Source: a virus
Taxonomy: Duplodnaviria; Heunggongvirae; Uroviricota; Caudoviricetes
DNA length: 64,000 nt
Reading direction: 5' to 3' (one strand)
IMG/VR virus record: IMGVR_UViG_3300031414_000001
Location: 304,437-368,436 of that record
In this document: piece after piece, positions 1 to 64,000 of the stretch
How the letters are laid out: the number at the start of each line of letters is the position of its first letter
Numbering within the stretch: the stretch's first letter is position 1
The notes under the pieces: model-generated
Databases searched by the model: none
The model's input: only the letters and a program-made list of their open reading frames with translations
What the model was told of the DNA's origin: nothing
Program-made: the position numbers and the translations under genes

Positions 1-197
1 ACATTAAAGAAGTTCACAAGACCAACAGCAACTAGTGTATATGATGCATAGCTATTTAGCTGCCATTTCTTTTTTAACGCTGGTTCATCAAAGTTCTTAT
101 TGAAAATCAATTGTGCCAGATTACTTAGATTAGCATATAAGAATGCCAGTGCTGGAATAATAGCAATGATTAGAATTGCCGATAGAATAACTTCCAT
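1..197 (-). CDS. membrane protein, partial (runs off the window start)
   Basis: ATG at 197, hydrophobic N-terminus MEVILSAILIIAIIPALAFLYA, open to the window edge. Confidence 0.6.
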   Translation of the reverse strand, partial: MEVILSAILIIAIIPALAFLYANLSNLAQLIFNKNFDEPALKKKWQLNSYASYTLVAVGLVNFFN

Positions 198-210
198 TTA
201 TATTTCCCTA

Positions 211-234
211 TAAAAAAGGGATACCGAAGTATCC
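211..234 (-). terminator. intrinsic terminator
   Basis: GGGATAC-TTCG-GTATCCC-TTTTTT on minus strand after the AAA ATPase gene. Confidence 0.85.
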
Positions 235-244
235 CTAAGTTTGA

Positions 245-1435
245 TTACATGAAACCTGAACCAGTCATGCCTTCAGTTGCACGTTCGTTCATAACTTCTG
301 CGAGTGATTGATGTTCTGCTGTACATACTTCAACATCCATACCCAGGAACTGACGAACATTGAACTGCTGTTCTTGTTCGAGTTTCAGGAACTCCAGAGT
401 TTTGAAACAACGACCAGGACGAATCAACGCACTGTCAATATCTGACAGGTTCTTGATGTTCGTACTGATAATGATCTTAACATCTGGTGATGCTAGACCT
501 TCGGCGGCATTCAGTAGACCAGCCATAATATCGTTACCTTCTTCACGAGAATACAGGTGACGATCCACATCTTCAAAGATGAAAATATCTTTGTGTTTAG
601 ATGTGTAGATGTTGTTAACGAGTTCAGGAGAGTTCATTACCCCTGGGGTGTCGATAACACTGATGGTACGTTCATCTTCGAATCCGATACCCTGTAACAT
701 ACGTTTGATGAACGTAGTTTTACCAGTTCCTGGATCACCGTAAAGTACTAAAACGTTCGGTGCTGCTGCCATGAACGCACGTGCGAAATCTTCTGGTGTT
801 TCCGTGAACCACGGATACATGATTTCTGCTGGCATATTGATTTTTGGTGCGTTGAACAGGATACTATTTTCTACCATGTTTCCACGGTTATCCATACTTA
901 GACGGGTAAGAATAGGTGTATCGTTGATGTTCTCACGGTTCTTAATTGCCGCCATGAAATCATCAACTAGACCAATGTCCAACATGAAGGTAAACCCAAA
1001 GGTCTTATCTGTACAGTAGTTGAATTCAACACAACCATGTACTTCATTTTCACTGTAGATAAGTTCCTGGAATCCCATACTGATAGTACCGAGATTATGT
1101 TCTGAACAGAACTTCTGGATTACTTCTTTATAGGTTTTCTTACCTTCTTTTTCGTTCTCACTGACGTAATAGATTGTCTCACTATGTGAATTAATGAAAC
1201 GACCAGCCAGTTTATAACGAACTACGTCACGGAAACGCAGGTTATTTGAATACTCAAGAGATGCGTGAACAATATCTTGTACTTGTTCACGTACAGATTG
1301 TGATAGATTAGTCATATCAGGTAATTCGATCCTTGGAACGGGGGTTAAATCTATTGCGGTACGTTGATGCTGAGGTGACATAACTTTGATAGATATGCCA
1401 GCCTCAGCCAAATAGTTTTGTAAGAGTTTACTCAT
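245..1435 (-). CDS. AAA+ family ATPase
   Basis: Walker A GDPGTGKT, Walker B IFEDVD, second region of homology IDSALIRPGRCF. Confidence 0.9.
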   Translation of the reverse strand: MSKLLQNYLAEAGISIKVMSPQHQRTAIDLTPVPRIELPDMTNLSQSVREQVQDIVHASLEYSNNLRFRDVVRYKLAGRFINSHSETIYYVSENEKEGKKTYKEVIQKFCSEHNLGTISMGFQELIYSENEVHGCVEFNYCTDKTFGFTFMLDIGLVDDFMAAIKNRENINDTPILTRLSMDNRGNMVENSILFNAPKINMPAEIMYPWFTETPEDFARAFMAAAPNVLVLYGDPGTGKTTFIKRMLQGIGFEDERTISVIDTPGVMNSPELVNNIYTSKHKDIFIFEDVDRHLYSREEGNDIMAGLLNAAEGLASPDVKIIISTNIKNLSDIDSALIRPGRCFKTLEFLKLEQEQQFNVRQFLGMDVEVCTAEHQSLAEVMNERATEGMTGSGFM

Positions 1436-1754
1436 TGTCTTTCTTTAATTCTGGTACTTTCCATTTGTAGTACAGGTAAGTACTGATACCGTACATTGTG
1501 AGATACCACAACCAGAATAAGCCAGAAGCTATTACCTGGAATGGGGTAATGAAGTTACCGAATAGTAGTCCAAAGAACCACAATACAGTAAGTGTATAGA
1601 ACGGGATTAACGCCACTGTCGGCGATAACCCCACAACAACGGTCATTGTGGAACCCCACAATGACTTTCGTTGTTGGAATTTGGTAACATACAAATCGAA
1701 CAGGAATAAACTGTTAATCAATGTAGTACCAATTACAAATCCAAAGAGGGTCAT
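1428..1754 (-). CDS. membrane protein
   Basis: several hydrophobic segments; ATG at 1754 preferred. Confidence 0.7.
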   Translation of the reverse strand: MTLFGFVIGTTLINSLFLFDLYVTKFQQRKSLWGSTMTVVVGLSPTVALIPFYTLTVLWFFGLLFGNFITPFQVIASGLFWLWYLTMYGISTYLYYKWKVPELKKDNE

Positions 1755-2584
1755 TAATTCCCGCCTAAGATGGCGTGTGACCACCACCAAGAAAGGTGTT
1801 GCATGAGTTCTTCGTTTTCAAACGCTTCTGGATTAGCACGGATGTAGTTTACCGCTTCATCCCACGTGATGAAATCTTTCTCACCATTGGTAACTGTACG
1901 AATCCATTTCTTCGCGATGGTTGTTCCATGTTCACACGCATCACGACGACGCAGGAATGCAGGAGAGAGATCGCAAATAGGTGAATACCCTGCTGATTTC
2001 AGCATATGGTTATGTACCAGTACCGGATACTCGTCATGCTCATAAGCATCTTCCAGTACTTCATAGATGTAATGAAGCAATGATTGATAATGAGAGTTAT
2101 GGCGGTGGAACGGTGCGTTGAATTCTTCCAGCGTAATACTAGGATCAGCCAGGAACCAATAACCACGTTTTTCGTACTGGAAACCTTCACCATGTTCATA
2201 AACCAATGCGGTGATAGTATTACCAGGAACAGCACCGGTTTCTACCTGATAAGAATACTCGAATGGTTTAAACCACTCTGCGTGGTTAGCCAGCATGATA
2301 CCTTTAGTTTCCAGTGTTGCTGAACGCCACAATGTATTCGCCAAAGAAATATTATTGTGTACAGAAACAACATTCCAGAACTCTACTGGCTTATCAGTAT
2401 AGTTTTCCAGAAAACGATCAATATGACGGCGACCTTCAGCAGTTAATTTGCTGTAAGTCTCAGCATCAACAAAACCAATCTGTTCAGAGAATGGGAAAGA
2501 AGCCCAATCAATTGACTGTACTTCTTTACGTTTCAGTTCATTGATATTTGAATCAGTTTTTACGAGCAACTTAATCTTAGTCAT
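1754..2584 (-). CDS. hypothetical protein (C-terminal CxxG..W..TWDE motif family)
   Basis: RBS GAGGA before ATG 2584; motif shared with 3196, 4588 and 5793. Confidence 0.8.
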   Translation of the reverse strand: MTKIKLLVKTDSNINELKRKEVQSIDWASFPFSEQIGFVDAETYSKLTAEGRRHIDRFLENYTDKPVEFWNVVSVHNNISLANTLWRSATLETKGIMLANHAEWFKPFEYSYQVETGAVPGNTITALVYEHGEGFQYEKRGYWFLADPSITLEEFNAPFHRHNSHYQSLLHYIYEVLEDAYEHDEYPVLVHNHMLKSAGYSPICDLSPAFLRRRDACEHGTTIAKKWIRTVTNGEKDFITWDEAVNYIRANPEAFENEELMQHLSWWWSHAILGGN

Positions 2585-2588
2585 AGCC

Positions 2589-3119
2589 TTAATCCTCAAT
2601 CTTAATAAGTGAAGTACCGAAAAGTGGATGTTTGTATTCTTGATACATAACACCATTCATTTCAACGATACGTGTTGGAACAGATTTATTCTGACTTGGA
2701 AGTACTGGAATGTTGTCAGCACTTTTATTTGAACTTTTATCTACGAACCCTTTGTTAAGACGAAGGAACGAACCGCTACGTTTTACGGATGCTCCACGTT
2801 TAACAAAAACCTCAGTACTCTTTGGCTTCTCACGTAAGTATGAGAAGTTCTTAACTGTAGGCAATGGTTCATCTGACCAGTACCAGTCAATATATTCCTG
2901 GAGGCCAGCGAACAAATCAGCACGAGTTTGATTACAATCGTAGCACATGGATACAAGGTTGTCAATGCTATTTGACCCACCGAGTGAACGAAGTTTGTCA
3001 TGGTCAAGCGTATGACGAACTAATGTACCATCCAATTTCTGGAAGTACTTTGGAGATACTTGCGGTATACCACAGCAAGCACAGCATGTATTACGATATA
3101 TAATGGCTTCATTAATCAT
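2589..3119 (-). CDS. HNH endonuclease
   Basis: CACCG...TLDHDKLRSLGGSNSIDNLVSMCYDCN. Confidence 0.85.
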   Translation of the reverse strand: MINEAIIYRNTCCACCGIPQVSPKYFQKLDGTLVRHTLDHDKLRSLGGSNSIDNLVSMCYDCNQTRADLFAGLQEYIDWYWSDEPLPTVKNFSYLREKPKSTEVFVKRGASVKRSGSFLRLNKGFVDKSSNKSADNIPVLPSQNKSVPTRIVEMNGVMYQEYKHPLFGTSLIKIED

Positions 3120-3195
3120 TTTATGGACTCCCTTCACGTTGAATAGGAGTCCATTATAGAGGGGGAGTTGACTTATGTCAACGCCTTTTTACGTT

Positions 3196-3990
3196 TTACT
3201 GGTCGAACAAGTCCAGTTCATCAGCGACGGCTTCAGCCAGCCATACCAGATCGCACTTAGCAGAGTCAACTGCATCAGTACTGGACATGATATGACGAGC
3301 AATAAATTCATTCCATGAGTACTGTACGTCAGAACGTCCAGCCCACTTCATGGTACGACGCCAACCTTCAGCACAAGGTTCATAAGAACGCAATTCTTCA
3401 GAACTCATTACTGGACGAACCTTACCAAACAGTTTACGACTATCGTTATCTGACAGAATCAGAGAACCGAAGCTAATAAACAGATGGTACTGGAACTCAG
3501 TAATATCTTCATCTTCTACAGACTGAAGTTCAGCCCATGATTTAACTACGAACTTAGCCCACTCAGGATTGCGAGATTCACCAATTGAGGTTGCCAGTTC
3601 TTCAGGGTCGAAGTACTCAGAAGTAGTGATGATGGTTTTGAATTGTGCCAGGGACAGATTCTGATTAGAGATAAGACCAGTACTTTCATAGTCAATATCA
3701 GTTGAAGCAATCAGTTTCTTGATCATACTAGGTTTCAGCTTAGCATGATAGATGAAATCATTGTAGTACAAACCAGAAGCTACAAGCATTTCTACTGCTG
3801 CGTCAGGGATTTCATCTTGTACGTTCTCAAGAACATCTTGATACAGAAGATGACGGTACTGACGTGGGTTCATGTTCTCGAAAAGTTGTGTGAATTCCTC
3901 TAAAGAGATTGGTGATTCGAAACGGTAATCTTCGATATTATTCGCTACTTCTACAATATCGAATTGACCAGTGATTTGAATATGTGCCAT
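3196..3990 (-). CDS. hypothetical protein, paralog family
   Basis: ORF; EPCAEGWRR..SWNEFI motif. Confidence 0.8.
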   Translation of the reverse strand: MAHIQITGQFDIVEVANNIEDYRFESPISLEEFTQLFENMNPRQYRHLLYQDVLENVQDEIPDAAVEMLVASGLYYNDFIYHAKLKPSMIKKLIASTDIDYESTGLISNQNLSLAQFKTIITTSEYFDPEELATSIGESRNPEWAKFVVKSWAELQSVEDEDITEFQYHLFISFGSLILSDNDSRKLFGKVRPVMSSEELRSYEPCAEGWRRTMKWAGRSDVQYSWNEFIARHIMSSTDAVDSAKCDLVWLAEAVADELDLFDQ

Positions 3991-4006
3991 TATGTACTAC
4001 TTTCCT

Positions 4007-4531
4007 TTATGCTAAGATTTTCTGTACTTCATTACGAACATCTGCTTTTTCTGATACACGTAACAGACTACGCATATCCAGATGTGCGTGATACTTCTGA
4101 ACAAATTCAACGTCGATGCTTTTAACACGCTCAACGTGATACAACGAAATCAATTCTGCTTCTGCGAGAGTATTCAGTTGTTCGATACTTACATCCAGAG
4201 ATGGAATCTCGATGAACAGTTTCTTCTCGATAGTTTTGTTGGTTAGTTCTTCAATCAATTGCGGCACAGGAATACCAGCTTTATCAGAGAACTGCTTGAT
4301 GAAATTTTCGTTACGGAATACAGCGGTCAGCATTGCACGTAGAGTTTCATCATTTGCGTTCTGAAATACTTCAGTATACGCTTCAACGGTGAAACCATTT
4401 TGTACTGAATCCTCGATAATATCAGAGAACCAGGAACAGCTAATATTCTCAAAACCAAAGTTACGTCCAGCGGCTACAATCTCATTGATTGAGTTGATGC
4501 CAACTGTTTTAATTGCGGTGATTGTTGCCAT
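4007..4531 (-). CDS. hypothetical protein
   Basis: ORF with RBS; SIDVEFVQKY repeat-like unit. Confidence 0.8.
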   Translation of the reverse strand: MATITAIKTVGINSINEIVAAGRNFGFENISCSWFSDIIEDSVQNGFTVEAYTEVFQNANDETLRAMLTAVFRNENFIKQFSDKAGIPVPQLIEELTNKTIEKKLFIEIPSLDVSIEQLNTLAEAELISLYHVERVKSIDVEFVQKYHAHLDMRSLLRVSEKADVRNEVQKILA

Positions 4532-4587
4532 GTTGCTTCCTTTGTTTACTCAATTAAAAAGCCCAACATAGTTGGGCTTGGAGATAC

Positions 4588-5775
4588 TTATTCTTCATCG
4601 GGTTCATCAGTTCCCGATTCATCTTGTTCAGATGAAGCTGGTGCATCAGTACCCTCTGTCATAAATCCACTAAAAGTGGGCATATATTGAATTGGGTTAA
4701 TGAACCGTGGCTGTACCATTCGTGGTGCTACACGTGCTTCGACCATTTCAGCCATAGCCTGATTGATTGCTGCCATTGCTGATTGTGGATCAGCATTTGG
4801 AGCTTCACCACTACTATCAGCATTTGCTTGTACTGGTGGCGGATCGATAACGTCAGCAAACTCTACGTTGAAATCTGCGTCACCCTGACTTTCATCAGTA
4901 CCAGTAATGTGACGATACGCTTCACGCTGGACACGTTTAGCTTCGAAGCTTAAACGTTCTGGATACTGAGCAACTTCTTCTGGTGTGTTCTCCAGGCAGC
5001 GACCCATGATCCAATCAACATATCCGTTCTGGTTCAAACGAGGATGTGATTTCATCAGAGTCAGCATTTCGTTCCAGGTTGGATAGTCATTCGCACGACC
5101 AGTAACGCGACGGAACTTACGCAGCCAGATAGTGAAAGAACGCTGACCATCATCACACGGCTGACCAGACATGATACGTTGTTCAGTAATTACTGTATCG
5201 TAATAGTCCGGTACTGGCTGCTGAAGATCTTCCAGTGCTTCACGATTCAAATAACGCATACTGCGAGATTGCATAATGAAGCGACGGAACAACCCATCCT
5301 TATAGAACAGGAATTCACGAAGTACATCGGAATCACGAGACTGAAGGAAACGATCAAAGAAGCGGCTATAGCTAATTTGATTTTCGAACTTCTCCAGGAA
5401 CTCAGGAGTAATACACAACTGCTGGTGAGCATGATCCAGATACAGATGTGCGGCGTTTTTAGTCAGGAATTCCAGACTATACTGTTTATCATTACACCAA
5501 ATATCGGTATCCAGATGGAAACGGGTACGTGATACTTGCTTGCGAGTACTGATAACGAATTCCAACGCAGGTTCATCCATTACGCCAAGGATTGAACCCC
5601 AATCAACCCAATCCGCGATTGTGCGGCGTGAAGCATAGTTCACACGAGCGAGGAAATTCAAATCATTGAAGTCCTCAACGAATTCGCTCGGATCGATATG
5701 ATGCCAAGCGACACGGCGAAGTTCAGCGATAGTCAGATCACGTAAACTTGTCTTTTCAGACGTTACTGTTAACAT
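4588..5775 (-). CDS. hypothetical protein, paralog family
   Basis: ORF; QPCDDGQ..TWNEML motif, acidic tail. Confidence 0.8.
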   Translation of the reverse strand: MLTVTSEKTSLRDLTIAELRRVAWHHIDPSEFVEDFNDLNFLARVNYASRRTIADWVDWGSILGVMDEPALEFVISTRKQVSRTRFHLDTDIWCNDKQYSLEFLTKNAAHLYLDHAHQQLCITPEFLEKFENQISYSRFFDRFLQSRDSDVLREFLFYKDGLFRRFIMQSRSMRYLNREALEDLQQPVPDYYDTVITEQRIMSGQPCDDGQRSFTIWLRKFRRVTGRANDYPTWNEMLTLMKSHPRLNQNGYVDWIMGRCLENTPEEVAQYPERLSFEAKRVQREAYRHITGTDESQGDADFNVEFADVIDPPPVQANADSSGEAPNADPQSAMAAINQAMAEMVEARVAPRMVQPRFINPIQYMPTFSGFMTEGTDAPASSEQDESGTDEPDEE

Positions 5776-5792
5776 GTTTGTTGTCCTGTTTG

Positions 5793-6596
5793 TTAGTCGT
5801 TATAACCGAGAATTTCTAAGAATGGTTGACGGAAGTAAGAATTGAACCAGGTATTGGCTAAACCGTCCAGGCCAGTATCTTTACATTCGTTAATGTATTC
5901 TTCCCAATTCGTGTACTTCTGTTTACGAGAATTACTATTCCAGTAACCCGTAACAACATCCATCGAATAGTCAGCACGTTCCTGATCCTGATAATCAGCT
6001 ATCAGTTTATTAATATCTACAGGAACATCGAACCACTGATTGATGAACTGAAGAATCCGCTGAAGTGTAACTTCATCAAAATTACAGTTACTTACAGATT
6101 GAACCAGAGAATCCTTACCTGACCGCCATGATAAGTGACGACTCAGATACCGACGGCACATTTCTGGAGTACCCAAGAAGTCCAGTACATCACCGAAACG
6201 TTCACGGTACTGAAGAAGTGAACCCATGCTCAGGCGATCAGCATAACGACTGGCGAATTCAGGCGTAATATTACGCTGACCTTCGATGTTCAGACGGCAC
6301 AGTTTATCACCATTTTCCAGAAGGAACTCAGCAGAGTATTCATGGAGTTGACCAATGTCATCCCAAATGTCTGAACTGTTACGAATGATCGTTTCACATT
6401 CTTCTTTAGTCAGACGTTCATTGCGATGGATATAGTACTGAACGTGAGTGGTTGTTGGAACCTGAAGAAGAATATTGCGATGACCAGCACGAAGTAATTC
6501 GTACACTTCATCGCAATCCAATTGATCGAGATTGAACTGATTAATGTTATCTACTGTAACATTAGTCAAATCAGCTTTCAAATAGATAGTACCCAT
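5793..6596 (-). CDS. hypothetical protein, paralog family
   Basis: ORF; QRNITPEFASRY and NWEEYI motifs. Confidence 0.8.
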   Translation of the reverse strand: MGTIYLKADLTNVTVDNINQFNLDQLDCDEVYELLRAGHRNILLQVPTTTHVQYYIHRNERLTKEECETIIRNSSDIWDDIGQLHEYSAEFLLENGDKLCRLNIEGQRNITPEFASRYADRLSMGSLLQYRERFGDVLDFLGTPEMCRRYLSRHLSWRSGKDSLVQSVSNCNFDEVTLQRILQFINQWFDVPVDINKLIADYQDQERADYSMDVVTGYWNSNSRKQKYTNWEEYINECKDTGLDGLANTWFNSYFRQPFLEILGYND

Positions 6597-6652
6597 TATT
6601 GTTGTACCTCTTTTCCTATTATTGAACCAGTGAATATCTTTGATGGGATCAT

Positions 6653-6681
6653 ACTATACTCGCCTCGCTCTTGCGAGTCAA
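6653..6681 (-). promoter_or_regulatory. sigma70-type promoter (class 1)
   Basis: TTGACT-N17-TATAGT. Confidence 0.75.
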
Positions 6682-6699
6682 GGATTTTCTTTTGCTTCG

Positions 6700-7233
6700 C
6701 AGCAAGAAAATCTAAATTAAAACGTACTTTACCTCATTCATATCTGACGAGATTTGTTGAGGCATTTTCATCCCCCCGCTGGGGGCTTGAAACCTGACGA
6801 TGATAGTCGTCGGCATTATTGTATTGAGAATTACTTTTAGAGTAGTGCAGAAGCGGGTTGTTCGGTATTCTTCTTATCTCAGTTCTAACAACGGTCGAGG
6901 TCTTAGCTCGCATAATACTAAATCTATACAATCAAATCTAGTACTTGAAAACAGCAAAATTTGGACGGATCTATATTGTACAAATTTCGGTGCTTTCTCC
7001 CTTATCGGATATTGGTAAGGTAGCATCCTTATATGTCTATCGAGGAAGTACATTACGATTGTAGTACTTCTTTATAGAGCCGCATTGCCGTGGACGGTAC
7101 AAACTATGCCGATTCCTAACGGGTTTCTTCTGCTCTTTGAACTGCTTGAACTTCTCAACTATCCAATTACATTTTCATCGGACTAGGGTTTACAACATTA
7201 GGGGCAATTAGCCCCTATCAAACAGAATTGTAT
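6700..7233 (-). ncRNA. candidate ~530-nt structured ncRNA
   Basis: no credible ORF, promoter at 7240-7268, multiple hairpins (AGGGGC/GCCCCT, GAAGTAC/GTACTTC, GACGA/TCGTC, CCCCC/GGGGG). Confidence 0.55.
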
Positions 7234-7239
7234 TGGTAC

Positions 7240-7268
7240 ATTATAGCACAGAATTTTGTGCCGTTTCA
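7240..7268 (-). promoter_or_regulatory. class 2 promoter
   Basis: TGAAAC-N17-TATAAT; the same spacing recurs 8 times in the window. Confidence 0.7.
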
Positions 7269-7694
7269 CTAATTTGAACAGTATTGTACAGAACGGTGAT
7301 CACCATTACATTCAATCGCAACACCAACCGACAATGAATGTTCAGCACTTTCAATAGTCATGTAGTTGAAGTTTCGATCCGATTGTAATGAAACCGTACA
7401 TTTAGAATATACTTCTTTACGGTCAATCACGAAAGGTTTAACACTGTCAATAGTAATAATACCATCAACGCAATTATACTCATGCCTGAAATTAGCATGG
7501 TATACTGCTTTAAAATTATGACGAAGTACATTCTGTACATTCGCACAATGAGGATCAGTTTCAATCTTATCCAGTACTGCCTGGTAGTTTTCAGTACTCA
7601 GGTCATAGCGTTTCTGAATAAGAGTTCCCCATGATGTTTCTACACCATCAATAAAGATTTGAAGAAAACCACGAGCTAACGTAAAAGTTAACAT
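7269..7694 (-). CDS. hypothetical protein
   Basis: ORF with RBS. Confidence 0.75.
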   Translation of the reverse strand: MLTFTLARGFLQIFIDGVETSWGTLIQKRYDLSTENYQAVLDKIETDPHCANVQNVLRHNFKAVYHANFRHEYNCVDGIITIDSVKPFVIDRKEVYSKCTVSLQSDRNFNYMTIESAEHSLSVGVAIECNGDHRSVQYCSN

Positions 7695-7706
7695 GAGAAC
7701 CTACTT

Positions 7707-8162
7707 TTAAGCTGGTGAAACTTCGTAAAGCACATTTAGTACTTCAACCGCGAATGCCGCCTGTTCAGGAAAACGCTCAGTGTGGTATGCATTAGAAATC
7801 AAACCATAATGAGATTTGATCATACCTTTAATGATATTACCACATTCAGATTCGAAATTGTATCCGCAATGAATAGCATCAACAATCACTTCGTCAGAAT
7901 ACTTAGGATGATATAACCCACTTGAGGTTACATAATCAGAGAACAGTACTGGAGCATGAACATCACGAAGTGCCAAATACTGTTTCATGTATTCAGTATC
8001 CTGTTCATCAGCACCTTCTGTCCATCCACGCTTAATAGCACCTTCGATGGAATTCATATTCCGTACTAAGTACTTTGAAAGTTCCAAATGATGTGGATTA
8101 GTTAGGGCACTTTCGAACAGTTCTTCTGCTTGCCGCAGAGAGTTGATTTGACCTTCACGCAT
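7707..8162 (-). CDS. hypothetical protein
   Basis: ORF with RBS. Confidence 0.75.
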   Translation of the reverse strand: MREGQINSLRQAEELFESALTNPHHLELSKYLVRNMNSIEGAIKRGWTEGADEQDTEYMKQYLALRDVHAPVLFSDYVTSSGLYHPKYSDEVIVDAIHCGYNFESECGNIIKGMIKSHYGLISNAYHTERFPEQAAFAVEVLNVLYEVSPA

Positions 8163-8165
8163 ATA

Positions 8166-8426
8166 TTACCTCAGTTGTGAATCCTTTGACCCGCGTCGAT
8201 TGTAACTTTCTTTAAAAGTACTTTCATGCGTTGTCTGACACTTAATACAGTACTTAACACCTTTCAATGCTAAGCGACGTTTTTCAGGAATTTCATTTCC
8301 ACAATCCAGGCAGTACATTTCCGATTCACCTTGCGGCAATTGAGAACGAGCAAAGTCGATCCCATTATCTAATGTAGCCTGAATTGTTTCCTGAAAGTTA
8401 TCTACTGAACCAAAACCACTTGCCAT
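8166..8426 (-). CDS. TraR/DksA C4-type zinc finger protein
   Basis: CLDCGNEIPEKRRLALKGVKYCIKCQ; N-terminal GFGSVD..QETI. Confidence 0.9.
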   Translation of the reverse strand: MASGFGSVDNFQETIQATLDNGIDFARSQLPQGESEMYCLDCGNEIPEKRRLALKGVKYCIKCQTTHESTFKESYNRRGSKDSQLR

Positions 8427-8437
8427 GATTCTCCACT

Positions 8438-8788
8438 TTAATAATAGTTATCATTATCGTATAGTTCAATCATACCAGGTTCATAAATGAACCCCATTTT
8501 CTCTAAGATATTGATTAATTTTTCAATATCAAAAAGTGAAGTACAATCTGAACCATTGGGATGAATAGCACATATTACACTATTACAATCTACAATGGTA
8601 TAACCAAAATCATTTTCACCTTCAGTGAAACCGACTGATTGATATGTTACACAATCAATAAGTTCGTTATTTTTTTCCCAATGATATTTTGGGACAAAGG
8701 CTAAACTGTTAAATTCAAATTCACCATCTCCTTTGAGAACATCGAACAGAATTTGCGTTTCATTTATATTAACATCTAAGATTGACAT
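8438..8788 (-). CDS. hypothetical protein
   Basis: ORF. Confidence 0.7.
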   Translation of the reverse strand: MSILDVNINETQILFDVLKGDGEFEFNSLAFVPKYHWEKNNELIDCVTYQSVGFTEGENDFGYTIVDCNSVICAIHPNGSDCTSLFDIEKLINILEKMGFIYEPGMIELYDNDNYY

Positions 8789-8797
8789 AGAATCCCC

Positions 8798-9046
8798 TTA
8801 TAAACCTTCCAGCTTAAGTTCAATGTCTTCAATACCTGGCTGAACCAGATACAGTGGATCTTTTACTTCGTTCCAGAACTTAACTGCTTTTGACAGAAAA
8901 GCTTTACCCTGAACTTCAGTGCCATCAGGCAAAGTCAACGTGTAGTTGATGTTTTGCATCTTTGGTGGTGCGAATGGGCGAACGGTTTTACCAATAACTT
9001 GATTGGTATCGTTGTCAACAACAGCATACATATGGATGATAGTCAT
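8798..9046 (-). CDS. hypothetical protein
   Basis: ATG 9046 after GGGAG RBS. Confidence 0.7.
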   Translation of the reverse strand: MTIIHMYAVVDNDTNQVIGKTVRPFAPPKMQNINYTLTLPDGTEVQGKAFLSKAVKFWNEVKDPLYLVQPGIEDIELKLEGL

Positions 9047-9047
9047 A

Positions 9048-9416
9048 TCAGACTCCCTTAAAACAACGAGCACGACGAAGCAATGGACCGTATTGTAATA
9101 CGAAGGAACGGAACATTGGAAATTCACGATACGTAATATTAACGTCGTTATTCGTGATACCACGAATAAACAGTACTGTCACTTCTGGTTGTTCTTTACT
9201 GAATTGAATCAGTAATGTTTCAACCATCCCACGCCAGAACTCCCGCTCTTTCCAACCGTTCATACGGTTATTGAATGCGTCAGTAATCAATTGAATTGCG
9301 TCAGCTAATTCCTGCTGAGCACGTTCATCGGTGTAACTCAAGTTCCCAACATTAAGAACATGATGGGTTTCCTGAATATTACGCTCACTTAAAATAACAG
9401 GAGTGAATTCATACAT
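9048..9416 (-). CDS. hypothetical protein
   Basis: ORF with GAGGA RBS. Confidence 0.75.
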   Translation of the reverse strand: MYEFTPVILSERNIQETHHVLNVGNLSYTDERAQQELADAIQLITDAFNNRMNGWKEREFWRGMVETLLIQFSKEQPEVTVLFIRGITNNDVNITYREFPMFRSFVLQYGPLLRRARCFKGV

Positions 9417-9481
9417 GATAAGTTCCTCGCCTTAGTTAGTGAGTCTATCTTATCACTATGGTTCAGCCCCGTCAAGGACTT

Positions 9482-9733
9482 TCAATCGCCATTCATGAAT
9501 TGAATTGCCATTGTGTCACCTACTATACCGCCACCAAACGCACTACACATCGCTATCGAGCAATCATCGTCCTGTTCAGCTTTGGCTTTCTCTAAACGCT
9601 TCTGCTCTGCCTGGATTTGACTATATGGCGTTACCCTTGCTGGTTCTGGCTTAGGCTCATGGATAGAAATCAACAGAATTTCACCAGCAAAGAATAAAAC
9701 TACAAGTGCAAAAGCAATACAGAATTGTTTCAT
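9482..9733 (-). CDS. small membrane protein
   Basis: N-terminal hydrophobic helix. Confidence 0.7.
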   Translation of the reverse strand: MKQFCIAFALVVLFFAGEILLISIHEPKPEPARVTPYSQIQAEQKRLEKAKAEQDDDCSIAMCSAFGGGIVGDTMAIQFMNGD

Positions 9734-9742
9734 AATTGTTCC

Positions 9743-10105
9743 TTAGATAAGTACTGAATTATCGAACACACAAACACCGTTCTCAAATACATTCTTACCA
9801 TCGCTAACCATGTAACGGGAAGTATTGGTTACAGTATCAATCAATAGAAGAATACTATTCTTCGTGTATTGTGATTTGTAAGTAATAGCGATAGCAGTAC
9901 CGCTAACTTGTTCACCAGCATTGTAGTACTTCTCAGCACCGAATACAAATGAACCATCATTAGTGTTCGCCTGTACATGCGTCACAGATGGTTTAGTACC
10001 TTCTTTGATACAGTTCAGATTATATACGCCAGGTGAAGGATTAACTTCAGCAGTACTGAAGAATGAAGCACCCAGCAGGGCAATACCTAAAAGTAACTTT
10101 CTCAT
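9743..10105 (-). CDS. secreted/periplasmic hypothetical protein
   Basis: signal-peptide-like MRKLLLGIALLGASFFSTA. Confidence 0.7.
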   Translation of the reverse strand: MRKLLLGIALLGASFFSTAEVNPSPGVYNLNCIKEGTKPSVTHVQANTNDGSFVFGAEKYYNAGEQVSGTAIAITYKSQYTKNSILLLIDTVTNTSRYMVSDGKNVFENGVCVFDNSVLI

Positions 10106-10148
10106 AATAGTTTCCAAAAGAAAGTGGGGCAATATTTCCCCACTGTTA

Positions 10149-10856
10149 TTAACATGAACAGGTAAAGAAGGAACCGCGATCACGGTCGTCCGTAGTACGT
10201 CCACGAACAATATCATAGTGGTTCCAGAACTCGTCTGAAACATATTCACCTTCCAGCAGTCCACCATAGCACAGGTAATCGTGATAACCTTGTACCCAAC
10301 GATCTGCGTAATCCATCAGTACATCATAGTCAATACCGAGATTGTCGGCATAGTCGTTGATCCATTGAATGGATGCTTGTTCAGTACTAGCACGTTTTTG
10401 TGCTTTCAACAGTTCAGTATTAACTGGTTCTGCTACAGTACTAACAGTGTTGTTCTGAGCCAGGCGTTTCTGAATTTCCAGCATCAGTTCTTCACTACTC
10501 AGTTCAGCAATAGATTTCTCTTTAACTGAACTTGGGAAGTCTGGATGTTCCCAAACATGAGCCAGAGAGGTAATCTGACGAGGATATACCACGAGCCAGA
10601 ATTTCTCACCTTTCTGTACTTTCTCAGTCAGGAATGGATCAACGATACCAACAGCTTTGATGTACTTGTTGAAATCTGAACCATATGCTTTACCATCTTC
10701 ACCGATACCGATGTTAGAACCAACGGTAAGATCTTCACCTGCTTCCACTGGTTCAACACCTAAGTGAATAGCATCGCGACGTTCTTCGCGAGTATGAATA
10801 GTACCGAGAGTTTCCAGAGCATCAGTTGCTACTGAACGTTTATCTTTATGAGACAT
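10149..10856 (-). CDS. hypothetical phage protein
   Basis: ORF; C-terminal FFTCSC. Confidence 0.8.
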   Translation of the reverse strand: MSHKDKRSVATDALETLGTIHTREERRDAIHLGVEPVEAGEDLTVGSNIGIGEDGKAYGSDFNKYIKAVGIVDPFLTEKVQKGEKFWLVVYPRQITSLAHVWEHPDFPSSVKEKSIAELSSEELMLEIQKRLAQNNTVSTVAEPVNTELLKAQKRASTEQASIQWINDYADNLGIDYDVLMDYADRWVQGYHDYLCYGGLLEGEYVSDEFWNHYDIVRGRTTDDRDRGSFFTCSC

Positions 10857-10859
10857 GTA

Positions 10860-11357
10860 TTACTCCGGGATCAGTTTGTTCAAATGTTTCTGAAGTACTG
10901 GACTGTTTGGCTTATTCTTAACGTAATAAGCAATAATCGCCAGGCGTAAACGTTTCTGATATTCTTCAGAAAGATTACTATTACTGTTTGACAGATAAGA
11001 GCTTACTTTATTACGCATTGCTTTATCTGTTTCCAGTACTTCAACGATTTGCGGTACTGTTTTGAAACGTAGTGAAGTTGGATTATCTTCAACCCACTGT
11101 TCGCGACGAGCCTGTTTAGCCGCATTTACACGTGCAGCGGTAGCTGCTTTACGAACTTTCCAACGTTCACGACGCAAAATACGGAACAGATCATATGACA
11201 GTTTAGCGTGTTCGCGAGTTTTGTCATTCATGTTTTGGTTGTTACTGTACAGTTTTACTTTACTTTCCAATTGAGGATCAGAAAGCATTTGGTTTGCCAG
11301 TTCTTCAATGGTGAAATTATTGATACCTGACACTAAACCGCGACGACCACCAGCCAT
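10860..11357 (-). CDS. basic hypothetical protein
   Basis: ORF with RBS. Confidence 0.75.
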   Translation of the reverse strand: MAGGRRGLVSGINNFTIEELANQMLSDPQLESKVKLYSNNQNMNDKTREHAKLSYDLFRILRRERWKVRKAATAARVNAAKQARREQWVEDNPTSLRFKTVPQIVEVLETDKAMRNKVSSYLSNSNSNLSEEYQKRLRLAIIAYYVKNKPNSPVLQKHLNKLIPE

Positions 11358-11368
11358 AATATATACCT

Positions 11369-12364
11369 TTAATCAAAGTTGATATTGTTGCGTTCAACGA
11401 TGCGACGTACTTTATCCATCATATCATTGTAACGGCGTGAAAGAGTTGCCTTAGAAGTTACGAACTTACCTTTACCATCAATATAACCAGATGTGATAAT
11501 TTCATCAAAGGTATGCATCTTATAACCATCAAGGCCGTGACATAAACCAAGTAACACACGTTCGTGTTCTTCCAGTTCATCCATGATTTCATCCATCACG
11601 GTAAGGAAGTCTTTGTTCATGACACGTTCATCAACAACGTAATCAGCACTATCAGAAGTAATCACATCTTTCAGTGTTTGTTCTGAACCTTCTTCACCGC
11701 GATTCATCGGTGTGTCAATGCTGAACGTGTTGGCGTTGTAGTTCATTATACGCTTCACTGCCCGAATGTCAATCCCTGTACCAGCAGAAATCTGCTCATT
11801 CGTTGGATAGCCAGTGTTTTCAGTCGTATAACGCTCAATGAACGCCTGAATGCGAATGTTATCGCGTGACAGGTGTTCTGGTAACGCAACCATACGAACT
11901 TCGTTGTTACCATTACGGTACATATGCTGACGAATAGTAGTTGTAGCGTAAGTACTGAAACGTGTAGTCAATTGACCGTTGTATCCGTAGATCGCTTTCA
12001 TCAATCCTTCGAAACCATATTGAACTTTATCCTGGAAAGGAATGTTACAGGTACAGTTCTTCGCTTCGTTGTAAACTAGACCGCTATTGAACAGAATGAT
12101 TTTGTTCTTCGCTTCTTCTACGTTTACACCTTCTTGAACCATTTTAACTAGTTCTTCGTTGCTGATGTATTGTTCCGCTTTAACCGCCGCTTTGAGTTTA
12201 TCCAGAGTTAGACCACCTTCAGGAACTGAATCATCTGATCCTTCGTCTTCATCATCTTCCGACAATTCCAACAGATCATTGTTTTCATCTTCGAAGCACT
12301 CATTCAGTACTTCATCTTGGATTTCTTCTAAGTTTAGTTGTTTCGGACCCACAGCAATCTCCAT
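11369..12364 (-). CDS. sigma70-family RNA polymerase sigma factor
   Basis: region 2 GFEGLMKAI..RFSTYAT..IRQ, region 3 PTNEQIS/SIDTPM, region 4 LEEHERVLL. Confidence 0.85.
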   Translation of the reverse strand: MEIAVGPKQLNLEEIQDEVLNECFEDENNDLLELSEDDEDEGSDDSVPEGGLTLDKLKAAVKAEQYISNEELVKMVQEGVNVEEAKNKIILFNSGLVYNEAKNCTCNIPFQDKVQYGFEGLMKAIYGYNGQLTTRFSTYATTTIRQHMYRNGNNEVRMVALPEHLSRDNIRIQAFIERYTTENTGYPTNEQISAGTGIDIRAVKRIMNYNANTFSIDTPMNRGEEGSEQTLKDVITSDSADYVVDERVMNKDFLTVMDEIMDELEEHERVLLGLCHGLDGYKMHTFDEIITSGYIDGKGKFVTSKATLSRRYNDMMDKVRRIVERNNINFD

Positions 12365-12394
12365 GTATATATTTTGTACGACAAATTACTTCCA

Positions 12395-12422
12395 ATAAAA
12401 AAGGCCATCAAATGATGGCCTT
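12395..12422 (-). terminator. intrinsic terminator
   Basis: AAGGCCATC-hairpin-GATGGCCTT followed by T run. Confidence 0.75.
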
Positions 12423-12439
12423 CATCTTTCTTAATATTA

Positions 12440-12589
12440 TTATGCTTCGCGAGTACGGCTAATGATAATATCGTTGCCTTTCTCACGCTTCGCAGCGGTA
12501 CGTGCTTCTTCCGGTGAACGAGCACCCTGACGAGTACTGAGAGGAACAGAACTACCTTTCTGGAAGTACTCAACAATGTATTCTTTCAT
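12440..12589 (-). CDS. small hypothetical protein (49 aa, below ORF-track cutoff)
   Basis: MKEYIVEYFQKGSSVPLSTRQGARSPEEA..., read manually. Confidence 0.65.
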   Translation of the reverse strand: MKEYIVEYFQKGSSVPLSTRQGARSPEEARTAAKREKGNDIIISRTREA

Positions 12590-12594
12590 AGTGA

Positions 12595-12816
12595 TTACTC
12601 CTTCGGTGATAAAGTGAGTTCAACGTGTAAGCCCAGGGCTTCTACACATACCAGCAGTTCATCAATGGTGAACATATAAGAACGTTCATCCAACAGATTT
12701 GAAACACGAGCCTGATGCATATCGAATTTACGGGCAAGGTCACGCTGACCTAAACACTGCTCAGCAGCTTCTACCTTAATACGATTAATCAGACGAGATT
12801 TGATTTGTTTGATCAT
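12595..12816 (-). CDS. XRE-family HTH protein
   Basis: GQRDLARKFDMHQARVSNLL...FTIDEL. Confidence 0.8.
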   Translation of the reverse strand: MIKQIKSRLINRIKVEAAEQCLGQRDLARKFDMHQARVSNLLDERSYMFTIDELLVCVEALGLHVELTLSPKE

Positions 12817-12853
12817 GATTAGTACCTTACTTAATAGTGGCTAAATTAAAAGT

Positions 12854-12967
12854 TGCCGGATTTCTCCGGCGGGTTTTGGTTTGGTAGTGACTCACCCACC
12901 GCCTCACCATCCGAAACACCTTTACCGCACTAGGGCTGACCATCTCACAGGTAGTGGGGAATCTATG
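12854..12967 (-). ncRNA. candidate small structured RNA
   Basis: own promoter (12974-13002), CCCACTACCT/AGGCGGTGGG stem, terminator-like GCCGGA/TCCGGC hairpin. Confidence 0.4.
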
Positions 12968-12973
12968 CTTTAC

Positions 12974-13002
12974 AGTATAGTCGGCTGTTCCCTGGTTGTC
13001 AA
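12974..13002 (-). promoter_or_regulatory. sigma70-type promoter (class 1)
   Basis: TTGACA-N17-TATACT. Confidence 0.8.
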
Positions 13003-13184
13003 GGACAGTTGTGAGATTATGCTACACAACGCAGAGACAACTCATTTGCTCACTATCCAACTATCTTATAATATCACAAGCATTTAGCGAATGATAGTAC
13101 TCGATGTTGGTTTGTGAATCGCTATGTGCTAGTCCTCTCCGAACAGATTATAGCACATAACTTCGCAGTACTTCAATTTTGATT

Positions 13185-14019
13185 GTGAACTTCGTTCGGG
13201 AAGTTCGACACGTGTCGCTAATCAAGCATCTCTCGAAAGAGGTCTGTACCTACGCAATACAGATAACACATGTTTGGAACACACACGGACTAGATCTACC
13301 GTACCCGCAGGAAAGTCTTCTGCTGACTTCATCAATACCTTTCGGTAAGTCGTGTTCCTACTCATATATGCGACTGGCAAACCCCTTTCGACCCATCAAT
13401 TGGCACTAAGCCCACAAAGCGAATCGAACAAGGCGTACACTTCCCGCAATGTTTACTACCGATCTTCGCAATTCCCCGCCGAAACGGGTTATTGTATATT
13501 CGAGTTCAGGTATCGACGCTATAAACAGTCATCCTCTTTATACCGGCAATCTTATCCCATTCTCGAAATTGGTTGCCCTTACTATTCAAGGGCGAAGTCA
13601 GACATGAACAGGCTTCACAGTTTCCGCCGAATCCGATTTCGGATATACTCGGCTCAACTCCACCTCGGATCTCATAGTATCCCAAGTTCATCGCAATTTG
13701 TCAGCTTTAACCCGGTACTTTTGATGGCGATTATTGCTCAATGTCGCCGTACCCAAGTTATTGCTCGCATCATTTATAAGTAAAAGGGTTGAATCAGTTA
13801 ATTACTTCATGACGGCGATCTCCTATAGTTCCGGTTCGCGGGGCGACGCTGCTCCCGCTGGGTTCTACACGGCAGTCTACACGCTGTAGTACTGCGACTT
13901 TTGCTCATTTAGAGCCGCAAATTCAAGATTATCTAGTTTCCAATTAAGTTATAGTTTATCTGTTACATCTGCGTTCAATCCTCTTTGTCAGTTATCGTCG
14001 TTTTCACGTTCACTTCAGA
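13185..14019 (-). ncRNA. candidate ~830-nt highly structured ncRNA
   Basis: strong promoter upstream, no credible ORF, GC-richer than flanks, many UUCG/GNRA hairpins. Confidence 0.7.
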
Positions 14020-14025
14020 GTCTTC

Positions 14026-14054
14026 ATAATACTATCTAGCGAATCGGCTGTCAA
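14026..14054 (-). promoter_or_regulatory. sigma70-type promoter (class 1)
   Basis: TTGACA-N17-TATTAT. Confidence 0.8.
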
Positions 14055-14325
14055 GTACTTTTTTCTATTTCTTTCAACTTTTCACCCTTAAGTACTTTAC
14101 AGTACCAGACAGTGCGAGTGTGCTTCCTGTCTTGAGGTGTCCAGTATATCACAACCACTCAGGCTGTCAAGGACTTTTTTAATCTTTTTTTTACAGAAGG
14201 TGCATCTCAGGTGATACCACTAACAAGATGATAATCAATATCATCAGTACTAATTCTTCACCCCAGGACATAATTCTTCTCACTTAATAAGGAGGGGAAA
14301 CATCCCCTCGATGTAGAACATCTTA

Positions 14326-14592
14326 TCACTTCACGGCTTTTACGTCAAGCCCCCATTTGCCACTAGCATTCGGAGCATAATGTAAAGTACTCTTTACAAT
14401 TTCTTGTAACTCAACTACTTCATGGACATAGTGAGTACTGACCAGCATGAACTTCCTGGCGTACTCTACAGCGTCCGTAGCGGTTTCGAATAGCTTAGCG
14501 TCGCTTTGTAAATTCGTGCGTACTGGAGTCGCCCAGCGGTTTTCACGAATGTACTTGTATTCAGAATCAGTTTGTACACGGATAAAGAACAT
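14326..14592 (-). CDS. hypothetical protein
   Basis: ATG 14592 after GGGGG RBS. Confidence 0.7.
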   Translation of the reverse strand: MFFIRVQTDSEYKYIRENRWATPVRTNLQSDAKLFETATDAVEYARKFMLVSTHYVHEVVELQEIVKSTLHYAPNASGKWGLDVKAVK

Positions 14593-14593
14593 G

Positions 14594-15160
14594 TTAACCC
14601 CCAACACGGAATGATTTAAATGTGCGTTCGTGATCATACATGATGTGTTCACGAATAACAACACCTTCTTCGATGTGGAATACACGTTCAGCCTTTGGCG
14701 TACTGATGGTGATTTGTTTCAGATCTTTCAGTTCTAAAGCAACTTCACCAGCGTACTTAATGAACCCGAATTTCTTACGGTTATAAGTATACGCCACTGA
14801 CTTAGGTTTAATGGTAATCTCTGTAACACCTTCTTCTTCAATGGTATTACCATCTTGATAGGTTACAATGATTTTGAAAGCACCATATCCAGATTCATCA
14901 ATTGAATCTTCATTCTGATCCGATGATGACCGAGGAATAACTTCAAAACACAAAAGTATTTCACGGTGATAGATCCCAACTTGTTGCTGTTTGCCATCGA
15001 GAATGAATTCACGAACCGCACCATCAGCATCAACTTTTGAAACAATCAACTTCTTATCACGAATAATCGCCGCAATATCAGAGTTTTGAGTATGCATTGC
15101 CCTGAACAGTTCTTTGTCTTTAAGACGAATGGAATCACCGACTTTCACTATTTCTGACAT
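14594..15160 (-). CDS. hypothetical protein
   Basis: ATG 15160 after GAGGA RBS. Confidence 0.75.
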   Translation of the reverse strand: MSEIVKVGDSIRLKDKELFRAMHTQNSDIAAIIRDKKLIVSKVDADGAVREFILDGKQQQVGIYHREILLCFEVIPRSSSDQNEDSIDESGYGAFKIIVTYQDGNTIEEEGVTEITIKPKSVAYTYNRKKFGFIKYAGEVALELKDLKQITISTPKAERVFHIEEGVVIREHIMYDHERTFKSFRVGG

Positions 15161-15212
15161 GATATTGTCCTCTAGATTAAAAAGTCCAGTACTAGTGTAC
15201 TGGACAGAAGTA

Positions 15213-15665
15213 TTACTTGAATTCAATGAACGGGCAGATCTTACGCTTCTTCGCCTTGATGAACTCAATCGTTACAGAAGGTTTATAAGTACCTTCTTCG
15301 ATCTTAACTTCGCGGCGATAGTTACTGTAAATCCGCAGACTTACGCCACCGATCAACGTGAACCAGATCAACAGTGACGCAACGATGTAACGCCAGTTGA
15401 ATTCACCTTTCGGTAGTATCCACGAATCCGGTAAGAACGAATGTAGCATTGTCATAACAAGGCCACCTACCGCATAGGTAAGGAACCAGGTTAATCCTAG
15501 AATGATGAATAGTACAACACCTACACCAACCATGATCATGAATGGTGCGAGTACCATTTGCCAGAAGAATACACACAGTGACGGCGAAGGATCAATGTCG
15601 AAGAAACCCCACGCTTTCGCTGTCATGCGATACAGGAACGAACTCTTACTTAGTGAAAGGCTCAT
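15213..15665 (-). CDS. membrane protein
   Basis: multiple TM segments. Confidence 0.75.
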   Translation of the reverse strand: MSLSLSKSSFLYRMTAKAWGFFDIDPSPSLCVFFWQMVLAPFMIMVGVGVVLFIILGLTWFLTYAVGGLVMTMLHSFLPDSWILPKGEFNWRYIVASLLIWFTLIGGVSLRIYSNYRREVKIEEGTYKPSVTIEFIKAKKRKICPFIEFK

Positions 15666-15779
15666 TACTTACCTCCCAGGATTGAGTTCACACAGTCACC
15701 CATAGTAGGAGCTTTAGTACCGAATTGATAACCACCATAGGCAGCACCAGCGGCAATGAGAGCGATTAACAGCAATGGT

Positions 15780-16493
15780 TTAAGCATCGTCTTTCTCCAG
15801 TTCAGTTATGATTGCTGACAATTCAGCATATGTTTTATTCATATGCATGATACTTTGGTAATACATTCCACCAGGCATACGAGAATTATCTACGTCTTCT
15901 TGTGTTAAGTATAACCCATTCTCTATGTAGTAGTCAAGCACAATTTGCCAGGCTTTTGCCGTACAGAGTGCCAACTCTACCAGTACTGGATCATCGGTCT
16001 TACGAACCAATGTGATAAATGAATACTCACAAATAGGATATGGAGTATGCCAGTGATCACCACCAAAACGTTTACCCTTCTCAGAAGTAGTCTTAGCAAT
16101 ACTTTCAGCCGCAACCATTTCTGGATTGAAATAGTATTCACGATCCATTAGTTTGAACTCTGGAATTGCGTATGCTGCTTTAGCATCACGAACCATCTCA
16201 AGAATACGTTCCGGTACTTCCATATCTTTGTAATCAGCTAAGTACTTATCATACTCTTTAGCCGTTTTATTATAACGGTCAGTATGATAAGCAATGGCTT
16301 TATCGAAGTCATGTACCTGGGATTCCAGTAACCCTTTCCCATCGTAGACTGGTCCACGTACTGGATCATAATCATAACCATTCCCAATTACAAGGAACAA
16401 ATGATCCAGTTGTTCAAGGGCAGTTTCTGAAATAGTATTGTATTCGTATTTCGAGAAACTTAAGTTCGTAAGAAGATTAATTAGCGATGACAT
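15780..16493 (-). CDS. hypothetical protein
   Basis: ORF. Confidence 0.75.
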   Translation of the reverse strand: MSSLINLLTNLSFSKYEYNTISETALEQLDHLFLVIGNGYDYDPVRGPVYDGKGLLESQVHDFDKAIAYHTDRYNKTAKEYDKYLADYKDMEVPERILEMVRDAKAAYAIPEFKLMDREYYFNPEMVAAESIAKTTSEKGKRFGGDHWHTPYPICEYSFITLVRKTDDPVLVELALCTAKAWQIVLDYYIENGLYLTQEDVDNSRMPGGMYYQSIMHMNKTYAELSAIITELEKDDA

Positions 16494-16494
16494 A

Positions 16495-16740
16495 TTACTC
16501 CAGTAATGTTTTCATGATCACATTCTTTTGTGAACGAACGTGAGCTTCCAGTTTAGCTTTCGCGTTAAAAGTACTATCGATCTGTTTGTACAGTTGATCG
16601 ATTTCTGATGTACGAATACCTTTGGACTCCACGAAACGATCAGTGATTTCCGAGAACATACCTTTAACACGATTGCTCATGTCAGCGATCTGTACTTCAG
16701 TGTCTTTGATGTTTTGTGCGATTTCAAGAATCTGTTCCAT
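16495..16740 (-). CDS. coiled-coil hypothetical protein
   Basis: ORF. Confidence 0.7.
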   Translation of the reverse strand: MEQILEIAQNIKDTEVQIADMSNRVKGMFSEITDRFVESKGIRTSEIDQLYKQIDSTFNAKAKLEAHVRSQKNVIMKTLLE

Positions 16741-16816
16741 TTTTCGAACTCCAGTGCTTGTTTAAGATGATACGATTATACCCGCTCACAGCCAGGCTGT
16801 CAACGGGTATTTTCGA

Positions 16817-17464
16817 TTACCAGTCAGAACTTGATGACGAGCTTGAACCGCTGTCATACGAAGAACTATCAGAACTAGATGAAGACCAAGACGAACTTGA
16901 ATCATCACTAGAACTACTCCAACGTGAAGAAGATGAACTATCATCACTCGAAGATGAACGCCATGAAGACGAGCTATCATCAGATGATGATGAACGCCAG
17001 GATGAAGTACTGTCATCTACTGAACTTGAGCGGCTAGAAGATGTATCAACATCAACCGATTTAGATTCAGTACTAACAGGTGCTTCCCAACGATCCTGAC
17101 GTTCTGTAACCCATGTATCAACCTTTTCAGTTTTTGACTCAGGGATAGAATCAATCACTGTATTAAGTTCTTCGATGGTGTTGTTATGTTCAGTAACTTC
17201 CTGAACAATATCATCCATCTGATCCATGTATACATTCGCCAGTACTACTTGAGTAACCAAATCAGGACTAGACGCAGTATCGGTTATAGAGTTACCGTAC
17301 ACTGTCGGACTAGTATAGCGACGCAGTTCAGATTCTTTGTACTTTGTGCTATTACCTACGATCTTATAGCGTTCTTGACGCAAGATGTTTTTGGTTACTG
17401 CTTCGATTGTACTGACTTCGCCAGTACTGATCACTTCAACTTCTTCACCTACATAATATGACAT
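16817..17464 (-). CDS. hypothetical protein with Ser-rich repetitive tail
   Basis: C-terminal SSWRSSSSDD repeats ending DW. Confidence 0.8.
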   Translation of the reverse strand: MSYYVGEEVEVISTGEVSTIEAVTKNILRQERYKIVGNSTKYKESELRRYTSPTVYGNSITDTASSPDLVTQVVLANVYMDQMDDIVQEVTEHNNTIEELNTVIDSIPESKTEKVDTWVTERQDRWEAPVSTESKSVDVDTSSSRSSSVDDSTSSWRSSSSDDSSSSWRSSSSDDSSSSSRWSSSSDDSSSSWSSSSSDSSSYDSGSSSSSSSDW

Positions 17465-17474
17465 ATGTCTCCTT

Positions 17475-17909
17475 TTAGGTTTTCAAAACCTGTACAGATG
17501 CTTTACGGACAATGCTATTGTGCATCATCCTGAATGTCATAATGTTGAAACCAATACCGAGTAGGCCAATACTTACCATATAATAACCGTACTGGAAAAG
17601 GATTCCTGTCATTATGAATACTACAATTTGCCAAGCAATGCTTAGCTGTTTATCGCCCAATGCGTTGTATAGAGTTACACGCATTTCGCGACAGGACTTA
17701 TCGACTTCGAATAGTAATGCCAGATGAAATGGAATTAAACACCATGACAACATAGATACTAACGCGACGATAACTGCTGTTAATGTGTACCATTGTCCTG
17801 ATAAGAACGTTGGTAGATGGAACTGAGTGGCACAGAACTTATAGAAGAAGATCGCCAGTACTGCGAATACTCCAATAAGTGAATTTTTGAGTGTACGAGA
17901 ATATGACAT
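17475..17909 (-). CDS. membrane protein
   Basis: 4 hydrophobic segments. Confidence 0.75.
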   Translation of the reverse strand: MSYSRTLKNSLIGVFAVLAIFFYKFCATQFHLPTFLSGQWYTLTAVIVALVSMLSWCLIPFHLALLFEVDKSCREMRVTLYNALGDKQLSIAWQIVVFIMTGILFQYGYYMVSIGLLGIGFNIMTFRMMHNSIVRKASVQVLKT

Positions 17910-17918
17910 GTTTGTTCC

Positions 17919-18383
17919 TTACAATAAGTCGTCTGAACGATCAAGTACTACTGGTTTACGGGCAGCGATCTTTGCTTCTTCGATTGCGTATTCAAGTGCA
18001 TACTTATTTTGGTTGTCACGATGGATGTAGTTATGAACCCAAAACATGATACAACCCATGATACACCACGGCCAGGCACTAACATAGAAACATAGTACTG
18101 CGAACAGAAGGAAGTGATATGTGTACATGAAGCTCACATGTTCAGTTCCAAATGCTTTATAGTAGTTACGTTTCTTAGTATTCTCACCATCATCACAGAT
18201 AGTTACCTGGTGGAATACGGATATTACTGTAGCACCTACGTATAAGATAACACAGGTAATCCAGTATTTGAATTCCAGAGTACTGTTAAAGAAACGGAAC
18301 TTTTCGTTAAATTCAACACCAATAACGATCAATTCCACGATAGCAGCTAAGGAAGTAAACAACAGAATATTAGAACGCTTCAT
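17919..18383 (-). CDS. membrane protein
   Basis: hydrophobic segments. Confidence 0.75.
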   Translation of the reverse strand: MKRSNILLFTSLAAIVELIVIGVEFNEKFRFFNSTLEFKYWITCVILYVGATVISVFHQVTICDDGENTKKRNYYKAFGTEHVSFMYTYHFLLFAVLCFYVSAWPWCIMGCIMFWVHNYIHRDNQNKYALEYAIEEAKIAARKPVVLDRSDDLL

Positions 18384-18426
18384 AGCATCTCCAGTTAAAA
18401 CAGGGGAACATAGTTCCCCGTTGTGG

Positions 18427-18960
18427 TTATTTTAGGGTTACGCCCCAATTCTTCGCCATTGCTTCTTTGAGATTCTTAATCTCGTCGTTGCTCAGTACTG
18501 TTTTGTCGGCTTTACGCTGGACAGGTTGTGCTACCTGAACATCAACGCCAACAGAAGTACCACGGCTTAGACCTTCCGTAACGAACTTCTGAACTGCTTT
18601 TGCGTTCATGAATTTGCCGTTAACAATGTGACCAAACGTAGTGTTACTGTTACCTGGCATTACGCCGATTTCAGAAAGAGGTACTTCAGTTTTACTAAGA
18701 ATAGCAATCTTAACAAAACCGTTCACCAGTTTATCAGCTTTCACATCACAGACAACGGCAAATGGTACACCTTCCCAATAGCAAACCCACTTGTTAAAGT
18801 TTGCGTCCTGAACCTTCAGGCAATCTTTGAAAGTATAGTACATAAAACTTTCATCAAAGATGCCGAGGAAACCACCTTCATCGGTAATGGTTTCTAACGG
18901 GATATAACCAGCACGGTTAATCATCGCTTTAGTAATTTTAGTTGCGAGTACAGATGACAT
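18427..18960 (-). CDS. hypothetical protein
   Basis: ORF with RBS, terminator downstream. Confidence 0.8.
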   Translation of the reverse strand: MSSVLATKITKAMINRAGYIPLETITDEGGFLGIFDESFMYYTFKDCLKVQDANFNKWVCYWEGVPFAVVCDVKADKLVNGFVKIAILSKTEVPLSEIGVMPGNSNTTFGHIVNGKFMNAKAVQKFVTEGLSRGTSVGVDVQVAQPVQRKADKTVLSNDEIKNLKEAMAKNWGVTLK

Positions 18961-19028
18961 AGCGGAACCTCTCGTACAGTTAATTTTGTTTACATCTTGG
19001 ATTATAGCATTTCTTGGTAATATGTCAA

Positions 19029-19511
19029 TTATATTACAGTCTTTCGCCGCTCCGCTTTATCACTATTTTCCTCTGCGATCAAATTGTTGTACACTTTTTG
19101 AGCTAAGAAAAACACTGATGGCGAAAGAATAAATGCTTCACCGTTAATACAACTACTTTGAAATTCGAAACGTACTGTTTCATTTGAATTGTCAAGTAGA
19201 CGTTCTTTCTGGATACGAAGTGATTTTTCACCATCGTTACGCCAGTCAGTACTGTAACCAACGCCAACTTTATTTTCTAAAGCTAGGGCTAGTAACTTTT
19301 CCAACTTAGAGTTAACTTCAGGAATGAACTTGTATCCATTCTTTATCTGTTTATACGTCAATGAATATGACCAGTAATAGTTCTTAATGAACTCCAGTAC
19401 TGAATCAGATACTTTGTACGCATAACGAATACGGAAATTAAATCCACCAGAAAACACACTGTACACGATACTGAAGAATATCATATACAGGTAAATGAAT
19501 AACTCCATCAT
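19029..19511 (-). CDS. membrane-anchored hypothetical protein
   Basis: N-terminal TM. Confidence 0.65.
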   Translation of the reverse strand: MMELFIYLYMIFFSIVYSVFSGGFNFRIRYAYKVSDSVLEFIKNYYWSYSLTYKQIKNGYKFIPEVNSKLEKLLALALENKVGVGYSTDWRNDGEKSLRIQKERLLDNSNETVRFEFQSSCINGEAFILSPSVFFLAQKVYNNLIAEENSDKAERRKTVI

Positions 19512-19813
19512 GGAAGCCTCCGCTTGTAAGCATCCTCGCATTTGTTAATTAAGTTATTACTGATTGCTACGTCAGTACGAACAATCTCAGAACCACTTTG
19601 GTAGTACTCAGATGTAATAGCATCAACATCTGGTTCTTGTATTTTAGAATCGAAGTACTGTTGCATATCGTAATAGTACTTCATCTTGTATACCTGAGAC
19701 ATTTTACCTGCGTACCCTGAACAGTACGCATAGTTATGTAATTCACTTGCCTTTGATTCCGGTGAAATAATCAGATACACCGCAATGATAAAAGCCAAGC
19801 TAAAGAATTTCAT
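19508..19813 (-). CDS. secreted hypothetical protein
   Basis: signal-peptide-like N-terminus. Confidence 0.7.
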   Translation of the reverse strand: MKFFSLAFIIAVYLIISPESKASELHNYAYCSGYAGKMSQVYKMKYYYDMQQYFDSKIQEPDVDAITSEYYQSGSEIVRTDVAISNNLINKCEDAYKRRLP

Positions 19814-19814
19814 T

Positions 19815-20393
19815 TTAATCTCCGAGTTTCAAATCTTGTAATGGTTTAAGAATACTGATTACCGGATAGTTCTCAATCTTCTCACGACCTTCAGCACCAG
19901 TCATGATAGTTGGAATTGCCGCAATCTCAGAAACGAGGTTATAACCCTCGAACGTAAATTCCTGACACTTCTCGTTATACAAAGCCCATAACACAATATC
20001 AGCTTTCTTTTGAATCTTAGGAAGTTGACGAGCACTAATACATGGACCGAAGCGTAACCAGGAACCGTACTTAATACCTTTCACTTCAATGCGAACTCCA
20101 GATACATAGAGATCACATTCTCCTTCACGCTTTTCATCCTGGAAAGCAGGATCGATATTGAGATCACGATTGATCAATGTTTCAATTTCATTGAACAATA
20201 ACCACGAAGCATGTTCCGCAGCCATGCCAACTAAGTGCGAGTGAGCATGATTGAATCCATAAGGTGATTTACCCGCTGGTGCGATCTTAGTGAACTTCTC
20301 AGCCTTAGCAATTGCTTTAGCCATGAATGATTCAGCTTCATCGTGGTGTAAACGGATCTTCATTTTATCTTCACGAATGATTAGACGTGTCAT
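19815..20393 (-). CDS. hypothetical protein, possibly PD-(D/E)xK nuclease-like
   Basis: G..AE...ECDLYV...IEVKG motif; start corrected to 20393. Confidence 0.5.
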   Translation of the reverse strand: MTRLIIREDKMKIRLHHDEAESFMAKAIAKAEKFTKIAPAGKSPYGFNHAHSHLVGMAAEHASWLLFNEIETLINRDLNIDPAFQDEKREGECDLYVSGVRIEVKGIKYGSWLRFGPCISARQLPKIQKKADIVLWALYNEKCQEFTFEGYNLVSEIAAIPTIMTGAEGREKIENYPVISILKPLQDLKLGD

Positions 20394-20420
20394 ATTTTGT
20401 ACCTCAATTAATTGAACCTC

Positions 20421-20449
20421 ATTATAACAAAAACTTATCCTCCCGTCAA
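20421..20449 (-). promoter_or_regulatory. sigma70-type promoter (class 1)
   Basis: TTGACG-N17-TATAAT. Confidence 0.8.
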
Positions 20450-20535
20450 GGAGAATTATTATTGGAGGCTCTTTTGCACTCCACAAAATAATACCATTTT
20501 GGTGCTGAAAATTCAAGGAAAAATAAAGAAAACTA

Positions 20536-20543
20536 GATAAATA
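20536..20543 (+). promoter_or_regulatory. T4-type late promoter-like element
   Basis: GATAAATA (cf. TATAAATA) ~28 nt upstream of the only plus-strand gene. Confidence 0.45.
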
Positions 20544-20570
20544 CTGGAAATAACTTCGGAGGATACCCAT

Positions 20571-21704
20571 ATGGCTCACCCAATAGCAGGTGTTAATGAA
20601 TATAGATATGGCGAATGTGGTTATATCGTTGATGGGGCATTACTTAAAAATAATGTTAAATTAAAAAATATACGCATTTTCAAACAACGTTCAGTTAACA
20701 TCTTTGATTTAATGGACTATGATACAAATGTCATTTATCAATATGTACGTATTACCGGTTATGATTCATATAATGATGTTCTTGATTATTCAAAAACTGA
20801 TGATGAACTTTTAAATGAAATTCCAGTCAATACATTCTTTGTTCGTGGATATAATAGTGACATGTCCGTAACAGGATTTGTTATTCGTTTCCAGAATAAT
20901 AAAGTCTGTTTAGCAGACGGTAGGTATATGTTTGATATGTATATACCTGAATGTAGTATTGGTCCAATTGATATTGGTGTAGTAACTGTTAGTACTATCG
21001 CAATTGGCACTACTACTGTAACAGGTACTATTAGTGCTGTTAGCGGATCATTAGATACTACTGGAATGGTTGTTACTATGGAAATCGAAGGTGTTACTTA
21101 CACAGCAACACTAGATGGTCGTAACTTTACATTCACAGATGTTATTGTAACCGAAACTGGTAATGCTGTAATTACAATTACATCACCAAAATACAATACC
21201 AAGGAAGTTGATGTTCCTATTGTAAGTGAAGCTGATACAGATTATGTTACTATGTACGCAGTATCTGGTTCTCAAATGATCGATAATGGTGATGGTACAT
21301 ATACTTTTACATTAGAAAATACAGTACACAGCCGTGGCTCGAATGTTGTAGTTCAGATTCAAAATATTAATGGTACTATCTATAATCCAGATGTTAGTGT
21401 AGATAATGCTGGGAACATCACAGTGACTCAAACTGATAATACAGATTATGATATTATAATTGTTGGTCCAACTAATGTGAGAACTGTTTACAGTACTTCT
21501 CTAGTATGGTCAGCTAGTGGTTCAGATTTCACAATGTCTATTCCATACAGCACACACATGAAACAAAGCCCATCATTATCAGTATATGATTCTGGTGGTG
21601 ATCTTGTTCAAGTACTAGTTAGTATTGATAATTCAGATAACATCACTCTTAAAAGTTCCGAGAACTTTACAGGTAAAGTTGTTATCACTGGCGTAACCGC
21701 ATAA
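20571..21704 (+). CDS. putative virion structural protein (beta-rich, Ig-like repeats)
   Basis: only plus-strand gene, GGAGG RBS, Thr/Val/Asp-rich beta repeats, late-promoter-like element. Confidence 0.6.
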   Translation: MAHPIAGVNEYRYGECGYIVDGALLKNNVKLKNIRIFKQRSVNIFDLMDYDTNVIYQYVRITGYDSYNDVLDYSKTDDELLNEIPVNTFFVRGYNSDMSVTGFVIRFQNNKVCLADGRYMFDMYIPECSIGPIDIGVVTVSTIAIGTTTVTGTISAVSGSLDTTGMVVTMEIEGVTYTATLDGRNFTFTDVIVTETGNAVITITSPKYNTKEVDVPIVSEADTDYVTMYAVSGSQMIDNGDGTYTFTLENTVHSRGSNVVVQIQNINGTIYNPDVSVDNAGNITVTQTDNTDYDIIIVGPTNVRTVYSTSLVWSASGSDFTMSIPYSTHMKQSPSLSVYDSGGDLVQVLVSIDNSDNITLKSSENFTGKVVITGVTA

Positions 21705-21707
21705 CAC

Positions 21708-21738
21708 AGAAAGGCACTCTTAAGAGTGCCTTTCTTTT
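21708..21738. terminator. bidirectional terminator
   Basis: AGAAAGGCACTC-TTTA-AGAGTGCCTTTCTTTTT between convergent genes. Confidence 0.85.
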
Positions 21739-22259
21739 TGGTATACTATTGCTCTTGATTTCTGAAACTTACATTGATGTACATCTAACCATATAGAAGG
21801 ATCTACAATATGAGAGTTAGGACGTATCAATATCAGTGTATCAGTGTAAGTACTGAGAGCGTACAATAACTTTTGCCTGTACGATTCTGGTACTAAATCG
21901 AATGCGTAACTGCATATGATTACATCATAACGCTTTTCGAAGATACAATTAAAATCAGCTATATCCTCAAAGGAATATGGATAGCATACGAATCCAGTTT
22001 CCTCGGTATATCTCTCGTGCATGTACTTGTCAGCACCTTCAATATCAGATACGCCGCAGTGTTTCAATACATTGCTTACAAGGCCATTGCCGCAAGCGAG
22101 ATCCAGTACTGAAGCGTCTTCAGTAAAGTACTGATAGAACGAATTCATTAAGCAATCATTAACATAATCCTGGTGTGGATTTTCGTATGTAGCTTGTGTA
22201 TTAGGATCTTGATAGTACTCTTGAACGCCAAGCGTTCGGTACTGTTCAGTTATTTTCAT
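21720..22259 (-). CDS. class I SAM-dependent methyltransferase
   Basis: VLDLACGNG motif I; YDVIICSY. Confidence 0.8.
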   Translation of the reverse strand: MKITEQYRTLGVQEYYQDPNTQATYENPHQDYVNDCLMNSFYQYFTEDASVLDLACGNGLVSNVLKHCGVSDIEGADKYMHERYTEETGFVCYPYSFEDIADFNCIFEKRYDVIICSYAFDLVPESYRQKLLYALSTYTDTLILIRPNSHIVDPSIWLDVHQCKFQKSRAIVYQKERHS

Positions 22260-22313
22260 ATAACCTCAAACGTAAAAAGGGAGCCATTGGCTCCCTTTTG
22301 TGTGGTTCGCGAA

Positions 22314-22985
22314 TTAACGCAGGATTTGTGCGACAATCTGGTTCAGAGTCAGGTTGCCATTCGCACGAGCGAAGTCGAACACCTGAGACTTACGAACTTC
22401 AATCACTTCGTCAACCTGAGCGTCAGAGTAGAAACGACGCAGTTGAGCGACCATTGCCTGAACACGAGCATCAGACGCCAGCAGGGATGCTGCTTTGTCT
22501 TCAATCGCGGTACGCAGTGCTGCGTCGGACAGGTCAGCTACTACAGTGTCAGCAGCATCGGTACGAGCGGTACGGTTAGTACCGAACACGTCATTCGCTT
22601 CAGAAGCGGTAGAACGTGCCGCAGGGCGGGAAGCAGCAGGACGACCGCCAGCCAGAGCCTGTTCCAGAATATCGGTCAGGGTGGTTGCTACGTCTTCAGC
22701 AGACTTCGCGGTGCTTGCTTTGGTCACTTTCGCTTTCGCAGTGCCGAACAGACCAGCTACCAGACCGGAGACAGCGGTAACAGCGTCGTTGATTACGCCA
22801 GTTACAGAAGTTACGGAATCCAGTACTTCGCCGAGTTCAGCCTGAGCTTCCAGAGCTTCAGCTTCGGTATCGAAGTCCAGATCGATTTCTGCGTTTTCCA
22901 GAACGATGGTCAGGGTAGAACCGTTAACAACGGCGAAAGCGAACAGAGCGGAATCGAACAGAGCGTTTTTGAATTGAACTTGCAT
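22314..22985 (-). CDS. hypothetical Ala-rich protein, likely highly expressed
   Basis: GC-richer with high-expression-type codon bias; own promoter and terminator. Confidence 0.8.
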   Translation of the reverse strand: MQVQFKNALFDSALFAFAVVNGSTLTIVLENAEIDLDFDTEAEALEAQAELGEVLDSVTSVTGVINDAVTAVSGLVAGLFGTAKAKVTKASTAKSAEDVATTLTDILEQALAGGRPAASRPAARSTASEANDVFGTNRTARTDAADTVVADLSDAALRTAIEDKAASLLASDARVQAMVAQLRRFYSDAQVDEVIEVRKSQVFDFARANGNLTLNQIVAQILR

Positions 22986-23240
22986 GGTGTTACCTCTTAG
23001 GTTTATTGAGTTTCTTTGTTACATTCATTGTACTACAAATTTTTGGCATACGCAACAGGATTTTCACCTGTATCCCCAGAACCCCTCTCATGGGCGAACC
23101 AGAATCCTATTAAGCTATTGTATCAAGTACTGTCTGATAACGCAAGCAAAACATTAGACGATACGTAATATCGTGAAGATGGTCAAGCGTGTTGACCCCT
23201 GGCAGCAGCCAGCCGTAAGTCGTACTTTTCAATCTTCTAG

Positions 23241-23313
23241 TGGAGCTATGCGGATTTGAACCGCAGACCTACTACGTGCAAGGCAGTTGCTCTACCAACT
23301 GAGCTATAGCCCC
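23241..23313 (-). tRNA. trnA: tRNA-Ala(UGC)
   Basis: cloverleaf GGGGCTA/TAGCTCC, anticodon TGC. Confidence 0.95.
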
Positions 23314-23392
23314 TTATCACGTCCTGACTTATACCGAGTCGGCTTTCGGGCAGACGTGATACACCCCGAAGCACATTGGCTTTGTATAAGTT

Positions 23393-23467
23393 TGATGCGG
23401 GAGAGGGATTTGAACCCCCGACCTCCAGGTTATGAGCCTGGCAAGCTGACCGCTGCTCTACCCCGCA
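23393..23467 (-). tRNA. trnM: tRNA-Met(CAU)
   Basis: cloverleaf, CCAGG-CTCATAA-CCTGG. Confidence 0.9.
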
Positions 23468-23615
23468 TTTCCTATGTGATTATTATACCACAATTTTTTG
23501 AGCCGTTCCAATTTTTTTTCAACATTTTTCAATTTCAGAATCAAGCGGCTATCTCTCAATTCATGCTAACATTATACCAGAATTTTTCTGGTCGTTTCAA
23601 CTTTTTTTCGATTTT

Positions 23616-23810
23616 TTACATCGCCAAATAAATGAACAATCCAGGAAATACGATGAACAGTACTACCAAACCCCACCAAAAGAATAGATAGGACTTCCAG
23701 TTTTGTTTAAAAGTACCGTATTGTGGCATTGCCATTGAGAAGTTAATAAAGAATAACAGACCAATCATCCACATAAAACCAGTACCAATGCTTGATAAGA
23801 TTACACCCAT
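23616..23810 (-). CDS. small membrane protein
   Basis: two TM segments. Confidence 0.7.
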   Translation of the reverse strand: MGVILSSIGTGFMWMIGLLFFINFSMAMPQYGTFKQNWKSYLFFWWGLVVLFIVFPGLFIYLAM

Positions 23811-23825
23811 GATAACTTTCCTCGT

Positions 23826-23901
23826 TGGTGGTCAATACTGGATTCGAACCAGTGACAGCGACATTATGAGTATCGTGCTCTACCAACTGAGCTAATTGAC
23901 C
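23826..23901 (-). tRNA. tRNA(CAU), Met or Ile2
   Basis: cloverleaf with encoded CCA, anticodon CAT. Confidence 0.9.
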
Positions 23902-24095
23902 CTTGGATAATTTTGTACGTTGTGAGTTAAGTACTGAAGCTCACAACGTGCTTTGTTGATGTGACTAACAGCACGGTTTTGTAACTGGTTAGTCACTGGC
24001 TGTACTGAGCTATCAACAATTATATACTGCTGTAACTCGTGTTGTAACGCCATTAATTCACTTTCAATCTGGACTAATCGTTCAGTACTGATCAT
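23892..24095 (-). CDS. hypothetical protein
   Basis: ORF with RBS; its TAG stop lies inside the tRNA 5' end. Confidence 0.65.
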   Translation of the reverse strand: MISTERLVQIESELMALQHELQQYIIVDSSVQPVTNQLQNRAVSHINKARCELQYLTHNVQNYPRVN

Positions 24096-24170
24096 GTTTT
24101 TATCCTCTCACTTAAAACGTGTAAGCATTATTACACGTTGCCTCGCACTCGTCAAGGACTTTTTGGTAGA

Positions 24171-24247
24171 TGGTGGGCTTTCAGGGATTCGAACCCTGGA
24201 CAAACCGATTAAGAGTCGGCTACTCTAACCAACTGAGTTAAAAGCCC
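24171..24247 (-). tRNA. trnK: tRNA-Lys(CUU)
   Basis: cloverleaf with CCA, GCCGA-CTCTTAA-TCGGT. Confidence 0.95.
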
Positions 24248-24600
24248 ATATCCTTAACTGCTCTCGTCAAAATATAATTGAAGCGACAGCAATCGTAAAA
24301 CGATAATCCGAACCTTTCTTCCTTCACTATATCACGATATTCAACGATGCTTAGCTTATCTTCCCCTGAATCATCTAAGTTCAGTAGTAGACCAAAATCC
24401 ACAACACATACTAGAATGTGAAGATCATCTTCTTCATCAAAGTATCCAAGTCGTAGTAATGGTACGGGTGCATCTTCTGCGAAGTACATAATGTACGTAG
24501 TACCGTTATAATCAATAGTACCATCTTCATAACGTAAGAAATGATGATAGTTAGTATCGAAGAACTTCGCTATATCCTTTAGTGAGTTTAGTTCATTCAT
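24238..24600 (-). CDS. hypothetical protein
   Basis: start corrected to ATG 24600 (AAGGA RBS). Confidence 0.75.
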   Translation of the reverse strand: MNELNSLKDIAKFFDTNYHHFLRYEDGTIDYNGTTYIMYFAEDAPVPLLRLGYFDEEDDLHILVCVVDFGLLLNLDDSGEDKLSIVEYRDIVKEERFGLSFYDCCRFNYILTRAVKDMGF

Positions 24601-24632
24601 ATATATTTCCTTATATATACAGTTCAGTTTAG

Positions 24633-24709
24633 AGCGTGGAGAGGGATTTGAACCCCCGACTTTACGGATTTGCAATCCGTTCCAATTGACCAGACTCTGG
24701 CATCCACGC
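24633..24709 (-). tRNA. trnC: tRNA-Cys(GCA)
   Basis: cloverleaf, anticodon GCA, U73. Confidence 0.95.
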
Positions 24710-24717
24710 TAGATTCT

Positions 24718-25308
24718 TTAAAAGTACAGATGTACCTTTATATCAGGAGTAGCTTGTACGAGTGAACCAAACTCTTTACAGCGTTCTAATATCTCCCAAA
24801 TAGCAATACATTCAGGTAGTTCCAATATTAGACCATCAGTGGTCATACGTTGGAAATGAGATTCTTCTGAATCTGGAAGTACCTTGTATTCGGTATTTAA
24901 TGTTGTCTGAAGTTCCTTGGTATTGAAAATAGTACCATCAGGACGTTGTTTAGCAACATAAGAGAATCTTATCCAGTTGTTGTTAGCTCCAGCATTAACG
25001 ATGCTTAGCTTCCCATCAAGGAATTTCATAACTTCAACTTTTTGTTGATAAGTATTCTGTACTTTTCTATAACCACCGCCACCAGGAACAGCAAAATTAT
25101 GACCAACATCTTCTTCTTCGGTCACAGTACATCCTAACATCATTTTGAAAATGAGTTCATTGGTAGCAATGATTCTAATTATTTCAAGGTCTTCAGTACA
25201 AATAACTGTTCGTTCAGTATTAGACCGTTCTCTTGATATTTCCATGTTAGGCATTTCACGAATGAAACGCCTAACAATGTTAGTTCTGTTTATTAACGAA
25301 TCTTCCAT
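24718..25308 (-). CDS. hypothetical protein, EExxFQxxT family
   Basis: C-terminal SEESHFQRMTT. Confidence 0.75.
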   Translation of the reverse strand: MEDSLINRTNIVRRFIREMPNMEISRERSNTERTVICTEDLEIIRIIATNELIFKMMLGCTVTEEEDVGHNFAVPGGGGYRKVQNTYQQKVEVMKFLDGKLSIVNAGANNNWIRFSYVAKQRPDGTIFNTKELQTTLNTEYKVLPDSEESHFQRMTTDGLILELPECIAIWEILERCKEFGSLVQATPDIKVHLYF

Positions 25309-25826
25309 TTAGATTTTAAATCCTTTAATACAGCTTCCTTTATTTTACTAATATCAGTAAGACATTCAAATGGAAGTACATTATCATGTACTGTCATTTG
25401 TTGAAACCATTGTTCTTCAGTTTCATAGTAACGGTACTTTTTATAGGTAACATGTTTTTTAGGTTCACCAATTAATAATGTTACCTGGTTTCTAACCATA
25501 GATGCCATAACATTTCGAATAGCAGGATCAGTTTGTTCATCTAATGTTGAATTGAGAATTTCTGCATAATGAGCGTACTGTACTTTTCGTTGTTCATATT
25601 CAAGTTGTGATAATGAATCGTTTAACGCATCACCATAAATGTCACGAACTTCAATTACTTTATCAGTAATTCCTAAACAATATCCTTCATTAGAACTAAG
25701 GCGTATAGTTCCATCTGGATCAATTTCGTATTGATACAAATCAAAAGATGTATTCAGCAATTCACCTAAACCAGTAAGTACTGCTATTGTAAATTCTTCA
25801 TTATTAGTAACCGTAGTTTCTTCCAT
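25293..25826 (-). CDS. hypothetical protein, EExxFQxxT family
   Basis: C-terminal TEEQWFQQMTVHD. Confidence 0.75.
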   Translation of the reverse strand: MEETTVTNNEEFTIAVLTGLGELLNTSFDLYQYEIDPDGTIRLSSNEGYCLGITDKVIEVRDIYGDALNDSLSQLEYEQRKVQYAHYAEILNSTLDEQTDPAIRNVMASMVRNQVTLLIGEPKKHVTYKKYRYYETEEQWFQQMTVHDNVLPFECLTDISKIKEAVLKDLKSKWKIR

Positions 25827-25871
25827 ATTGTACCTATAAAAATAGGGAGCAAATTGCTCCCTTCATAATCA

Positions 25872-26060
25872 TTATTTAGATTGGTTTTGACTTGGGTCTA
25901 CTGGAGCATCAGGTTGAACAGCAGATTCATCAGTACTTGGTGCGTCAATGCCATTAGGATCGGCAGGGATACCAACATCAAGCACTGAATTTTCAGGCTC
26001 TTTGTTTAAAGCGGCAAATACTGATTTGATCCAAGACCAAATTTTACTTAATAGATTCAT
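25872..26060 (-). CDS. small hypothetical protein
   Basis: ORF with GGAG RBS. Confidence 0.7.
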   Translation of the reverse strand: MNLLSKIWSWIKSVFAALNKEPENSVLDVGIPADPNGIDAPSTDESAVQPDAPVDPSQNQSK

Positions 26061-26136
26061 GTAAGTACTCCTAAAATGAAACAGAACTTTGTCTGCTAAT
26101 TATTTAAGTATTAAGTACTTACATGGAAGGTAAATT

Positions 26137-26694
26137 TTATTGTCCAGATGTAACAGTTGTAACAGGAGGCTTTTCTTCCTTCGGTTGTGCGTTAGCTGCT
26201 GGAACACAACTTACAGAAGTATCCCATGTTACACTATTCGAAACAACATAACAATTCGCGTCAGGTTGTTCTACTTTTTTCATGTAGTACACGTCTTTAC
26301 CCGAAGTACCGATGATTTGAAGCTTACCAGCATTTGGTGCTAGTTTAGGTTCATCATCTTCCGGTTCAGGAACGGCAACAGGTTCCGGTTCTTCGGGTTT
26401 CGCTTCTGGCTTGTTCTCAGCACTGACAGTACTTTGAACCTCAGTTTTCACAGAAGTTGGAGCCGAATCAGCAGAAGTACTTGAAGCAGTACTTTGTACT
26501 GGATCAGCATCGGACTGCTTTTGAGTTCCAGTAGTTGTCGGTGTGTTAACCGCTGGTGCTTTAGCTTCAGCAACAGTTTTGGTTGGAGTATCACCTGAAC
26601 TCGTTGGAGTATCATCAGGGAATGGTTCACAACCGGATAGCAGTACTGAAGTTGTTGCTACTACGAGTGTCATAACTATTGCGAAACGTTTCAT
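26137..26694 (-). CDS. putative lipoprotein with disordered Pro/Thr-rich linker
   Basis: signal peptide with lipobox LLSG-C. Confidence 0.75.
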   Translation of the reverse strand: MKRFAIVMTLVVATTSVLLSGCEPFPDDTPTSSGDTPTKTVAEAKAPAVNTPTTTGTQKQSDADPVQSTASSTSADSAPTSVKTEVQSTVSAENKPEAKPEEPEPVAVPEPEDDEPKLAPNAGKLQIIGTSGKDVYYMKKVEQPDANCYVVSNSVTWDTSVSCVPAANAQPKEEKPPVTTVTSGQ

Positions 26695-26705
26695 TATATA
26701 CCCTG

Positions 26706-26903
26706 TTAGTGTTTGTAATCACCTGGTACTTCATCCATTTCACCAATGTAGCGAGCTACAATATAGTAATCTGGTGTTTCTTCAGGTAAATCTTTATTAC
26801 ATTCAGTTATGGCGGCATTGGCTTCTTCAATGGTATCAAAACCACGATGCCAAATTTCACCACCCCAACCACGTTCTGATTCAACATATTGTACTACGTG
26901 CAT
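26706..26903 (-). CDS. hypothetical protein
   Basis: ORF. Confidence 0.7.
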   Translation of the reverse strand: MHVVQYVESERGWGGEIWHRGFDTIEEANAAITECNKDLPEETPDYYIVARYIGEMDEVPGDYKH

Positions 26904-27437
26904 TTAACTTCCTACAAATTTCAACTGTTTAATATCTACGATAGATTCATCTTCTTCAAAAGTGAATCCCCACAATCCAGTATATGGATTGCGTTCACAG
27001 GTTTTCACTGTAGCAGTGAACAAACCACTTTTAAATGGTTTACCTGAACGTTTCTGTACTACTGAACCTTTGCGATTCTGATTTTCTTTCCATACCTGAA
27101 AATCTTCTTGACGCATATATTCGCGGCGATCTTCATATTTGGAAACAAACCATTTGGGAATGTCGTATGAATTGTAGTTACGAATAACATCAGCGTAATA
27201 CACTTCATCGCAATCAAAGGTTGGCGTAATAAGAATATCAACTTCTCCAGGAATCTTATCAAGTTTCCCTTCGTAATGCATCCAACGTGCTACTTCAACA
27301 CCTTCATCGAACACGTTACCAATCTCTTTACCCAATTCATAATCAGTCGCAATGATTGTCAGCATTTTGCTAGTTAACATACGAGAAGATGGGCTGATAC
27401 AGATAATAACAGAACGCATGGCTTTAGTAGTTGGCAT
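26904..27437 (-). CDS. hypothetical protein
   Basis: ORF; KRSGKPFKSG motif. Confidence 0.75.
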   Translation of the reverse strand: MPTTKAMRSVIICISPSSRMLTSKMLTIIATDYELGKEIGNVFDEGVEVARWMHYEGKLDKIPGEVDILITPTFDCDEVYYADVIRNYNSYDIPKWFVSKYEDRREYMRQEDFQVWKENQNRKGSVVQKRSGKPFKSGLFTATVKTCERNPYTGLWGFTFEEDESIVDIKQLKFVGS

Positions 27438-27460
27438 GATATTCTCTCTTTATTAAAAGT

Positions 27461-27541
27461 TGAGTACAATAGGGGTTTCACCTACACTGACGACCAGCAT
27501 TACCTGTTAAAATCGCTGCTCTATAATTAAGCTATATACTC
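27461..27541 (-). ncRNA. tRNA-like RNA with aberrant anticodon arm
   Basis: acceptor GAGTATA/TGTACTC, D arm GCTT/GAGC, T arm GTAGG-TGAAACC-CCTAT, enlarged anticodon region. Confidence 0.55.
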
Positions 27542-27611
27542 TACAATAGGAACACTACACAGAAGATAGGTCTGATTGCCTCGGATGCTTTCGCAGTTGC
27601 CGTAGTGTAAT

Positions 27612-27699
27612 TGGTGACACGAGTTGGATTCGAACCAACGTAGCCCTTTCGGACGGCAGATTTACAGTCTGCTGGTTTTAGCCACTCACCCACCGTGCC
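27612..27699 (-). tRNA. trnY: tRNA-Tyr(GUA)
   Basis: class II cloverleaf with CCA, anticodon GTA. Confidence 0.95.
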
Positions 27700-27745
27700 A
27701 GGTGTTTAATGATAGTACCGCATGGCAGCGGTACTGTCAAGGCTT

Positions 27746-27952
27746 TTATGAGATGTATTCTACGTGGTTAACCACATAGCAGTACTCGTCATCGTAATAC
27801 GTACTACCGAAAGCACCTTTCAGGATTTGGATCTTGTTCTTTAAACAAAAATCCTCGAACACTTGAATGTTCGCAAACACCTTGAACGGTACTTTGTGAG
27901 AACTATCTTCATAACGATGATAGTAATCAACTGCTGCTACTTGAGTCGTCAT
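27746..27952 (-). CDS. hypothetical protein
   Basis: ATG 27952 after GGAG RBS. Confidence 0.65.
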   Translation of the reverse strand: MTTQVAAVDYYHRYEDSSHKVPFKVFANIQVFEDFCLKNKIQILKGAFGSTYYDDEYCYVVNHVEYIS

Positions 27953-28118
27953 GATTTCTCTCCGATTCAGATTTACGAACATGATCAATAAAATCATTAA
28001 TCCGAGTATACACAGCATGTTCGCTCATGTCAAGCCCATTGTTAACTGAGTTTTCACCCATACATGCGTGAATCCCTTCGCAGCCACAACGAGGACATTT
28101 GCCTAATTTCATTACCAC
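27927..28118 (-). CDS. small Cys-containing protein
   Basis: CPRCGC..HAC. Confidence 0.55.
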   Translation of the reverse strand: MVMKLGKCPRCGCEGIHACMGENSVNNGLDMSEHAVYTRINDFIDHVRKSESERNHDDSSSSS

Positions 28119-28360
28119 ATTCGCCTACCAGTGAGGAACGCAAGTGAGATGATTGTCATCACAATAGCAGTTACCCATGCTGCGAATTTGATCACAGCTA
28201 ATACAAAGAACCCAAAGGTCATTGCTGCTGGACCGATTGTACATACTTGCCAAATAGCAACTAGTACAGCACCTGAACACAATGAACCAAAGAATACTTG
28301 AAATGATGTTACGATAAACGCAATGATTGCGAAGAACGCAACTCCAACAGCATCTTTCAT
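28112..28360 (-). CDS. membrane protein
   Basis: hydrophobic throughout. Confidence 0.7.
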   Translation of the reverse strand: MKDAVGVAFFAIIAFIVTSFQVFFGSLCSGAVLVAIWQVCTIGPAAMTFGFFVLAVIKFAAWVTAIVMTIISLAFLTGRRMW

Positions 28361-28364
28361 GTTT

Positions 28365-28679
28365 TTACCTTATTGTAGTTTTCCTGAATCCTTGAACTCC
28401 TTCGAGTTTGTTGATTTCACGAACAGCTTCTTCAACTGAACCAAAGATTCGAGACTTGTTATTACTGAACATCACTTCACCATTTTTAGTGATACAGTAT
28501 CCCCAACCACCATCACCATTTTCACGAGAAATCCCATAAGGACTCGCTGGTAATGCTGCTTCAGGGTTTACTACCTGGTTGAATAACCGTGCGGCAGTTT
28601 TCTTATTCATTACGTACACAATACAAATGGTGATGAACGCAATGAGACAACAGAATAGCAGTACTTGAATGTCACTCAT
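28365..28679 (-). CDS. TM-anchored protein, tandem paralog 1
   Basis: TM + SPYxI + EEAVREINKLE. Confidence 0.75.
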   Translation of the reverse strand: MSDIQVLLFCCLIAFITICIVYVMNKKTAARLFNQVVNPEAALPASPYGISRENGDGGWGYCITKNGEVMFSNNKSRIFGSVEEAVREINKLEGVQGFRKTTIR

Positions 28680-28683
28680 ATTA

Positions 28684-29013
28684 TCAATCCAATTTAGTTA
28701 CACGAACACGATCAAGTTTTTCGTACTTGTTCATGGCTGATACAGCATCTTCCATATCATGGTAAACAGTATATTGATTAGATGAACCACTTAATGTCAT
28801 ATGCCGTCCATTTTTCAAAATGGTAAATCCAATCTTACCAGCTTGTGTTTTAGCTGGATATATTGAATATGGACTTTCAGGTAAATCAGAATCAATTTCT
28901 TCATGTACCCGTACTGTCTTGATGTAGATATTAGCAGCGATGCTTTTGACATTAATGTACATCAAACATGCCGCACCGAATACAACTAAAGCTGCGATTA
29001 GTAATGGATGCAT
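28684..29013 (-). CDS. TM-anchored protein, tandem paralog 2
   Basis: TM + SPYxI + EDAVSAMNKYE. Confidence 0.75.
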   Translation of the reverse strand: MHPLLIAALVVFGAACLMYINVKSIAANIYIKTVRVHEEIDSDLPESPYSIYPAKTQAGKIGFTILKNGRHMTLSGSSNQYTVYHDMEDAVSAMNKYEKLDRVRVTKLD

Positions 29014-29014
29014 T

Positions 29015-29353
29015 TTACACCACCTTAGTATGTGTATAGCCTTCCAATTGTTCTAACTCATTCAGTGACGTTTGAGCTTCTTTAGCAGTACTGAAACGCC
29101 TATCCACATGCATTGTATTACCTTTATAGATGTAATACAGATCTTTGTTTTGATACGTATTCCAATATCGTGCGATACGATATGGAGACTGTTTGAGTTC
29201 GCCAGGTTTAGGTGGTTCAGGTTCTTCCACTAAACGGACATACAAAATACTGGAAATCCGAAGATAACCAAAGTACGAAAACATTGCCGCAGCAAGTAAT
29301 AGTACTGATACAATTAACAAAACGATATTAGTCGTCATATTAAGCTTTCCCAT
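29015..29353 (-). CDS. TM-anchored protein, tandem paralog 3
   Basis: TM + SPYxI + KEAQTSLNELE. Confidence 0.75.
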   Translation of the reverse strand: MGKLNMTTNIVLLIVSVLLLAAAMFSYFGYLRISSILYVRLVEEPEPPKPGELKQSPYRIARYWNTYQNKDLYYIYKGNTMHVDRRFSTAKEAQTSLNELEQLEGYTHTKVV

Positions 29354-29457
29354 TCAGTACGGAGCAATACCATTGAAGTAAATCAAGGTACGCTTGTTGT
29401 TCATAGGTACGTTCTTTGATAGAACGCATAGCTCGCATATCATCAATGATCCACTGT

Positions 29458-29937
29458 TCAGGTTTCATCGTCGTCCTCGATAGGTTTATTTAGATCAACT
29501 TCAACACCAGCAGTTAACTCCTTAATGTGATTCCACATTTCAGTACTAACTGGTACTAAGTTTTCAGGATGTTCATCAATATCTTTGGATAAGAAATCCA
29601 GGAATTGTTCTTCATAATTACCCAAGCATTCTTTAGGAAGTCTAGAATCAATGGCAATTACATGTTTGTAAACATCATATTTCTTCTCATAACCCCAAAT
29701 TATAGAGGGTGGTTCAACAACAGTACTTAGTACTTGAATGGTGTCATCAATTAGGTTTAACTCTACAGCGTCAAGAAAATCTTCATAAGATAAATTCTCA
29801 ACATAATATCGAGTACTTTCATCCTCACTAAACAAAAACAAGCCTCTCCCATATCCTCTAGGGAAACTTCCAGAAAAACCTGTCATTGTTGGGGTATGTG
29901 ATTTCTTTGTAGATATAAATTCTAAAAAATGTTCCAT
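29458..29937 (-). CDS. hypothetical protein
   Basis: ORF. Confidence 0.7.
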   Translation of the reverse strand: MEHFLEFISTKKSHTPTMTGFSGSFPRGYGRGLFLFSEDESTRYYVENLSYEDFLDAVELNLIDDTIQVLSTVVEPPSIIWGYEKKYDVYKHVIAIDSRLPKECLGNYEEQFLDFLSKDIDEHPENLVPVSTEMWNHIKELTAGVEVDLNKPIEDDDET

Positions 29938-29957
29938 AAGAGTACCTTAAAAGTTAG

Positions 29958-30030
29958 TACACCGTATCCGGCTTGAACGGATGACCTCGGAGTTAAAAGC
30001 TCCTTGCTCTACCAACTGAGCTAACGGTGC
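29958..30030 (-). tRNA. trnK: tRNA-Lys(UUU)
   Basis: cloverleaf, AGGAG-CTTTTAA-CTCCG. Confidence 0.92.
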
Positions 30031-30039
30031 ATAGTACTT

Positions 30040-30113
30040 AATAGTAGGAGGGATTCGAACCACACATTTTCCTAATCTGAATAGGGAATCGTTACCAATT
30101 GACTTACTACTAT
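30040..30113 (-). pseudogene. degenerate tRNA, CAG anticodon in class I body
   Basis: acceptor ATAGTAG/CTACTAT, TTCGAAT loop but mismatched T stem, no long variable arm. Confidence 0.6.
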
Positions 30114-30125
30114 TAAGTTCTGTTT

Positions 30126-30389
30126 TTATTTGTCGTCCAATTTCTTGAACATATCCAGAAGTTGTTCTGCTTTTTCATCAACAGTACCTTCTAGATGAAT
30201 GGTCTTAGCGTTAAGATTCAATAACGCAGCAACTTGTTCAGGATTAACATTATCGAATTCATCAATAATGATAACACCTTTAGGGTCGCCATGAATAACT
30301 CCACGCTGAATGAAATCATCATCGACATTCATTGATTGTTCAATGAAGTCTTCAAGACCTTTATTCTTTTGTGGTTCCATCTTGACCAT
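30126..30389 (-). CDS. hypothetical protein
   Basis: ORF; IIIDEFD. Confidence 0.7.
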   Translation of the reverse strand: MVKMEPQKNKGLEDFIEQSMNVDDDFIQRGVIHGDPKGVIIIDEFDNVNPEQVAALLNLNAKTIHLEGTVDEKAEQLLDMFKKLDDK

Positions 30390-30549
30390 CCTTTGTGAGT
30401 GATTTTACTCGACTGATACCTAAATTTTTACCACAATCTTTACAGATGCGTTGATATTCAAGTTCTGTAAGATTCGGTTTATAATGAATTTTACAAACTT
30501 CCATACTGACATAATGCCCACATAATAGCTGCTTGAAAAACTTCATCAT
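30361..30549 (-). CDS. small Cys/His protein
   Basis: LCGH...CKDCG. Confidence 0.65.
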   Translation of the reverse strand: MMKFFKQLLCGHYVSMEVCKIHYKPNLTELEYQRICKDCGKNLGISRVKSLTKDGQDGTTKE

Positions 30550-30552
30550 AAA

Positions 30553-30756
30553 TTAAGGCTCAAGTATATCCAATAGTTCATCAGGGTAGTCTAAGCTACA
30601 TGCTATAATACCTTCAACGAATTCACCATTTTCAGGATCAACAGCAGTACCTTTAAACAATTGAAATTCTTCTTCCGGTTCTGAACCAGAAATATCTTTT
30701 ACTTCATAACCTGCCATTTTAGCAAGTTGTTCGATTTGCTTACGATTTAAAATCAT
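30553..30756 (-). CDS. hypothetical protein
   Basis: ORF. Confidence 0.7.
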   Translation of the reverse strand: MILNRKQIEQLAKMAGYEVKDISGSEPEEEFQLFKGTAVDPENGEFVEGIIACSLDYPDELLDILEP

Positions 30757-30801
30757 AACTTTCCTTATTAGGGGAACCGGAGTTCCCCACGTAGACGATT
30801 A

Positions 30802-31266
30802 TTAAGCGTCTTTAGATTCCTTCACTGGATCATTCAAATGCTTATGAATAGCATCCTGGAGTGAATAACCTTGATAACGACGCTTGCCTACATACACGTC
30901 ATGGGAAACCCAATTGGCTGGCGTACCAGTACTTGTTTCCCATTTCAGCGGAGTTGGAACCAGACGCACTTCATTAGTAATGATGAAGTCCAGAATCGCC
31001 GCAGCAGAAAGCTGATGGGAAGCAGTTGACATGTCAAAGATTTTCGCTTCGTAGATTTCCGTAGTATCTACGCTTTTACAATAACACTGGAAAGTAACTT
31101 CACCTTCCGCATTACGAGTTGTTGTAGTTTGTGCCGACAGAATAGCAGAAACTTGTTCGTTTGCTTCTTTCTGAGAGGCCGAGAGAATCGTAACGGGCGT
31201 GTCTTCCACACGATTCTCAAGAGGCCACAGACTTACTAAGTTGATAGTACTTTTAATCTTGCTCAT
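30802..31266 (-). CDS. hypothetical protein
   Basis: ORF between promoter and terminator. Confidence 0.8.
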   Translation of the reverse strand: MSKIKSTINLVSLWPLENRVEDTPVTILSASQKEANEQVSAILSAQTTTTRNAEGEVTFQCYCKSVDTTEIYEAKIFDMSTASHQLSAAAILDFIITNEVRLVPTPLKWETSTGTPANWVSHDVYVGKRRYQGYSLQDAIHKHLNDPVKESKDA

Positions 31267-31345
31267 TTTCCGGTTCCCATTATTGAATTAACGGCGGTAG
31301 TGTAACATACAGGCCGCAGCCTGTCAAGGACATTTTAAAAGTAAT

Positions 31346-31422
31346 TGGTGTACCCAGCGAGATTCGAACTCGCGACCTTCGGACTTTCAAACCGACGCTC
31401 TAACCAACTGAGCTACAGGTAC
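31346..31422 (-). tRNA. trnF: tRNA-Phe(GAA)
   Basis: cloverleaf with CCA; U31.U39 mismatch, G38. Confidence 0.88.
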
Positions 31423-31459
31423 AGATTAGCACAATTTTAAACGTTGTGCAACCGTTTTG

Positions 31460-31534
31460 TGTGGCTGGAGAGATTCGAACTCTCGTCATCTGCGTCACAG
31501 GCAGGAACATTAACCAACTATGCTTACAACCACC
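31460..31534 (-). tRNA. trnH: tRNA-His(GUG)
   Basis: cloverleaf, anticodon GTG, G-1 encoded. Confidence 0.9.
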
Positions 31535-31539
31535 ACTGA

Positions 31540-31923
31540 TTATTCGATTATTTCAGCATATGGCATGAACGGAAATTCAGTACCATCATCTAAATGATGT
31601 GCTTCTTTTTCAGTACTTCCCCAATCGTACAGGAACATACCATCAACCCACATTGCTTCTTGAACATCTCCGAATACTTTATACCAACGAGCTTGTTTCA
31701 TCTCATGCTTAGGTATAACTCGGAAACCAGGAACTTCAGCAATTGGCTCAAATACATCATGAACATTATCATCTTCTGGATGTTTAATCGTCATGTTATA
31801 TTCATCACCGTACCATTCAGTTTTAATGAAATGGAATTTATATCCATCCCATACAGCTTCTGAAGTACTGCGTGATTTACCAATGTACTTAACACCAGGT
31901 ACTAAATGACTTTTTGGAATCAT
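31540..31923 (-). CDS. hypothetical protein with internal duplication
   Basis: two similar halves ending HPEDD..FEPIAE and HLDDG..FMPYAE. Confidence 0.75.
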   Translation of the reverse strand: MIPKSHLVPGVKYIGKSRSTSEAVWDGYKFHFIKTEWYGDEYNMTIKHPEDDNVHDVFEPIAEVPGFRVIPKHEMKQARWYKVFGDVQEAMWVDGMFLYDWGSTEKEAHHLDDGTEFPFMPYAEIIE

Positions 31924-32234
31924 TTCTTTTTTGCCTTATGCTTAGCAATATTATTTTGAATCTCACCATAGTAAAGTACTTTACCACGTGGAGCATCATC
32001 TTTGTTATGACGAGTTCTGGCTGAACTAGTATGCTTATTACCAGCACCTAACTTATCACACCACCGCATCATTTCACGACATATCCAACCAATGTCAGAA
32101 CGTAGTTCACATGCCATTTCATCGCTGAATTTACCATTAACAAATAGTCTTGCATGCCAACGGTTCTTAATCTTAGTTACTTTAATATCAGTACTGGATT
32201 CAGTACTTAATAACATTTGTCTACTACGTTTCAT
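31920..32234 (-). CDS. hypothetical protein
   Basis: ORF. Confidence 0.7.
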   Translation of the reverse strand: MKRSRQMLLSTESSTDIKVTKIKNRWHARLFVNGKFSDEMACELRSDIGWICREMMRWCDKLGAGNKHTSSARTRHNKDDAPRGKVLYYGEIQNNIAKHKAKKK

Positions 32235-32793
32235 TAGTATTCTTCCAATTTAATACGTATTGATGTACTTGTTCTTCAATCAAATATTTAAAGTCACTAT
32301 GCATATATTGATGATGGGTAGGACATAAAGGAACTAAGTTTGCTGGATCATTGTTATGATGGTTTTCATCATAATGATGAACCGAAACTATATTTTCTTC
32401 TGAACATACAACACACTTTTTAGTATGATGATGGAAGCAAATAGTACGATATGTTTTAGTACTATTGTTATTCCCATCAGCTATTGCTTTTTGGTGGCTT
32501 CCATTGTTAATACCACTTCTAAAATATGTATTAGAACAAGAATGTGAACATGTCACTTTTGATTCAATTTTACGCTCCATGAATTCTTTATCACATACTG
32601 GACAAATTCTAAATTCATAAACTTTCATCTTGAATTCATAATCTAAATCAACATCTAATGCTGATAGTTTGCATTTAATGTCTCTTATCATTCTAGAATT
32701 AGGATTACGTGAATATCCAAGAGATTCATAAAAATCACCTTTTGTTTTACTTTCACTAATAATTTCTAGTATTTCTAATTTTGTCAAATCCAT
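32224..32793 (-). CDS. HNH homing endonuclease with Zn-finger, tRNA-associated
   Basis: CPVCDKEF..CSHSC; CVVC..VHHYDENHHNNDPANLVPLCPTHH; very AT-rich; directly 3' of tRNA-Pro. Confidence 0.85.
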   Translation of the reverse strand: MDLTKLEILEIISESKTKGDFYESLGYSRNPNSRMIRDIKCKLSALDVDLDYEFKMKVYEFRICPVCDKEFMERKIESKVTCSHSCSNTYFRSGINNGSHQKAIADGNNNSTKTYRTICFHHHTKKCVVCSEENIVSVHHYDENHHNNDPANLVPLCPTHHQYMHSDFKYLIEEQVHQYVLNWKNTNET

Positions 32794-32848
32794 TTGAAAA
32801 TCTCCATATCGTTTAAGATATTTATCATTTTCATTGGATTTGAATCTG

Positions 32849-32922
32849 TCGGAGTGGTAGGATTTGAACCCACGGCTTTTCCGCCCCAAACGGAACACTC
32901 TACCAAACTGAGCTACACTCCG
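32849..32922 (-). tRNA. trnP: tRNA-Pro(UGG) copy 1
   Basis: cloverleaf CGGAGTG/CACTCCG. Confidence 0.95.
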
Positions 32923-32934
32923 AAGTGTATTGTG

Positions 32935-33008
32935 TGCTTGTTACAAGATTCGAACTTGTGACTTCCACCGTGTAAAGATGGCACTCTAACCAACTGAGTT
33001 AAACAAGC
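32935..33008 (-). tRNA. trnV: tRNA-Val(UAC)
   Basis: cloverleaf, anticodon TAC. Confidence 0.95.
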
Positions 33009-33014
33009 AATTAG

Positions 33015-33089
33015 TCGGAATGATAGGACTCGAACCTACATAAACTCCTAGCCCCAAACTAGGCGGCTAACCAATTAGCCCACACTCCG
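33015..33089 (-). tRNA. trnP: tRNA-Pro(UGG) copy 2
   Basis: cloverleaf, CCTAG-TTTGGGG-CTAGG. Confidence 0.92.
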
Positions 33090-33125
33090 ATTATAGCACA
33101 ATTTCTTGTGCCGTTTCATTTTATT

Positions 33126-33560
33126 TTAAGCTGTTTCTTCAGCTTCTTCTTCAGTACCGTACAACTCACTAAGTTTACGTAGGTACTTAATATAACGATG
33201 TTCTAAGAATCCCAAATCGTATTGAGTACTAATCTGGAACATCCATTCTGGACCAACATCATAGTCCAAGTTGAATTCATATTCAGAACCCCAATTGGAT
33301 TCAGTTGAACTTTTAGCTTCTCTATAATGACGACCTACCCAAACACTCATATGATCATTATGACAAGTAACTATTGTTCTTGAATCATCCTGGTCTACAG
33401 TGATAGCTAGTTGGTCTATCATATTCGCTTCAATTGAAAAGGTATTACCTTGTAAAAGAACTGCTTTTTGAACGTACAGGAAATCATAAATTGTATCTCT
33501 GTCTTGCTCACTTACTTCAGTATAGACTTTAAATTTCTGTACTAATGTCCTTGCTGCCAT
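33126..33560 (-). CDS. hypothetical protein, EExxFQxxT family
   Basis: GPEWMFQISTQYD. Confidence 0.75.
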   Translation of the reverse strand: MAARTLVQKFKVYTEVSEQDRDTIYDFLYVQKAVLLQGNTFSIEANMIDQLAITVDQDDSRTIVTCHNDHMSVWVGRHYREAKSSTESNWGSEYEFNLDYDVGPEWMFQISTQYDLGFLEHRYIKYLRKLSELYGTEEEAEETA

Positions 33561-33591
33561 TTACTGCTCCAAATAAAAAAGGAGAGCACCC

Positions 33592-33960
33592 TTAAGGGAA
33601 CTCTCCTATCAAAAATTCATAGATTTGTTTAAGTAGCATGATTTCATCGAATGTTAGATCGTAATAATCATGTACAGTACTTTGCTGAAAGAATGATTCT
33701 TCTGAATGTACTTTATCTATGTATCGGGGAGTTCCATCGAAATACACATATTGTGTGTTAAAACAAAACCCCGTATCATGGATATAAGCGTACTTTCGGA
33801 AGTACTCATATGTGAAGTACGAACTACAGTACTCAATGCCTACTTTCTGACATATATCTAGTACGTAATGTATCTTCGTCCATTGTTCGGAGGAAGGAAA
33901 ATCTCTTTTATCAGGATAATCCTTCCAACTTTCATCATGCATTCTCTTTCTCGGTAGCAA
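33592..33960 (-). CDS. hypothetical protein, EExxFQxxT family
   Basis: SEESFFQQSTVHD. Confidence 0.75.
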   Translation of the reverse strand: MLPRKRMHDESWKDYPDKRDFPSSEQWTKIHYVLDICQKVGIEYCSSYFTYEYFRKYAYIHDTGFCFNTQYVYFDGTPRYIDKVHSEESFFQQSTVHDYYDLTFDEIMLLKQIYEFLIGEFP

Positions 33961-34153
33961 TCATTTCTAAGTGCTTACGAATCCAACGCATGAAGAATGT
34001 GGCTTTGTCTTCATTTTTAAATTCTGCGTTACCAGTATCAGCTACGGGAACGGGGAACATAAAGCCACATTCAGTAGTATACCATAACTCATTTTCTTTA
34101 TAATGGCTAAAATAGACTTTTTTGTCTTTAACCATGTCTTTCAATGTTTTCAT
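33935..34153 (-). CDS. hypothetical protein
   Basis: start corrected to ATG 34153. Confidence 0.7.
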   Translation of the reverse strand: MKTLKDMVKDKKVYFSHYKENELWYTTECGFMFPVPVADTGNAEFKNEDKATFFMRWIRKHLEMIATEKENA

Positions 34154-34170
34154 TTCGTTAATCCTTAGAT

Positions 34171-34249
34171 TGGTGTTCATGGCAGGACTCGAACCTGCGA
34201 CCCTTTGTTTCGTAGACAAATGCTCTAATTCCAACTGAGCTACACAAAC
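34171..34249 (-). tRNA. trnR: tRNA-Arg(ACG)
   Basis: cloverleaf with CCA, anticodon ACG. Confidence 0.92.
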
Positions 34250-34271
34250 AATTTATTTTTACTTTACTTCT

Positions 34272-34402
34272 TATCGGTGTACTTTCGTACTCAATACCCT
34301 TGCGGATCTGCCCGTCCGAAGACGAGGGCTTGACGTTTTACAGTACTGGACTAACCTTTTTACAGGAAACGGAGGGCGATATTTCTATCCAAGTAACCCC
34401 TC
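34272..34402 (-). ncRNA. candidate ~130-nt multi-hairpin RNA
   Basis: GATA-GAAA-TATC, CGTC-TTCG-GACG, CC-GCAA-GG and GTAC-GAAA-GTAC tetraloop hairpins in an intergenic gap. Confidence 0.5.
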
Positions 34403-34410
34403 TTTTTTAT

Positions 34411-34569
34411 TTATACAATTTCAGTTATTTCAATGTAATCGGAATCACTAATAGCACCCATTACCTGATATTTCTTTCCATTGTACAAATAGACTTCATC
34501 CCAAAGATGAAGTGACGAACCTGATGAAATCATTTCACCGTGTTCTTGTAACTCTTGATACGATACCAT
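34411..34569 (-). CDS. small hypothetical protein (52 aa)
   Basis: MVSYQELQEHGEMISSGSSLHLWDEVY..., read manually. Confidence 0.65.
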   Translation of the reverse strand: MVSYQELQEHGEMISSGSSLHLWDEVYLYNGKKYQVMGAISDSDYIEITEIV

Positions 34570-34800
34570 TTATTTAGTCTCAAAGGTATCAGTACTTTTC
34601 AGTACGCATTGATGCGTCATCAAACCAAAATCACCATATTGGGTTGTTACCTTATTACGGCACTCTTTTTCAATAAGATGATTCAGTACTGCTTGATTGT
34701 TGGCTGTCAGTACTACAGTGTCTTCGCGAGAAGATTCACCATCGTATGAATACCAAGTATGTTCAAAAATTAATACTGCTTTATGCATTTGGATTTCCAC
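34570..34800 (-). CDS. hypothetical protein
   Basis: ORF. Confidence 0.65.
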   Translation of the reverse strand: MEIQMHKAVLIFEHTWYSYDGESSREDTVVLTANNQAVLNHLIEKECRNKVTTQYGDFGLMTHQCVLKSTDTFETK

Positions 34801-35062
34801 ACATCAAGCCAACACTTTGTTCTAAACGTGCGGCTTTTTCAGCATCCCATTCGGGATAAGTTTCTTTATGTCGCCACGTCATTGTATGAATGATTTCGGC
34901 TTCAGTCCATAGACCGCCTTTATACTTACGGCGACCAAGACCACGAGAACGCATTAATATGCTTTTCTTTACCATGTTACGATAACGGTGATTGTTTTGA
35001 ACATGTTCACCAGATGATGCCATTACAGCATCAAAGATACGCTTTTTTGCTTTCTTATTCAT
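34781..35062 (-). CDS. basic hypothetical protein
   Basis: start corrected to ATG 35062. Confidence 0.7.
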   Translation of the reverse strand: MNKKAKKRIFDAVMASSGEHVQNNHRYRNMVKKSILMRSRGLGRRKYKGGLWTEAEIIHTMTWRHKETYPEWDAEKAARLEQSVGLMCGNPNA

Positions 35063-35080
35063 AAGTTTCCTTATAATTAG

Positions 35081-35152
35081 CGGAACCAGCGGGAATCGAA
35101 CCCGCCCCACTCCCGTGACAGGGGAGTATCCTAACCGATAAACGATGGCTCC
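35081..35152 (-). tRNA. trnD: tRNA-Asp(GUC)
   Basis: cloverleaf GGAGCCA/TGGTTCC, G73. Confidence 0.95.
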
Positions 35153-35160
35153 AACAGATA

Positions 35161-35376
35161 TTATAACCTGTTCATGGCAATAATATCAAAATATGTTTCT
35201 GGCATGTTATGTAGTTCTTTTAAGATATTTTGAACTTCAAAAATGTCAGTTAATTCTTCATCAGTACTGATGATTGTGGAATCAGTTTCTTTGACATGTT
35301 CGCCTGAACTGTCTTCCCAATACGCCCCACGCCTGAAATATGTGTATTCATAACGTACAAAGTACTTAAACATCAT
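35161..35376 (-). CDS. hypothetical protein
   Basis: ORF. Confidence 0.7.
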   Translation of the reverse strand: MMFKYFVRYEYTYFRRGAYWEDSSGEHVKETDSTIISTDEELTDIFEVQNILKELHNMPETYFDIIAMNRL

Positions 35377-35882
35377 TTCCCCTTAAACACGTCGCGTGTA
35401 GCATCGCGTTCTTCGTTCACAACGATATGTGACTTAGTAGCCATAACACCCTGAATGTAACCTAACCAACGATGTTTCTTTGTTTCAGACATATCAGGTT
35501 TAGATAATTCAGTTAACATCCACGCTAAATGACTATCAGTAAGTGCCTCATTTGAATTTTCAACTGGTTCACAATTTAATAGATCAAAGTAACGTTGGCG
35601 AAGTTCAGGATAAAAATCACCATGAATTGGTTTACTTTCTTCCTGCATCTTTTTAAGCATATCAATCGAAATAAGTACTGAATTTGAATACAAAGAAGTA
35701 TCTAAACTATCTAATGTACCATTTAAGTACTGTTCAATTACAAATTTAGCACCAGCATGAATCTGTAATCTTCCACGTTCGATCAAATCAATCATGCGTT
35801 CTTTATCACGAATAAGAATATCGAACGCATAACGTGCTTGTGAGATTTCTGATGAAGTCATGTCACTCACCAAAGCGTTCAT
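35373..35882 (-). CDS. hypothetical protein
   Basis: ORF; HRWLGYIQG motif. Confidence 0.75.
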   Translation of the reverse strand: MNALVSDMTSSEISQARYAFDILIRDKERMIDLIERGRLQIHAGAKFVIEQYLNGTLDSLDTSLYSNSVLISIDMLKKMQEESKPIHGDFYPELRQRYFDLLNCEPVENSNEALTDSHLAWMLTELSKPDMSETKKHRWLGYIQGVMATKSHIVVNEERDATRDVFKGK

Positions 35883-36129
35883 TCAAACGACGCATTACAG
35901 CATCAATGAATTCAACTGCTTTTTCTGGTGGTAAATTATCAGGCAGTGTCATTCGAAACATACCTTCATCTTCACCAGCATCGATCATTTTCTGAACCAT
36001 TTCTTCAATCTGGTTCGCAAAATCTTCGATTGAAACTGGTTTAATACCAGCTTTTGCTTTCTCCATTTTGTCTACTTCTTTGAAGTAAGCGAAGTGCATA
36101 AACTCACGTGCCATATCAGTGTTCCTCAT
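35863..36129 (-). CDS. hypothetical protein
   Basis: ORF. Confidence 0.65.
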   Translation of the reverse strand: MRNTDMAREFMHFAYFKEVDKMEKAKAGIKPVSIEDFANQIEEMVQKMIDAGEDEGMFRMTLPDNLPPEKAVEFIDAVMRRLNERFGE

Positions 36130-36144
36130 TTTGAGAATAAAGAC

Positions 36145-36208
36145 TAGAATCTATTATTTTGGGTTTTCAAGATAAGTGAAATAAAATAGTGTTTGCTGTT
36201 AGATTCTA
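36145..36208 (-). ncRNA. CAGCAA-stem element, minimal
   Basis: TAGAATCTA/TAGATTCTA stem, ACAGCAAAC bulge, TTTCA-7nt-TGAAA hairpin. Confidence 0.75.
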
Positions 36209-36214
36209 AATTTG

Positions 36215-36541
36215 TTATTTGGTCTTAAGTTCTGCTACTACAGCAGCAACTAAGTCCGGTGTAAAATCAATGCCGAAAACTTCGGAATAATGTTTTACTG
36301 TACCTTCATAACCATGACGCTTTTCATTCAAGCGATAACGCAATTCCATAATCGCATTGTCATAGTTAAACCAAGGATTGTTTTGACTCGCATTCAAGCG
36401 ACCCCAATCAGTCAATGGTACGAAACCTTCATCAGCAGACTTACCCCGAAGAATATTATAGATAATATGCTCGTGTACAGTGTGCTCTTTTTCCAGTTTC
36501 CAGGTTGTTTTTACAGTAATGAATTGTTCTTTGGTCAACAT
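36215..36541 (-). CDS. hypothetical protein
   Basis: ORF with AAGGA RBS. Confidence 0.8.
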   Translation of the reverse strand: MLTKEQFITVKTTWKLEKEHTVHEHIIYNILRGKSADEGFVPLTDWGRLNASQNNPWFNYDNAIMELRYRLNEKRHGYEGTVKHYSEVFGIDFTPDLVAAVVAELKTK

Positions 36542-36660
36542 AGTATGTTCCTTTTGGATAGTAATTAATTTAGTGTTTTGTTCTGAATTAACTTTATCCG
36601 GTGGACCAGTACTGAATTTCTATAGCATCATAAGATTTACCTTTTGTTTGTTTATGTTAG

Positions 36661-36742
36661 AGCGGGATACAGGATTTGAACCTGCGTAAACTATTCGCCG
36701 CCTGCTTGGAAGGCAGGTGCTCTACCACTGAGCTAATCCCGC
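36661..36742 (-). tRNA. trnG: tRNA-Gly(UCC) with 15-nt variable region
   Basis: cloverleaf GCGGGAT/ATCCCGC, U73, anticodon TCC. Confidence 0.85.
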
Positions 36743-36890
36743 TAGGATGTACTGCCGCTCTCAGTACTGTATATACTTGATTATTACAATCTGACCTATA
36801 CAGGTGCATCGCGGTTCTCGTCATATAATTTTACAAGCTGGGAGAATCATTCAAGCTTGTTTCACACAGGAAGTAATGAAATCTTTAAAT

Positions 36891-36965
36891 TGGCAGGCCG
36901 GAGAGGGTTCGAACCTCTGATCCGAGAATCAAAATCTCGTGTGTTACCAATTACACCACCAGCCT
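36891..36965 (-). tRNA. trnQ: tRNA-Gln(UUG)
   Basis: cloverleaf with G73-CCA. Confidence 0.93.
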
Positions 36966-36969
36966 AATC

Positions 36970-37015
36970 AAGAATCTATATATTATTCAACCGTTTTACT
37001 TGCTGGAAGATTCTT
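36970..37015 (-). ncRNA. CAGCAA-stem element, minimal (46 nt)
   Basis: AAGAATCT/AGATTCTT stem with CAGCAA. Confidence 0.65.
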
Positions 37016-37062
37016 TGTAATATTTGGATTACATATTATTAAACCATCCAAATATCACTTTG

Positions 37063-37134
37063 CGGTAAAGGGGAATTTCGAAATCCCGACCATCTCCTTA
37101 ACAGGGAGCCGCTCTGCCTCTGAGCTACAATACC
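37063..37134 (-). tRNA. trnN: tRNA-Asn(GUU), mismatched acceptor stem
   Basis: anticodon loop CTGTTAA; two U.U pairs in acceptor stem. Confidence 0.75.
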
Positions 37135-37208
37135 AAGTTGTTGTTTTTCTTACTTATATTATACCACATTTTTTAGTGGCGTTTCATCTTTTTTTCAAAG
37201 AAATAGGC

Positions 37209-37270
37209 TGGAATCCATTTTGATTTTTCAATTAACAGTTGATTTCATTTATGGTTGCTGCTGGATTCCA
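37209..37270 (-). ncRNA. CAGCAA-stem element with Asn-like anticodon loop
   Basis: TGGAATCCA/TGGATTCCA; TCAA-CTGTTAA-TTGA. Confidence 0.75.
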
Positions 37271-37294
37271 AATTCGGTTTTATTCAATTAAAGC

Positions 37295-37349
37295 TAGAAT
37301 CTATTTTTGTTTTCTATATCCGAGAAGTTTTAATTGCTGGTAGATTCTA
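37295..37349 (-). ncRNA. CAGCAA-stem element, minimal
   Basis: TAGAATCTA/TAGATTCTA; TTCT-CGGATAT-AGAA. Confidence 0.75.
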
Positions 37350-37473
37350 AATGAGTACAAATTGAGTTTACAGAAGTCCTTCCAAGGGACTAATACGTAT
37401 TCTATTCTGACCTTAGTAGGATAACATGCTATCCGTGTCACACCATAGTACGCCTGGTGAATTTGATTAATAC

Positions 37474-37588
37474 TGGAATTTATTTCGTTTTAGGCGGCTG
37501 CTCTCCCAACTGAGCTACAGTACTAGTACTGACAGGACTCGAACCTGCGACATGCTGCGTGATAGAAAGTGTTTGCTGTTAAATTCCA
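37474..37588 (-). ncRNA. circularly permuted tRNA-like RNA (YrlA/Y-RNA-like) with CAGCAA stem
   Basis: order T arm, acceptor 3' strand CAGTACT, acceptor 5' strand AGTACTG, D arm, all enclosed by TGGAATTTA/TAAATTCCA. Confidence 0.85.
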
Positions 37589-37605
37589 AATTTGTTACTA
37601 ACGCA

Positions 37606-37746
37606 TTAACGTTTAGGTTGATGCGGGTTGTTACGATTCAAAGTTTCATAACTATGATCGTTACGGCGTGAATGATGTGGATTATTACGATTCAACGTTT
37701 CGTAACTATGGTCATTGCGTTTTGAACTATGAGCATTGCCTGACAT
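37606..37746 (-). CDS. 46-aa peptide with 18-aa tandem repeat
   Basis: RNDHSYETLNRNNPH twice; synonymous differences between DNA copies; AAGGTG RBS. Confidence 0.65.
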   Translation of the reverse strand: MSGNAHSSKRNDHSYETLNRNNPHHSRRNDHSYETLNRNNPHQPKR

Positions 37747-37756
37747 ATTATCACCT

Positions 37757-38017
37757 TTATAGTTGAAGGTAAGGATTATAGTTCGGATCACTGAATATGT
37801 CGTACTCTTTATGTTTACCATCCACAATAGTGTAGAAAGTAAAATTGACAGAGTTATATGATTTACGGTCATCTTCTAAGTATATTGAAGTACTAGAACC
37901 ACCGATATTCACACGATTCACAACATAATAATGATCAGAATCTAACGCTAATGCGTTTATTCTATCACTTTCGTAACCAGCGTTAAGCTCAGTTACTTTA
38001 GCATATAAAATATCCAT
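37757..38017 (-). CDS. hypothetical protein
   Basis: ORF. Confidence 0.75.
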   Translation of the reverse strand: MDILYAKVTELNAGYESDRINALALDSDHYYVVNRVNIGGSSTSIYLEDDRKSYNSVNFTFYTIVDGKHKEYDIFSDPNYNPYLQL

Positions 38018-38035
38018 ATCTTACCTAATTAATAC

Positions 38036-38171
38036 AAGAATTCATCGTTTATTGGATAGCCGTGTCTACCAGTTTCACCATCACTATTCGTACTGACATA
38101 GTTCGTAGGACTCGAACCTACACGCCATAAGGCCGCTATTTGGGTTAACATTTAGTTGCTGTTGAATTCTT
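38036..38171 (-). ncRNA. circularly permuted Leu-type tRNA-like RNA with CAGCAA stem
   Basis: ATAGC + long variable arm GCC-TTAT-GGC + T arm, closed acceptor, Leu-type D arm, GCTAT; ends AAGAATTCA/TGAATTCTT. Confidence 0.8.
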
Positions 38172-38257
38172 TAAGTTCTTGTTGTAGTACGTTATAGGCT
38201 TACTGATTCATCCAAAGTGCTACCTATTGTGTTGGATAATTTCACAGTACTACTTAG

Positions 38258-38330
38258 TGGGAATAGCTGGACTCGAACCAGCGGCGACTCGATTATCGGT
38301 CGAGCATTCTACCAACTGAATTATATTCCC
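38258..38330 (-). tRNA. trnI: tRNA-Ile(GAU)
   Basis: cloverleaf; loop CC-GAT-AA (C33). Confidence 0.9.
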
Positions 38331-38342
38331 ATATAATGCCTG

Positions 38343-38579
38343 TTACCAGGCATAATCACCAGTGCCGATGTAACAAGCTTTGTTACAATGACCACTCATG
38401 GCATCAAGTACATCGTTAAGTTCTTCGATACGTGGATCATCATCTTCCATGTCAAAGAACACATAAGTCAGTGCTTGATATAAATCAATGTTATTTGAAC
38501 GTTCATTTGAATCAACAAATTTACGAACAGCTTCGTGCATATTAGCACTATTCAGGATTTCATCTACGATGGTTTCCAT
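38343..38579 (-). CDS. hypothetical protein
   Basis: ATG 38579; C-terminal SGHC...IG motif. Confidence 0.7.
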   Translation of the reverse strand: METIVDEILNSANMHEAVRKFVDSNERSNNIDLYQALTYVFFDMEDDDPRIEELNDVLDAMSGHCNKACYIGTGDYAW

Positions 38580-38583
38580 AGTA

Positions 38584-39042
38584 TCACCTACAAGGATATG
38601 GTACAATGTTATGATGTTCTCTAAGAAATTCTATGCTATGATTAACTTTCATCATATCTTCGAAGTACTTAACGAACTCGCGTAACCGTGTTACAAATTC
38701 GTAACTGAACGGAACTTCTTTTAACGTACTTAATTGGAAGTGCCATTCCTCACTTATACTGTAAGGAAAACCATTGACTTTGAATAAATCTTCATCGTCT
38801 TCATCCCAATAATGTACGTTGAACCTGTTTGATAACAAGTCAACTACTATTGAAAGGGTGTTATCCTTTTCGTCCGACAAATAAAAATGGATTATCCCAT
38901 CTCGTGAAGAATAATGATCATTGTCATTAAAAACCACAGTATTAGATAATCCATTAATATTCGATCTACATCGTTCCGGTACATGTAATAACGAAATGAG
39001 ATATTCTTCTCCAATTTCGTACAACACATCGTATTTGCTCAT
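38584..39042 (-). CDS. hypothetical protein, EExxFQxxT family
   Basis: SEEWHFQLSTLKE. Confidence 0.75.
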   Translation of the reverse strand: MSKYDVLYEIGEEYLISLLHVPERCRSNINGLSNTVVFNDNDHYSSRDGIIHFYLSDEKDNTLSIVVDLLSNRFNVHYWDEDDEDLFKVNGFPYSISEEWHFQLSTLKEVPFSYEFVTRLREFVKYFEDMMKVNHSIEFLREHHNIVPYPCR

Positions 39043-39273
39043 TTAGAATGAATCCGGTTTTGCTACGCTCCGTACTGCCGACATGAAACCTTTTTGGAGG
39101 TCAGTCTTGGCAATCGCCAGCCAACGTTTATCAATATCAGGATGATCTTCAAGTGCTTCGATCATATCTCCGACTTTAGCAGCTAAGTCCTTAATTGCGT
39201 TCATCGCATTAATTTCTTGCTGATTAAGATCTCGATACCCTTTAATTTGTTTGTGTTGATTATCCATAATCAT
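39043..39273 (-). CDS. acb2: Acb2/Vs.4-like anti-CBASS cyclic-nucleotide sponge
   Basis: MDNQHKQIKGYRDL...MNAIK...RWLAIAKTDLQKGFM..VR.VAKPDSF matches the recalled Acb2 hairpin sequence. Confidence 0.9.
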   Translation of the reverse strand: MIMDNQHKQIKGYRDLNQQEINAMNAIKDLAAKVGDMIEALEDHPDIDKRWLAIAKTDLQKGFMSAVRSVAKPDSF

Positions 39274-39291
39274 TATCTCTCAATTAAATGC

Positions 39292-39349
39292 TGGAATCCA
39301 CAAGGTCAAAGTAAAAGTTTGATTTTTGTGTGGTTGCTGGAGGATTCCA
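39292..39349 (-). ncRNA. CAGCAA-stem element with Lys-like anticodon loop
   Basis: TGGAATCC/GGATTCCA; TCAAA-CTTTTAC-TTTGA. Confidence 0.75.
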
Positions 39350-39355
39350 AATTCT

Positions 39356-39571
39356 TTATTCTACGTAGCCGATAAAGCCAACGTGTTCTTTAACAGTACT
39401 TTTCTTCTTGGTTTCTTCGTCATGAACTTCACGTTCAAAAACTACTGGTTCCAATAGAACAACTGCTTTTTGTGCTCCGAAGATATTGCTAACTTGTTCG
39501 TCATTCAATTCTTCAGCACTAGTATGACGACGCAAAGCACCATCTACTTTGTAGTAGTAATCGTAAAACAT
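39356..39571 (-). CDS. hypothetical protein
   Basis: ORF. Confidence 0.7.
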   Translation of the reverse strand: MFYDYYYKVDGALRRHTSAEELNDEQVSNIFGAQKAVVLLEPVVFEREVHDEETKKKSTVKEHVGFIGYVE

Positions 39572-39590
39572 TTTTTCTTCCTTGTGTGAT

Positions 39591-39687
39591 TGGCGGTAAA
39601 GAGAGGATTTGAACCTCCGAGGCTAGGGATTACCTAACCTGGCCGCTTTCCAGGCGACTGCATTAAGCCAAGCTCTGCCACTTTACC
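39591..39687 (-). tRNA. trnS: tRNA-Ser(GGA)
   Basis: class II cloverleaf, G73-CCA. Confidence 0.95.
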
Positions 39688-39744
39688 ATGTTCGTTGTAT
39701 GGCTTCAACTTTATTTAGTAATTTTAAACACTAAATTAAAAAGC

Positions 39745-39804
39745 TAGAATCTATAATCTTTGTTTTCACCAATTGAATAAGAGTATGTTTGCTGTTAGAT
39801 TCTA
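39745..39804 (-). ncRNA. CAGCAA-stem element, minimal
   Basis: TAGAATCTA/TAGATTCTA, ACAGCAAAC, TGAAAAC. Confidence 0.75.
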
Positions 39805-39806
39805 TG

Positions 39807-39928
39807 CGAGAAAGGTTGGACTCGAACCAACGACCAGGCCATTAAAAGTGGATGAAGTATGGTTGCTGAGAAATTACAGTACTGTAATTTTGGGTTTCTA
39901 CCTGCTCTACCAACTGAGCTACTTTCTC
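39807..39928 (-). tRNA. tRNA(UUU)-like gene with 49-nt CAGCAA insertion in anticodon stem
   Basis: removing the insert restores GGCCA-CTTTTAA-TGGCC and a 73-nt cloverleaf. Confidence 0.75.
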
Positions 39929-39939
39929 ATAAATTTTTA

Positions 39940-40015
39940 GGGGCAAGGAATGGAGTTGAACCATTTCCAGGATCAGTGGCATCTCCAGTGTTTTATCACT
40001 CAGAAGACAATGCCC
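39940..40015 (-). pseudogene. degenerate tRNA-like sequence
   Basis: T arm AATGG-TTCAACT-CCATT, GGGCA/TGCCC ends, non-canonical D and anticodon arms. Confidence 0.45.
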
Positions 40016-40118
40016 ATTGGGTAATTAAGTTCCTCAAGCCTCTACTAAGTTATAGTTCCCTATAGATGAATATAACGTTCGCTTTCTGCGGCCTCTAATG
40101 TGCCTATCCTTAATTACT

Positions 40119-40209
40119 TGGAGGAAGATGTGGGATTCGAACCCACGGAGGGCTATTAACCCCCTCTAGTTTTCAAGACTAGTGCAATCGGCCTCTCTGC
40201 CAATCTTCC
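40119..40209 (-). tRNA. trnS: tRNA-Ser(UGA)
   Basis: class II cloverleaf with CCA, anticodon TGA. Confidence 0.93.
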
Positions 40210-40239
40210 AAAAAAGTACTTCACAGTACTTTGTACGCT

Positions 40240-40395
40240 GGATTCTCTATTAATTGAGCAACTACCTAGCACGGCTCAATATAACTAATTATTATCTCCC
40301 TAGTTACCAGGTGGACACGAAGGGAGTTTTACGTCCGAGTATCCAATCTCATTATTTGATAGATTTTAAGATTTTATGTGTTGCTGTCAGAATCC
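40240..40395 (-). ncRNA. CAGCAA-stem element with large non-tRNA distal domain
   Basis: GGATTCT/AGAATCC stem, ACAGCAAC, internal CTCCCT/AGGGAG and ATTGAGC/GCTCAAT helices. Confidence 0.6.
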
Positions 40396-40423
40396 GAGTG
40401 CTAATTCGGTTTTAATTAAAAAC

Positions 40424-40529
40424 AAGAATCGTTGTTTTCTATCCCCACAACCAGTGGTAAATCGGAATTGAACCGAAGGTGTTTTTCGCCAAATGAAATA
40501 TAAAGAGTTATGTTTGCTGGACGATTCTT
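40424..40529 (-). ncRNA. permuted tRNA-like RNA lacking D arm, CAGCAA stem
   Basis: AAGAATCGT/ACGATTCTT; T arm TTCGG-TTCAATT-CCGAT; closed acceptor hairpin. Confidence 0.7.
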
Positions 40530-40533
40530 TTAG

Positions 40534-40604
40534 CGTTCCCAACGAGGTTCGAACTCGTGTTGCCTGAGTGAAAGTCAGGTATCCTACCGCTAGATGATGG
40601 GAAC
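40534..40604 (-). tRNA. trnE: tRNA-Glu(UUC)
   Basis: cloverleaf, anticodon TTC, G73. Confidence 0.95.
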
Positions 40605-40606
40605 AA

Positions 40607-40771
40607 TTATTGTTTATCAGGCTCTTTCAATGTCCATTCGGTACTTTTCTCTGTACTTTTGGTCACTTCAAAACCTAATTCGGACATTACTTCAGGTAGG
40701 TTATTGTTATTGTTATCAATACCACTCAGGATACGACGAACAATTACCATGTTTTCTTCTGCTGATGCCAT
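40607..40771 (-). CDS. small hypothetical protein
   Basis: start corrected to ATG 40771 (AAGGA RBS). Confidence 0.65.
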   Translation of the reverse strand: MASAEENMVIVRRILSGIDNNNNNLPEVMSELGFEVTKSTEKSTEWTLKEPDKQ

Positions 40772-40796
40772 TTTGTTATCCTTTATTGAAGGAACT

Positions 40797-40913
40797 GAAA
40801 TCTTTGTTTTTCTGGACCCAATCACAGCCTACATAGCAACAAGGCTGCTGCGGATTCGAACCGCACCGTTTTTTTCGCATAAAAAATAATTGTTTTATTT
40901 GCTGTAAGATTTC
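40797..40913 (-). ncRNA. permuted tRNA-like RNA, CAGCAA stem
   Basis: GAAATCTT/AAGATTTC; T arm TGCGG-TTCGAAT-CCGCA; closed CAGCCT/AGGCTG. Confidence 0.7.
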
Positions 40914-40960
40914 GTGTTGCTAATACTTTTATTATACCACAAATTTTTGATTCGTTTCAT

Positions 40961-41440
40961 TTATTTTTGAAGAATTTTCAAGTACTCACCGTACCAGTAT
41001 TCAGTACCGTGACCATATCGTTTCTTCAACATAAAGCACAATTCATCTACATTTGAATGGTATTTCATGAATTCTAATACATGAATATTATCACAATTTC
41101 GTTCAGTACTGGAAAGTTTCAAGGGTTCAGTGGAAATTGCTTCACAATGATGTGAACCAATTTCTTGTACAATGTTTTTCCAGCATGATGAATCATGGTC
41201 ATGTGTTGGATCAATTTCATTAGCCAACGCATGAGCAATTTCATGTAAAATTATACTACGAACATCACGATAGATAACTGATTTTGCTACAAAGCTATCT
41301 AACGATATTATCTTTTCCGAAGATTGACAATATCCTAAAACGCGGGTTTCACCCTTTATGATTTTATCATGGAGCTTAAATTTCCAATCATATAAACCAT
41401 GCTTATTCATATAATGATAAGCCATTTTATATATGTTCAT
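40961..41440 (-). CDS. SprT-like zinc metalloprotease
   Basis: LGYCQ...IILHEIAHAL...H...WK. Confidence 0.8.
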   Translation of the reverse strand: MNIYKMAYHYMNKHGLYDWKFKLHDKIIKGETRVLGYCQSSEKIISLDSFVAKSVIYRDVRSIILHEIAHALANEIDPTHDHDSSCWKNIVQEIGSHHCEAISTEPLKLSSTERNCDNIHVLEFMKYHSNVDELCFMLKKRYGHGTEYWYGEYLKILQK

Positions 41441-41463
41441 AACTAATCTCTTAATTAAGATCA

Positions 41464-41585
41464 GGAATCTTGTTTTATCCAGCACCAAGCTCCCACTATT
41501 TGAATAAGGCATATGTTCGTGGGTGGGGATTCGAACCCCGTCGTTTCGTTTTCATCAAAAGGTTTATTTTTTGCTGTAAGATTCC
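41464..41585 (-). ncRNA. permuted tRNA-like RNA, CAGCAA stem
   Basis: GGAATCTT/AAGATTCC; GGGG-TTCGAAT-CCCC; CCCAC/GTGGG; mini D arm AGC-TTGGT-GCT. Confidence 0.75.
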
Positions 41586-41628
41586 GATGCCTTATGTTCT
41601 ATATTATACCAGAAATTTTTCTTCCGTT

Positions 41629-42051
41629 TCAAATATTTTTCAAAACATCAGAAAGAAATTGACCAGGTTCAAGTTCGATATAATCTGATTCATCATACTG
41701 TAACTCGAATATAAAGTCATCCCAATTTTCTTCAAGATAATGAATAAAACTTTCAGGAGAACCACGTTCGCGATACCGCTCAATGTATTCTTCAGATAAA
41801 TCAACTTCAGGGTATACGTTAGTGTACTTCATACCAACGGTTTGTAATAGTTTTCGTACTGATTCATGAGTACTGATCAGTATATACTCATAACCATCAT
41901 TCTCAGCATCAATAATAGCCTGAAGATAATTCAATGGAAATGTTTGTATTCTACTATAAGCAGAACTATCTAAGTCAATTACCTTATCATTGTTCTGTAC
42001 TACAGTGGTTTTCCCAATACCAGGAAAACCACAAATAATCTTAGCTGCCAT
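41629..42051 (-). CDS. P-loop nucleotide kinase-like protein
   Basis: IICGFPGIGKTT, IDLDS. Confidence 0.7.
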   Translation of the reverse strand: MAAKIICGFPGIGKTTVVQNNDKVIDLDSSAYSRIQTFPLNYLQAIIDAENDGYEYILISTHESVRKLLQTVGMKYTNVYPEVDLSEEYIERYRERGSPESFIHYLEENWDDFIFELQYDESDYIELEPGQFLSDVLKNI

Positions 42052-42724
42052 ATGTCTCTAACTGGTTCCTGAACTGTACACCATCTTGGGTGTACTGTTG
42101 TGCTAATTTTGGGTTTTGCGTGTTGTTAACATCGTTGATCATAATAGGTACAAATGACACACGAATGAATGTGCGAACACGACCAGTACTGACCTTTGGA
42201 CGACGATGAAGAATGTACGGGTCCATACAGTACACGACATTCTCTTTACAACGTTTTACTTCTGAAGTGATGTTCTGTTCCAGGAAGTGGTTCACGTTGT
42301 GTTTCAGTGGATCGAAATCATCAGGGAACTTCACAGAAACATTGGTGTATTCTGTCGGAATACGATTAGTCCAAATGTAATTCTGCTCAGGAACATGAGC
42401 GACCTTAGTACTGAAACCATCAACATGCCATTCGTCATCAGTTACAGATTTAACAGCACCATGACGTACAGTAATGTAGCAGTACTGTTTATCACCATCC
42501 AACGCATTCTGCTGATGGGTAATAGCTTCTAACAGTACTGGAGTGAGCCAACGTAATTCATCAGGGATCAAAAGATTCTGACCATCGGCACATACACACA
42601 TACGTAAAATGTATTGTTCATCGAAAGGACATGATACTTCAACTTTCGACAGTTCAATTGGTTCAACATTGTTTTCAAATTCACTTACAGAAACATTACG
42701 CTTTGCTCGTTCAATGATACTCAT
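42041..42724 (-). CDS. putative 2OG-Fe(II) dioxygenase-like protein
   Basis: WHVDG (HxD)...LHRRP...RTFIRVSF. Confidence 0.55.
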   Translation of the reverse strand: MSIIERAKRNVSVSEFENNVEPIELSKVEVSCPFDEQYILRMCVCADGQNLLIPDELRWLTPVLLEAITHQQNALDGDKQYCYITVRHGAVKSVTDDEWHVDGFSTKVAHVPEQNYIWTNRIPTEYTNVSVKFPDDFDPLKHNVNHFLEQNITSEVKRCKENVVYCMDPYILHRRPKVSTGRVRTFIRVSFVPIMINDVNNTQNPKLAQQYTQDGVQFRNQLETYGS

Positions 42725-42760
42725 GATGTACCTCTTATTTAAAATAGGGCATTGCTGCCC

Positions 42761-43237
42761 TTAGTCCAGAACTACTTCTTCGTCTGAGCTACGTTTAGTA
42801 GCTTGCTTTGGTGCGTCAGGTGATACCTGATTACCAGAAGTACTGTCCAGAGATTTCTCAAGCTTGATAATACGCTTGAAGGTTTTAATGTCAGGTTTAT
42901 TACAAGCCCAATCTTTGCTATCCTGAGCACCGTAACGGTACAGATTGCCATATGAGTAGTACTTGTTACCAACCCAAATCACACCTGCTTTTTGACCAGT
43001 TTCCTTATCAGTAAAGATAAGTTCTTTTGGTTCACGGCGTACAGTTAACAGACCAGCTTCAAACTTATCCATCAGAAGGTTCAACTTGATAGTTGCTTCT
43101 TCGTTATAAGTCAAAGATGACATTAAGAACTGAGCGGTTTTCAGACGTTCAGTACCCATAGATGATGTTACAACCAACATCCACAGAATGAACAGTACCA
43201 AAGCACCCAGCAAACCATACAATGCTATAGCAGCCAT
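42761..43237 (-). CDS. membrane-anchored hypothetical protein
   Basis: N-terminal TM. Confidence 0.75.
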   Translation of the reverse strand: MAAIALYGLLGALVLFILWMLVVTSSMGTERLKTAQFLMSSLTYNEEATIKLNLLMDKFEAGLLTVRREPKELIFTDKETGQKAGVIWVGNKYYSYGNLYRYGAQDSKDWACNKPDIKTFKRIIKLEKSLDSTSGNQVSPDAPKQATKRSSDEEVVLD

Positions 43238-43250
43238 TTTTTCTCTCCAG

Positions 43251-43493
43251 TTACGAGTTGATGATTTCAGAAATAACCACTTCTTTCAAATCACGGAAGT
43301 CCAACTGACGACCACGAATATCATAGATTAGGTTCGTTTGTAACTGACGCAACTTAGCGAGATGCTTCGTTTCGTCTTTTGTCTTGTTCTCTTTCGAGTC
43401 CAGTTCATTGATTTCAACAGAAACCATAGAAAGCTGACCTTTCAAGAGTTCAATACGTTTGTGTAGGTTTTTCAGTTCTGTAGCACTTTTCAT
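43251..43493 (-). CDS. coiled-coil hypothetical protein
   Basis: ORF. Confidence 0.75.
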   Translation of the reverse strand: MKSATELKNLHKRIELLKGQLSMVSVEINELDSKENKTKDETKHLAKLRQLQTNLIYDIRGRQLDFRDLKEVVISEIINS

Positions 43494-43557
43494 GATACTG
43501 CTTCCCTATTACTTACTTAAAGATGCCACCAACATTGTTGGCGGCAATGGCTGGCAA

Positions 43558-43773
43558 TTACTTGTGGTAACGTGCCTTGTTCTGAGCCTTACGGATTTCG
43601 TGCAGTTCAGTCTGCAACGATTTCTTCCAGTCTAGCAGATGTGCGTAGCAGATCTTTGGCTTATCGCTGTTAGCGAAAGGAGCCAGCAGTTCTTCTGCCT
43701 GAGCAATCTGGAACTGAATGTAGTTCACGTTGCGTTCTACTTCGCCAATATCAGTAATAGTGTTTTTAGCCAT
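43558..43773 (-). CDS. hypothetical protein
   Basis: ORF. Confidence 0.75.
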   Translation of the reverse strand: MAKNTITDIGEVERNVNYIQFQIAQAEELLAPFANSDKPKICYAHLLDWKKSLQTELHEIRKAQNKARYHK

Positions 43774-43907
43774 GTTTTGTAATGCCCTTTTCTTTATTCA
43801 TAAGATAAGTACCTTCGACATGAAGTGTACCGGAAACGTTTTACATCCGTCGATGTGGTACATAGTACCGGAATCTTGAAGCCCTGTCAAGGACTTTTTT
43901 GAACTTT

Positions 43908-44408
43908 TTAGTCTTGAAGACCGTAGTCCAGGATTACAATTTCACCATCGGCGTTTTCGCCCATGTTCTCGAACCCTACGTCATACAGTATCTCAGAAAT
44001 TTCGTCCTGAGTCAAGCCACTTTCTTTAAATTTTTTCGCAAAATGAATGAATTTTTCATTCGGGTTATCTACCAGGAACTGATCAAGGTTCTCTGGATAG
44101 TACTGAATCGCACATACCAGTTCATTGATAGATTCCTCGTATTCACCGGAAATGTCATCCATAAGATTATATGGCTTAACACGTTCCATGATTATACGCT
44201 GATTGCTGCTGCTGTCAACCAAAATTTTACACAACGGTAATTTGTCACCATACTTAATGTAAGTTTCCAGTTCTACACGACATTGTTCAATGCCCCAACC
44301 AGCCGCATCGTCTTGATGCTTAGCTACCTTGATAACCAGGTTATCATTGATTTCATAAACAGTACGTGATGCACCTTCATCAATGTACTTAAAGAGTTCA
44401 TTGCTCAT
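43908..44408 (-). CDS. protein-kinase-fold protein
   Basis: GASRTVY..VIKVAK..E; IIMERV; ENMG..IVILDYG. Confidence 0.7.
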   Translation of the reverse strand: MSNELFKYIDEGASRTVYEINDNLVIKVAKHQDDAAGWGIEQCRVELETYIKYGDKLPLCKILVDSSSNQRIIMERVKPYNLMDDISGEYEESINELVCAIQYYPENLDQFLVDNPNEKFIHFAKKFKESGLTQDEISEILYDVGFENMGENADGEIVILDYGLQD

Positions 44409-44470
44409 TGGTATACCCTTTTAGCTCAATTAAAAAGGGGAACATAGTTCCCCTGTTACGTATTATGGTA

Positions 44471-46888
44471 TTACCACTCTACGCCTACACCAGCACCCCA
44501 CAGTACTTCAGATTGCGTGTTAGTACTGACAGACACTTTGGTAGTGACACTGTTAGTTACACGAGCACTGAATCCCACTGCTACTGCTTGTTCGCCATCG
44601 TAACCACCGATACCAGCACCTACTGAGAAGTTACCGTTCTGCGTTACTTGTGGGATGTTTGCCATCGCACCAGCACCAGCAATACCAGCACTTGCTACTT
44701 TACGGTTATCACCGATACGTTTATCAACATCAGCGAAACGCTTGTTAGTACTTTGTTCCAGATTGGATACACGACCTTCTACAGAACCAATACGTTGAGT
44801 ATTGCTGGTAATGCGTTGGTCATGTTGTACTAACGTAGCATCGTTAGAATCGATCCGGCTGGACAACTTCGCATCAGCAGATTTGCGTGACGCAGTTTCA
44901 CTTGCCAGTTCTTTCTTACTTGCTTTAGTTGCGATAACTTTATCCTGATTGGAATCAGTTACCGCCTGGTCAGCTTTGTTCTTGTCGATATTCGCTTTCA
45001 GGGCTTTATCCGCATTGGCACGAGTACTAGACTCAGTATCAATGTTCGCCTGAAGGTTTTTATCGGCGTTCTGACGTGACACTGTTTCATCAGCGAGTTC
45101 TTTCTTACTTGCCTTAGTATCAATAATCTTATCCTGATTAGAATCGGTTACTGCTTGGTCGGCTTTGTTCTGATCGATGTTCGCTTTCAGGGCATTGTCA
45201 CCAGCAATACGGTTATCAGTTTCAGTACTGAGATCCTTATCTTGTTTAGCGTCGGTTTTAGCCTGATCCGCTTTGTTCTGATCGATTTTGGCTTGTAACT
45301 GTTTATCAGCATCTTTGCGATCCGCAGTTTCTTTATTCAGGTCGGATTTATCAGCTTTAGTTACAGCAAGACCAACAATCGCAGTATCTTGAGCGGCATC
45401 ATGAATACCCTGTACCACTTTATCAACTGCGTAGGTAGATTTATCTACTTTACTGTCAATAGTAGCATTCTGCTTAGCGTCAGTTTTGGCTTGATCAGAT
45501 TTGTTCTGATCGATATTGTTCTTCAACGCAGTATCAGCATTCTGACGATCAGATACTTCTTTACTAATCGCAGCGTTTTGTTCGTTATCAGTACTGGCCT
45601 GGGCAGATACTGCTTTATTAATCTTGTCGTCAAGTGCTTTATCACCTTTGACACGATCCGCAGTTTCTTTGTTCAGATCGGATTTATCAGCTTTTGATAC
45701 TTCAAGGCCAATGATCGCACCATCTTGTAATGCGTCATGAATACCCTGAACAGCTTTATCGACAGCGTAGGTAGACTTATCTACTTTACCGTTAATAGCC
45801 TGATCTTGTTTGGCATCAGTTTTGACTTGATCCGCTTTGTTCTGATCGATATTGTTCTTCAACGCAGTATCGGCGGTAGCACGAATTTGGGCTTCAGAAT
45901 CAATATTGGATTGAAGTACTTTGTCAGCATCTTTACGTGCTGCTACTTCTTTATCCAGATCAACTTTGTCTGCTTTAGTTACAGCAAGACCAACAATCGC
46001 AGTATCCTGAACAGCATCCTGAACAGCTTGCTTCGCTTTATCAACAGAATACGTAGATTTATCTACCTTGCTATCAATTGCGGCATTTTGCTTCGCGTCG
46101 GTTTTAGCCTGATCCGCTTTGTTTTTATCAATGTTGGATTGAAGTACTTTGTCACCATTTTGGCGATCAGTTACTTCTTTATCCAATGCTGATTGGTCAG
46201 CTTTACCTGCGATAGCAGTATCTTGCTCTGCGTTTTTGGTTTCTACACCATCCAAACGTTCAGCATTGTTAATACTGCGAGTATCCGTTACTTCCAACTG
46301 TTTGTTAGTTTCACGAATAGCACCTTCTGTTGAATCGGCACGATGTTCCAGATCAGTAGCACGGTCATTAGCAGTTTGGGCTGCGTCTTGTACCGCATTG
46401 ATATGGTCATCTTGACCAGCATCGCGGGTTGCCTGAGTTTCTTTGTCAACCAGGTTAGAGGTATCGGCATTTTGACCATCTTTACCATCTACACCGTCAA
46501 CACCATCTTTGCCAGGATCACCTTTGTCACCCTTATCTCCTTTGTCGCCTTTATCACCCTTGTCACCTTTGGTTGGTGAAGTATTGCCACCACCAGTACT
46601 GATAGAGTTGTTAAAGTCGTTCAGGGACGAAGGAACATTACCAGATTTCAAAGAATCCAGCAAAGCTTTCGCTTCTTCTGCTGTACCGTTGAAACGGTTG
46701 TTGAACGTGGAAATGAAACGGGCTTCGTTCCAATTTCCGTTTTCTTTGGCGTTCATCAAGTCCTGAACAGCCGGACCCCATTGATCGCCAGATGATTTCA
46801 ACGATACGGCGGCGTTAGCCATATTAACCGTCATCGCAGATACCATTAAGGCTACTGCCAGCATAATCTTTTTCATTTTGTCACCCAA
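44471..46888 (-). CDS. YadA/Eib-like trimeric autotransporter adhesin
   Basis: signal peptide, collagen-like GDK repeat, coiled-coil stalk repeats, anchor SAGIAGAGAMANIPQV...GAGVGVEW. Confidence 0.9.
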   Translation of the reverse strand: MGDKMKKIMLAVALMVSAMTVNMANAAVSLKSSGDQWGPAVQDLMNAKENGNWNEARFISTFNNRFNGTAEEAKALLDSLKSGNVPSSLNDFNNSISTGGGNTSPTKGDKGDKGDKGDKGDKGDPGKDGVDGVDGKDGQNADTSNLVDKETQATRDAGQDDHINAVQDAAQTANDRATDLEHRADSTEGAIRETNKQLEVTDTRSINNAERLDGVETKNAEQDTAIAGKADQSALDKEVTDRQNGDKVLQSNIDKNKADQAKTDAKQNAAIDSKVDKSTYSVDKAKQAVQDAVQDTAIVGLAVTKADKVDLDKEVAARKDADKVLQSNIDSEAQIRATADTALKNNIDQNKADQVKTDAKQDQAINGKVDKSTYAVDKAVQGIHDALQDGAIIGLEVSKADKSDLNKETADRVKGDKALDDKINKAVSAQASTDNEQNAAISKEVSDRQNADTALKNNIDQNKSDQAKTDAKQNATIDSKVDKSTYAVDKVVQGIHDAAQDTAIVGLAVTKADKSDLNKETADRKDADKQLQAKIDQNKADQAKTDAKQDKDLSTETDNRIAGDNALKANIDQNKADQAVTDSNQDKIIDTKASKKELADETVSRQNADKNLQANIDTESSTRANADKALKANIDKNKADQAVTDSNQDKVIATKASKKELASETASRKSADAKLSSRIDSNDATLVQHDQRITSNTQRIGSVEGRVSNLEQSTNKRFADVDKRIGDNRKVASAGIAGAGAMANIPQVTQNGNFSVGAGIGGYDGEQAVAVGFSARVTNSVTTKVSVSTNTQSEVLWGAGVGVEW
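44900..46260 (-). repeat. internal stalk repeats of the autotransporter
   Basis: recurrent IDQNKADQAKTDAKQ and KVDKSTYAVDK units with near-identical DNA. Confidence 0.8.
46517..46572 (-). repeat. collagen-like (GDK)n repeat
   Basis: KGDKGDKGDKGDKGDKGDPGKDG. Confidence 0.85.
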
Positions 46889-46941
46889 AAGGTAATTGAA
46901 GTTTGAACTACATTTAGGCCGACTCGCTGGCCTTGAACAAC

Positions 46942-46970
46942 ATAATACAGTACTGAAACTATTCCGTCAA
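46942..46970 (-). promoter_or_regulatory. sigma70-type promoter of the autotransporter gene
   Basis: TTGACG-N17-TATTAT. Confidence 0.75.
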
Positions 46971-46991
46971 GGACTTTTTAGAATTATTTTG

Positions 46992-47076
46992 TGGGAATAG
47001 TCGGACTCGAACCGACACGCCATCTCTGGCGGGGGATTTTGAATCCCCTGCGTACTACCAATTTCGCCATATTCCC
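46992..47076 (-). tRNA. trnL: tRNA-Leu(CAA)
   Basis: class II cloverleaf, anticodon CAA. Confidence 0.95.
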
Positions 47077-47125
47077 AATTAAAAAGCCCTTTAATAAGGG
47101 CTTTTATTGTTAAAGATTTTTTTAA

Positions 47126-47500
47126 TTACACTACCTGGATCTTAGTGACGTGAAGACGTTCTGCTTCAATCGGGATACCCGTATGTTCAGATACGTATTC
47201 AGCCAGTTTAGGCAGAATCGCTTCTTCAGTCAGCGGACCGTTTGAGTAGTGATACAGACTCGCAGTGAACTTTTCAGAAGGTTCAGATACGAAGTTGTAC
47301 TCTACATACACAGTGCTAGTACCACTAGGGGCAGTACCTTCCGCTTCAGCAATGATCTCCTGAACCGTTTTGTACTTGCGGGTAGGAGCGATCCAGATAA
47401 TCACGGTGAGAGCACCAGCAAAGATTGCCAATGGAATCTGACCGAACGCGAACAGAAGAATAGTTACAGCGACTAACAGTACTTCGAAGAAATGTTTCAT
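47126..47500 (-). CDS. membrane-anchored hypothetical protein
   Basis: N-terminal TM pair. Confidence 0.75.
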   Translation of the reverse strand: MKHFFEVLLVAVTILLFAFGQIPLAIFAGALTVIIWIAPTRKYKTVQEIIAEAEGTAPSGTSTVYVEYNFVSEPSEKFTASLYHYSNGPLTEEAILPKLAEYVSEHTGIPIEAERLHVTKIQVV

Positions 47501-47714
47501 GTTTTTGTCCTATTAATTAGGTATTCAATTAAGCATCCAGTGATGAACACTCCGATGCCGACAACTGCGATTATAGCACTCTTTGTGACTACCGTCAACA
47601 ACGCAATGAGAATTACAATCGCGATTAGTATTTCGTAGAAGTATTTCATACCTCAACCCCCATATGATAGCGGAGTTTTGGCATTCTGTCAAGCGTTCCC
47701 GCTGTTTTTTTTAC

Positions 47715-48344
47715 TTAGTAACCTGAGACATTGAACATTGTACCGTTCTCGTCGAAGTACGTGACTTCATCAATACTGCCCTGGGCGGCAAATTGATTAT
47801 CACAGGTATGATCACCCTGACCTTCGAAACGGATTTCAACACCTTCAATTGTGAAGCGACATTGATAACCATCAACAACAATAGGAATCGCTGCTTCAGG
47901 AGCAATATTATCTTCACCGCTCGGTATTTCGTATTTAGTACCGTCACTTTCGATGATAATAACATCTTCGTTCGCTTCAACAACCGTACCGAACTTCATC
48001 TGACGTTCAACACTGTACTTGTGCTGTACTTCATTAACGAAGTGTAACTTAGTACCCACAATTGGAATACCAGTATCTTCATTGATGTTAGTATTGTTCC
48101 AGTCTTCATCGTTCATGATGAACGGTGCTGAATGATAGCCATCATCATCCATCCAATCCAGACCAGTACTGACACCTTCCATAATACGGGCAATCAGTTC
48201 TTCTTTGTTCTGAGATTCTGGAAGTTTAAAGTTGAACGTTTCGTTCGTGTAACCATCAGCATCACCATGCATGAATTCCAGTTTAACACGTAAGGTGTTT
48301 TTTGGATTAGCTGATGGTACTGCTGGAGTGAGTTTAACTGGCAT
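47715..48344 (-). CDS. hypothetical protein (MHGDAD family)
   Basis: KLEFMHGDADGY...VTYFDENG, paralog of 58300. Confidence 0.8.
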   Translation of the reverse strand: MPVKLTPAVPSANPKNTLRVKLEFMHGDADGYTNETFNFKLPESQNKEELIARIMEGVSTGLDWMDDDGYHSAPFIMNDEDWNNTNINEDTGIPIVGTKLHFVNEVQHKYSVERQMKFGTVVEANEDVIIIESDGTKYEIPSGEDNIAPEAAIPIVVDGYQCRFTIEGVEIRFEGQGDHTCDNQFAAQGSIDEVTYFDENGTMFNVSGY

Positions 48345-48618
48345 TCGGGAGTACCTTCTTCACGGAGTTAATTGTGCTTTCAACAACATTACCGATTACT
48401 TTGTCCAGTTTAGACATTTCACCAGATTCATAATGATACTTTGGTTTACCATCTTTACCGAGTACCGTGTAACGATCATAAGTCGTCGGATTGATAGACT
48501 TAGATGATTGTTCACGAGCAACAGCAGGGTCAACCATAGTTACACCCGTATGAGTGTAATCTTTCAGACTTTGTACTTTCTCTTTAAAGTACTTTTTCAG
48601 TTCTTCGACAATATACAT
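48334..48618 (-). CDS. hypothetical protein
   Basis: ORF. Confidence 0.75.
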   Translation of the reverse strand: MYIVEELKKYFKEKVQSLKDYTHTGVTMVDPAVAREQSSKSINPTTYDRYTVLGKDGKPKYHYESGEMSKLDKVIGNVVESTINSVKKVLPNAS

Positions 48619-48635
48619 AATATATCCTCAATAAG

Positions 48636-48752
48636 CGGTGAGTGCAGGAATCGAACCTACGGCTTCGGCGTGAAAGGCAATTGTATTGATTGCTGTTAGA
48701 TTCAGTACTGGAATCCATTTTTTACGCTATTTTACCACTAAACTAACTCACC
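48636..48752 (-). tRNA. tRNA(UUC)-like gene with 46-nt CAGCAA insertion
   Basis: acceptor GGTGAGT/ACTCACC G73; insert 48679-48724 = GATTC-CAGTACT-GAATC + ACAGCAA; loop CTTTCAC. Confidence 0.7.
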
Positions 48753-48758
48753 AGATTT

Positions 48759-49115
48759 TTAAGTGCGATTAGGACGTGAGTTTTTGATCAACTCAACACC
48801 CGCAGCAGTACAACGCTCAATCTGAGCATTATACAGTTTCTCTACAACGTCTTTATCAGAACTATGTAGATAGATTTGTTTCAGTTTCGGGAAAGCATTA
48901 CGCTTTAGACGGTGAGTAACCATCATAAGCAAATCAGCCCCCGTATGGGTACGATCACCCAGGAAGTTGTCGAAGTGAAGTACTTCAATTTCTTCATTGT
49001 TATGGAAGATGAAGTTCTTCGCTTCCCACCATTCTTTCAGCCAAACAATACCTTCGGCTTGTTCAGTACTGAGATGGTTCTCTGGATTACGAATATCGTC
49101 TACGTAAACTTTCAT
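48759..49115 (-). CDS. cyclic-phosphate-processing receiver-domain-like protein
   Basis: VYVDDIR...HFDNFLG...TGADL...LHSSD. Confidence 0.6.
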   Translation of the reverse strand: MKVYVDDIRNPENHLSTEQAEGIVWLKEWWEAKNFIFHNNEEIEVLHFDNFLGDRTHTGADLLMMVTHRLKRNAFPKLKQIYLHSSDKDVVEKLYNAQIERCTAAGVELIKNSRPNRT

Positions 49116-49507
49116 TAGTAGTTGTTCTCCTGACTATTATTAATCAGTTCAACACCAGCCGATGCCAGTTCTTCAGAATAGGTTTCAACCAGTTCTTCAA
49201 CCATATCCGAATCCGAGGAATGAAGATAGATCTGTTTCAGATTTACCCATTCTTCTTTCCCGCCCCACATACAATCACCAGCAACCATAAAGAACAAGTC
49301 TTTACCAGTTAGCGTTGGTTCATCCATGTAGTTATCGAAGTGGATCACTTCAATAGTGGCAGAATTTTCGATAAGGAAACGTTTTGCTTCCCACCATTCT
49401 TTGATCCAAACAATACCTTCAGCCTGTTCAGGCGTGAGATAACGTGCTGGATCACGAATGTCATCAATGTATACTTTGGTATTAGACATATTAGTGTCCA
49501 CCGTCAA
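49115..49507 (-). CDS. cyclic-phosphate-processing receiver-domain-like protein (paralog)
   Basis: VYIDDIR...HFDNYM...TGKDL...LHSSD. Confidence 0.6.
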   Translation of the reverse strand: MTVDTNMSNTKVYIDDIRDPARYLTPEQAEGIVWIKEWWEAKRFLIENSATIEVIHFDNYMDEPTLTGKDLFFMVAGDCMWGGKEEWVNLKQIYLHSSDSDMVEELVETYSEELASAGVELINNSQENNY

Positions 49508-49760
49508 CAGTTAAATGATGACCACCAGCCGTGGCAAGAAAGCGATCAGTACCGCAACCACGAGGATCAATATCAGAAACTTTGAAATCAGCTTCACCGA
49601 GATCTACGTAAGTAGTAGTTCCGAAAGTACGGTCAACCCGTAATTCATAAACATGGTCTTGCTGAAGTTCCTGAACACCATTAGCTGGATGTGACTCTGG
49701 AACGATGTGACCGATAATGATACCACCAGGCATAACCTGGATACGTGCTGTCATAGCCAT
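49491..49760 (-). CDS. hypothetical protein
   Basis: ORF downstream of promoter 49790-49818. Confidence 0.75.
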   Translation of the reverse strand: MAMTARIQVMPGGIIIGHIVPESHPANGVQELQQDHVYELRVDRTFGTTTYVDLGEADFKVSDIDPRGCGTDRFLATAGGHHLTVDGGH

Positions 49761-49829
49761 TTCTGTACCCTCATTGATTAAGAGATAGTACTATATCATA
49801 CCGCTTCGTTCCCGTCAAGGAAAATTTAG

Positions 49830-49906
49830 TGCAAGGGGATGGACTCGAACCATCGACACGGAGTTATACTAAGATAATCTTGCTCTACCGTCTGAGCTAC
49901 CCTTGC
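49830..49906 (-). pseudogene. tRNA with aberrant enlarged anticodon arm (TAG-like loop)
   Basis: perfect acceptor, D and T arms; 21 nt instead of 17 in the anticodon arm. Confidence 0.65.
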
Positions 49907-49912
49907 GAAACG

Positions 49913-50215
49913 TTATGAGTAATTCACATAACCGTCATATTTGATATTGATTGCTGGACGTAGGCCACCTTCTGGAATATTAAGGTAGCGATACAATTCA
50001 GGAACAGTTAGTTCGATTGTACGCATTACACTTTTGTTTTCCAGGATAGTACTAACATCATGTAATTCAATACCAACATGAAAATACGGATCTAACTCAG
50101 ATTTGAGTTGTTCAACCGCAGCTTCATCAGAAATGCGACTTTGGTTACAGAAGCGAACAATAGTATGCCAGCCTTCACCAGTTGCTGCGTATTCGAAAAA
50201 TAATACACTTTGCAT
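49913..50215 (-). CDS. hypothetical protein
   Basis: ATG 50215 after GAGG RBS. Confidence 0.7.
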   Translation of the reverse strand: MQSVLFFEYAATGEGWHTIVRFCNQSRISDEAAVEQLKSELDPYFHVGIELHDVSTILENKSVMRTIELTVPELYRYLNIPEGGLRPAINIKYDGYVNYS

Positions 50216-50216
50216 G

Positions 50217-50429
50217 TTATACCTCGACTTCTTCCAGATATTCCATTTCTTCATCACTGAAGAAACAACTATCAGAAACAGCTTTGCCATTTTTGGCGAT
50301 ATAGTAGAATCCATCTTCTTCGATTAATTCTACACCAGTAGTATTCAGTTCTGGAAAATGCTTAAGTAAGTCATCAGCACCGAATACTGTACTCATAAAA
50401 CCATCTAAATCTTTAATTTTAAATGTCAT
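50217..50429 (-). CDS. hypothetical protein
   Basis: ORF. Confidence 0.7.
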   Translation of the reverse strand: MTFKIKDLDGFMSTVFGADDLLKHFPELNTTGVELIEEDGFYYIAKNGKAVSDSCFFSDEEMEYLEEVEV

Positions 50430-50444
50430 ATGTATTCCAATTTG

Positions 50445-50556
50445 TAGAGAGGGCAGGATTCGAACCTGCGTTACGTTCGTATGAATGAAATTTATGGATG
50501 CCGTAAGATTCCATCTGGAATCGCTTTACGTGTCCTAGCCGCTAGACGACCTCTCT
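50445..50556 (-). tRNA. tRNA-like gene with 39-nt CAGCAA-variant insertion
   Basis: acceptor AGAGAGG/CCTCTCT; insert GATTCC-AGAT-GGAATC + ACGGCA; 8-nt loop ATTCATAC after excision. Confidence 0.65.
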
Positions 50557-50562
50557 GTTATT

Positions 50563-50970
50563 TTAGATATAATCCTTAGTCATATCATAGACCGCAGAGT
50601 TAATATCAGCGAACTTCACTTTCCACGGTGCGTAGTACTGTTGAAGGATTTGATCCTTCTTGAACAGTGCTTCAATCGCCGTAATAGCAAATTTCGCATC
50701 TTCAAGAAACTTATCTTTAACTTTCTTGATATACTCAGGTTTCATACCGTCGAAGCCCATAAGATAGGCAACTTCTAATTCACGATATGACGCACCGAGA
50801 TCACCCAAAGGATTTTTCTCACCTTCAGGGAAGCAGAAGCGATAGACTTCTTCACACGTCTGTTTCAGACGTTCTTCGGCTTTAGCTTCTTTACCGTACT
50901 TCTCAAAGAAGATTTCAGCAGGTGGATAAGTCTTTACATTCTTCATCCACGTGTCGATTAACTCATTCAT
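50563..50970 (-). CDS. hypothetical protein
   Basis: ATG 50970. Confidence 0.75.
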   Translation of the reverse strand: MNELIDTWMKNVKTYPPAEIFFEKYGKEAKAEERLKQTCEEVYRFCFPEGEKNPLGDLGASYRELEVAYLMGFDGMKPEYIKKVKDKFLEDAKFAITAIEALFKKDQILQQYYAPWKVKFADINSAVYDMTKDYI

Positions 50971-51790
50971 AGCTTTTCTCCGTAAAACCAGGTACAGAAG
51001 CGATGTTTTCAACTTCTTGAGTCATATCAAGAATTTCAGCACCACGAATCGGTGACGTTACCGGAATGTTAGCCAAAGAATGAAGTACTGCCATCATTTC
51101 ATGCCATGATTCTTCTTTAGCGATGTAGTAAGAATGGCTCTGGCGATAACGGTTAATATACTCGTTACACAACGCCATGAACTCACCTTTCCAGAACACC
51201 AGAATGGTAGCATCACCGTACTTACGATCTTGATCCGTATCATCATAAACAATACGAAGTTCAAGTTCTTCGGGTTTCTTTTCTGGATAACAGAACAGTT
51301 CATGTAAGTTACACGTCAGTTCATAGTCATCATTAATGCCGTGATATTCTTCAAATGTTTCCTGGAGAATATCAAGTTCAGCATCACCCAGCTTAGGAGC
51401 TTTCAGCAAATCATCCCACGTTGGCATAACCAACTCAATAGGCGTGAATGCAGAAGTTTCAATATAACGGGTTTCTGGTAAGAAATCTACCATTTCGTCA
51501 TCACTGAATCCAGTACTGAGGAATGTATGCCATCCCTGTTCCTGAATGTGTTGAAACACTTCATGCTGAAGATCATCACCCGCTGGATAAACGAAAGTAT
51601 TAGTATCAGAGAAGCTTACCAATACATCAGTTTTAGAATTCGGAAGAACAATCGGATGTACACATAAGAATTTTTTCTCTGCGATCATACGATTGTAGAA
51701 TTTAGAGTTCCGACGACTTTTGCTGTAATACTCTTTGAAACCAGTGATGAACTTCTCAAGTACTGTCATGATACAATCCTTAATAATCAA
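50963..51790 (-). CDS. hypothetical protein
   Basis: ORF. Confidence 0.8.
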   Translation of the reverse strand: MIIKDCIMTVLEKFITGFKEYYSKSRRNSKFYNRMIAEKKFLCVHPIVLPNSKTDVLVSFSDTNTFVYPAGDDLQHEVFQHIQEQGWHTFLSTGFSDDEMVDFLPETRYIETSAFTPIELVMPTWDDLLKAPKLGDAELDILQETFEEYHGINDDYELTCNLHELFCYPEKKPEELELRIVYDDTDQDRKYGDATILVFWKGEFMALCNEYINRYRQSHSYYIAKEESWHEMMAVLHSLANIPVTSPIRGAEILDMTQEVENIASVPGFTEKSYE

Positions 51791-51998
51791 CAGATTTTAC
51801 GAAAAGAATTCCCCAAATTACAAGCACGAGAACCCAAAGGAAAGATAATCCACCAGCACCAATGCTGAACCACAAACGTTGGTCTTCAGACATATAGTAC
51901 CAATGACCCACAGGCTGATGAACAACAACCAAGATAGTTATGATTATTGCTGCCAGAAATGTAGCTAAAGCAGTAATTACAGCATGAATTGGTTTCAT
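51780..51998 (-). CDS. small membrane protein
   Basis: two TM segments, ATG 51998. Confidence 0.7.
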   Translation of the reverse strand: MKPIHAVITALATFLAAIIITILVVVHQPVGHWYYMSEDQRLWFSIGAGGLSFLWVLVLVIWGILFVKSVDY

Positions 51999-52065
51999 GG
52001 GTTTTTCCTGTTCAATTAATATAGACAGTACTTTATCACATAGATTCGGTACTGTCAAGGACATT

Positions 52066-52509
52066 TTACTGATCCAGCAATTCGAGGTCATAAAGCATTT
52101 TTGCCAGTTCAGCAAAATCAGAATGACCATTAATTACATGGGTGAATACAAACTGCCCTTTTGGTGTAACACGCCAGATTTGCCCTGGATGTTCAGTTAG
52201 ATAGCGGTTTTCTTCGCCATCAGGCCATACCAAATTCATAGTACGTACTGAGAAGTCATCGTAGACAAAATCTACAATGGTAATATCAGTACGGTTCTGC
52301 CAGTTGAAAGAGAATGCTTGTGTTTCTTCCACAAGTAACTCAGTGTTCTGAGCAAAACATAGACACATCATTTCGTTGTTATCTTCTTCGTATGGGAAAC
52401 GAATTTCTTGACTTTTCGAATAGTCGATGAAGGTCAAAAACTTCGCATCGAATGTGAAGATTTCACAATTCTCCGTTACCAGAGAAACGGTTTTTAATAC
52501 TTTTGACAT
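52066..52509 (-). CDS. hypothetical protein
   Basis: ORF. Confidence 0.75.
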   Translation of the reverse strand: MSKVLKTVSLVTENCEIFTFDAKFLTFIDYSKSQEIRFPYEEDNNEMMCLCFAQNTELLVEETQAFSFNWQNRTDITIVDFVYDDFSVRTMNLVWPDGEENRYLTEHPGQIWRVTPKGQFVFTHVINGHSDFAELAKMLYDLELLDQ

Positions 52510-52567
52510 GATTAATCCTCTTGGGTAATAATTAAGGGCATCTAGTGATGCCCTTCTTCAATAGAGG

Positions 52568-52834
52568 TTAGAAATCGTCGATGATGCGGATAGTATCAGC
52601 GTTTGGATTATCAGCAAAAATCTTCGCGAAGATTGCGGTAATCATTTCATTACTGAACGTTTCGCCACGATGAACAGAGTAAGACCCTGAACCATCTTGA
52701 CCATAGATTTCTTCTTGCTGACATGCATCACACACATCATTCCATTCGAACCCCAACATTTCACCAACAACGTTAATATCGCTGTTGTCCATAGTGTATG
52801 AAGGTTCAATTACAAAAGTTGGCTCTGCTGGCAT
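52568..52834 (-). CDS. hypothetical protein
   Basis: ORF. Confidence 0.75.
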   Translation of the reverse strand: MPAEPTFVIEPSYTMDNSDINVVGEMLGFEWNDVCDACQQEEIYGQDGSGSYSVHRGETFSNEMITAIFAKIFADNPNADTIRIIDDF

Positions 52835-53064
52835 TATTTCACCTTAACGGCGGTACGAGCCGCATCGTAGTACTTGTTGACTTTGTTACGATACGCAATA
52901 GCAGTATCGAATTCAGTACTGTCAACATCATCTTTCATCGAACGAACACCTTCTTCGTCGTAATGATAGAAGTTTTTGTTGATCTGTGCCAGTACTGAGG
53001 TGCGGTGGTTTTTCAGACGCTGAAGATTCATTTTCTTCAGTACTTCATCTTCTACAATTTTCAT
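52834..53064 (-). CDS. hypothetical protein
   Basis: ORF. Confidence 0.75.
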   Translation of the reverse strand: MKIVEDEVLKKMNLQRLKNHRTSVLAQINKNFYHYDEEGVRSMKDDVDSTEFDTAIAYRNKVNKYYDAARTAVKVK

Positions 53065-53357
53065 GGTTTCGCCATATTAATTTTACAATCGGTATTAACG
53101 ATCATGACCCATTCGCCATCATCATTAATCATTGTGAGTTCTTTCTTATCCTTAGATAAAGTAAACTCTTTCGTGTAAACATAGTCGAAGCGACCGCAGT
53201 TCAGACGGAAGTACTTATATCCAGGCTTGATAGTGTAGGTAGTACCTACATCAGAAGGTGCTACAGTCGCAGAACTGGAAGCTTTATCATCTGCCAGTAC
53301 TGAACTGGAGAGCACTGCTAACAGTGCTCCGAGGATGAATTTATTCAACTTCTTCAT
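53061..53357 (-). CDS. secreted hypothetical protein
   Basis: signal-peptide-like MKKLNKFILGALLAVLSSSVLA. Confidence 0.7.
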   Translation of the reverse strand: MKKLNKFILGALLAVLSSSVLADDKASSSATVAPSDVGTTYTIKPGYKYFRLNCGRFDYVYTKEFTLSKDKKELTMINDDGEWVMIVNTDCKINMAKP

Positions 53358-53652
53358 CAGCATCACCTTCTGCTTCTTCGGCTTCAGCCTTTTCATGGTT
53401 ACGCTGGACTGCGAGTTTGAATTCTTCAGACTCCAGTACTTCATCGTCGCCATATACCAGTTCCCACTGACCAGAACCATACGCTTCATCGTAATTGCTG
53501 TGTTTCCAGTCTGAACCGATACCCATATCGTGCTTGCCCCAGGAAGTGTTGCTACTGAGATGGCTTGCTACAACATCGCCGTCTTCAGTCAGTGCTAACA
53601 TCTGGACGCCGAACGGATGTTCAGCATAAGGAATTACAAAGATCTTTTTCAT
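53341..53652 (-). CDS. hypothetical protein
   Basis: ORF; ASHLSS..WGKHDMG. Confidence 0.75.
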   Translation of the reverse strand: MKKIFVIPYAEHPFGVQMLALTEDGDVVASHLSSNTSWGKHDMGIGSDWKHSNYDEAYGSGQWELVYGDDEVLESEEFKLAVQRNHEKAEAEEAEGDADEEVE

Positions 53653-53834
53653 TTTGTCTCCTTCAAGACTACTTCGAAATTAGCCGTGATCATGTTGAGT
53701 TGTTCCAACTGAGCGATAGCTGCTGCTAAACCCTGTTGGGCGATGCTATAACCTGAACGATAATCGCTACTGTTTTTAGCATTATCACGTAACTGCTTCA
53801 GATTATCAATACTTTGTTGTGAAACAATTGCCAT
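53649..53834 (-). CDS. hypothetical protein
   Basis: start corrected to ATG 53834. Confidence 0.7.
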   Translation of the reverse strand: MAIVSQQSIDNLKQLRDNAKNSSDYRSGYSIAQQGLAAAIAQLEQLNMITANFEVVLKETK

Positions 53835-53851
53835 GAGTATATCCTCATAAT

Positions 53852-53942
53852 TGGTACGGGTGACGAGATTCGAACTCGTAGAACCATCAAAGGTTCGAGA
53901 GATTTTAAGTCTCTTGTGTACTGCCAATACCACCACACCCGC
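53852..53942 (-). tRNA. trnL: tRNA-Leu(UAA)
   Basis: class II cloverleaf with CCA. Confidence 0.95.
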
Positions 53943-53950
53943 ATTATACA

Positions 53951-54397
53951 TTAACCAGCGTCTAATTCATAGTACTGGTTAGAATTTTCTTCGTGTAACT
54001 CGCCCATTTTACCCCAAAAGATTAATGAACCAGTTACACCACGTCCAGCATCAAATGTGCCATCAAAGCCTTTAGTAAGAAGTCGCTTATTCATTTCTTT
54101 ATAAAGCATCTTACCATAGCCTTTCAAACGATGTTCTTCTTTGATGAACGCCTGAATATTTGTTCCCCAATAGCGATGGCTGAATTCATCGTTATGGAAC
54201 ATTGCCCCGATATACTTACCTAAGTCACTCTTTAAAAGAATGAGTTCTGAAGTACTTGCCACATCACTATCGTTAATAATGTCACGATAGCAAGTAATGA
54301 TTGTCCACGATGGTGAGTGGTACAATTCTGAATCCAGTGCTATCTGAGCTAATTCCGTTATCGGAAGGTCTTCAGGCGTTATGATTTTCATTACCAA
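53951..54397 (-). CDS. GNAT-family acetyltransferase-like protein
   Basis: FIKEEHRLKGYGKMLY motif A, ..S..FW. Confidence 0.65.
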   Translation of the reverse strand: MVMKIITPEDLPITELAQIALDSELYHSPSWTIITCYRDIINDSDVASTSELILLKSDLGKYIGAMFHNDEFSHRYWGTNIQAFIKEEHRLKGYGKMLYKEMNKRLLTKGFDGTFDAGRGVTGSLIFWGKMGELHEENSNQYYELDAG

Positions 54398-54588
54398 AGT
54401 CCTGTGTGGTTAACCGAAAAGATACGCAGGAACGCATCAATCCAAACAATTGCGAAAGGTACAAACATACCAGTCGCAGACCAAAACTTTTTAACATTCC
54501 AGGATATTGCGGCTTTAATCGAATTACTCAGATGGTAAACCGAAAACAGGAATGCCCAAAGACATATCAATGCCAGTACTGGACTCAT
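54391..54588 (-). CDS. small membrane protein
   Basis: hydrophobic. Confidence 0.65.
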   Translation of the reverse strand: MSPVLALICLWAFLFSVYHLSNSIKAAISWNVKKFWSATGMFVPFAIVWIDAFLRIFSVNHTGLW

Positions 54589-54821
54589 TTTGTCAGATCC
54601 TTAAAGTCATCGTTTGTTGGTGGTTCAATACCATCTAAACGATGATAGAATTCACCAAACAACTTACCGAGAAGAAAAGTACTGATCATGATTATCGTCA
54701 GACCAATACTACCGATTGAACCGCCAATAATTGCCCCGTACATCAGGCTCGAAACGAAACCGATTATAACAGAGATAATCAGTTGAATCAAGAAAGAAAG
54801 CTTCATGGTACAATTTCCCAA
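54585..54821 (-). CDS. small membrane protein
   Basis: hydrophobic. Confidence 0.65.
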   Translation of the reverse strand: MGNCTMKLSFLIQLIISVIIGFVSSLMYGAIIGGSIGSIGLTIIMISTFLLGKLFGEFYHRLDGIEPPTNDDFKDLTK

Positions 54822-55045
54822 TCAGTCACGTTAAGTTCATTTTGCATCAGTTCTACGTCGAAAACCATGTCATCAACGAACTGCCATGTTTTACCATTTT
54901 TGTTAATGTAGATTTCAATGTCTAATTCAACAAAATGTGGGCGACGGATATACAATCCGTTCTTAAAAGAAGTTTTCAGTACTTTTTGAATTTCTGCGAT
55001 AGTCATAAAAAATTGTGTCTCATTTGTGAATGCGATATGTATCAT
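54803..55045 (-). CDS. hypothetical protein
   Basis: ORF. Confidence 0.65.
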   Translation of the reverse strand: MIHIAFTNETQFFMTIAEIQKVLKTSFKNGLYIRRPHFVELDIEIYINKNGKTWQFVDDMVFDVELMQNELNVTDWEIVP

Positions 55046-55189
55046 CGATCATTGCTTGAGTTACAATTCGACCGATTCCTTCTGCGACTGCGTTAATAAC
55101 AATCGCACCAACGATTACAAGAAGTAATCCAAATAGGATAAAACAAGCATTGTCTTTTAAGTACTTCAGCATGAGTTTACCCTCTCAAA

Positions 55190-55478
55190 TAGGAGCCGCA
55201 TAGGGGTGTCGATCCCCTCTCAAGTGAACGCATCAACCAGACACTCGGAAAATTCTTCCCGTCACTCTATCACAATACCGCTATTGATACTTGTACTTTC
55301 CTGTGCACCATCCAGTACTTTCTCTCAGTGATGAATGGGAATCGAACCCACCCACGGCATAATTCTTAATTAAAAACCTACAAGTGACGCTTTGACCACT
55401 AAGCTATCGCCCTGTACCTCTCGGTATGGCGGGCCACCAAGACCACGTACTGACCGTGGATCTTCACTTGTAGGGTAC
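55190..55478 (-). ncRNA. composite tRNA-like structured RNA candidate
   Basis: D arm, several T-arm-like hairpins and 11-bp CCTACAAGTGA/TCACTTGTAGG helix in a 290-nt gap. Confidence 0.55.
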
Positions 55479-55482
55479 TACA

Positions 55483-55803
55483 TTAGTTTACCAGCAGTAC
55501 GTAATAACCGCCGACATAGGATACGTCATCATAAGATGGTGTATCTTCGTCGTCTTCATCCATATGCTGATCGTATTCGTCTTCCTGAATAACACGAATC
55601 CACGGTACGCCGTCAACTTCAACGTCAATGGTGTGATCCCAATTACCGTTGAAAACGTAATCGTCGATTTCTTCCGCAATTTTATCAATATGCGGCGTGA
55701 AGTCAAATTTGGGTTTGAAGTGCTCTACGAATTGTTGAGCAAGTTCACGTGCTTCTTCAGCAGAAGTTTTACCCTGGTATGGCATCATGAAATTTTGATT
55801 CAT
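55483..55803 (-). CDS. acidic hypothetical protein
   Basis: ORF. Confidence 0.75.
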   Translation of the reverse strand: MNQNFMMPYQGKTSAEEARELAQQFVEHFKPKFDFTPHIDKIAEEIDDYVFNGNWDHTIDVEVDGVPWIRVIQEDEYDQHMDEDDEDTPSYDDVSYVGGYYVLLVN

Positions 55804-55828
55804 GTTTCAGTACTCCACTATTAGTGAA

Positions 55829-55918
55829 TGGTGATCCCGGCTGGATTCGAACCAGCGATGTGTCATTAACTGTATTCAATTATGAGTTGAGTGCCTTCGG
55901 CCTCTAGGCAACGGGACC
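55829..55918 (-). tRNA. tRNA(CAU) with 18-nt variable arm
   Basis: acceptor GGTCCCG/CGGGATC-ACCA, loop CTCATAA. Confidence 0.8.
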
Positions 55919-56071
55919 AGCTTTTGGTTTCTCCTGACCGCAGTACTCGCATTGTACTACTACAGTCGGTTCGCCACCTTCAACACCATTGATGAACTCA
56001 GATGGTATTGATTGTTTTTGGTAATTGTGACCAGCACCGCTGGCTACGCATTCATCATACGGTTGAGACAT
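55904..56071 (-). CDS. small Cys-containing protein (55 aa)
   Basis: MSQPYDECVASGAGH...QCEYCGQ; TAG stop inside tRNA. Confidence 0.55.
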   Translation of the reverse strand: MSQPYDECVASGAGHNYQKQSIPSEFINGVEGGEPTVVVQCEYCGQEKPKAGPVA

Positions 56072-56079
56072 TGTGTACC

Positions 56080-56277
56080 TCACTTATTCCGACGCATTAG
56101 CTTACGCAACATTAAAGTTGGCATAGCTGGTTTTTTCAATTCTTCTTGTACCTGGTTGAATGATTCTTCCGACAGTACTTTACGGTTTCCAGTACTATTA
56201 CACGGAACACATTCATATACCATTCCATCACCTGCGTAATGATAACCAGTACCTGAACAAGATTCGCATTCTGACAT
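56080..56277 (-). CDS. small zinc-finger protein (DnaJ-type CxxCxGxG)
   Basis: CESCSGTG...CVPCNSTG. Confidence 0.7.
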   Translation of the reverse strand: MSECESCSGTGYHYAGDGMVYECVPCNSTGNRKVLSEESFNQVQEELKKPAMPTLMLRKLMRRNK

Positions 56278-56296
56278 AGTGCTATCTCCATTAAAA

Positions 56297-56407
56297 GGTG
56301 CTAAGAACAGGATTCGAACCTGTAAGGAAGCCTCGCGGTACTTCCCACGTCCTATTGTCGCTTTCGCTATCGTCAGACGCTACGTTTACCAATTCCGTCA
56401 TCTCAGC
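56297..56407 (-). ncRNA. class II tRNA-like RNA with 24-nt anticodon loop and 23-nt variable arm
   Basis: GCTGAGA/TCTTAGC, Leu-type D arm, GCGTC/GACGT stem, canonical T arm. Confidence 0.7.
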
Positions 56408-56408
56408 G

Positions 56409-56473
56409 TGGCGGGGATATTCCGCACCCTACTCTGCGTTGGAAGCCAAAGGGTGTTATCGGCTATATGCCCC
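56409..56473 (-). pseudogene. degenerate mini-tRNA-like sequence ending G-CCA
   Basis: GGGG(C)ATA/TATCCCC-G-CCA; TTCCAAC loop; no proper T arm. Confidence 0.3.
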
Positions 56474-56580
56474 ATAGTGTTTGGTGAGAAAGGTTCAGGC
56501 TACCTTGAATAGAATACAGGACTTAAGTGCAAGTTGCTGAACTCTTACACACCCTCATTTCATCGGTTCTTTCTCATTTG

Positions 56581-56653
56581 TGGCTCATACCAGATTCGAA
56601 CTGGTGTGGACAGAGATTTAGAGTCTCCCGCTACGCCTCTCAGCTAATGAGCC
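56581..56653 (-). tRNA. amber suppressor tRNA (anticodon CUA)
   Basis: intact cloverleaf GGCTCAT/ATGAGCC, GGAGA-CT-CTA-AA-TCTCT, canonical T arm. Confidence 0.92.
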
Positions 56654-56737
56654 ATTCATTCATTTGATACGTTTATTATACCAGAGTTTTCGAAGTCGTT
56701 CCAGCTTTTTTTCAAAAATTTTCACGACTTCAATCAC

Positions 56738-57010
56738 TTAGGCGTCACAGTCATCGTAAGTACGAAAACGATTCTGGTCAACCAGGAACACTTGTGTCCA
56801 TTCATCACCATCTTCGAGTTCCACTCGACCGAGACTCACACCGACTTCAACATCATGAACCCAAATACCTTCACGTAAGTAAGGCTTAGTTTCATAAGCA
56901 TCCATCCAGCCAGTATAGCTAATGACTAAGTAATGAAGTCCAGCAGGAACATCAATTACACAACCATTAACAACAACGGTTCGAACACTAGGTGGTTTCA
57001 AAATTTTCAT
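56738..57010 (-). CDS. hypothetical protein
   Basis: ORF. Confidence 0.75.
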   Translation of the reverse strand: MKILKPPSVRTVVVNGCVIDVPAGLHYLVISYTGWMDAYETKPYLREGIWVHDVEVGVSLGRVELEDGDEWTQVFLVDQNRFRTYDDCDA

Positions 57011-57261
57011 TTCGATTCACCGTGAACGAATTGCATCGCCGTTTCTAAACCAGTACGAAGATTATCATACGCAGTCTGAAGCTCAGGGCGATCACCTTTG
57101 CCTTTACCGTAGTCACCACGATTCATAATGATTTCATGGTCAACCAGGTGACGAAGAATACGCAGTTCAGAAGTCCAGTACTTTTTATCTTTCGCACAAC
57201 CAGACTTAGCACGTAATTCACGATAGCCCTGAACAGCATTATAGACTTCACTGTTAGTCAT
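57007..57261 (-). CDS. hypothetical protein
   Basis: ORF. Confidence 0.75.
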   Translation of the reverse strand: MTNSEVYNAVQGYRELRAKSGCAKDKKYWTSELRILRHLVDHEIIMNRGDYGKGKGDRPELQTAYDNLRTGLETAMQFVHGESK

Positions 57262-57434
57262 GATTACTTCCTCGCGAAATCCACGAATACGACATTGCTA
57301 TCTTTGTTAATCATAGCTTTCAGTCGTGCCTTTTGTTCATCACTCATTGGAGTGACATAACCACGTGTCGGTAAATCTTTCATTTCGTACCTCTCGTTGG
57401 TAGGAGTACATAATACTCTTTAACGCACTGCCTG

Positions 57435-57548
57435 TCAAGGACTTTTTTTGTCTTTTTTCGACGGTAACTCATGAACAGGCATGGTCGGCGTCTTAAGAAC
57501 ATCCTTCAAACGATCCAGTGGATTTTCTTTCTTAGGTTCTTTACTCAT
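57435..57548 (-). CDS. small basic peptide
   Basis: GGGAGG RBS, ATG 57548. Confidence 0.55.
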   Translation of the reverse strand: MSKEPKKENPLDRLKDVLKTPTMPVHELPSKKDKKSP

Positions 57549-57633
57549 ATGGCCTCCCCTAATCAATACAGCTATTCTAACAGAACCCTGTACCTTATGC
57601 AAATAAAAAACCCAGCACGTGGCTGGGCATGTA

Positions 57634-57710
57634 TGGCCTTCCCTGAAGGATTCGAACCTTCGACCCACGGCTTAGAAGGCCGTTGCTCTATTCCACTGAG
57701 CTAAGGGAAG
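57634..57710 (-). tRNA. trnR: tRNA-Arg(UCU)
   Basis: cloverleaf with CCA. Confidence 0.95.
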
Positions 57711-57740
57711 ATAAAGTACTACATTGTAGTACTATAATAT

Positions 57741-58091
57741 TTATTGAAGCTGAGCTTCATCAAATGGTGTGTACGTAATCTGAGCCTTTTGACTCTTACC
57801 ATTGTAGTAGTAAGTACAGGAAGTGTCGCCTGGTTCTTCACCATGAACTACAACCGTGAAAAGTACACCGCTGTACAGTTCAGATAGTTGCTTCATGTGA
57901 TCTTCATGTTCGTACCAGTACGTTTCATCAATACTTACAATACCATCATTTCCACTAACGGAAAATGTCTCATTTGGTTCTAACGCTTTCAGATCTTCCA
58001 GTAAAGCTGGCATACTGAGTTTCGCACTCTGAATACCACGTGGAAGTTTATGCAGTTTAGCACGAATATCAAAAGTAGATGTGTAACCCAT
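57741..58091 (-). CDS. hypothetical protein
   Basis: ORF; WYEHED..HGEE motif. Confidence 0.75.
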   Translation of the reverse strand: MGYTSTFDIRAKLHKLPRGIQSAKLSMPALLEDLKALEPNETFSVSGNDGIVSIDETYWYEHEDHMKQLSELYSGVLFTVVVHGEEPGDTSCTYYYNGKSQKAQITYTPFDEAQLQ

Positions 58092-58095
58092 TTTA

Positions 58096-58290
58096 TTACG
58101 CCTCAGTTTGTTCCTGAACGTCTAACTCCAGGAAGTTATCTAAATCTTCAGTACTACAAGTGTCAATCCACGATTGACGCAATTCAGCAGTTTCAAAAAT
58201 AAAAATACTTTCCTTGTATTCAAAACCATATGGTACACCATACGATTCTTGTAAATCATCACGTAGATTGATTTCATCTTTCGCAATCAT
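58096..58290 (-). CDS. hypothetical protein
   Basis: ORF. Confidence 0.7.
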   Translation of the reverse strand: MIAKDEINLRDDLQESYGVPYGFEYKESIFIFETAELRQSWIDTCSTEDLDNFLELDVQEQTEA

Positions 58291-58299
58291 ACTTCTTCC

Positions 58300-58713
58300 T
58301 TATGTACTCTTAGAGTACTTTACTTTAACTTCGTGTTCGATACCATTAGCATCGAAATAAGTTACTGTTACACCAGTTAATGATGACCAGCAACCTTCAT
58401 GACAAGGCCAATTCAGACAATCGAGTTCTTCGAAATCTTCAGGGGCTTCGTCACAATCATACATTTCGAAGAATAACCAGAAACCTTCAGCTTCATCATA
58501 ATTGTCATAACCACCTTTACCACGTGGATACAGGTTTTGACAATTCTTCAGTACTTCAAGGAGCTTTTTAACGATTTCAGGATCTTCATATACCGCTTCT
58601 TCAGTATCATAGAAATCAGCATCACCATGCATGAAATCCATTTTTACCACATATTTGTTTTTATGTGGTGCTACTGGAACGATAGGGTTCAGTACTGTTA
58701 ATTCAACATTCAT
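58300..58713 (-). CDS. hypothetical protein (MHGDAD family)
   Basis: KMDFMHGDADFY...VTYFDANG. Confidence 0.8.
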   Translation of the reverse strand: MNVELTVLNPIVPVAPHKNKYVVKMDFMHGDADFYDTEEAVYEDPEIVKKLLEVLKNCQNLYPRGKGGYDNYDEAEGFWLFFEMYDCDEAPEDFEELDCLNWPCHEGCWSSLTGVTVTYFDANGIEHEVKVKYSKST

Positions 58714-58716
58714 AAC

Positions 58717-59160
58717 TTACTCACTCAGTGCGTTAAACTTCTTCATTAGTAATTCATAATCATCAATTACAGGATGAACTTTAGTTTCTGGTTTAGCATA
58801 AGCCGCAAAATCCAGAATAAAAGTACAACCAGTACAGTCACCGTAACCACTAAAGGTAACTACCAAATGATCATTTGGACCATAATTCCCATTCTCGGCA
58901 ATTGATTTTGCCATAGAGAAGATATATCCCATATTACCCTTTTCAGTACTGAAAAGGACTTTATGAGCATCTTCACGACAATTCTTTTCACCAATCTTAT
59001 GATACAGATGTGCATCATAACGTTTAATGTACTCATGTTCAAACAAATCATATGTTTGTTCAGGAGTGAAGTACTGTAACTGTAAAGTACAGAGATCGTG
59101 AAGACCGGAGTTTTCACCTTCAAAGATAAACGTTTGGAATTTCAAAGTTGGTTCTTTCAT
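58717..59160 (-). CDS. hypothetical protein
   Basis: ORF. Confidence 0.75.
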   Translation of the reverse strand: MKEPTLKFQTFIFEGENSGLHDLCTLQLQYFTPEQTYDLFEHEYIKRYDAHLYHKIGEKNCREDAHKVLFSTEKGNMGYIFSMAKSIAENGNYGPNDHLVVTFSGYGDCTGCTFILDFAAYAKPETKVHPVIDDYELLMKKFNALSE

Positions 59161-59207
59161 AAGGATGTTACCTTAAAAAAAGCACTCCCGAAGAAGTGCT
59201 GTTTTTG

Positions 59208-59774
59208 TTATTTAGGTAAAGAGTTTAAGTACCTCTTACCCGCCTGGATAAGTTTCTTCTTTTTGATTTTAAAAGAAGTACTATCCTGTCCACCAAACAT
59301 TGTACAGTTCGCAAGGATTTCAGCCCAAGCAGTTATATACAGAGTAGGTGCTAAAGGATCAGTCCAGATAGTATCAAAGTCTTCTGACTTAGCCATATGG
59401 AATGTCATATCTTTACGCATCAATTCTGAAATAACTGATTCTTCAGGAAATAGGTGCATCCACACATCAGCACTAACATTAGCGTGGTCGGGGAAGTGAA
59501 CCTTTCCTTCGTCATCAACAGTACGACACAATGGTTTACCACAATCATGATATTCTTGATAACGCAGTACAATATCATCTGGCAGAATCTTATCTTTGAT
59601 TTTGCCATATACTTCAAGAAGTACAGGATCGCCCTATCCAGTATCTAATTCAGAGATCAGTACTTTATACTGTTCCTGAACCATAAGACCATGTGCGTGA
59701 ACACTAAGACCTTTCATCTGTTCGGTAGTCTGCATTACATGAAGTAGTTCTTCGAAAGTGTTAGGATAAATCAT
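59208..59774 (-). CDS. HD-domain phosphohydrolase-like protein with in-frame TAG (codon 47)
   Basis: ATG 59774 overlaps upstream stop; VHAHG...TAG(59634-59636)...YHDCGKP...HFPDHA..S. Confidence 0.75.
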
Positions 59775-60115
59775 TTAGCACCTCCGCGAAACAATTGAAA
59801 TTTCTTGAAGATACTACGCTGTTCAGCGGTTACTGGAGCACTAGCAAAGGCAGTAAAGCCATAATCCCAATCAGGTTCATGGAACTGGACAAATCCAATA
59901 CCAGAATCTTTGAGTTCATCATATGCTTTTTGTAACTTATGTTTATTCTTACATGAGATAACAATCAGAGAACTAGTCTCAGTACTGTTATTTTCGAAGG
60001 CCAAGCCGCTTTCATAAGCTGCGTGGTTTGATTGTACCACAATTTGTTCTAACGGTAAGTCCGTGCGAACAAATACGTAGATCCAAGTTTTTTCATTCTA
60101 GTGAGCCATTTTCAT
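59771..60115 (-). CDS. PTH2-like peptidyl-tRNA hydrolase with in-frame TAG (codon 6)
   Basis: GAGGAA-ATG AAA ATG GCT CAC TAG AAT...WIYVFVRTDL...VQSNHA...FHEPD..TA. Confidence 0.75.
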
Positions 60116-60138
60116 TTCCTCTATTTTGGTTTACTTAA

Positions 60139-60339
60139 TTACTCTTTGAATTCTTCCCAACGCCACAAATTACCATGTACTGGCATTGTGTCTAAATTGT
60201 CATGTACGGTTTCACCGTTATGGACAATTGGCATTGAAAGCTGGAAGCGTTCTGGATTGGTTAACATATAACTAGCCTCTACTACCGTACCTAACGGAAT
60301 TCGAGAACTATCGGAATATACACATACGAATTTTGGCAT
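60139..60339 (-). CDS. hypothetical protein
   Basis: ATG 60339 after GAGGAG RBS. Confidence 0.75.
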   Translation of the reverse strand: MPKFVCVYSDSSRIPLGTVVEASYMLTNPERFQLSMPIVHNGETVHDNLDTMPVHGNLWRWEEFKE

Positions 60340-60360
60340 GATATTTCTCCTCAATTAAAA

Positions 60361-60614
60361 GGCCGTTGATAGTGTGTTATTACACCAAAGTCTCTAAGGG
60401 TCTATATTAGCATCTACTACAGAAGTCGCACCACACGCCCTTCTTATAATATCAGATACACGCCGCCCGTGTGTACCAAACTAATATAACTGTATCCGGT
60501 CTTTTCTTCCCCTGAGCTTATACGTTGGTACTAAGTGGTGTATTTTCCCATACGGATCGCTCTCGACACTCTTTAAATGATGGCTACCTTTAGGCCAACA
60601 TCCTAACAACGGTC
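60361..60614 (-). ncRNA. ~254-nt RNA containing a 23S rRNA H43/H44 (L11-binding) mimic
   Basis: terminal stem GACCGTTGTTAG/CTATCAACGGCC; AGGATGTTGGC-CTAAAGGT-AGCCATCATTTAAAGAGTG. Confidence 0.7.
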
Positions 60615-60622
60615 AGTGTTTG

Positions 60623-60820
60623 TTACATTTGAACCAGTTTGATTTCAACTAGTTCTACTTTGAAGTCAGGATGTTCATCTTCCCAATCTTCGCCGTATAG
60701 ACGCACCATTTCATCAACAGCATCGCCTCGGTATTTGAACATAGTAGTGAGGAACAGATCCGTTGTACGTGAATCATGTCCAGCCCAATACTTAGTACTG
60801 TATTCTTGTTCTAATTTCAT
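60623..60820 (-). CDS. hypothetical protein
   Basis: ORF. Confidence 0.7.
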   Translation of the reverse strand: MKLEQEYSTKYWAGHDSRTTDLFLTTMFKYRGDAVDEMVRLYGEDWEDEHPDFKVELVEIKLVQM

Positions 60821-61149
60821 GCGGTTGCCTTATACTTTTCATCCATCGCATCGAGGAATTCAGAATGAGTATAGTACTGTTTATAGTTATTATACTCATA
60901 CTCAAAGTGTTCAGTGTAAATAGCCTTTAAACGTTCATCAGTACTGCTGATGACATTATAAGCCGTTTGGATTAAAGCTTTGATCATGGAACTTTTGATA
61001 TTGAAATAAATCAAGTCCTGACCATGATGACAAGAATAAGTTTCAGTACTTTTCATTTCCTGAATTTTCTTGTCACGCAAAATGAACTGACGCCCATTCA
61101 TTTCAAGGGCATTACCGAGTTCCAGTAATGTACTTACACCAATTTCCAT
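60817..61149 (-). CDS. hypothetical protein
   Basis: ORF. Confidence 0.75.
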   Translation of the reverse strand: MEIGVSTLLELGNALEMNGRQFILRDKKIQEMKSTETYSCHHGQDLIYFNIKSSMIKALIQTAYNVISSTDERLKAIYTEHFEYEYNNYKQYYTHSEFLDAMDEKYKATA

Positions 61150-61158
61150 GATCTCACC

Positions 61159-61860
61159 TTAGTAGCTATCGTAGTTGTCAGGATGTAAGATAGTAACCTC
61201 AATTACATCGTTGACATATTTTTCGTTCTCATAGAACACAATAACCTTACCATGATTGACAGAATCAATCAAGTACCGCAAGATACCTTTTTTCGTATAA
61301 AACCGCTCGATCACGCCTGTATCTTCAATTACAACACCATCAATCATTGTGCTGAATTGTACTTCATCCAGGCGACGTGGCTTACCACGCATGAAGTTCT
61401 TAAGATCTTCCTGCTGTTTCCACGCATGTTCACGTTTCAGACGAGTTGCGTTACGTACCATATATTCTACAGTACTGTAGTCAAATTCTTGAACCGTAGT
61501 CAAAGTGCCTTGTCCGTAAACATGAGTTACACGAATACCATAACGTGGTAGTTCAACGTAGTACGTTGGAAACACTTCAGTTGGATCTTCGTAGGTAGAA
61601 CGAGCGTTTTTGTCAATGTAGTTCCAGAACAGTTTAGACAATTCCGGTACTACTTCACCTTCATAAGTTGGGTGGAACGTGTAAGAACCATCTACAAAGA
61701 AGGTACGCAGATGCTGAAGTTCAGCAAGAAATTGTTCTTCCGTGTATGCTTTTTCCTGTTCAGGAGTAAAGCCGTACAAAGAAATAAAGAATTCATCTGG
61801 AGACATTTTTTCAATTTCTTCTAAAGCTCGGTCAAGAGCTTCTTTCATTTTTTCGTTCAT
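61159..61860 (-). CDS. hypothetical protein
   Basis: ORF. Confidence 0.8.
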   Translation of the reverse strand: MNEKMKEALDRALEEIEKMSPDEFFISLYGFTPEQEKAYTEEQFLAELQHLRTFFVDGSYTFHPTYEGEVVPELSKLFWNYIDKNARSTYEDPTEVFPTYYVELPRYGIRVTHVYGQGTLTTVQEFDYSTVEYMVRNATRLKREHAWKQQEDLKNFMRGKPRRLDEVQFSTMIDGVVIEDTGVIERFYTKKGILRYLIDSVNHGKVIVFYENEKYVNDVIEVTILHPDNYDSY

Positions 61861-62174
61861 TTGAATATCCCCATTAAATCATTAACGATAGCATCAATTT
61901 CTTCAGGAGTTTTGCGTTTAACATTCGGGTCACGATACTTGAGCCTGAAGTTTGAAAACGCACGTTTACCCAAGTAACCAACACGCCACGTGAATATCAC
62001 GTTCAGTACTACATCCTTACGTTGCTGTACTGGAAAATTGGTTATCGGGAATTCAACAACATCAATGAATTCGTGATGTTTAGTATCGTACAAGCGAGCT
62101 TGAATTGTACCATCATCACGGATTTCATCAATCGCACCGTACCAATCAGCATGAATAGTTACTTTTTGTTTCAT
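61857..62174 (-). CDS. hypothetical protein
   Basis: ORF. Confidence 0.75.
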   Translation of the reverse strand: MKQKVTIHADWYGAIDEIRDDGTIQARLYDTKHHEFIDVVEFPITNFPVQQRKDVVLNVIFTWRVGYLGKRAFSNFRLKYRDPNVKRKTPEEIDAIVNDLMGIFK

Positions 62175-62176
62175 GA

Positions 62177-62746
62177 TTACATCCCGAATTCGTCTTCAGC
62201 ACGTTCAATAACTTCAACGGAGTCATTGTACCACGCTGGATTATTGATGAATACATGGTATTCCCAATCCAGTGTACCAGATTGCTTAATCCGATACATA
62301 ACGATACCTTCATCCATGTCTTTAATTTCGACACGGTTAATAACACCATTTGAGGTGAATACAGTACCGTTATCATCAGTAGTCCTGAAAGATACAGTAT
62401 CGCCTAGACGTGGCTTATCTTCAAGGAAAGCCATTTCTCGTTCGAACTGAGTCAGTTCAGTACGGCATACTGAAGTCTCGCACGGAGTACCCAGGAAAGG
62501 TTTAAAGTTTTCTTCAACGTGTTTGACAGCATCAATCACGGAATCAACTACCACATCTGGAGCATGACCGGACATTGCGAAACGCACATCACTGATCAGT
62601 GAGTTGATAAAACTGATTTTCGCGTTACACAACACAAAGCAGTACTGAGCACCGGATTCCAACGATTCGTTAGAACGGTTGCGAAGGTTCATAACTTGAG
62701 TAAACAAGTCATCTTCTGCTTTCTTCAAAAATTCGAGCTTATCCAT
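62177..62746 (-). CDS. hypothetical protein
   Basis: ORF. Confidence 0.75.
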   Translation of the reverse strand: MDKLEFLKKAEDDLFTQVMNLRNRSNESLESGAQYCFVLCNAKISFINSLISDVRFAMSGHAPDVVVDSVIDAVKHVEENFKPFLGTPCETSVCRTELTQFEREMAFLEDKPRLGDTVSFRTTDDNGTVFTSNGVINRVEIKDMDEGIVMYRIKQSGTLDWEYHVFINNPAWYNDSVEVIERAEDEFGM

Positions 62747-63599
62747 AGAATATCTCTCTTAACAGATGTTCGATTACTGGCACTGTCCATCCGTTGCCAA
62801 GCATTTTGTATGCTTGGGTGTTAGAGGACACTTTAAAGAAATCATCAGGAACTCCCTGAAGACGACAACATTCTATCACACTGAGTTTCCGGTAGTCAAC
62901 CCCATTTTGACCATTTTCTAACAAAAATTCCTTTACGATATTTGGGTTAGAAAATACTATCTGTCTACGGGATTTGTTGAAGTACTGGTTACAGTCTCCA
63001 CCTTTGAAATAGTTCGCATCTATACAATAAGATTTCGATCTATCCGTATGTCCAGATTCTAAAATAGAACTTAAATCTGGAGACAGCAATAATGCTGGTG
63101 GCACAATGTAGTTGTCAGTACTAACCCAATAATAACGTTGTCTAAAATGGGCAGTATAATGTTGAGAGTTAATTAGATGTGGTGTTCTTCCAATAATACC
63201 AGAACAGTATTCTTCAAAGTCTTTCTTCATCTTAACATTCTCGAACAAGTACTTCACATCTGGATTAACACTTTTGATATGATTAAAAATATCAATCATC
63301 GTATGGAATAGCATTCCACGAGGATCGTTTGTTCCACCTTGTTTACCAGCTACTGACCAAGCCTGGCAGGGGAATCCACCCATCAATAAGTCTATTGAAC
63401 TCCAGTCAATATCCCATTCTTCCCATTTAGTAACATCACCCAATTGAACAATGTCAGGGAAGTTTTCTTGACTTTCCGCAATTGCGAATTTGTCAATCTC
63501 TGATGAATAGTATGTTTGTATAGGGATACCAGCTTTTTGTAAAGCCATGTATCCGCATGACATGCCGTTGAATAACGACAGTACTGTAATAGGTTCCAT
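62739..63599 (-). CDS. DNA (cytosine-5) methyltransferase
   Basis: motif I VLSLFNGMSCG, catalytic GFPCQ, ENV, C-terminal KMLGNGW. Confidence 0.92.
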   Translation of the reverse strand: MEPITVLSLFNGMSCGYMALQKAGIPIQTYYSSEIDKFAIAESQENFPDIVQLGDVTKWEEWDIDWSSIDLLMGGFPCQAWSVAGKQGGTNDPRGMLFHTMIDIFNHIKSVNPDVKYLFENVKMKKDFEEYCSGIIGRTPHLINSQHYTAHFRQRYYWVSTDNYIVPPALLLSPDLSSILESGHTDRSKSYCIDANYFKGGDCNQYFNKSRRQIVFSNPNIVKEFLLENGQNGVDYRKLSVIECCRLQGVPDDFFKVSSNTQAYKMLGNGWTVPVIEHLLREIFYG

Positions 63600-63619
63600 A
63601 GAAATCCTTTTCTATTAGA

Positions 63620-63970
63620 TTATTCTTCGTTTTGTTCATCCATGTAAGCATCGTCGGGATCAATACCACCGTAACGTGCTTCATATTCTTTCGCTACTAC
63701 TGATTCAGCACCAGGATTATGAGTACTGCGATCCAGAAAATTATATACTGAAGTTTTACCTTCCAGTACAAAATTAACGGATTCCAACATACGCTCAAGT
63801 TCAGCTTTCAGATCGAGAATAGCTTCTCGTTCAGTATCACCAGTACCCATTGGTGCGATTTCACCAGTATTACCAACAGCAGGTTCATAATAAACCTCAA
63901 TGATGCTGGCACTGAATTCAGTGTAATCATCCATTTCAGTTTTGGTTACTTCTACACGATTATTCCACAT
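63620..63970 (-). CDS. hypothetical protein
   Basis: ORF. Confidence 0.75.
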   Translation of the reverse strand: MWNNRVEVTKTEMDDYTEFSASIIEVYYEPAVGNTGEIAPMGTGDTEREAILDLKAELERMLESVNFVLEGKTSVYNFLDRSTHNPGAESVVAKEYEARYGGIDPDDAYMDEQNEE

Positions 63971-64000
63971 ATTTGTACCTTATTTAAAGACCGTAAATTC

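Follow-up and report, generated by a model that had tools for sequence, protein, structure and literature searches.

A probable gene for a large structured non-coding RNA upstream of the sigma-factor gene in tRNA-rich jumbo phages

The window, a 64,000-nucleotide stretch of a complete 371-kb virus record with 28–29 tRNA genes on the minus strand, very probably carries on its minus strand a gene for a large non-coding RNA whose domains, judging from comparative sequence evidence, are held by covarying helices, a kink-turn (k-turn) and loop–loop pairings. An earlier note on the same DNA had proposed a promoter-driven ornate non-coding RNA at this place, and synteny, the loss of reading frames and strong covariation in homologues bear the proposal out. 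RNAs this large and complex are seldom found in bacteria and phages, and GOLLD, ROOL and OLE, the orphans known so far, are still without a biochemical function. The RNA described here apparently forms an undescribed family within the known kind of large ornate phage RNAs. It has some features peculiar to it, stands as a separate family among the largest ornate RNAs and is narrow in range, being confined to one clade. Its cultured lytic carriers (GAP32, CBB, BF, fHe-Yen9, XbC2 and Kaldavass) and its natural variants (the 630-nt minimal form of fHe-Yen9-04, a deletion strain and a half-length form) allow direct tests by structure determination, expression analysis and deletion.

Locus, homologues and transcription unit

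With the sigma-factor genes of Erwinia phage Kaldavass and Xanthomonas phage XbC2, that of the window phage shares 97% identity, and with those of GAP32, CBB, BF and fHe-Yen9 it shares 69–74%; the window phage is therefore a Mimasvirus-like jumbo phage. The RNA locus is bounded by a 119-codon ORF, which ends at 14326, and by the HTH_37 gene, which starts at 12816. In CBB, the counterpart region is predicted to contain early genes with RpoD-like promoters (PMC5259590). By blastn, 19 phage records have the element in this very place, and to these pattern and synteny searches added metagenomic copies. Full-length versions of 630–982 nt, 53–97% identical, occur in about seven phage lineages just upstream of the HTH and sigma-factor genes, and the domain order is identical in all of them, down to 53% identity. 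Partial versions keep the 5′ half only (L011) or the promoter and the 21-nt 5′ motif only (XaC1 and L025).

The RNA is absent from the more distant relatives Munch, Hallingskeid, EJP2 and 121Q, and a model of its 3′ domain finds nothing significant in these four, in XaC1, in the L011 genome or in E. coli; more distant sigma-gene loci hold no trace of it. Exact-pattern scans with the 5′ and 3′ motifs gave 0 matches in 185,579 prokaryote genomes, looser patterns over viral contigs added only chance matches in coding DNA, and the main domains were never found away from this locus. Genomes with the structured domains have 32–35 tRNA matches, as against 7–12 in the others, a difference that counts as one event because these genomes form one clade. 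We infer that the RNA gene is not essential to these phages and serves as an accessory in their tRNA-rich branch. No non-coding RNA is mentioned in the CBB, fEgEco12 and XbC2 papers, and a literature search of incomplete coverage found no description of this one; the Fremin 2023 catalogue contains motifs of 30–151 nt only, among which single sub-domains of the RNA could be listed.

Table. Features of the RNA locus, all on the minus strand; functional and structural assignments are predictions
Feature	Position in window	Strand	Remarks
Upstream sigma70 promoter P1, extended −10	14143..14170	−	116 nt before P2; present in 9/13 homologous loci
Sigma70 promoter P2, TTGACA-N17-TATTAT	14026..14054	−	A-rich upstream element; 11/12 consensus letters; kept in 13/13 homologous loci
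Main structured RNA, ~900 nt	13117..14019	−	Conservation across homologues
21-nt 5′ motif	13963..13983	−	SD-like GAGG, 11-nt spacer, AUG (13968–13966) directly followed by UAA (13965–13963); weak hairpin
Pseudoknot PK1	13693..13737	−	Loop 13737–13734 with internal-loop strand 13696–13693; hand-anchored, checked by script
Central domain, three-way junction	13601..13702	−	Helices 13702–13699/13604–13601 and 13690–13686/13609–13605; two independent two-sided changes
Kt-7-type k-turn with variable arm	13611..13664	−	Strands 13664–13655 and 13623–13611; 3-nt bulge, tandem G-A/A-G, 3b-3n = A-G
Variable middle region	13360..13600	−	One conserved hairpin (13593–13575); other arms gained or lost between phages
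Multiway junction	13276..13358	−	Closed by 13358–13352/13282–13276; as many as four hairpin arms; two-sided changes at three positions
Compact 3′ domain	13117..13275	−	Four-way junction 13273–13208, hairpin 13206–13187, final helix 13161–13121, three loop pairings
Loop pairings of the 3′ domain	13254–13250/13168–13164; 13224–13220/13178–13174; 13199–13194/13144–13139	−	98.4% of cells paired
Promoter consensus inside the 3′ domain	13147..13176	−	−35, 18 nt, extended −10; kept in all lineages; aligned like the phage's other promoters
Separate SroH-like RNA module	12908..13022	−	Own overlapping promoter 13002–12974
Terminator-like hairpin	12848..12870	−	Stem 12870–12855; U-run offset by 3 nt; odd form in all full-length homologues
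HTH_37 protein gene	12595..12816	−	PF13744, E 3.7e-13; directly downstream of the RNA unit
Phage sigma70-like factor gene	11369..12364	−	Downstream of the HTH_37 gene; anchors synteny

Two sigma70 promoters in tandem precede the RNA (Table). The proximal one, P2, is the promoter that the earlier note had described, and it recurs at the same place in every homologous locus compared; the distal one, P1, had been missed. The leader that the two form does not repeat as a cassette elsewhere in the phage genome. Transcription is predicted to start near 14019–14021, and conservation stops near 13117, a conserved helix extending 70 nt beyond the hairpin previously taken as terminal. The large non-coding RNA of the earlier note therefore stands, while its length of ~830 nt does not: the RNA measures ~900 nt and lies inside a unit of ~1.17 kb. 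This unit is likely the primary transcript, reaching the terminator-like hairpin and so adding the SroH-like module, and no internal terminator was found within it. The distance from promoter to 5′ motif varies between 64 and 105 nt across homologues, and GAP32 and CBB have extra hairpins in this interval (two in CBB; L003:3041–3070 and L004:3041–3090).

The longest minus-strand ORF inside the RNA has 61 codons, in line with the earlier statement that there is no plausible minus-strand coding sequence. The sole long plus-strand ORF (13352–13783, 143 aa) has no Pfam match. Since this frame is interrupted by 2–6 in-frame stops in 15/15 homologues, even at 97% identity, and since most indels among the homologues have lengths that are not a multiple of 3, there is no credible ORF on either strand. 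The region folds more stably than its shuffles (z −3.16, 0/20 shuffles equally stable) and the sense strands of the homologues give z-scores of −3.0 to −7.3; antisense z-scores are likewise negative, so the minus strand was assigned from the promoters and from the ratio of G-U to A-C cells in paired positions (49:5) and not from folding energy. The same ratio argues for an RNA over DNA hairpins. That the locus is not an RNA gene, and carries either a protein gene missed by annotation or no more than promoters and hairpins acting at the DNA level, is extremely unlikely and already largely refuted: although the 143-codon ORF exists, short hypothetical proteins are annotated here in some records and real promoters overlap the region, the loss of the frame in all homologues counts against a protein, and the two-sided changes together with the G-U excess point to single-stranded RNA from one strand.

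Architecture of the RNA

The RNA as a whole comprises three conserved multiway junctions and four loop pairings. All six hairpins listed in the earlier note exist (13644–13631, 13593–13575, 13488–13475, 13347–13336, 13241–13230 and 13206–13187), with two qualifications. Those at 13644–13631, 13488–13475 and 13347–13336 are strain-specific forms of variable arms and not conserved sequence, and the supposedly terminal one at 13206–13187 is internal, its loop pairing with that of another conserved helix (13161–13121).

The most conserved sequence is the 21-nt 5′ motif. Its six varied positions all fall in the 11-nt spacer and none in the ten letters of Shine–Dalgarno (SD) sequence, start and stop; the chance of such spacer-only variation, calculated by hand for a pattern noticed post hoc, is 462/54264 = 0.009, with four of the six changes coming from one genome. 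The SD–AUG distance of 10–11 nt is long, and sites of this kind, with SD and AUG-UAA, number only 13 on the two strands of the genome. In E. coli, SD-led start-stops load ribosomes (Meydan et al., 10.1101/520783). These bacterial sites likewise consist of an SD-like sequence, an AUG and an immediate stop, but they lie inside genes, whereas the candidate site here heads a non-coding RNA. A conserved hairpin loop would account for the same letters, and we treat the SD and start-stop reading of the motif as a lead. An antisense match of the motif to tRNA T-loops, which needs a bulge and fails in L010, was dropped.

In the central domain, the predicted k-turn (C helix, 3-nt bulge, tandem G-A/A-G, NC helix), identified by comparison with the known consensus (PMC4382518), is kept at the sequence level in 9/11 homologues with varied flanking pairs, and takes a variant form in CBB and L023. 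The pseudoknot PK1 lengthens to 5–6 bp with matched changes in CBB, L023 and L010. A natural mutant exists in fHe-Yen9-03, where an internal deletion of ~150 nt relative to fHe-Yen9-04 removes most of this domain (L007:3050–3080), which makes it suited to functional comparison. In the variable middle region, XbC2 has an insertion of ~52 nt (L002:3620–3675), which marks a tolerant surface position.

Support is best for the domain formed by the last 165 nt: of its 648 cells (54 pairs), 96.8% can pair, against 28–45% in slid controls, and 0/500 shuffles, which ignore relatedness, pair as highly. Two-sided changes occur in 26/54 pairs and are spread over many separate helices and lineages, so the covariation check suggested in the earlier note came out positive; for the wider 3′ half the count is 34/65. 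Helix lengths are nearly constant in these 165 nt and the rest of the RNA takes large insertions, as would be expected of a fitted three-dimensional core with peripheral arms. The four loop pairings are likely, not proven: each pseudoknot or loop pairing combines invariant complementarity with one or two compensatory events at most, among related genomes, and relatedness by itself produced 2/4 perfect column pairs. A systematic scan yielded no covarying or convincing helix joining the 5′ and 3′ halves. A 5′/3′ closing helix of 6 bp, paired in 88% of cells with one change, was not accepted, being inconsistent and in competition with the final helix, and neither was a 13600/13165 helix, whose compensation is inconsistent.

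Comparison with known RNA families

Rfam scans of the window and its homologues at gathering and E-value thresholds gave no relevant match to the ~900-nt RNA; the cmscan named in the earlier note, against GOLLD, ROOL, OLE and group I/II introns, thus returned zero matches to it. Two core motifs and four accessions are likewise missing from the part of the published GOLLD/ROOL alignments that was compared. The likeness of the RNA to GOLLD and ROOL is one in kind (size, orphan status, a tRNA-rich phage) and not of family.

For GOLLD, the likeness in size drawn in the earlier note holds, and the lead to the family, which the note left unconfirmed, is not supported. GOLLD (RF02032) and the RNA share a length above 800 nt, a conserved 3′ domain, a more variable 5′ part and a phage-borne location, and among the full-length homologues (630–982 nt) conservation is indeed best in the 3′ domain. 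The RF02032 model finds nothing at E ≤ 10 in the region, the whole genome or six homologous loci, in a search that had no true GOLLD as positive control and whose control genomes matched only below the cut-off. GOLLD often adjoins tRNA genes, whereas the closest tRNA here is at position 23240, ~9.2 kb from the RNA gene. In its assembled state GOLLD is an RNA-only 14-mer cage.

A ROOL identity is excluded with a working positive control: RF03087 gives no match at E ≤ 10 in the whole genome or the six homologous loci, while the same cmscan detects the ROOL of pMP118 (130.4 bits, E 5e-27), and the 3′-domain model of the present RNA has no match in that ROOL. Both are large orphan phage-associated RNAs with multistem junctions and pseudoknots, apparently dispensable and found in tRNA-rich settings. 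ROOL has six multistem junctions along with three pseudoknots (PMC5737381), whereas here three junctions and four loop pairings follow in another order, giving similar complexity with a different topology. ROOL also has a long helix closing its 5′ and 3′ ends, of which there is no covarying counterpart here, and averages 581 nt, unlike the ~900-nt RNA, which is restricted to enterobacterial jumbo phages.

OLE is likewise large and ornate and contains a k-turn as well as kissing loops, but its gene lies on the chromosome of Bacillota and its partners are Oap proteins, whereas the neighbours here are HTH_37 and sigma70-like genes; there was no Rfam match to OLE, and no Oap gene is annotated beside the locus. 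Several further candidates were rejected. The 6S RNA model (RF00013) has 0 matches on the whole genome, with controls above the cut-off in 4 genomes, and cmscan and ARAGORN were negative for RNase P RNA and tmRNA. The family profile finds nothing in rrnB, and mimicry of 16S helix 3 comes down to a 10-nt shared word (position 27) that is not significant over 24 tests and is broken in L010. The likeness to SAM-I is limited to the common k-turn, P1/P3 elements being absent by eye.

Catalytic RNAs typically show a density of junctions, loop pairings and invariant positions like that of the 3′ domain, with its four-way junction, three loop pairings and ~45 invariant columns in 160 nt. The compact 3′ domain could on that ground be a ribozyme or ligand-binding core of a new kind, or the whole RNA might descend, as a domesticated relic, from a self-splicing intron or the RNA of a mobile element. 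We consider this very unlikely, as the models of group I and group II introns, of RNase P and of the small ribozymes all fail to match, no gene is interrupted, no reverse transcriptase or nuclease gene is linked, and an overlapping promoter (see below) explains part of the invariance. Group I and II introns were also rejected directly, with no core-model match at E ≤ 10 in the region or its homologues and with complete ORFs on the flanks and promoters of the RNA's own. The only hairpin resembling a D5 (13654–13627) sits in a strain-specific arm.

One likeness concerns the add-on module and not the ~900-nt RNA flagged by the earlier note. The SroH model (RF00372) scores 19.9 bits on the module (E 0.002 per genome), short of the gathering threshold of 80 bits, and a profile of the phage module copies picks exactly SroH in a 26-kb stretch of E. 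coli, weakly (E 0.014 scaled to the genome). The module is a possible remote SroH homologue, and a phage RNA family may include the SroH of E. coli. The module is absent from GAP32, fHe-Yen9 and L010; close copies of it occur by themselves, in intergenic positions in T4-like phages and, in Pseudomonas KIL phages, with tRNA genes on both sides (L048:1454–1558; L049:1463–1567).

Possible modes of action

GOLLD and ROOL assemble by kissing loops into cages made of RNA only, ROOL reaches the abundance of 16S rRNA although it is non-essential, and ribosomes are pulled down by GOLLD (10.1101/2024.12.08.627333). From this precedent of abundant, dispensable, self-assembling phage RNAs and from the anatomy of the RNA we propose a mode of action, tentatively and at somewhat less than even likelihood. 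Host sigma70 polymerase would make the RNA early and in bulk from the tandem strong promoters. The RNA would act in trans and stoichiometrically, and its domains would need no protein of their own to fold into a compact particle, either a monomer or a GOLLD/ROOL-like oligomer, of which the triple-pseudoknot 3′ domain would be the core and a nuclease barrier. The loosely folded 5′ end would offer its SD and AUG-UAA site to host ribosomes, which would load and be released at once. Such loading would protect the 5′ end and, while the host is being taken over, keep the particle attached to the translation machinery. Geometrically, the loop pairings seem feasible within a single chain, so oligomerisation is drawn by analogy only, and no conserved palindromic loop like those in the symmetric bridges of GOLLD or OLE was seen by eye.

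The start-stop motif and the triple-knotted 3′ domain give two handles for asking whether ribosomes, polymerase or cages are involved. We think it unlikely that the RNA represents a new class, a phage RNA of ~900 nt that on its own folds up as an ordered and perhaps oligomeric particle and makes contact with the host ribosome by way of the SD/start-stop handle or with the host polymerase by way of its promoter-like 3′ domain. If true, no ornate RNA before it would have had such a clue to its mechanism built in, and it would occur in culturable enterobacterial phages.

Against a single particle speak the missing 5′/3′ covarying helix and the separate loss of halves in L011, XaC1, L025 and fHe-Yen9-03. 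The transcript might instead be polycistronic, a precursor from which several small RNAs are cut (the RNA of the 5′ motif, the k-turn domain, the multiway junction, the 3′ knot and the SroH-like RNA), all independent and each with its own partner. Such a precursor would fit modules lost independently of each other, the lack of detected inter-domain covariation, an SroH-like module that occurs by itself in other phages and the promoter-like sites inside the 3′ part. It is nevertheless an unlikely account given the constant domain order in full-length homologues, main domains that were never found apart from the locus and the absence of an internal terminator; GOLLD, moreover, is a single chain whose 5′ and 3′ domains are likewise separable.

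The position of the locus suggests action in cis, as full-length copies always lie directly upstream of a gene block ending in the sigma gene. As a giant leader or antiterminator, the folded RNA would aid read-through of a weak terminator into the HTH and sigma genes and so time the switch to phage-sigma promoters. The conserved offset of the U-run suggests that the terminator is leaky, and no promoter was found between the 12855 hairpin and the HTH start. Spacing argues the other way: in fHe-Yen9 and L010 the terminator-like hairpin comes almost directly after the 3′ domain, whereas in the window it follows a whole inserted module, the distance ranging from ~20 to 260 nt across homologues. 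Relatives also have the sigma gene without the RNA, L011 has HTH and sigma genes without the 3′ half, and known antiterminator RNAs are far smaller. Taken together, a cis-acting role is improbable.

The promoter consensus inside the 3′ domain allows yet another role. The domain could act as a polymerase decoy, displaying a −35 and an extended −10, the latter partly unpaired in an internal loop, and, like 6S RNA, binding the sigma70 holoenzyme of the host, to the advantage of the phage sigma factor. The consensus and its 18-nt spacing are kept in all lineages inside covarying helices, the sigma gene adjoins, and RNAs other than 6S that bind polymerase exist (PMC11077062). However, the 6S model finds nothing although its controls are positive, the final helix has only ~11+3 bp, and a working DNA promoter is the simpler account of the consensus, as ~47/51 such −10 sites on the same strand have a recognisable −35 (counted by eye). 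A decoy is thus a doubtful prospect, with very little likelihood in our view; the consensus is probably a real DNA-level promoter overlapping the RNA, which accounts for part of the sequence invariance of the 3′ domain.

A second ORF-free family of ~460 nt was observed in five dispersed copies, one in the window (~6745–7205, minus strand) and four elsewhere (250945–251393, 105441–105915, 20997–21480 and 186517–186981 in whole-record coordinates). It has zero Rfam matches and occurs by blastn in 77 phage records, nearly all of them GAP32/121Q/RaK2-like with 3–5 copies each; kinship with the ~900-nt RNA was rejected, as the profiles do not cross-match either way. ARAGORN predicts a tRNA with a CUA anticodon, possibly an amber suppressor, and one with an 8-nt anticodon loop (56580–56653 and 49829–49906, minus strand). 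Finally, ~37 promoters genome-wide belong to the divergent class known from CBB, with a non-standard −35 and an extended −10 (PMC5259590), for example at 7248, 23490, 23579, 33098 and 37166 in the window; they are candidate targets of the phage sigma factor encoded at 11369–12364.

What the first reader, a model, noticed from the sequence alone, without database searches (positions are those of the whole stretch)
36145..50556. Family of 15 'CAGCAA-stem' RNAs that occur in three circularly permuted topologies
Seen in sequence: every member (minus strand) has a 5-9 bp helix built around GAAUC/GAUUC, an unpaired ACAGCAA(A)C right after its 5' strand, and usually a URRAAAC tract near the other strand. 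Six are minimal (36145, 36970, 37209, 37295, 39292, 39745). Five enclose a permuted tRNA (37474, 38036, 40424, 40797, 41464). One encloses another domain (40240). Three sit inside otherwise linear tRNAs (39807, 48636, 50445). Established: bacterial and phage YrlA Y RNAs are tRNA mimics with a closed acceptor stem and a Ro60-binding stem at the anticodon side; they are linked to RtcB RNA repair. Inference: this is a heavily expanded Y-RNA-like, tRNA-repair or decoy system in which CAGCAA is a protein-binding site. No Ro60/TROVE gene is recognisable in this window.
Basis: partly seen in the sequence, partly recalled or inferred. Interest (0 to 1): 0.93.

Follow-up and report, generated by a model that had tools for sequence, protein, structure and literature searches.

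The report
Y-RNA-like tRNA mimics, shared handle
A giant phage carries 15 small RNA genes, some shaped like tRNAs or tRNA anticodon arms, that share one stem-plus-CAGCAA "handle". The handle most likely docks them onto a Ro60-like ring protein encoded elsewhere in the genome, giving an undescribed viral version of the Ro60/Y-RNA particle tied to tRNA damage control.

Summary
All 15 elements lie at the stated places, all on the tRNA strand. Each has a 7-10 bp helix P1 (xGAAUCx/xGAUUCx), then NCAGCAANC (ACGGCAU at 50445), and usually an A-rich tract before the 3' strand. P1 covaries: 52 distinct copies from 10 Rak2-like phages, 93.7% paired, 62 double changes, 0/500 shuffles. The three topologies are true circular permutations.

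The genome has no Pfam TROVE or RtcB gene. It does encode a 504-aa DUF2828/DUF7788 protein whose model matches only Ro60 structures over its full length, and an Rnl2-type RNA ligase gene lies just upstream of it. The same handle sits beside DUF2828 genes on the same strand in distant uncultured phages, in Salmonella phage FelixO1 and in a mycobacteriophage.

My reading: a Y-RNA-like family with a new handle and a divergent Ro60-like partner. Binding itself is inferred.

Removing the insert from the three interrupted tRNAs restores canonical anticodon arms, with compensatory changes across the insert, so a mini-intron reading remains a rival. Uninterrupted copies of the same tRNAs exist in every phage where enough of the tRNA region was read.

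This scan noted the same handle/DUF2828 pairing before on other DNA. I re-tested it here. I found no Rfam family or paper that describes it.

The parts
36144..36209 (-). Minimal handle RNA: P1 UUAGAAUCUA/UAGAUUCUAG, bulge ACAGCAAAC, A-rich tract
   Evidence: 76 bits
36970..37015 (-). Minimal handle RNA, 5 nt upstream of tRNA-Gln
   Evidence: (49 bits)
37208..37271 (-). Minimal handle RNA whose head is an Asn(GUU)-like anticodon stem-loop, UCAA-CUGUUAA-UUGA
   Evidence: (73.5 bits), 63: the head is identical in 8 copies from 7 phages
37294..37350 (-). Minimal handle RNA
   Evidence: (63.8 bits)
37473..37589 (-). Handle enclosing a complete permuted class I tRNA body: loop CUAUCAC, T arm, acceptor strands joined with no linker (CAGUACU|AGUACUG), D arm
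   Evidence: Rfam YrlA partial match at 37497-37555, 41.9 bits, model positions 24-84
38036..38171 (-). Handle enclosing a permuted class II (Leu-like) tRNA body with a closed acceptor stem
39291..39350 (-). Minimal handle RNA whose head is a Lys(UUU)-like anticodon stem-loop, UCAAA-CUUUUAC-UUUGA
   Evidence: (70.7 bits), 63: the stem is conserved in 9 copies from 8 phages
39745..39804 (-). Minimal handle RNA directly after the interrupted tRNA-Lys gene
   Evidence: (78 bits)
39807..39928 (-). tRNA-Lys(UUU) with a 49-nt hairpin-type handle (39852-39900) in the 5' strand of the anticodon stem, between positions 28 and 29
   Evidence: removing the insert gives GGCCA-CUUUUAA-UGGCC. Orthologs give CGAGC/GCUCG and CGACA/UGUCG.
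40240..40395 (-). Handle enclosing a ~140-nt non-tRNA domain; of the types traced, found in the most phages (all ten examined)
   Evidence: P1 and inner helices covary, ACAGCAA invariant in 10 phages
40424..40529 (-). Handle enclosing a T arm and a closed acceptor-like stem, with no D arm; lies directly after tRNA-Glu
   Evidence: 33.6 bits
40797..40913 (-). Handle enclosing a T arm and a closed acceptor stem; lies just downstream of a TGGTATAAT promoter-like sequence and forms the 5' leader of a 72-aa ORF
41464..41585 (-). Handle enclosing a T arm, a closed acceptor stem and a mini D arm; lies just downstream of a promoter-like sequence and is conserved in 7 phages
48636..48752 (-). Glu(UUC)-like tRNA with a 46-nt hairpin-type handle (48679-48724) after nucleotide 28
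50445..50556 (-). Glu-like tRNA with a 39-nt hairpin-type handle (50490-50528, variant box ACGGCAU) between positions 28 and 29; the anticodon loop has 8 nt
   Evidence: the same split CG|..|UUC-loop-GAACG in six phages
48759..49507 (-). Context: two paralogous cREC_REC genes (cyclic-phosphate processing receiver domain) directly upstream of the interrupted tRNA at 48636
   Evidence: PF20274, 47.9 and 32.3 bits

Best explanation
The CAGCAA stem is the constant 'handle' of a family of Y-RNA-like small RNAs. A terminal or hairpin helix P1 is followed by a single-stranded NCAGCAANC box and faced by an A-rich strand. This forms the docking site for the phage's Ro60-like ring protein (DUF2828+DUF7788, 504 aa), which is encoded about 127 kb before the window's start, just downstream of an Rnl2-type RNA ligase gene.

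On this handle the phage mounts variable 'heads' taken from tRNAs:
- bare anticodon stem-loops (Lys UUU-like, Asn GUU-like);
- acceptor/T-arm minihelices;
- whole permuted tRNA bodies with closed acceptor stems, which is the YrlA topology;
- whole linear tRNAs, with the handle grafted into the anticodon stem;
- one non-tRNA domain.

The resulting particles most likely work in tRNA damage control during infection. They would present tRNA-shaped baits or tethers that bring the Ro60-like ring together with tRNA-handling enzymes or with tRNA-directed host nucleases, much as bacterial Y RNAs tether Ro60 to PNPase.

Shown here: the RNA motif and its covariation, the Ro60 fold of the protein, and the recurrent same-strand neighbourhood of handle and gene in unrelated phages.

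Inferred: physical binding, and the repair or decoy role.
For: 1. The motif is real, is read on one strand only, and is confined to the tRNA cluster.

2. The genome encodes P0001, a DUF2828 (112.9 bits) plus DUF7788 (144.5 bits) protein. The family alignment keeps an invariant D303-x-S305-x-S307, which I read as a vWA MIDAS motif. The model has pLDDT 88.4. Its 13 best PDB matches are all Ro60/TROVE: Xenopus and human Ro60, Deinococcus Rsr, and Thermus phage phiLo Ro60. E-values run from 2e-9 to 4e-6, TM 0.38-0.58 (0.45 or more for 12 of the 13), ~500-580 aligned columns.

3. An RNA_ligase (PF09414) gene lies just upstream, about 440 nt away across a small ORF. This neighbourhood is kept in 8 of 8 Rak2-like loci.

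4. In 63 non-redundant distant viral contigs with a DUF2828 gene (41-47% identity):
- Helix+CAGCA candidates reach 0.30 per kb within 1 kb on the gene's strand, against 0.10 on the other strand and 0.13 further away (Poisson 5e-6).
- P1 strands of the RGRWU type occur in 15 of 36 near, same-strand hits against 4 of 118 elsewhere (p 5e-8).
- Model R1, built only from this window, gives 11 hits at E<=1. All 11 are on the gene's strand, and 7 end within 135 nt of the start codon.

5. Direct reading of other phages:
- L139 has three handle RNAs upstream of the gene. Two enclose permuted tRNA bodies whose acceptor stems are capped by GAAA, and one region scores 39 bits on Rfam YrlA.
- Mycobacterium phage Gabriela has three handle RNAs directly after its annotated 'Ro-like RNA binding protein', which is 31% identical to P0001.
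- Salmonella phage FelixO1 has at least four, scattered in the tRNA array directly after its homolog ORF86.

6. The architecture (a 5'-3' stem, a large bulge carrying a short conserved box, then a variable module) is that of Y RNAs (PMC4201824; PMC12135203).

7. In the six phages where ~40 kb was read, uninterrupted Lys UUU, Glu UUC, Asn GUU, Asp GUC and Tyr GUA tRNAs are all present. The handle-bearing look-alikes are therefore not needed for decoding.
Against: - No binding experiment or RNA data exist. The RNA-library contigs I laid were uninformative.
- In this genome the handle RNAs lie about 165 kb from the Ro60-like gene, not beside it. The link therefore rests on other phages.
- Handle detection in distant loci was crude, and the individual R1 hits there are weak (E 0.02-1).
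- The RNAs fail Rfam YrlA and lack the GNCGAA motif.
- The three interrupted tRNAs keep perfectly restorable anticodon arms, with compensatory changes across the insert, and their anticodons vary (UUC, UCA, 8-nt loops). That pattern is what one expects of real pre-tRNAs that get spliced.
- DUF2828 genes occur in 700 phage records. I did not test how many of those lack handle RNAs.
Confidence: 0.68

Rival explanations
1. The handle is a new kind of protein- or RNA-processed mini-intron or splice signal. In the three linear genes it would be cut out of the anticodon stem and the nick sealed, for example by the phage Rnl2- or Rnl1-type ligases, to give mature tRNAs. In the outer-type copies the same cuts would release the enclosed tRNA body or stem-loop as a circle, as in a permuted intron-exon arrangement or the permuted tRNA genes of Cyanidioschyzon. 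This rival can coexist with Ro60-like binding if that particle is itself the processing machine.
For: - Deleting the insert restores a canonical 5-bp stem and a 7-nt loop in every ortholog. Compensatory changes span the insert: GGCCA/UGGCC, CGAGC/GCUCG, CGACA/UGUCG for Lys, and CG|UUC..GAACG in six phages for the Glu-like gene.
- The Glu-like gene's anticodon loop evolves (UUC, UCA, 8-nt loops), as if it were used in decoding.
- After excision the junction would be a nick in a duplex, the preferred substrate of Rnl2-type ligases (my own knowledge).
- The genome has Rnl1- and Rnl2-type ligases, and cREC end-processing genes lie next to one interrupted tRNA.
Against: - There is no splicing endonuclease gene and no match to any known ribozyme or intron family at E<=10.
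- The distances from P1 to the would-be splice sites vary: 6-11 nt on the 5' side and 16-20 nt on the 3' side.
- Six minimal copies, and three bodies that lack an anticodon arm, would yield no useful exon. Yet they are conserved across genera, interiors included.
- In other phages the enclosed tRNA bodies have GAAA-capped acceptor stems that cannot become tRNA ends.
- Intact copies of the same tRNAs are always present where the tRNA region was read.
- The motif travels with a Ro60-like gene, not with a nuclease.
- A compensated anticodon stem is equally expected if an intact anticodon arm is needed as bait.
Confidence: 0.18
2. The handle is a processing, stability or translation-control element of the long early transcripts, read by a host factor such as an RNase or a chaperone. 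On this view it has no link to the Ro60-like protein, and the tRNA-like pieces are decaying tRNA genes.
For: - Several copies sit in 5' leaders between a promoter-like sequence and a ribosome-binding site (40797, 41464), or abut tRNAs (36970, 40424, 39745).
- A UUAAUURAG tract often follows P1.
Against: - The interiors and heads are conserved across genera and do not look like decaying genes.
- The same handle sits beside DUF2828 genes in phages of Actinobacteria, Enterobacteria and uncultured hosts, which share no host-specific factor.
- Many copies are not followed by an ORF.
Confidence: 0.08
3. The motif is a DNA-level element, such as a REP/MITE-like mobile inverted repeat or a protein-binding DNA site.
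For: - P1 arms such as UAGAAUCUA are near-palindromic and repeated.
- Copy number differs between relatives, from 2 to 12.
- One insert splits tRNA genes.
Against: - All copies in 10 phages lie on the transcribed tRNA strand.
- The arms covary as a helix rather than keeping one site sequence.
- The asymmetric CAGCAA box sits on one side only.
- There are no target-site duplications and no transposase.
- Reverse-strand scores of the model are at noise level, 11-14 bits.
Confidence: 0.03

Closest known systems
Bacterial and phage Y RNAs with Ro60/Rsr: YrlA/YrlB (Rfam RF02553; Chen et al. 2014, PMC4201824) and Yrl1/Yrl2 of Thermus phage phiLo (PMC12135203)
   Same: - Small RNAs built as a terminal 5'-3' stem, a bulge with a short conserved box, and a variable module.
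- The module is often a tRNA mimic with T and D arms and a closed acceptor stem.
- In many phages they are encoded on the same strand as a ring-shaped HEAT-repeat-plus-vWA protein (Ro60 fold).
- They are linked to RNA ligase and repair genes.
   Different: - The box is NCAGCAANC after an RGRWU-type helix, not GNCGAAN0-1G.
- The Rfam YrlA model is not matched at threshold.
- The partner belongs to Pfam DUF2828/DUF7788, not TROVE (~12% identity to Ro60).
- The neighbouring ligase is Rnl2-type, not RtcB.
- There are 15 copies with very diverse heads, including bare anticodon stem-loops and handles grafted into complete tRNAs.
- They sit in the tRNA array, far from the protein gene.
Disrupted tRNA genes of Archaea and of the red alga Cyanidioschyzon merolae: non-canonical bulge-helix-bulge (BHB) introns, split and permuted tRNA genes (reviewed in PMC4090602, PMC3400036)
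   Same: - Inserts lie at non-canonical positions in the anticodon stem.
- There are genes with the 3' half ahead of the 5' half.
- A helix joins the two ends.
- Precise removal would restore a canonical tRNA.
   Different: - I saw no bulge-helix-bulge geometry at the junctions, and there is no EndA-type endonuclease.
- The same module also stands alone without exons.
- Acceptor junctions have no linker, or a capped loop.
- The host is a bacterium.
The rsr-yrlA-rtcBA RNA repair operon, which responds to damaged tRNAs (PMC7790460), and T4-type tRNA repair by Pnkp/Rnl1
   Same: A Ro-type protein, tRNA-like RNAs, an RNA ligase and end-healing domains (cREC) occur together in one genome that also carries a large tRNA set.
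   Different: - The components are scattered over the genome.
- The ligase families differ.
- No regulator like RtcR is evident.
- The function here is untested.
Phage tRNA variants that neutralise tRNA-cutting defences: T5 tRNA-Lys/Thr/Asn against PARIS AriB (PMC11464382, PMC12409363) and phage tRNA-Thr against P2 OLD (PMC12445682)
   Same: The heads copy Lys(UUU) and Asn(GUU) anticodon arms, which are among the known AriB targets, as well as other NAN-decoding tRNAs.
   Different: - Those are ordinary functional tRNAs that replace cleaved host tRNAs.
- The RNAs here are non-decoding look-alikes on a protein-binding handle.
- A decoy role is only a hypothesis.

Membership tests
YrlA / Y RNA (Rfam RF02553) | Matches the Rfam covariance model at its gathering score (69 bits) | tested here: not met
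   No match at the gathering score. The best is a partial match at 37497-37555, 41.9 bits, model positions 24-84 of 114, which is the tRNA-like core only.
YrlA / Y RNA (Rfam RF02553) | A terminal 5'-3' stem encloses a tRNA-like module (T arm, D arm, closed acceptor stem) | tested here: met
   37473-37589, 38036-38171 and 41464-41585 have this layout. 40424 and 40797 lack the D arm, and the minimal copies lack the module.
YrlA / Y RNA (Rfam RF02553) | Ro60-binding motif GNCGAAN0-1G near the 5' end (PMC4201824) | tested here: not met
   The box after the 5' strand is NCAGCAANC in all copies. I saw no GNCGAA motif in them.
YrlA / Y RNA (Rfam RF02553) | Encoded within ~4 kb of the Ro60 gene on the same strand | tested here: not met
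   In this genome the Ro60-like gene is ~165 kb from the RNAs, and there is no handle RNA beside it. The feature is met for the homologous handle in other phages.
Ro60/TROVE protein partner | A protein with the Ro60 ring fold (HEAT repeats plus a vWA domain with MIDAS) in the genome | tested here: met
   The P0001 model has pLDDT 88.4 and its top 13 PDB hits are all Ro60. D303-x-S305-x-S307 is invariant across the family alignment. The Pfam TROVE model itself does not match.
Ro60/Y-RNA particle | The RNA physically binds the protein | not testable with these tools
   Needs EMSA, RIP or cryo-EM. Only gene neighbourhood is available.
Archaeal-type (bulge-helix-bulge, BHB) tRNA intron | Removing the insert restores a canonical tRNA | tested here: met
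   for all three window genes and their orthologs in up to six phages.
Archaeal-type (bulge-helix-bulge, BHB) tRNA intron | A bulge-helix-bulge motif at the splice sites and an EndA-family endonuclease | tested here: not met
   No PF01974 match in the genome. Both junctions lie at one point of one strand of the anticodon stem, and I saw no exon-intron helix.
Permuted tRNA gene (Cyanidioschyzon type) | The 3' half lies upstream of the 5' half, with termini joined by a helix | tested here: met
   37473-37589 and 38036-38171.
Permuted tRNA gene (Cyanidioschyzon type) | Processed through a circular intermediate into a functional tRNA | not testable with these tools
   No usable RNA data. 37473 has no discriminator base or linker at the acceptor junction. 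38036 gives no canonical anticodon loop on joining (by eye).
Known self-cleaving or self-splicing RNAs (hammerhead, twister, twister-sister, pistol, hatchet, hairpin, HDV-like, group I) | A match to the family's covariance model | tested here: not met
   No such family appears at E<=10 over 35900-41800 or at E<=5 over 41800-58500.
Retron non-coding RNA | A reverse transcriptase gene accompanies an inverted-repeat-flanked RNA with a priming G next to the stem | tested here: not met
   No RVT_1 match in the genome at E<=0.1.

The most novel reading that the evidence does not exclude
The handle-bearing genes are true substrates, not only baits. On this reading the Ro60-like ring, the neighbouring Rnl2-type ligase and the cREC end-processing proteins form a protein-based machine that cuts and rejoins tRNA. 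It would excise the handle from the three interrupted tRNAs by sealing a nick in the anticodon stem, and would release the outer-type heads as covalently closed tRNA or anticodon-arm circles. That would be the first enzymatic tRNA splicing and permuted-tRNA pathway in a virus of bacteria, and the first physiological role for Rnl2.
Probability: 0.12. Interest if true: 0.95.

Novelty: new variant of a known kind. Interest (0 to 1): 0.8.

Why it matters
Ro60 with its Y RNAs is a conserved but poorly understood RNA-surveillance particle. In bacteria only YrlA-type RNAs with TROVE-type Ro60 are described.

The data here point to a second, much more widespread viral version. The Ro60-like DUF2828 protein occurs in 700 isolated phage genomes, including FelixO1, KVP40, Listeria, Staphylococcus and Campylobacter phages and mycobacteriophages. 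Its apparent partner is an RNA family with a different docking box that has no Rfam entry.

This phage carries the most elaborate set I saw: 15 RNAs whose heads range from a bare anticodon arm to a whole tRNA.

The system is directly testable in cultured phages (GAP32, CBB, FelixO1, mycobacteriophages). It bears on a current question, namely how phages cope with the many host defences that cut tRNAs. It also explains why annotation pipelines call 'intron-containing' or pseudo tRNAs in these genomes.

Tried and rejected
- **RNA evidence.** I laid four RNA or possibly-RNA runs on 36000-50700. They are contigs only. The joints seen there are other organisms' tRNAs or a DNA-level indel (40959 to 41445). 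They give no information on splicing, transcript ends or expression.
- **Retron reading** (an AGC next to an inverted repeat). Rejected: there is no reverse transcriptase gene.
- **Known ribozymes or introns.** No Rfam match.
- **EndA-type splicing.** No such gene.
- **TROVE and RtcB.** Both are absent by Pfam.
- **PDB search by sequence with P0001.** It found nothing. Only the fold search shows the Ro60 likeness.
- **ARAGORN on brute-force deletion variants.** It was too permissive to rank excisions. I replaced it with an explicit stem-and-loop score.
- **My first helix+CAGCAA scans.** They were dominated by chance hits and had to be tightened.
- **Ideas from reading the sequence that found no support:** a hammerhead-like junction; an RNase P guide-like 3' tail; P1 plus box as a relic tRNA 3' end (it is 3 nt too short before the CCA-like ACCA, and most copies lack it); URRAAAC as a codon string for the heads (it is not conserved in the Lys-head copies); MazF ACA sites (not conserved).
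- **Ligase neighbourhood.** The ligase next to the DUF2828 gene is specific to the Rak2-like clade: 8 of 8 loci there against 1 of 72 distant loci. It is not a general feature of the family.

Full report
**Setting.** The window is bases 304437-368436 of a 370,971-bp phage record. Its nearest cultured relatives are Xanthomonas phage XbC2 and Erwinia phage Kaldavass. GAP32, CBB (Mimasvirus), fHe-Yen9-04 and BF (Eneladusvirus) are more distant. The window holds a long tRNA array, all on the minus strand, with 28 ARAGORN genes.

**Observation.**
- Each has a helix P1 of 7-10 bp centred on GAAUC/GAUUC.
- The P1 5' strand is followed by N-CAGCAA-N-C, often continued by A-W-A-A.
- The P1 3' strand is preceded by an A-rich run. 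One search gives a position table from 76 distinct copies.
- A covariance model built from the six minimal copies (A1/R1) finds them at 49-78 bits and the larger ones more weakly. It finds nothing comparable elsewhere in the window or in the whole genome, and reverse-strand scores are at noise level.
- The same model finds 6-10 copies in each of XbC2, Kaldavass, GAP32, fHe-Yen9-04 and BF, and 2-8 copies in CBB, XaC1, Munch and fENko-Kae01. They always lie in the tRNA region and on one strand.
- On the 56 aligned hits (52 distinct), P1 is 93.7% paired, with 62 double-change cells in 6 of 10 pairs. No shuffle in 500 reaches the covariation score, and sliding the partner by one column drops pairing to 45-54%.

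The element is therefore a real, strand-specific, base-paired RNA motif.

**Topologies.** The order A-rich tract, P1 3' strand, P1 5' strand, CAGCAA box is constant.
- In outer-type copies P1 closes the molecule and the variable part lies inside.
- In the three linear tRNA genes P1 is a capped hairpin, and the tRNA lies outside.

**Interrupted tRNAs.** An explicit search over all deletions shows that removing the insert restores a canonical anticodon arm.
- 39807-39928 becomes tRNA-Lys(UUU) with stem GGCCA/UGGCC. Its orthologs in GAP32 and BF give CGAGC/GCUCG and CGACA/UGUCG. These are compensatory changes that span the insert.
- 50445-50556 gives CG|UUC-loop-GAACG in six phages. The loop reads UUC, UCA, or has 8 nt.
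- 48636-48752 gives a Glu-like CUUUCAC loop.
- In all three window genes the insert follows nucleotide 28 of the gene.

This is the strongest argument for an intron-like reading, which I keep as a rival.

**Heads.**
- Two minimal families carry conserved anticodon-arm look-alikes. One is UCAAA-CUUUUAM-UUUGA (Lys UUU-like; 9 copies in 8 phages, one with a changed loop). The other is UCAA-CUGUUAA-UUGA (Asn GUU-like; 8 copies in 7 phages). Their flanks vary.
- 37473 encloses a full class I body, and 38036 a class II body.
- 40424, 40797 and 41464 keep the T arm and a closed acceptor stem.
- 40240 encloses a ~140-nt non-tRNA domain. Its handle and inner helices are conserved and covary in ten phages.

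**The partner.**
- Pfam TROVE and RtcB are absent.
- Rnl1- and Rnl2-type ligases are present.
- EndA and reverse transcriptase are absent.

Earlier notes of this scan, made on other genomes, claimed that a stem-plus-ACAGCA handle travels with a DUF2828 protein. I treated that as a lead and tested it here.
- The genome encodes a 504-aa DUF2828+DUF7788 protein at 176259-177773, minus strand.
- With a 32-sequence alignment it folds at pLDDT 88.4.
- Its 13 best PDB matches are all Ro60/TROVE proteins over the full length: Xenopus and human Ro60, Deinococcus Rsr, and Thermus phage phiLo Ro60. E-values run from 2e-9 to 4e-6. vWA domains alone follow only at E>1e-3.
- Upstream, about 440 nt away across a small ORF, lies the Rnl2-type ligase gene. 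This pairing is kept in all 8 Rak2-like loci, but in only 1 of 72 distant loci.
- No handle RNA lies beside the gene in this genome.

**Association in other phages.** I fetched 80 viral contigs that encode relatives of the protein. In the 63 non-redundant distant ones (41-47% identity):
- Helix+CAGCA candidates are three times denser within 1 kb on the gene's strand than on the opposite strand, and 2.4 times denser than further away.
- Those that carry the RGRWU-type P1 seen in this window are almost confined to that position: 15 of 36 against 4 of 118.
- Model R1, which has seen only this window, gives 11 hits at E<=1. All are on the gene's strand, and seven end within 135 nt of the start codon.

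Direct reading confirms the pattern.
- L139 has three handle RNAs upstream of the gene. Two enclose permuted tRNA bodies whose acceptor stems are capped by GAAA tetraloops. One region is a sub-threshold YrlA match at 39 bits.
- The protein family is in 700 isolated phage records.
- In Mycobacterium phage Gabriela, three handle RNAs follow the annotated 'Ro-like RNA binding protein'. One has a tRNA body with a CUGUUAA loop.
- In Salmonella phage FelixO1, at least four handle RNAs are scattered through the tRNA array directly after ORF86.
- Rfam YrlA matches none of these.

**Interpretation.** The layout of stem, bulge with a short conserved box, and variable and often tRNA-like module is the Y-RNA layout (PMC4201824; PMC12135203). 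The recurrent same-strand neighbour is a Ro60-fold protein. I conclude that the CAGCAA stem is most likely the docking handle of a Y-RNA-like family for this Ro60-like protein.

Every phage for which ~40 kb of the tRNA region was read also has intact Lys, Glu, Asn, Asp and Tyr tRNAs. The handle-bearing versions therefore look like non-decoding mimics.

The heads copy tRNAs that decode NAN codons. Published defence nucleases target several of these, for example PARIS AriB on Lys, Thr and Asn (PMC12409363). The genome also pairs the Ro-like gene with an RNA ligase, and has two cREC cyclic-phosphate domains beside one interrupted tRNA (the cREC role is as proposed in PMC7824862). A role in tRNA damage control, as a tether or a decoy, is therefore my best functional guess. 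It is inference only.

**What stays open.** Binding has not been shown. I could not get RNA ends or splicing status, because the public RNA runs that hold this DNA are kept as contigs only. The compensated anticodon stems fit either an intact bait arm or a spliced tRNA.

**Novelty.** I found no Rfam family and no paper that describes this handle or DUF2828 as a Ro60 relative. Database annotators do already call some homologs 'Ro-like' or 'RNA-binding protein', and Iyer et al. list ROT/TROVE proteins in a subset of jumbo phages (PMC7824862). This scan has reported the same pairing on other genomes. Those are AI notes, and I re-derived the evidence independently here. I rate the finding a new variant of a known kind: a Ro60/Y-RNA particle with a different protein family, a different RNA box and an unusually rich set of tRNA-derived heads.

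Noticed in passing
window 48759-49115 and 49115-49507 (-): Two adjacent paralogous genes with the cREC_REC domain (cyclic-phosphate processing receiver, PF20274) lie directly upstream of the interrupted Glu-like tRNA. They are candidate RNA end-healing factors.
   Followed up: partly
window 37519-37532, 39868-39878, 48702-48710 (-): The genome's highly iterated palindrome AGTACT sits at structurally special points of these RNAs. It forms the zero-linker acceptor junction CAGUACU|AGUACUG of 37473 and the P1 hairpin loops (CAGUACUG) of two interrupted tRNAs. It also flanks several ordinary tRNAs. I have no explanation.
   Followed up: no
window 50470-50489 (-) and orthologs: After the insert is removed, the Glu-like gene has an 8-nt anticodon loop (AUUCAUAC) here and in XbC2 and Kaldavass. 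GAP32 and BF have AUUUCAC (UUC), and fHe-Yen9-04 has AUUCAAC (UCA, which would read UGA). The phage also has an amber-suppressor-type tRNA (CUA, 56580-56653) and a gene that ARAGORN calls with a 4-base anticodon (49829-49906).
   Followed up: partly
window 40961-41512 (-): A SprT-like metalloprotease ORF lies between two handle RNAs. It is absent in XbC2 and Kaldavass. Metagenome contigs also skip it (joint 40959 to 41445), so this is a strain-level indel.
   Followed up: partly
window 37351-37472 (-) and 39929-40118 (-): Two ORF-free stretches of about 120 and 190 nt lie between handle RNAs and tRNAs. They have no Rfam match above noise and may be further small RNAs.
   Followed up: no
window 27461-27541 (-) and 56299-56407 (-): Rfam calls two extra tRNA-like genes (40.9 and 38.4 bits) that ARAGORN does not report. 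The second is 109 nt long, so it may carry an insert of another kind, since it has no CAGCAA box.
   Followed up: no
L147 (Salmonella phage FelixO1) 3700-4560; L146 (Mycobacterium phage Gabriela) 3460-3740: Well-known cultured phages carry unannotated handle RNAs next to their DUF2828/Ro-like genes. The FelixO1 copies use P1 AGACC../..GGUCUGG and sit between tRNA genes. Some overlap small annotated ORFs on the opposite strand.
   Followed up: partly
L092 1782-2124, L138 7711-8202, L139 5557-8346: In distant uncultured phages the DUF2828 gene lies within a few kb of a tmRNA gene (one of them permuted) or of a large tRNA array.
   Followed up: no
window 41629-42051 (-): A 140-aa ORF with a P-loop N-terminus (weak AAA_33 match, E 0.005) lies directly upstream of the promoter-like sequence that precedes handle RNA 41464. 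It may be a small nucleotide or polynucleotide kinase.
   Followed up: no

What the first reader, a model, noticed from the sequence alone, without database searches (positions are those of the whole stretch)
37474..37588. Perfectly permuted tRNA with zero-nucleotide acceptor loop
Seen: T arm, then CAGTACT joined directly to AGTACTG (a 14-bp palindrome), then a canonical D arm. The 3' half precedes the 5' half. This fits YrlA topology. Alternatively, ligating the ends and cutting at the acceptor junction, as for permuted tRNAs of red algae and archaea, would give a linear tRNA like 39807.
Basis: partly seen in the sequence, partly recalled or inferred. Interest (0 to 1): 0.8.

Follow-up and report, generated by a model that had tools for sequence, protein, structure and literature searches.

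The report
Sealed tRNA mimic on phage Y-RNA handle
This is a conserved ~118-base small-RNA gene of a giant phage in which a rearranged tRNA body with a sealed acceptor end hangs on a "handle" that, across many phages, travels with a Ro60-shaped RNA-binding protein, so it is most likely that protein's partner RNA and not a working tRNA.

Summary
On the minus strand (37590-37473) a canonical T arm, the 14-nt palindrome CAGTACT|AGTACTG and a canonical D arm lie in permuted order inside a 9-bp closing stem.

- **Conservation.** Orthologs exist in at least 9 Mimasvirus and Eneladusvirus jumbo phages, with compensatory changes in three helices.
- **The "zero loop" is derived.** Relatives close the acceptor hairpin with TTCG, ATCG or TAAT, and CBB with about 30 nt.
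- **Not a tRNA gene.** The anticodon position is not conserved, there is no discriminator or CCA, and the phage has no splicing endonuclease.
- **Part of a family.** It is one of at least 12 neighbouring RNAs sharing a stem, ACAGCAA and an A-rich tract.
- **A Ro60-fold protein is present.** Pfam TROVE is absent, but a DUF2828/DUF7788 protein matches Ro60 (Z 21.2). Its gene lies beside an RNA ligase, 164 kb away.
- **Handle and protein co-occur.** Near DUF2828 genes in 73 other viral loci, the handle signature occurs 97 times on the gene's strand against 3-13 in controls.
- **Independent model.** A covariance model built only from those foreign RNAs ranks this element first in the window (47.8 bits, E 7e-7).
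- **Family status.** It fails YrlA's own criteria: 41.9 bits against a cut-off of 69, no GNCGAA motif, and no adjacent TROVE gene.

The scan has reported this handle family before on other DNA. I found it neither in Rfam nor in the papers I searched.

The parts
37473..37590 (-). Whole element: handle plus sealed, circularly permuted tRNA body (about 118 nt)
   Evidence: Sequence. Orthologs in 9 phages. Top hit of the independent model R2 in the whole window: 47.8 bits, E 6.7e-7, full length.
37581..37589 (-). Closing stem P1, 5' strand (UUGGAAUUU)
   Evidence: Pairs with 37481-37473. The innermost pair changes U-A to C-G in relatives. The same stem covaries among paralogs in the window.
37573..37579 (-). 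Unpaired ACAGCAA handle motif directly after the P1 5' strand
   Evidence: CAGCAA is invariant in all 9 orthologs. It is also invariant in 31 handle RNAs next to DUF2828 genes of unrelated phages.
37554..37558 (-). GCAGC: 3' strand of the anticodon-stem equivalent
   Evidence: Pairs with GCCGC at 37498-37494. Two of its pairs show compensatory changes. A central A.C mismatch is kept in 7 of 8 distinct sequences.
37532..37548 (-). T arm (GCAGG / TTCGAGT / CCTGT), preceded by a 5-nt variable region at 37553-37549
   Evidence: Aligned to the YrlA T stem-loop. One pair changes C-G to U-A.
37518..37531 (-). Acceptor-like hairpin: the 14-nt palindrome CAGTACT|AGTACTG. It folds as 5 bp plus a CUAG loop.
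   Evidence: Relatives insert TTCG, ATCG or TAAT, or about 30 nt, between the two strands. A further 371-kb relative has CAGTACTTGTACTG.
37500..37515 (-). D arm (GCTC / AGTTGGGA / GAGC), preceded by U8 and A9 at 37517-37516
   Evidence: Invariant stem in all orthologs. Aligned to the YrlA and tRNA D arm.
37494..37498 (-). GCCGC: 5' strand of the anticodon-stem equivalent
37473..37493 (-). A-rich joiner (CUAAAACGAAAU) and P1 3' strand (AAAUUCCAG)
   Evidence: An A-rich tract before the 3' strand is shared by the family.
36144..41587 (-). Cluster of sibling handle RNAs among the tRNA genes.
- Minimal: 36209-36144, 37015-36970, 37271-37208, 37350-37294, 39350-39291, 39804-39745.
- With a T arm and sealed acceptor hairpin: 38171-38036, 40529-40424, 40913-40797, 41585-41464.
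- Handle inserted into a tRNA-Lys: 39928-39807.
   Evidence: Pattern and stem scans. Independent models R1 and R2.

Best explanation
The element is a small non-coding RNA built like a Y RNA of the YrlA type. Its 5' and 3' ends pair into a short stem that carries an unpaired ACAGCAA (the "handle"). The rest is a tRNA body (anticodon-stem stub, variable region, T arm, acceptor stem, D arm) whose acceptor end is sealed into a hairpin and whose anticodon loop is replaced by the handle.

The handle is most likely the docking site for the phage's own Ro60-fold ring protein. That protein is DUF2828 plus DUF7788 and is encoded at 176,259-177,773 of the same genome, next to an RNA ligase gene.

The sealed tRNA body would then be displayed as a non-chargeable tRNA look-alike. 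It would either recruit a tRNA-recognising enzyme to the particle or soak up a tRNA-targeting factor during early infection.

**Shown here:** the structure, its conservation and covariation, membership of a handle family that co-occurs with DUF2828 genes, and the Ro60 fold of the protein.

**Inferred:** that the protein binds the handle, that the RNA accumulates as a discrete species, and what the tRNA mimic does.
For: **Structure and conservation**
- Permuted but complete tRNA body.
- 30 pairs, 96.7% paired, 4 compensatory pairs across 8 distinct orthologs.
- Relatives seal the acceptor hairpin with tetraloops.

**Family context**
- At least 12 siblings with the same stem, ACAGCAA and A-tract lie on one strand among the tRNA genes.

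**The protein**
- DUF2828 (PF11443) plus DUF7788 (PF25043) is present.
- The AlphaFold model from 72 sequences has pLDDT 90.6 and pTM 0.89.
- Foldseek's top 13 PDB hits are all Ro60/TROVE.
- VIA-align gives Z 21.2, rmsd 4.1 A over 422 residues to Ro60 entry 1YVR. Hits covering only the vWA domain reach about Z 10.

**Co-occurrence in seven Rak2-like jumbo phages**
- The window's phage, GAP32, BF and 7t3 have both the protein and handle RNAs.
- RaK2, 121Q and PBECO4 have neither.

**Co-occurrence elsewhere**
- In 73 viral loci whose DUF2828 protein is 40-47% identical, a strict handle signature occurs 97 times on the gene's strand, in 49 loci.
- Controls: 13 on the opposite strand, 5 and 3 in reversed sequence.
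- Mycobacteriophage Gabriela has three ACAGCAA RNAs directly after its "Ro-like RNA binding protein" gene.

**Independent models**
- R2, built from 12 foreign handle-plus-permuted-tRNA RNAs, ranks this element first in 64 kb (47.8 bits, E 6.7e-7). The four sibling long forms all rank among its top seven hits.
- R1, built from 31 foreign minimal RNAs, finds the minimal siblings.

**RNA-repair setting**
- An RNA ligase gene (PF09414) lies directly upstream of the DUF2828 gene here, in GAP32 and in 7t3. A CCA-adding enzyme gene lies about 4 kb away.
- This echoes the rsr-yrlBA-rtcBA logic of Salmonella (PMC4201824, PMC7790460).

**Literature**
- The Ro60-like gp130 of phage Bas63 counters the Ppl defence. 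Its authors guessed that some neighbouring "tRNA genes" are Y RNAs (PMC11482910).
Against: - No binding or expression data could be obtained.
- In this genome the protein gene is 164 kb from the RNAs, so the link rests on co-occurrence, not adjacency.
- The seven Rak2-like genomes represent few independent gains or losses.
- Several of the 73 loci are near-duplicates.
- The Ro60 likeness is a fold match to a predicted model at 10-15% identity. Sequence searches did not reach Ro60.
- The handle differs from the GNCGAAN0-1G motif that YrlA uses for Rsr, so the binding mode may differ.
- The minimal-RNA model R1 does not score this long element.
- Many siblings lie just upstream of small ORFs or abut tRNAs. 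That also fits a cis role in transcript processing or stability.
Confidence: 0.68

Rival explanations
1. A true circularly permuted tRNA gene. The transcript ends would be joined and the acceptor junction cut, as in red algae and archaea, to give a working linear tRNA.
For: The 3' half precedes the 5' half, and the swapped sequence is a perfect cloverleaf body. The phage encodes a T4 Rnl1-type ligase and a second RNA ligase. M. smegmatis YrlA, which has a 7-bp acceptor stem, is cut by RNase P and receives CCA (PMC4201824).
Against: - There is no discriminator or CCA, and no spacer at the junction. Relatives seal it with TTCG, ATCG or TAAT.
- The 7 nt at the anticodon position differ among orthologs while the body is constant.
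- No tRNA-splicing endonuclease and no RtcB is encoded.
- Sibling RNAs share the handle but carry only a T arm, or no tRNA part at all.
Confidence: 0.03
2. A cis-acting element of the early polycistronic transcripts. It would be a tRNA-like punctuation mark or 5'-end stabiliser, recognised by host RNase P or RNase E, acting without the Ro60-like protein.
For: Siblings end 15-20 nt before ORF starts or lie 2-4 nt from tRNA ends. Strong extended -10 promoters sit just upstream of two siblings. This element follows an ORF closely in every relative.
Against: This does not explain the invariant ACAGCAA or the strand-specific co-occurrence with DUF2828 genes across unrelated phages. It also does not explain why the same handle is inserted inside a conserved tRNA-Lys.
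Confidence: 0.12
3. The handle is a protein-dependent splice or cleavage-ligation signal. It would be removed from the interrupted tRNA-Lys to give a normal tRNA, and from this element to give a small circular tRNA-like RNA.
For: The handle occurs in circularly permuted form inside tRNA-Lys(UUU) at 39928-39807. Taking out 49 nt restores a 5-bp anticodon stem and a CUUUUAA loop. The split stem covaries across the insert (G27-C43 becomes C-G in pEa12). RNA ligases are encoded, one beside the DUF2828 gene.
Against: No endonuclease candidate was identified. For this element, excision by analogy would leave only about 4 nt closing the stem. A second, uninterrupted tRNA-Lys(UUU) exists at 29957-30030. 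There are no read data.
Confidence: 0.08
4. An inert remnant: the junction of two decayed tandem tRNA genes, or a recombination scar.
For: Dimeric tRNAs are a known false positive for YrlA-type searches (PMC4201824). My own pattern scan also picked up three tRNA dimers.
Against: The two acceptor strands are mutually complementary. There are no flanking tRNA halves. The element is conserved with compensatory changes across two phage genera. The same design recurs in unrelated phages.
Confidence: 0.02

Closest known systems
YrlA, the tRNA-like Y RNA bound by bacterial and mycobacteriophage Ro60/Rsr (Rfam RF02553; Chen et al. 2014, PMC4201824)
   Same: Both have ends paired into a stem with a conserved motif on the 5' side. 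Both have a central module in the order T arm, closed acceptor-like hairpin, D arm, with tRNA tertiary-contact bases. Both come with a Ro60-fold protein and RNA-repair genes in the same genome.
   Different: - The handle motif is ACAGCAA, not GNCGAAN0-1G.
- The score is 41.9 bits against a cut-off of 69, covering only the tRNA-like block.
- The partner candidate is DUF2828/DUF7788, which the TROVE Pfam model does not detect, and its gene is 164 kb away rather than within 4 kb.
- The element is one of a dozen or more handle RNAs per genome, carrying different tRNA pieces.
Class I non-coding RNAs of dictyostelid social amoebae (Aspegren 2004; Fragrep pattern in PMC5054030; Kjellin et al. 2021, PMC7919456)
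   Same: Both have a short covarying stem joining the 5' and 3' ends, a conserved motif ending in ACAGCAA right after the 5' strand (search pattern GTTGRCCTTACAGCAA ... GTCAACTG), a variable interior, and a 3' end reading ...CUG.
   Different: Class I RNAs are eukaryotic, 42-65 nt, and driven by a DUSE promoter. Their reported binding protein is an RRM protein (Rnp1A). No tRNA-like module has been described in them. Common descent was not tested here.
Circularly permuted tRNA genes of Cyanidioschyzon merolae and some archaea
   Same: The gene order is 3' half then 5' half, with the two acceptor strands adjacent.
   Different: Those genes have a spacer that RNase P and RNase Z process. Their termini form a bulge-helix-bulge for the splicing endonuclease, and they have a functional anticodon loop. 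None of these is present here.
Ro60-like gp130 of Felix O1-type phage Bas63 (PhageMaP preprint, PMC11482910)
   Same: A phage protein with the Ro60 fold, encoded beside the tRNA gene cluster. Felix O1-type phages carry homologs of the protein found here at about 38% identity.
   Different: That work shows a counter-defence phenotype against Ppl and only guesses at partner RNAs. No RNA family was defined, and I did not check that gp130 itself is the DUF2828 homolog.

Membership tests
YrlA (Rfam RF02553) | Central module in the order T arm, closed acceptor-like hairpin, D arm, with tRNA-like conserved bases | tested here: met
   cmscan aligns model positions 24-84 to 37555-37497. ARAGORN draws a cloverleaf after swapping the halves.
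YrlA (Rfam RF02553) | Reaches Rfam's gathering score over the full model | tested here: not met
   41.9 bits against 69, a local match to 61 of 114 positions.
YrlA (Rfam RF02553) | GNCGAAN0-1G motif near the 5' end (PMC4201824) | tested here: not met
   The 5' part, 37590-37555, reads stem, then A-ACAGCAA-ACAC... and contains no GNCGAA. The only CGAA is on the 3' side and is AGAA in most orthologs.
YrlA (Rfam RF02553) | Encoded within about 4 kb of a TROVE-domain Ro60 ortholog, on the same strand | tested here: not met
   PF05731 finds nothing in the complete 371-kb genome. The Ro60-fold DUF2828 gene is on the same strand but 164 kb away.
YrlA (Rfam RF02553) | Bound by Ro60/Rsr and carries dihydrouridine and pseudouridine made by DusA and TruB | not testable with these tools
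   Needs immunoprecipitation and modification mapping.
ACAGCAA-handle RNAs that accompany DUF2828 proteins (unnamed; defined here by models R1 and R2) | Covarying stem joining the two ends, unpaired (N)ACAGCAA directly after its 5' strand, and an A-rich tract before its 3' strand | tested here: met
   for this element. for 31 foreign members: 6 of 8 stem pairs are compensatory and 94.7% of cells are paired.
ACAGCAA-handle RNAs that accompany DUF2828 proteins (unnamed; defined here by models R1 and R2) | Scores with a covariance model built only from members in unrelated phages | tested here: met
   R2 gives 47.8 bits, E 6.7e-7, full length, the best hit in the window. The minimal-form model R1 does not score it, because of the roughly 65-nt insert.
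ACAGCAA-handle RNAs that accompany DUF2828 proteins (unnamed; defined here by models R1 and R2) | A DUF2828/DUF7788 gene in the same genome | tested here: met
   Presence and absence match in seven Rak2-like phages.
ACAGCAA-handle RNAs that accompany DUF2828 proteins (unnamed; defined here by models R1 and R2) | Lies within a few kb of the DUF2828 gene, as in 49 of 73 sampled loci | tested here: not met
   The distance is 164 kb. Here the RNAs lie in the tRNA island instead.
Circularly permuted tRNA genes | 3' half encoded upstream of the 5' half | tested here: met
Circularly permuted tRNA genes | Processable junction (spacer, discriminator, CCA or a site for its addition) and a conserved anticodon loop after end-joining | tested here: not met
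   The junction is 0 nt, or a tetraloop in relatives. The anticodon-position heptamers differ among orthologs.
Circularly permuted tRNA genes | Bulge-helix-bulge at the termini and a splicing endonuclease | tested here: not met
   PF01974 and RtcB are absent from the genome. The termini form a plain 9-bp stem.
Dictyostelid Class I RNAs | Short end-joining stem plus the 11-nt motif CCUUACAGCAA next to its 5' strand | tested here: inconclusive
   The stem is present, and 7 of the 11 motif bases (ACAGCAA) match the pattern printed in PMC5054030. No homology test was possible.
Ro60 / TROVE proteins (for the candidate partner protein) | Helical-repeat ring plus vWA domain, Ro60 fold over the full length | tested here: met
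   Foldseek E 2e-10 with TM up to 0.60. VIA-align Z 21.2 over 422 residues. This is a predicted model, pLDDT 90.6.
Ro60 / TROVE proteins (for the candidate partner protein) | Matches the Pfam TROVE model or Ro60 by sequence | tested here: not met
   PF05731 gives no hit. phmmer and a profile against PDB sequences do not reach Ro60.

The most novel reading that the evidence does not exclude
The ACAGCAA handle marks a second, widespread class of Ro60-type particles in phages. In this reading the DUF2828 ring displays interchangeable tRNA pieces: sealed bodies like this one, anticodon stem-loops of Lys, Asn, Tyr and Gln type, and a whole tRNA-Lys. They would serve as decoys or repair adaptors against host tRNA-cutting defences. 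The neighbouring RNA ligase could re-seal cut decoys, which the closing stem would hold together. The same handle in Dictyostelium Class I RNAs would then point to an old RNA-protein partnership shared by phages and eukaryotes.
Probability: 0.2. Interest if true: 0.85.

Novelty: new variant of a known kind. Interest (0 to 1): 0.66.

Why it matters
Y RNAs and Ro60 are well studied in animals and in a few bacteria, but what the tRNA-like part of bacterial Y RNAs does is still open.

This element belongs to a family that appears undescribed. I found it neither in Rfam nor in the papers I could search. The family pairs a different handle with a Ro60-fold protein that standard domain models miss. 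Homologs of that protein occur in about 700 sequenced phages, including Felix O1, KVP40, Listeria, Campylobacter and mycobacterial phages.

The family offers natural variants in which the tRNA part is whole, halved or sealed, which makes the role of tRNA mimicry directly testable. It also explains several mis-annotated or unannotated stretches in jumbo-phage tRNA islands.

Tried and rejected
- **"No Ro60 partner".** The Pfam TROVE search of the genome was negative, and I first read that as no partner. I revised this after the DUF2828 search and the fold match.
- **Single-sequence AlphaFold.** The model was unusable (pLDDT 43.6). Only the model built from an alignment was used.
- **Sequence links to Ro60.** Searches of PDB with the protein and with its family profile gave nothing relevant.
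- **Known RNA families.** Permissive cmscan over 37150-38250, which holds four family members, reported only YrlA and a sub-threshold tRNA match, both to this element, plus a sub-threshold AgvB match elsewhere. No self-cleaving ribozyme family matched. I rejected a hammerhead or hairpin-ribozyme reading of CAGCAA...GAAAC: there are not enough stems and no Rfam hit.
- **Sigma-54 promoter.** This reading of TGGAAT...CAGCA was rejected because the GG-to-GC spacing is one base short and the inverted repeat covaries.
- **MITE-like mobile element.** Rejected because changes in the two arms are compensatory both between copies and between orthologs.
- **Parent tRNA.** No single parent was found among the phage's own tRNAs. 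The best match is only generic class I similarity.
- **IMG/VR pattern scans.** The scan for the T-arm/palindrome/D-arm pattern found only Rak2-like relatives and three tRNA dimers. The 17-mer handle scan gave mostly chance single hits, with true elements only in Rak2-like contigs.
- **Model R1.** It does not reach this long element.
- **Supplementary tables.** Those of Chen et al. 2014 are not held.

Full report
**What is there.** The window comes from a 370,971-bp Rak2-like jumbo phage. Its nearest records are Xanthomonas phage XbC2 and Erwinia phage Kaldavass. It holds 28 tRNA genes, all on the minus strand.

The finding also lies on the minus strand. Reading 37590 to 37473 the parts are:
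- a 9-bp closing stem (UUGGAAUUU with AAAUUCCAG)
- an unpaired ACAGCAA
- a 14-nt joiner
- GCAGC
- a 5-nt variable region (AUGUC)
- a T arm
- CAGUACU joined directly to AGUACUG
- U8 and A9, then a D arm
- A26, then GCCGC
- an A-rich joiner and the other stem strand

The tertiary-contact bases of a class I tRNA are all present. When the halves are swapped in silico, ARAGORN draws a regular cloverleaf. The palindrome cannot pair fully within one strand, and RNAfold gives 5 bp with a CUAG loop.

**Conservation.** blastn finds the element, unannotated, in 21 phage records of the genera Mimasvirus and Eneladusvirus. I aligned nine of them: the window, XbC2, Kaldavass, fHe-Yen9-04, fHe-Yen9-03, BF, pEa_SNUABM_12, GAP32 and CBB.
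- Of 30 proposed pairs, 96.7% of cells are paired.
- Four pairs changed on both sides: one in the closing stem, two in the anticodon-stem stub and one in the T stem.
- No shuffle of 500 reached the observed pairing or covariation score. Slid controls gave 18-44% pairing.
- The acceptor hairpin carries a loop in the relatives: TTCG in GAP32 and pEa12, ATCG in BF, TAAT in the Yersinia phages and about 30 nt in CBB.
- Only the window, XbC2 and Kaldavass lack a loop. A fourth 371-kb relative has CAGTACTTGTACTG.

The "zero loop" is therefore a recent loss of four bases from a sealed hairpin, not a processing junction.

**Why it is not a tRNA gene.**
- The heptamer that would become the anticodon loop differs among orthologs (CUAAAAC, CUUAAAA, CUAUAAA, CCACACA), although the body is nearly invariant.
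- There is no discriminator base and no CCA.
- The genome has no tRNA-splicing endonuclease and no RtcB. It does have a T4 Rnl1-type ligase.

**The family in the window.** A motif search and a stem scan show at least 12 elements between 36144 and 41587. All are on the minus strand and share a closing stem built around GAAU/AUUC, an unpaired (N)CAGCAA after the 5' strand, and an A-rich tract before the 3' strand. The stems differ between copies by compensatory changes.
- Six are minimal (46-66 nt). Some hold a small hairpin with an anticodon-like loop, for example CUGUUAA at 37271-37208 and CUUUUAC at 39350-39291.
- Five, including the finding, enclose a T arm and a sealed acceptor-like hairpin, with or without a D arm.
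- In 39928-39807 the handle is circularly permuted and sits inside the anticodon stem of a tRNA-Lys(UUU). That insertion is conserved in XbC2, pEa12, GAP32 and CBB, and the split stem covaries across it.

**The protein partner.** My first search for a Ro60 ortholog with Pfam TROVE found nothing. Notes from earlier runs of this scan on other genomes said that CAGCAA-handle RNAs travel with a Ro60-like DUF2828 protein. I tested that lead.
- *The gene.* PF11443 finds a 504-aa gene at 176,259-177,773 of this genome, on the same strand as the RNAs but 164 kb away. Pfam gives DUF2828, DUF7788 and a weak vWA match.
- *The fold.* An AlphaFold model from a 72-sequence alignment is confident (pLDDT 90.6, pTM 0.89). 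Foldseek's 13 best PDB matches are all Ro60/TROVE structures: frog, human, Deinococcus Rsr and Thermus phage phiLo (E down to 2e-10). VIA-align gives Z 21.2, rmsd 4.1 A over 422 residues to 1YVR, about twice the score of hits to the vWA domain alone. Sequence methods do not see the relationship.
- *The neighbours.* An RNA ligase gene (PF09414) lies directly upstream, and a CCA-adding enzyme gene lies about 4 kb downstream. The ligase-DUF2828 order is the same in GAP32 and in Salmonella phage 7t3.

**Does the handle go with the protein?** I made three tests.
1. *Rak2-like phages.* The window's phage, GAP32, BF and 7t3 have DUF2828 and handle RNAs. RaK2, 121Q and PBECO4 have neither.
2. *Unrelated viral contigs.* I fetched 73 contigs whose DUF2828 protein is only 40-47% identical, with 6 kb on each side. 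A strict signature was used: stem of at least 7 pairs, 1-3 nt, CAGCAA, an A-tract, at most 200 nt. It occurs 97 times on the gene's strand, in 49 loci. Controls gave 13 on the other strand and 5 and 3 in reversed sequence. Many copies lie directly before or after the gene. Some loci are near-duplicates, so the counts overstate independence.
3. *Models built only from those foreign RNAs.* R1 (31 minimal RNAs, 6 of 8 stem pairs compensatory) finds the window's minimal elements. R2 (12 RNAs with handle plus T arm, sealed hairpin and D arm) ranks the finding first in the whole 64-kb window at 47.8 bits, E 6.7e-7, full length. The four sibling long forms all rank among its top seven hits.

Foreign members seal the acceptor hairpin with GAAA or GUAA tetraloops, the same design as here. 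Mycobacteriophage Gabriela has three ACAGCAA RNAs directly after its annotated "Ro-like RNA binding protein" gene, and Rfam's YrlA model does not see them. tblastn finds homologs of the protein in 700 phage records.

**Comparison with what is known.** YrlA (Chen et al. 2014, PMC4201824) is defined by three features: a T / acceptor-like / D module, a GNCGAAN0-1G motif near the 5' end, and a position within about 4 kb of a TROVE Ro60 gene on the same strand. The finding meets the first and fails the other two. It also scores below Rfam's gathering score. It works like a YrlA but is not a member.

The handle matches the search pattern published for Dictyostelium Class I RNAs, GTTGRCCTTACAGCAA ... 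GTCAACTG (PMC5054030; PMC7919456). I could not test whether that reflects common descent.

A preprint on phage Bas63 reports that its Ro60-like gp130 counters the Ppl defence system. It guesses that some neighbouring tRNA genes are Y RNAs (PMC11482910). A jumbo-phage survey mentions TROVE proteins with a tRNA-like partner as an RNA-repair platform (PMC7824862). I found no paper and no Rfam family that describes the ACAGCAA handle RNAs of phages.

**Mechanism.**
- *Shown:* the fold of the RNA, its conservation, its family, the Ro60 fold of the protein, and their co-occurrence.
- *Inferred:* the ring protein binds the stem and ACAGCAA. This rests on analogy with Ro60, which mainly contacts the 5' strand of the Y RNA stem, as cited in PMC4201824. 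The sealed tRNA body is then displayed to a tRNA-recognising factor.
- *Reasoning on the sealed end:* because the acceptor end is closed and lacks CCA, the mimic cannot be charged, and enzymes that act on the CCA end cannot modify it. It would therefore act as an adaptor or a non-consumable decoy.
- *Setting:* the ligase and CCA-enzyme neighbours of the protein gene, and the tRNA pieces carried by sibling RNAs, point to tRNA surveillance, repair or counter-defence early in infection. The tRNA island is the predicted early region in phage CBB (PMC5259590).
- *Open:* which of these roles applies.

**Verdict.** The YrlA-topology reading is right in architecture, and the permuted-tRNA-gene reading is not supported. 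The element is a member of a widespread, apparently undescribed handle family linked to a Ro60-fold DUF2828 protein. This scan has reported that family before on other genomes.

Noticed in passing
window 39807-39928 (minus): tRNA-Lys(UUU) whose anticodon stem is interrupted after position 28 by a 49-nt circularly permuted copy of the handle (hairpin AAAUUACAG-UA-CUGUAAUUU, then CAGCAA). The insert is conserved in XbC2, pEa12, GAP32 and CBB. The split stem covaries across the insert. An uninterrupted tRNA-Lys(UUU) also exists at 29957-30030.
   Followed up: partly
window 37208-37271 and 39291-39350 (minus); also loci L184, L223, L227: Minimal handle RNAs carry small hairpins with anticodon-like 7-nt loops. 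Here they are CUGUUAA (Asn-like) and CUUUUAC (Lys-like). In unrelated phages they are CUUUUAA, CUGUUAA, CUGUAAA and CUUGUAA (Lys, Asn, Tyr and Gln types).
   Followed up: partly
window 37420-37462 (minus): Two further hairpins just downstream of the element (CACCA...UGGUG and GGAUA...UAUCC) are conserved in Yersinia phage fHe-Yen9-04. Kaldavass annotates a 46-aa ORF there.
   Followed up: no
G000 178,250-178,852 and 172,085-172,447 (outside the window): An RNA ligase gene (PF09414) lies directly upstream of the DUF2828 Ro60-like gene, and a CCA-adding enzyme gene about 4 kb downstream. The ligase-DUF2828 order is the same in GAP32 and Salmonella phage 7t3. In 7t3 the DUF2828 gene is annotated "structural protein".
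   Followed up: partly
window 41603-41632 and 40931-40960 (minus): Strong extended -10 sigma-70-type promoters (11 of 12 and 10 of 12 matches, with TG) end about 15-20 nt before the closing stems of the handle RNAs at 41585 and 40913. These two probably start their own transcripts.
   Followed up: no
window 50405-50513 and 48590-48698 (minus): Further weaker hits of model R2 (26.5 and 22 bits). The second overlaps a tRNA-like gene that holds a GAAUCUAACAGCAA insert, seen.
   Followed up: no
window 49829-49906 and 56580-56653 (minus): ARAGORN reports a tRNA with a four-base anticodon (ttag) and a tRNA with anticodon CTA, a possible amber suppressor.
   Followed up: no
L235 5471-5730 (Mycobacterium phage Gabriela): Three ACAGCAA handle RNAs lie in the 370-nt gap after the annotated Ro-like RNA binding protein gene. 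The middle one holds an Asn-type anticodon loop, a T arm, a sealed acceptor hairpin and a D arm. None is annotated, and Rfam gives no hit.
   Followed up: partly
window 37620-37740: A roughly 60-nt unit is repeated in tandem within the ORF just upstream of the element.
   Followed up: no
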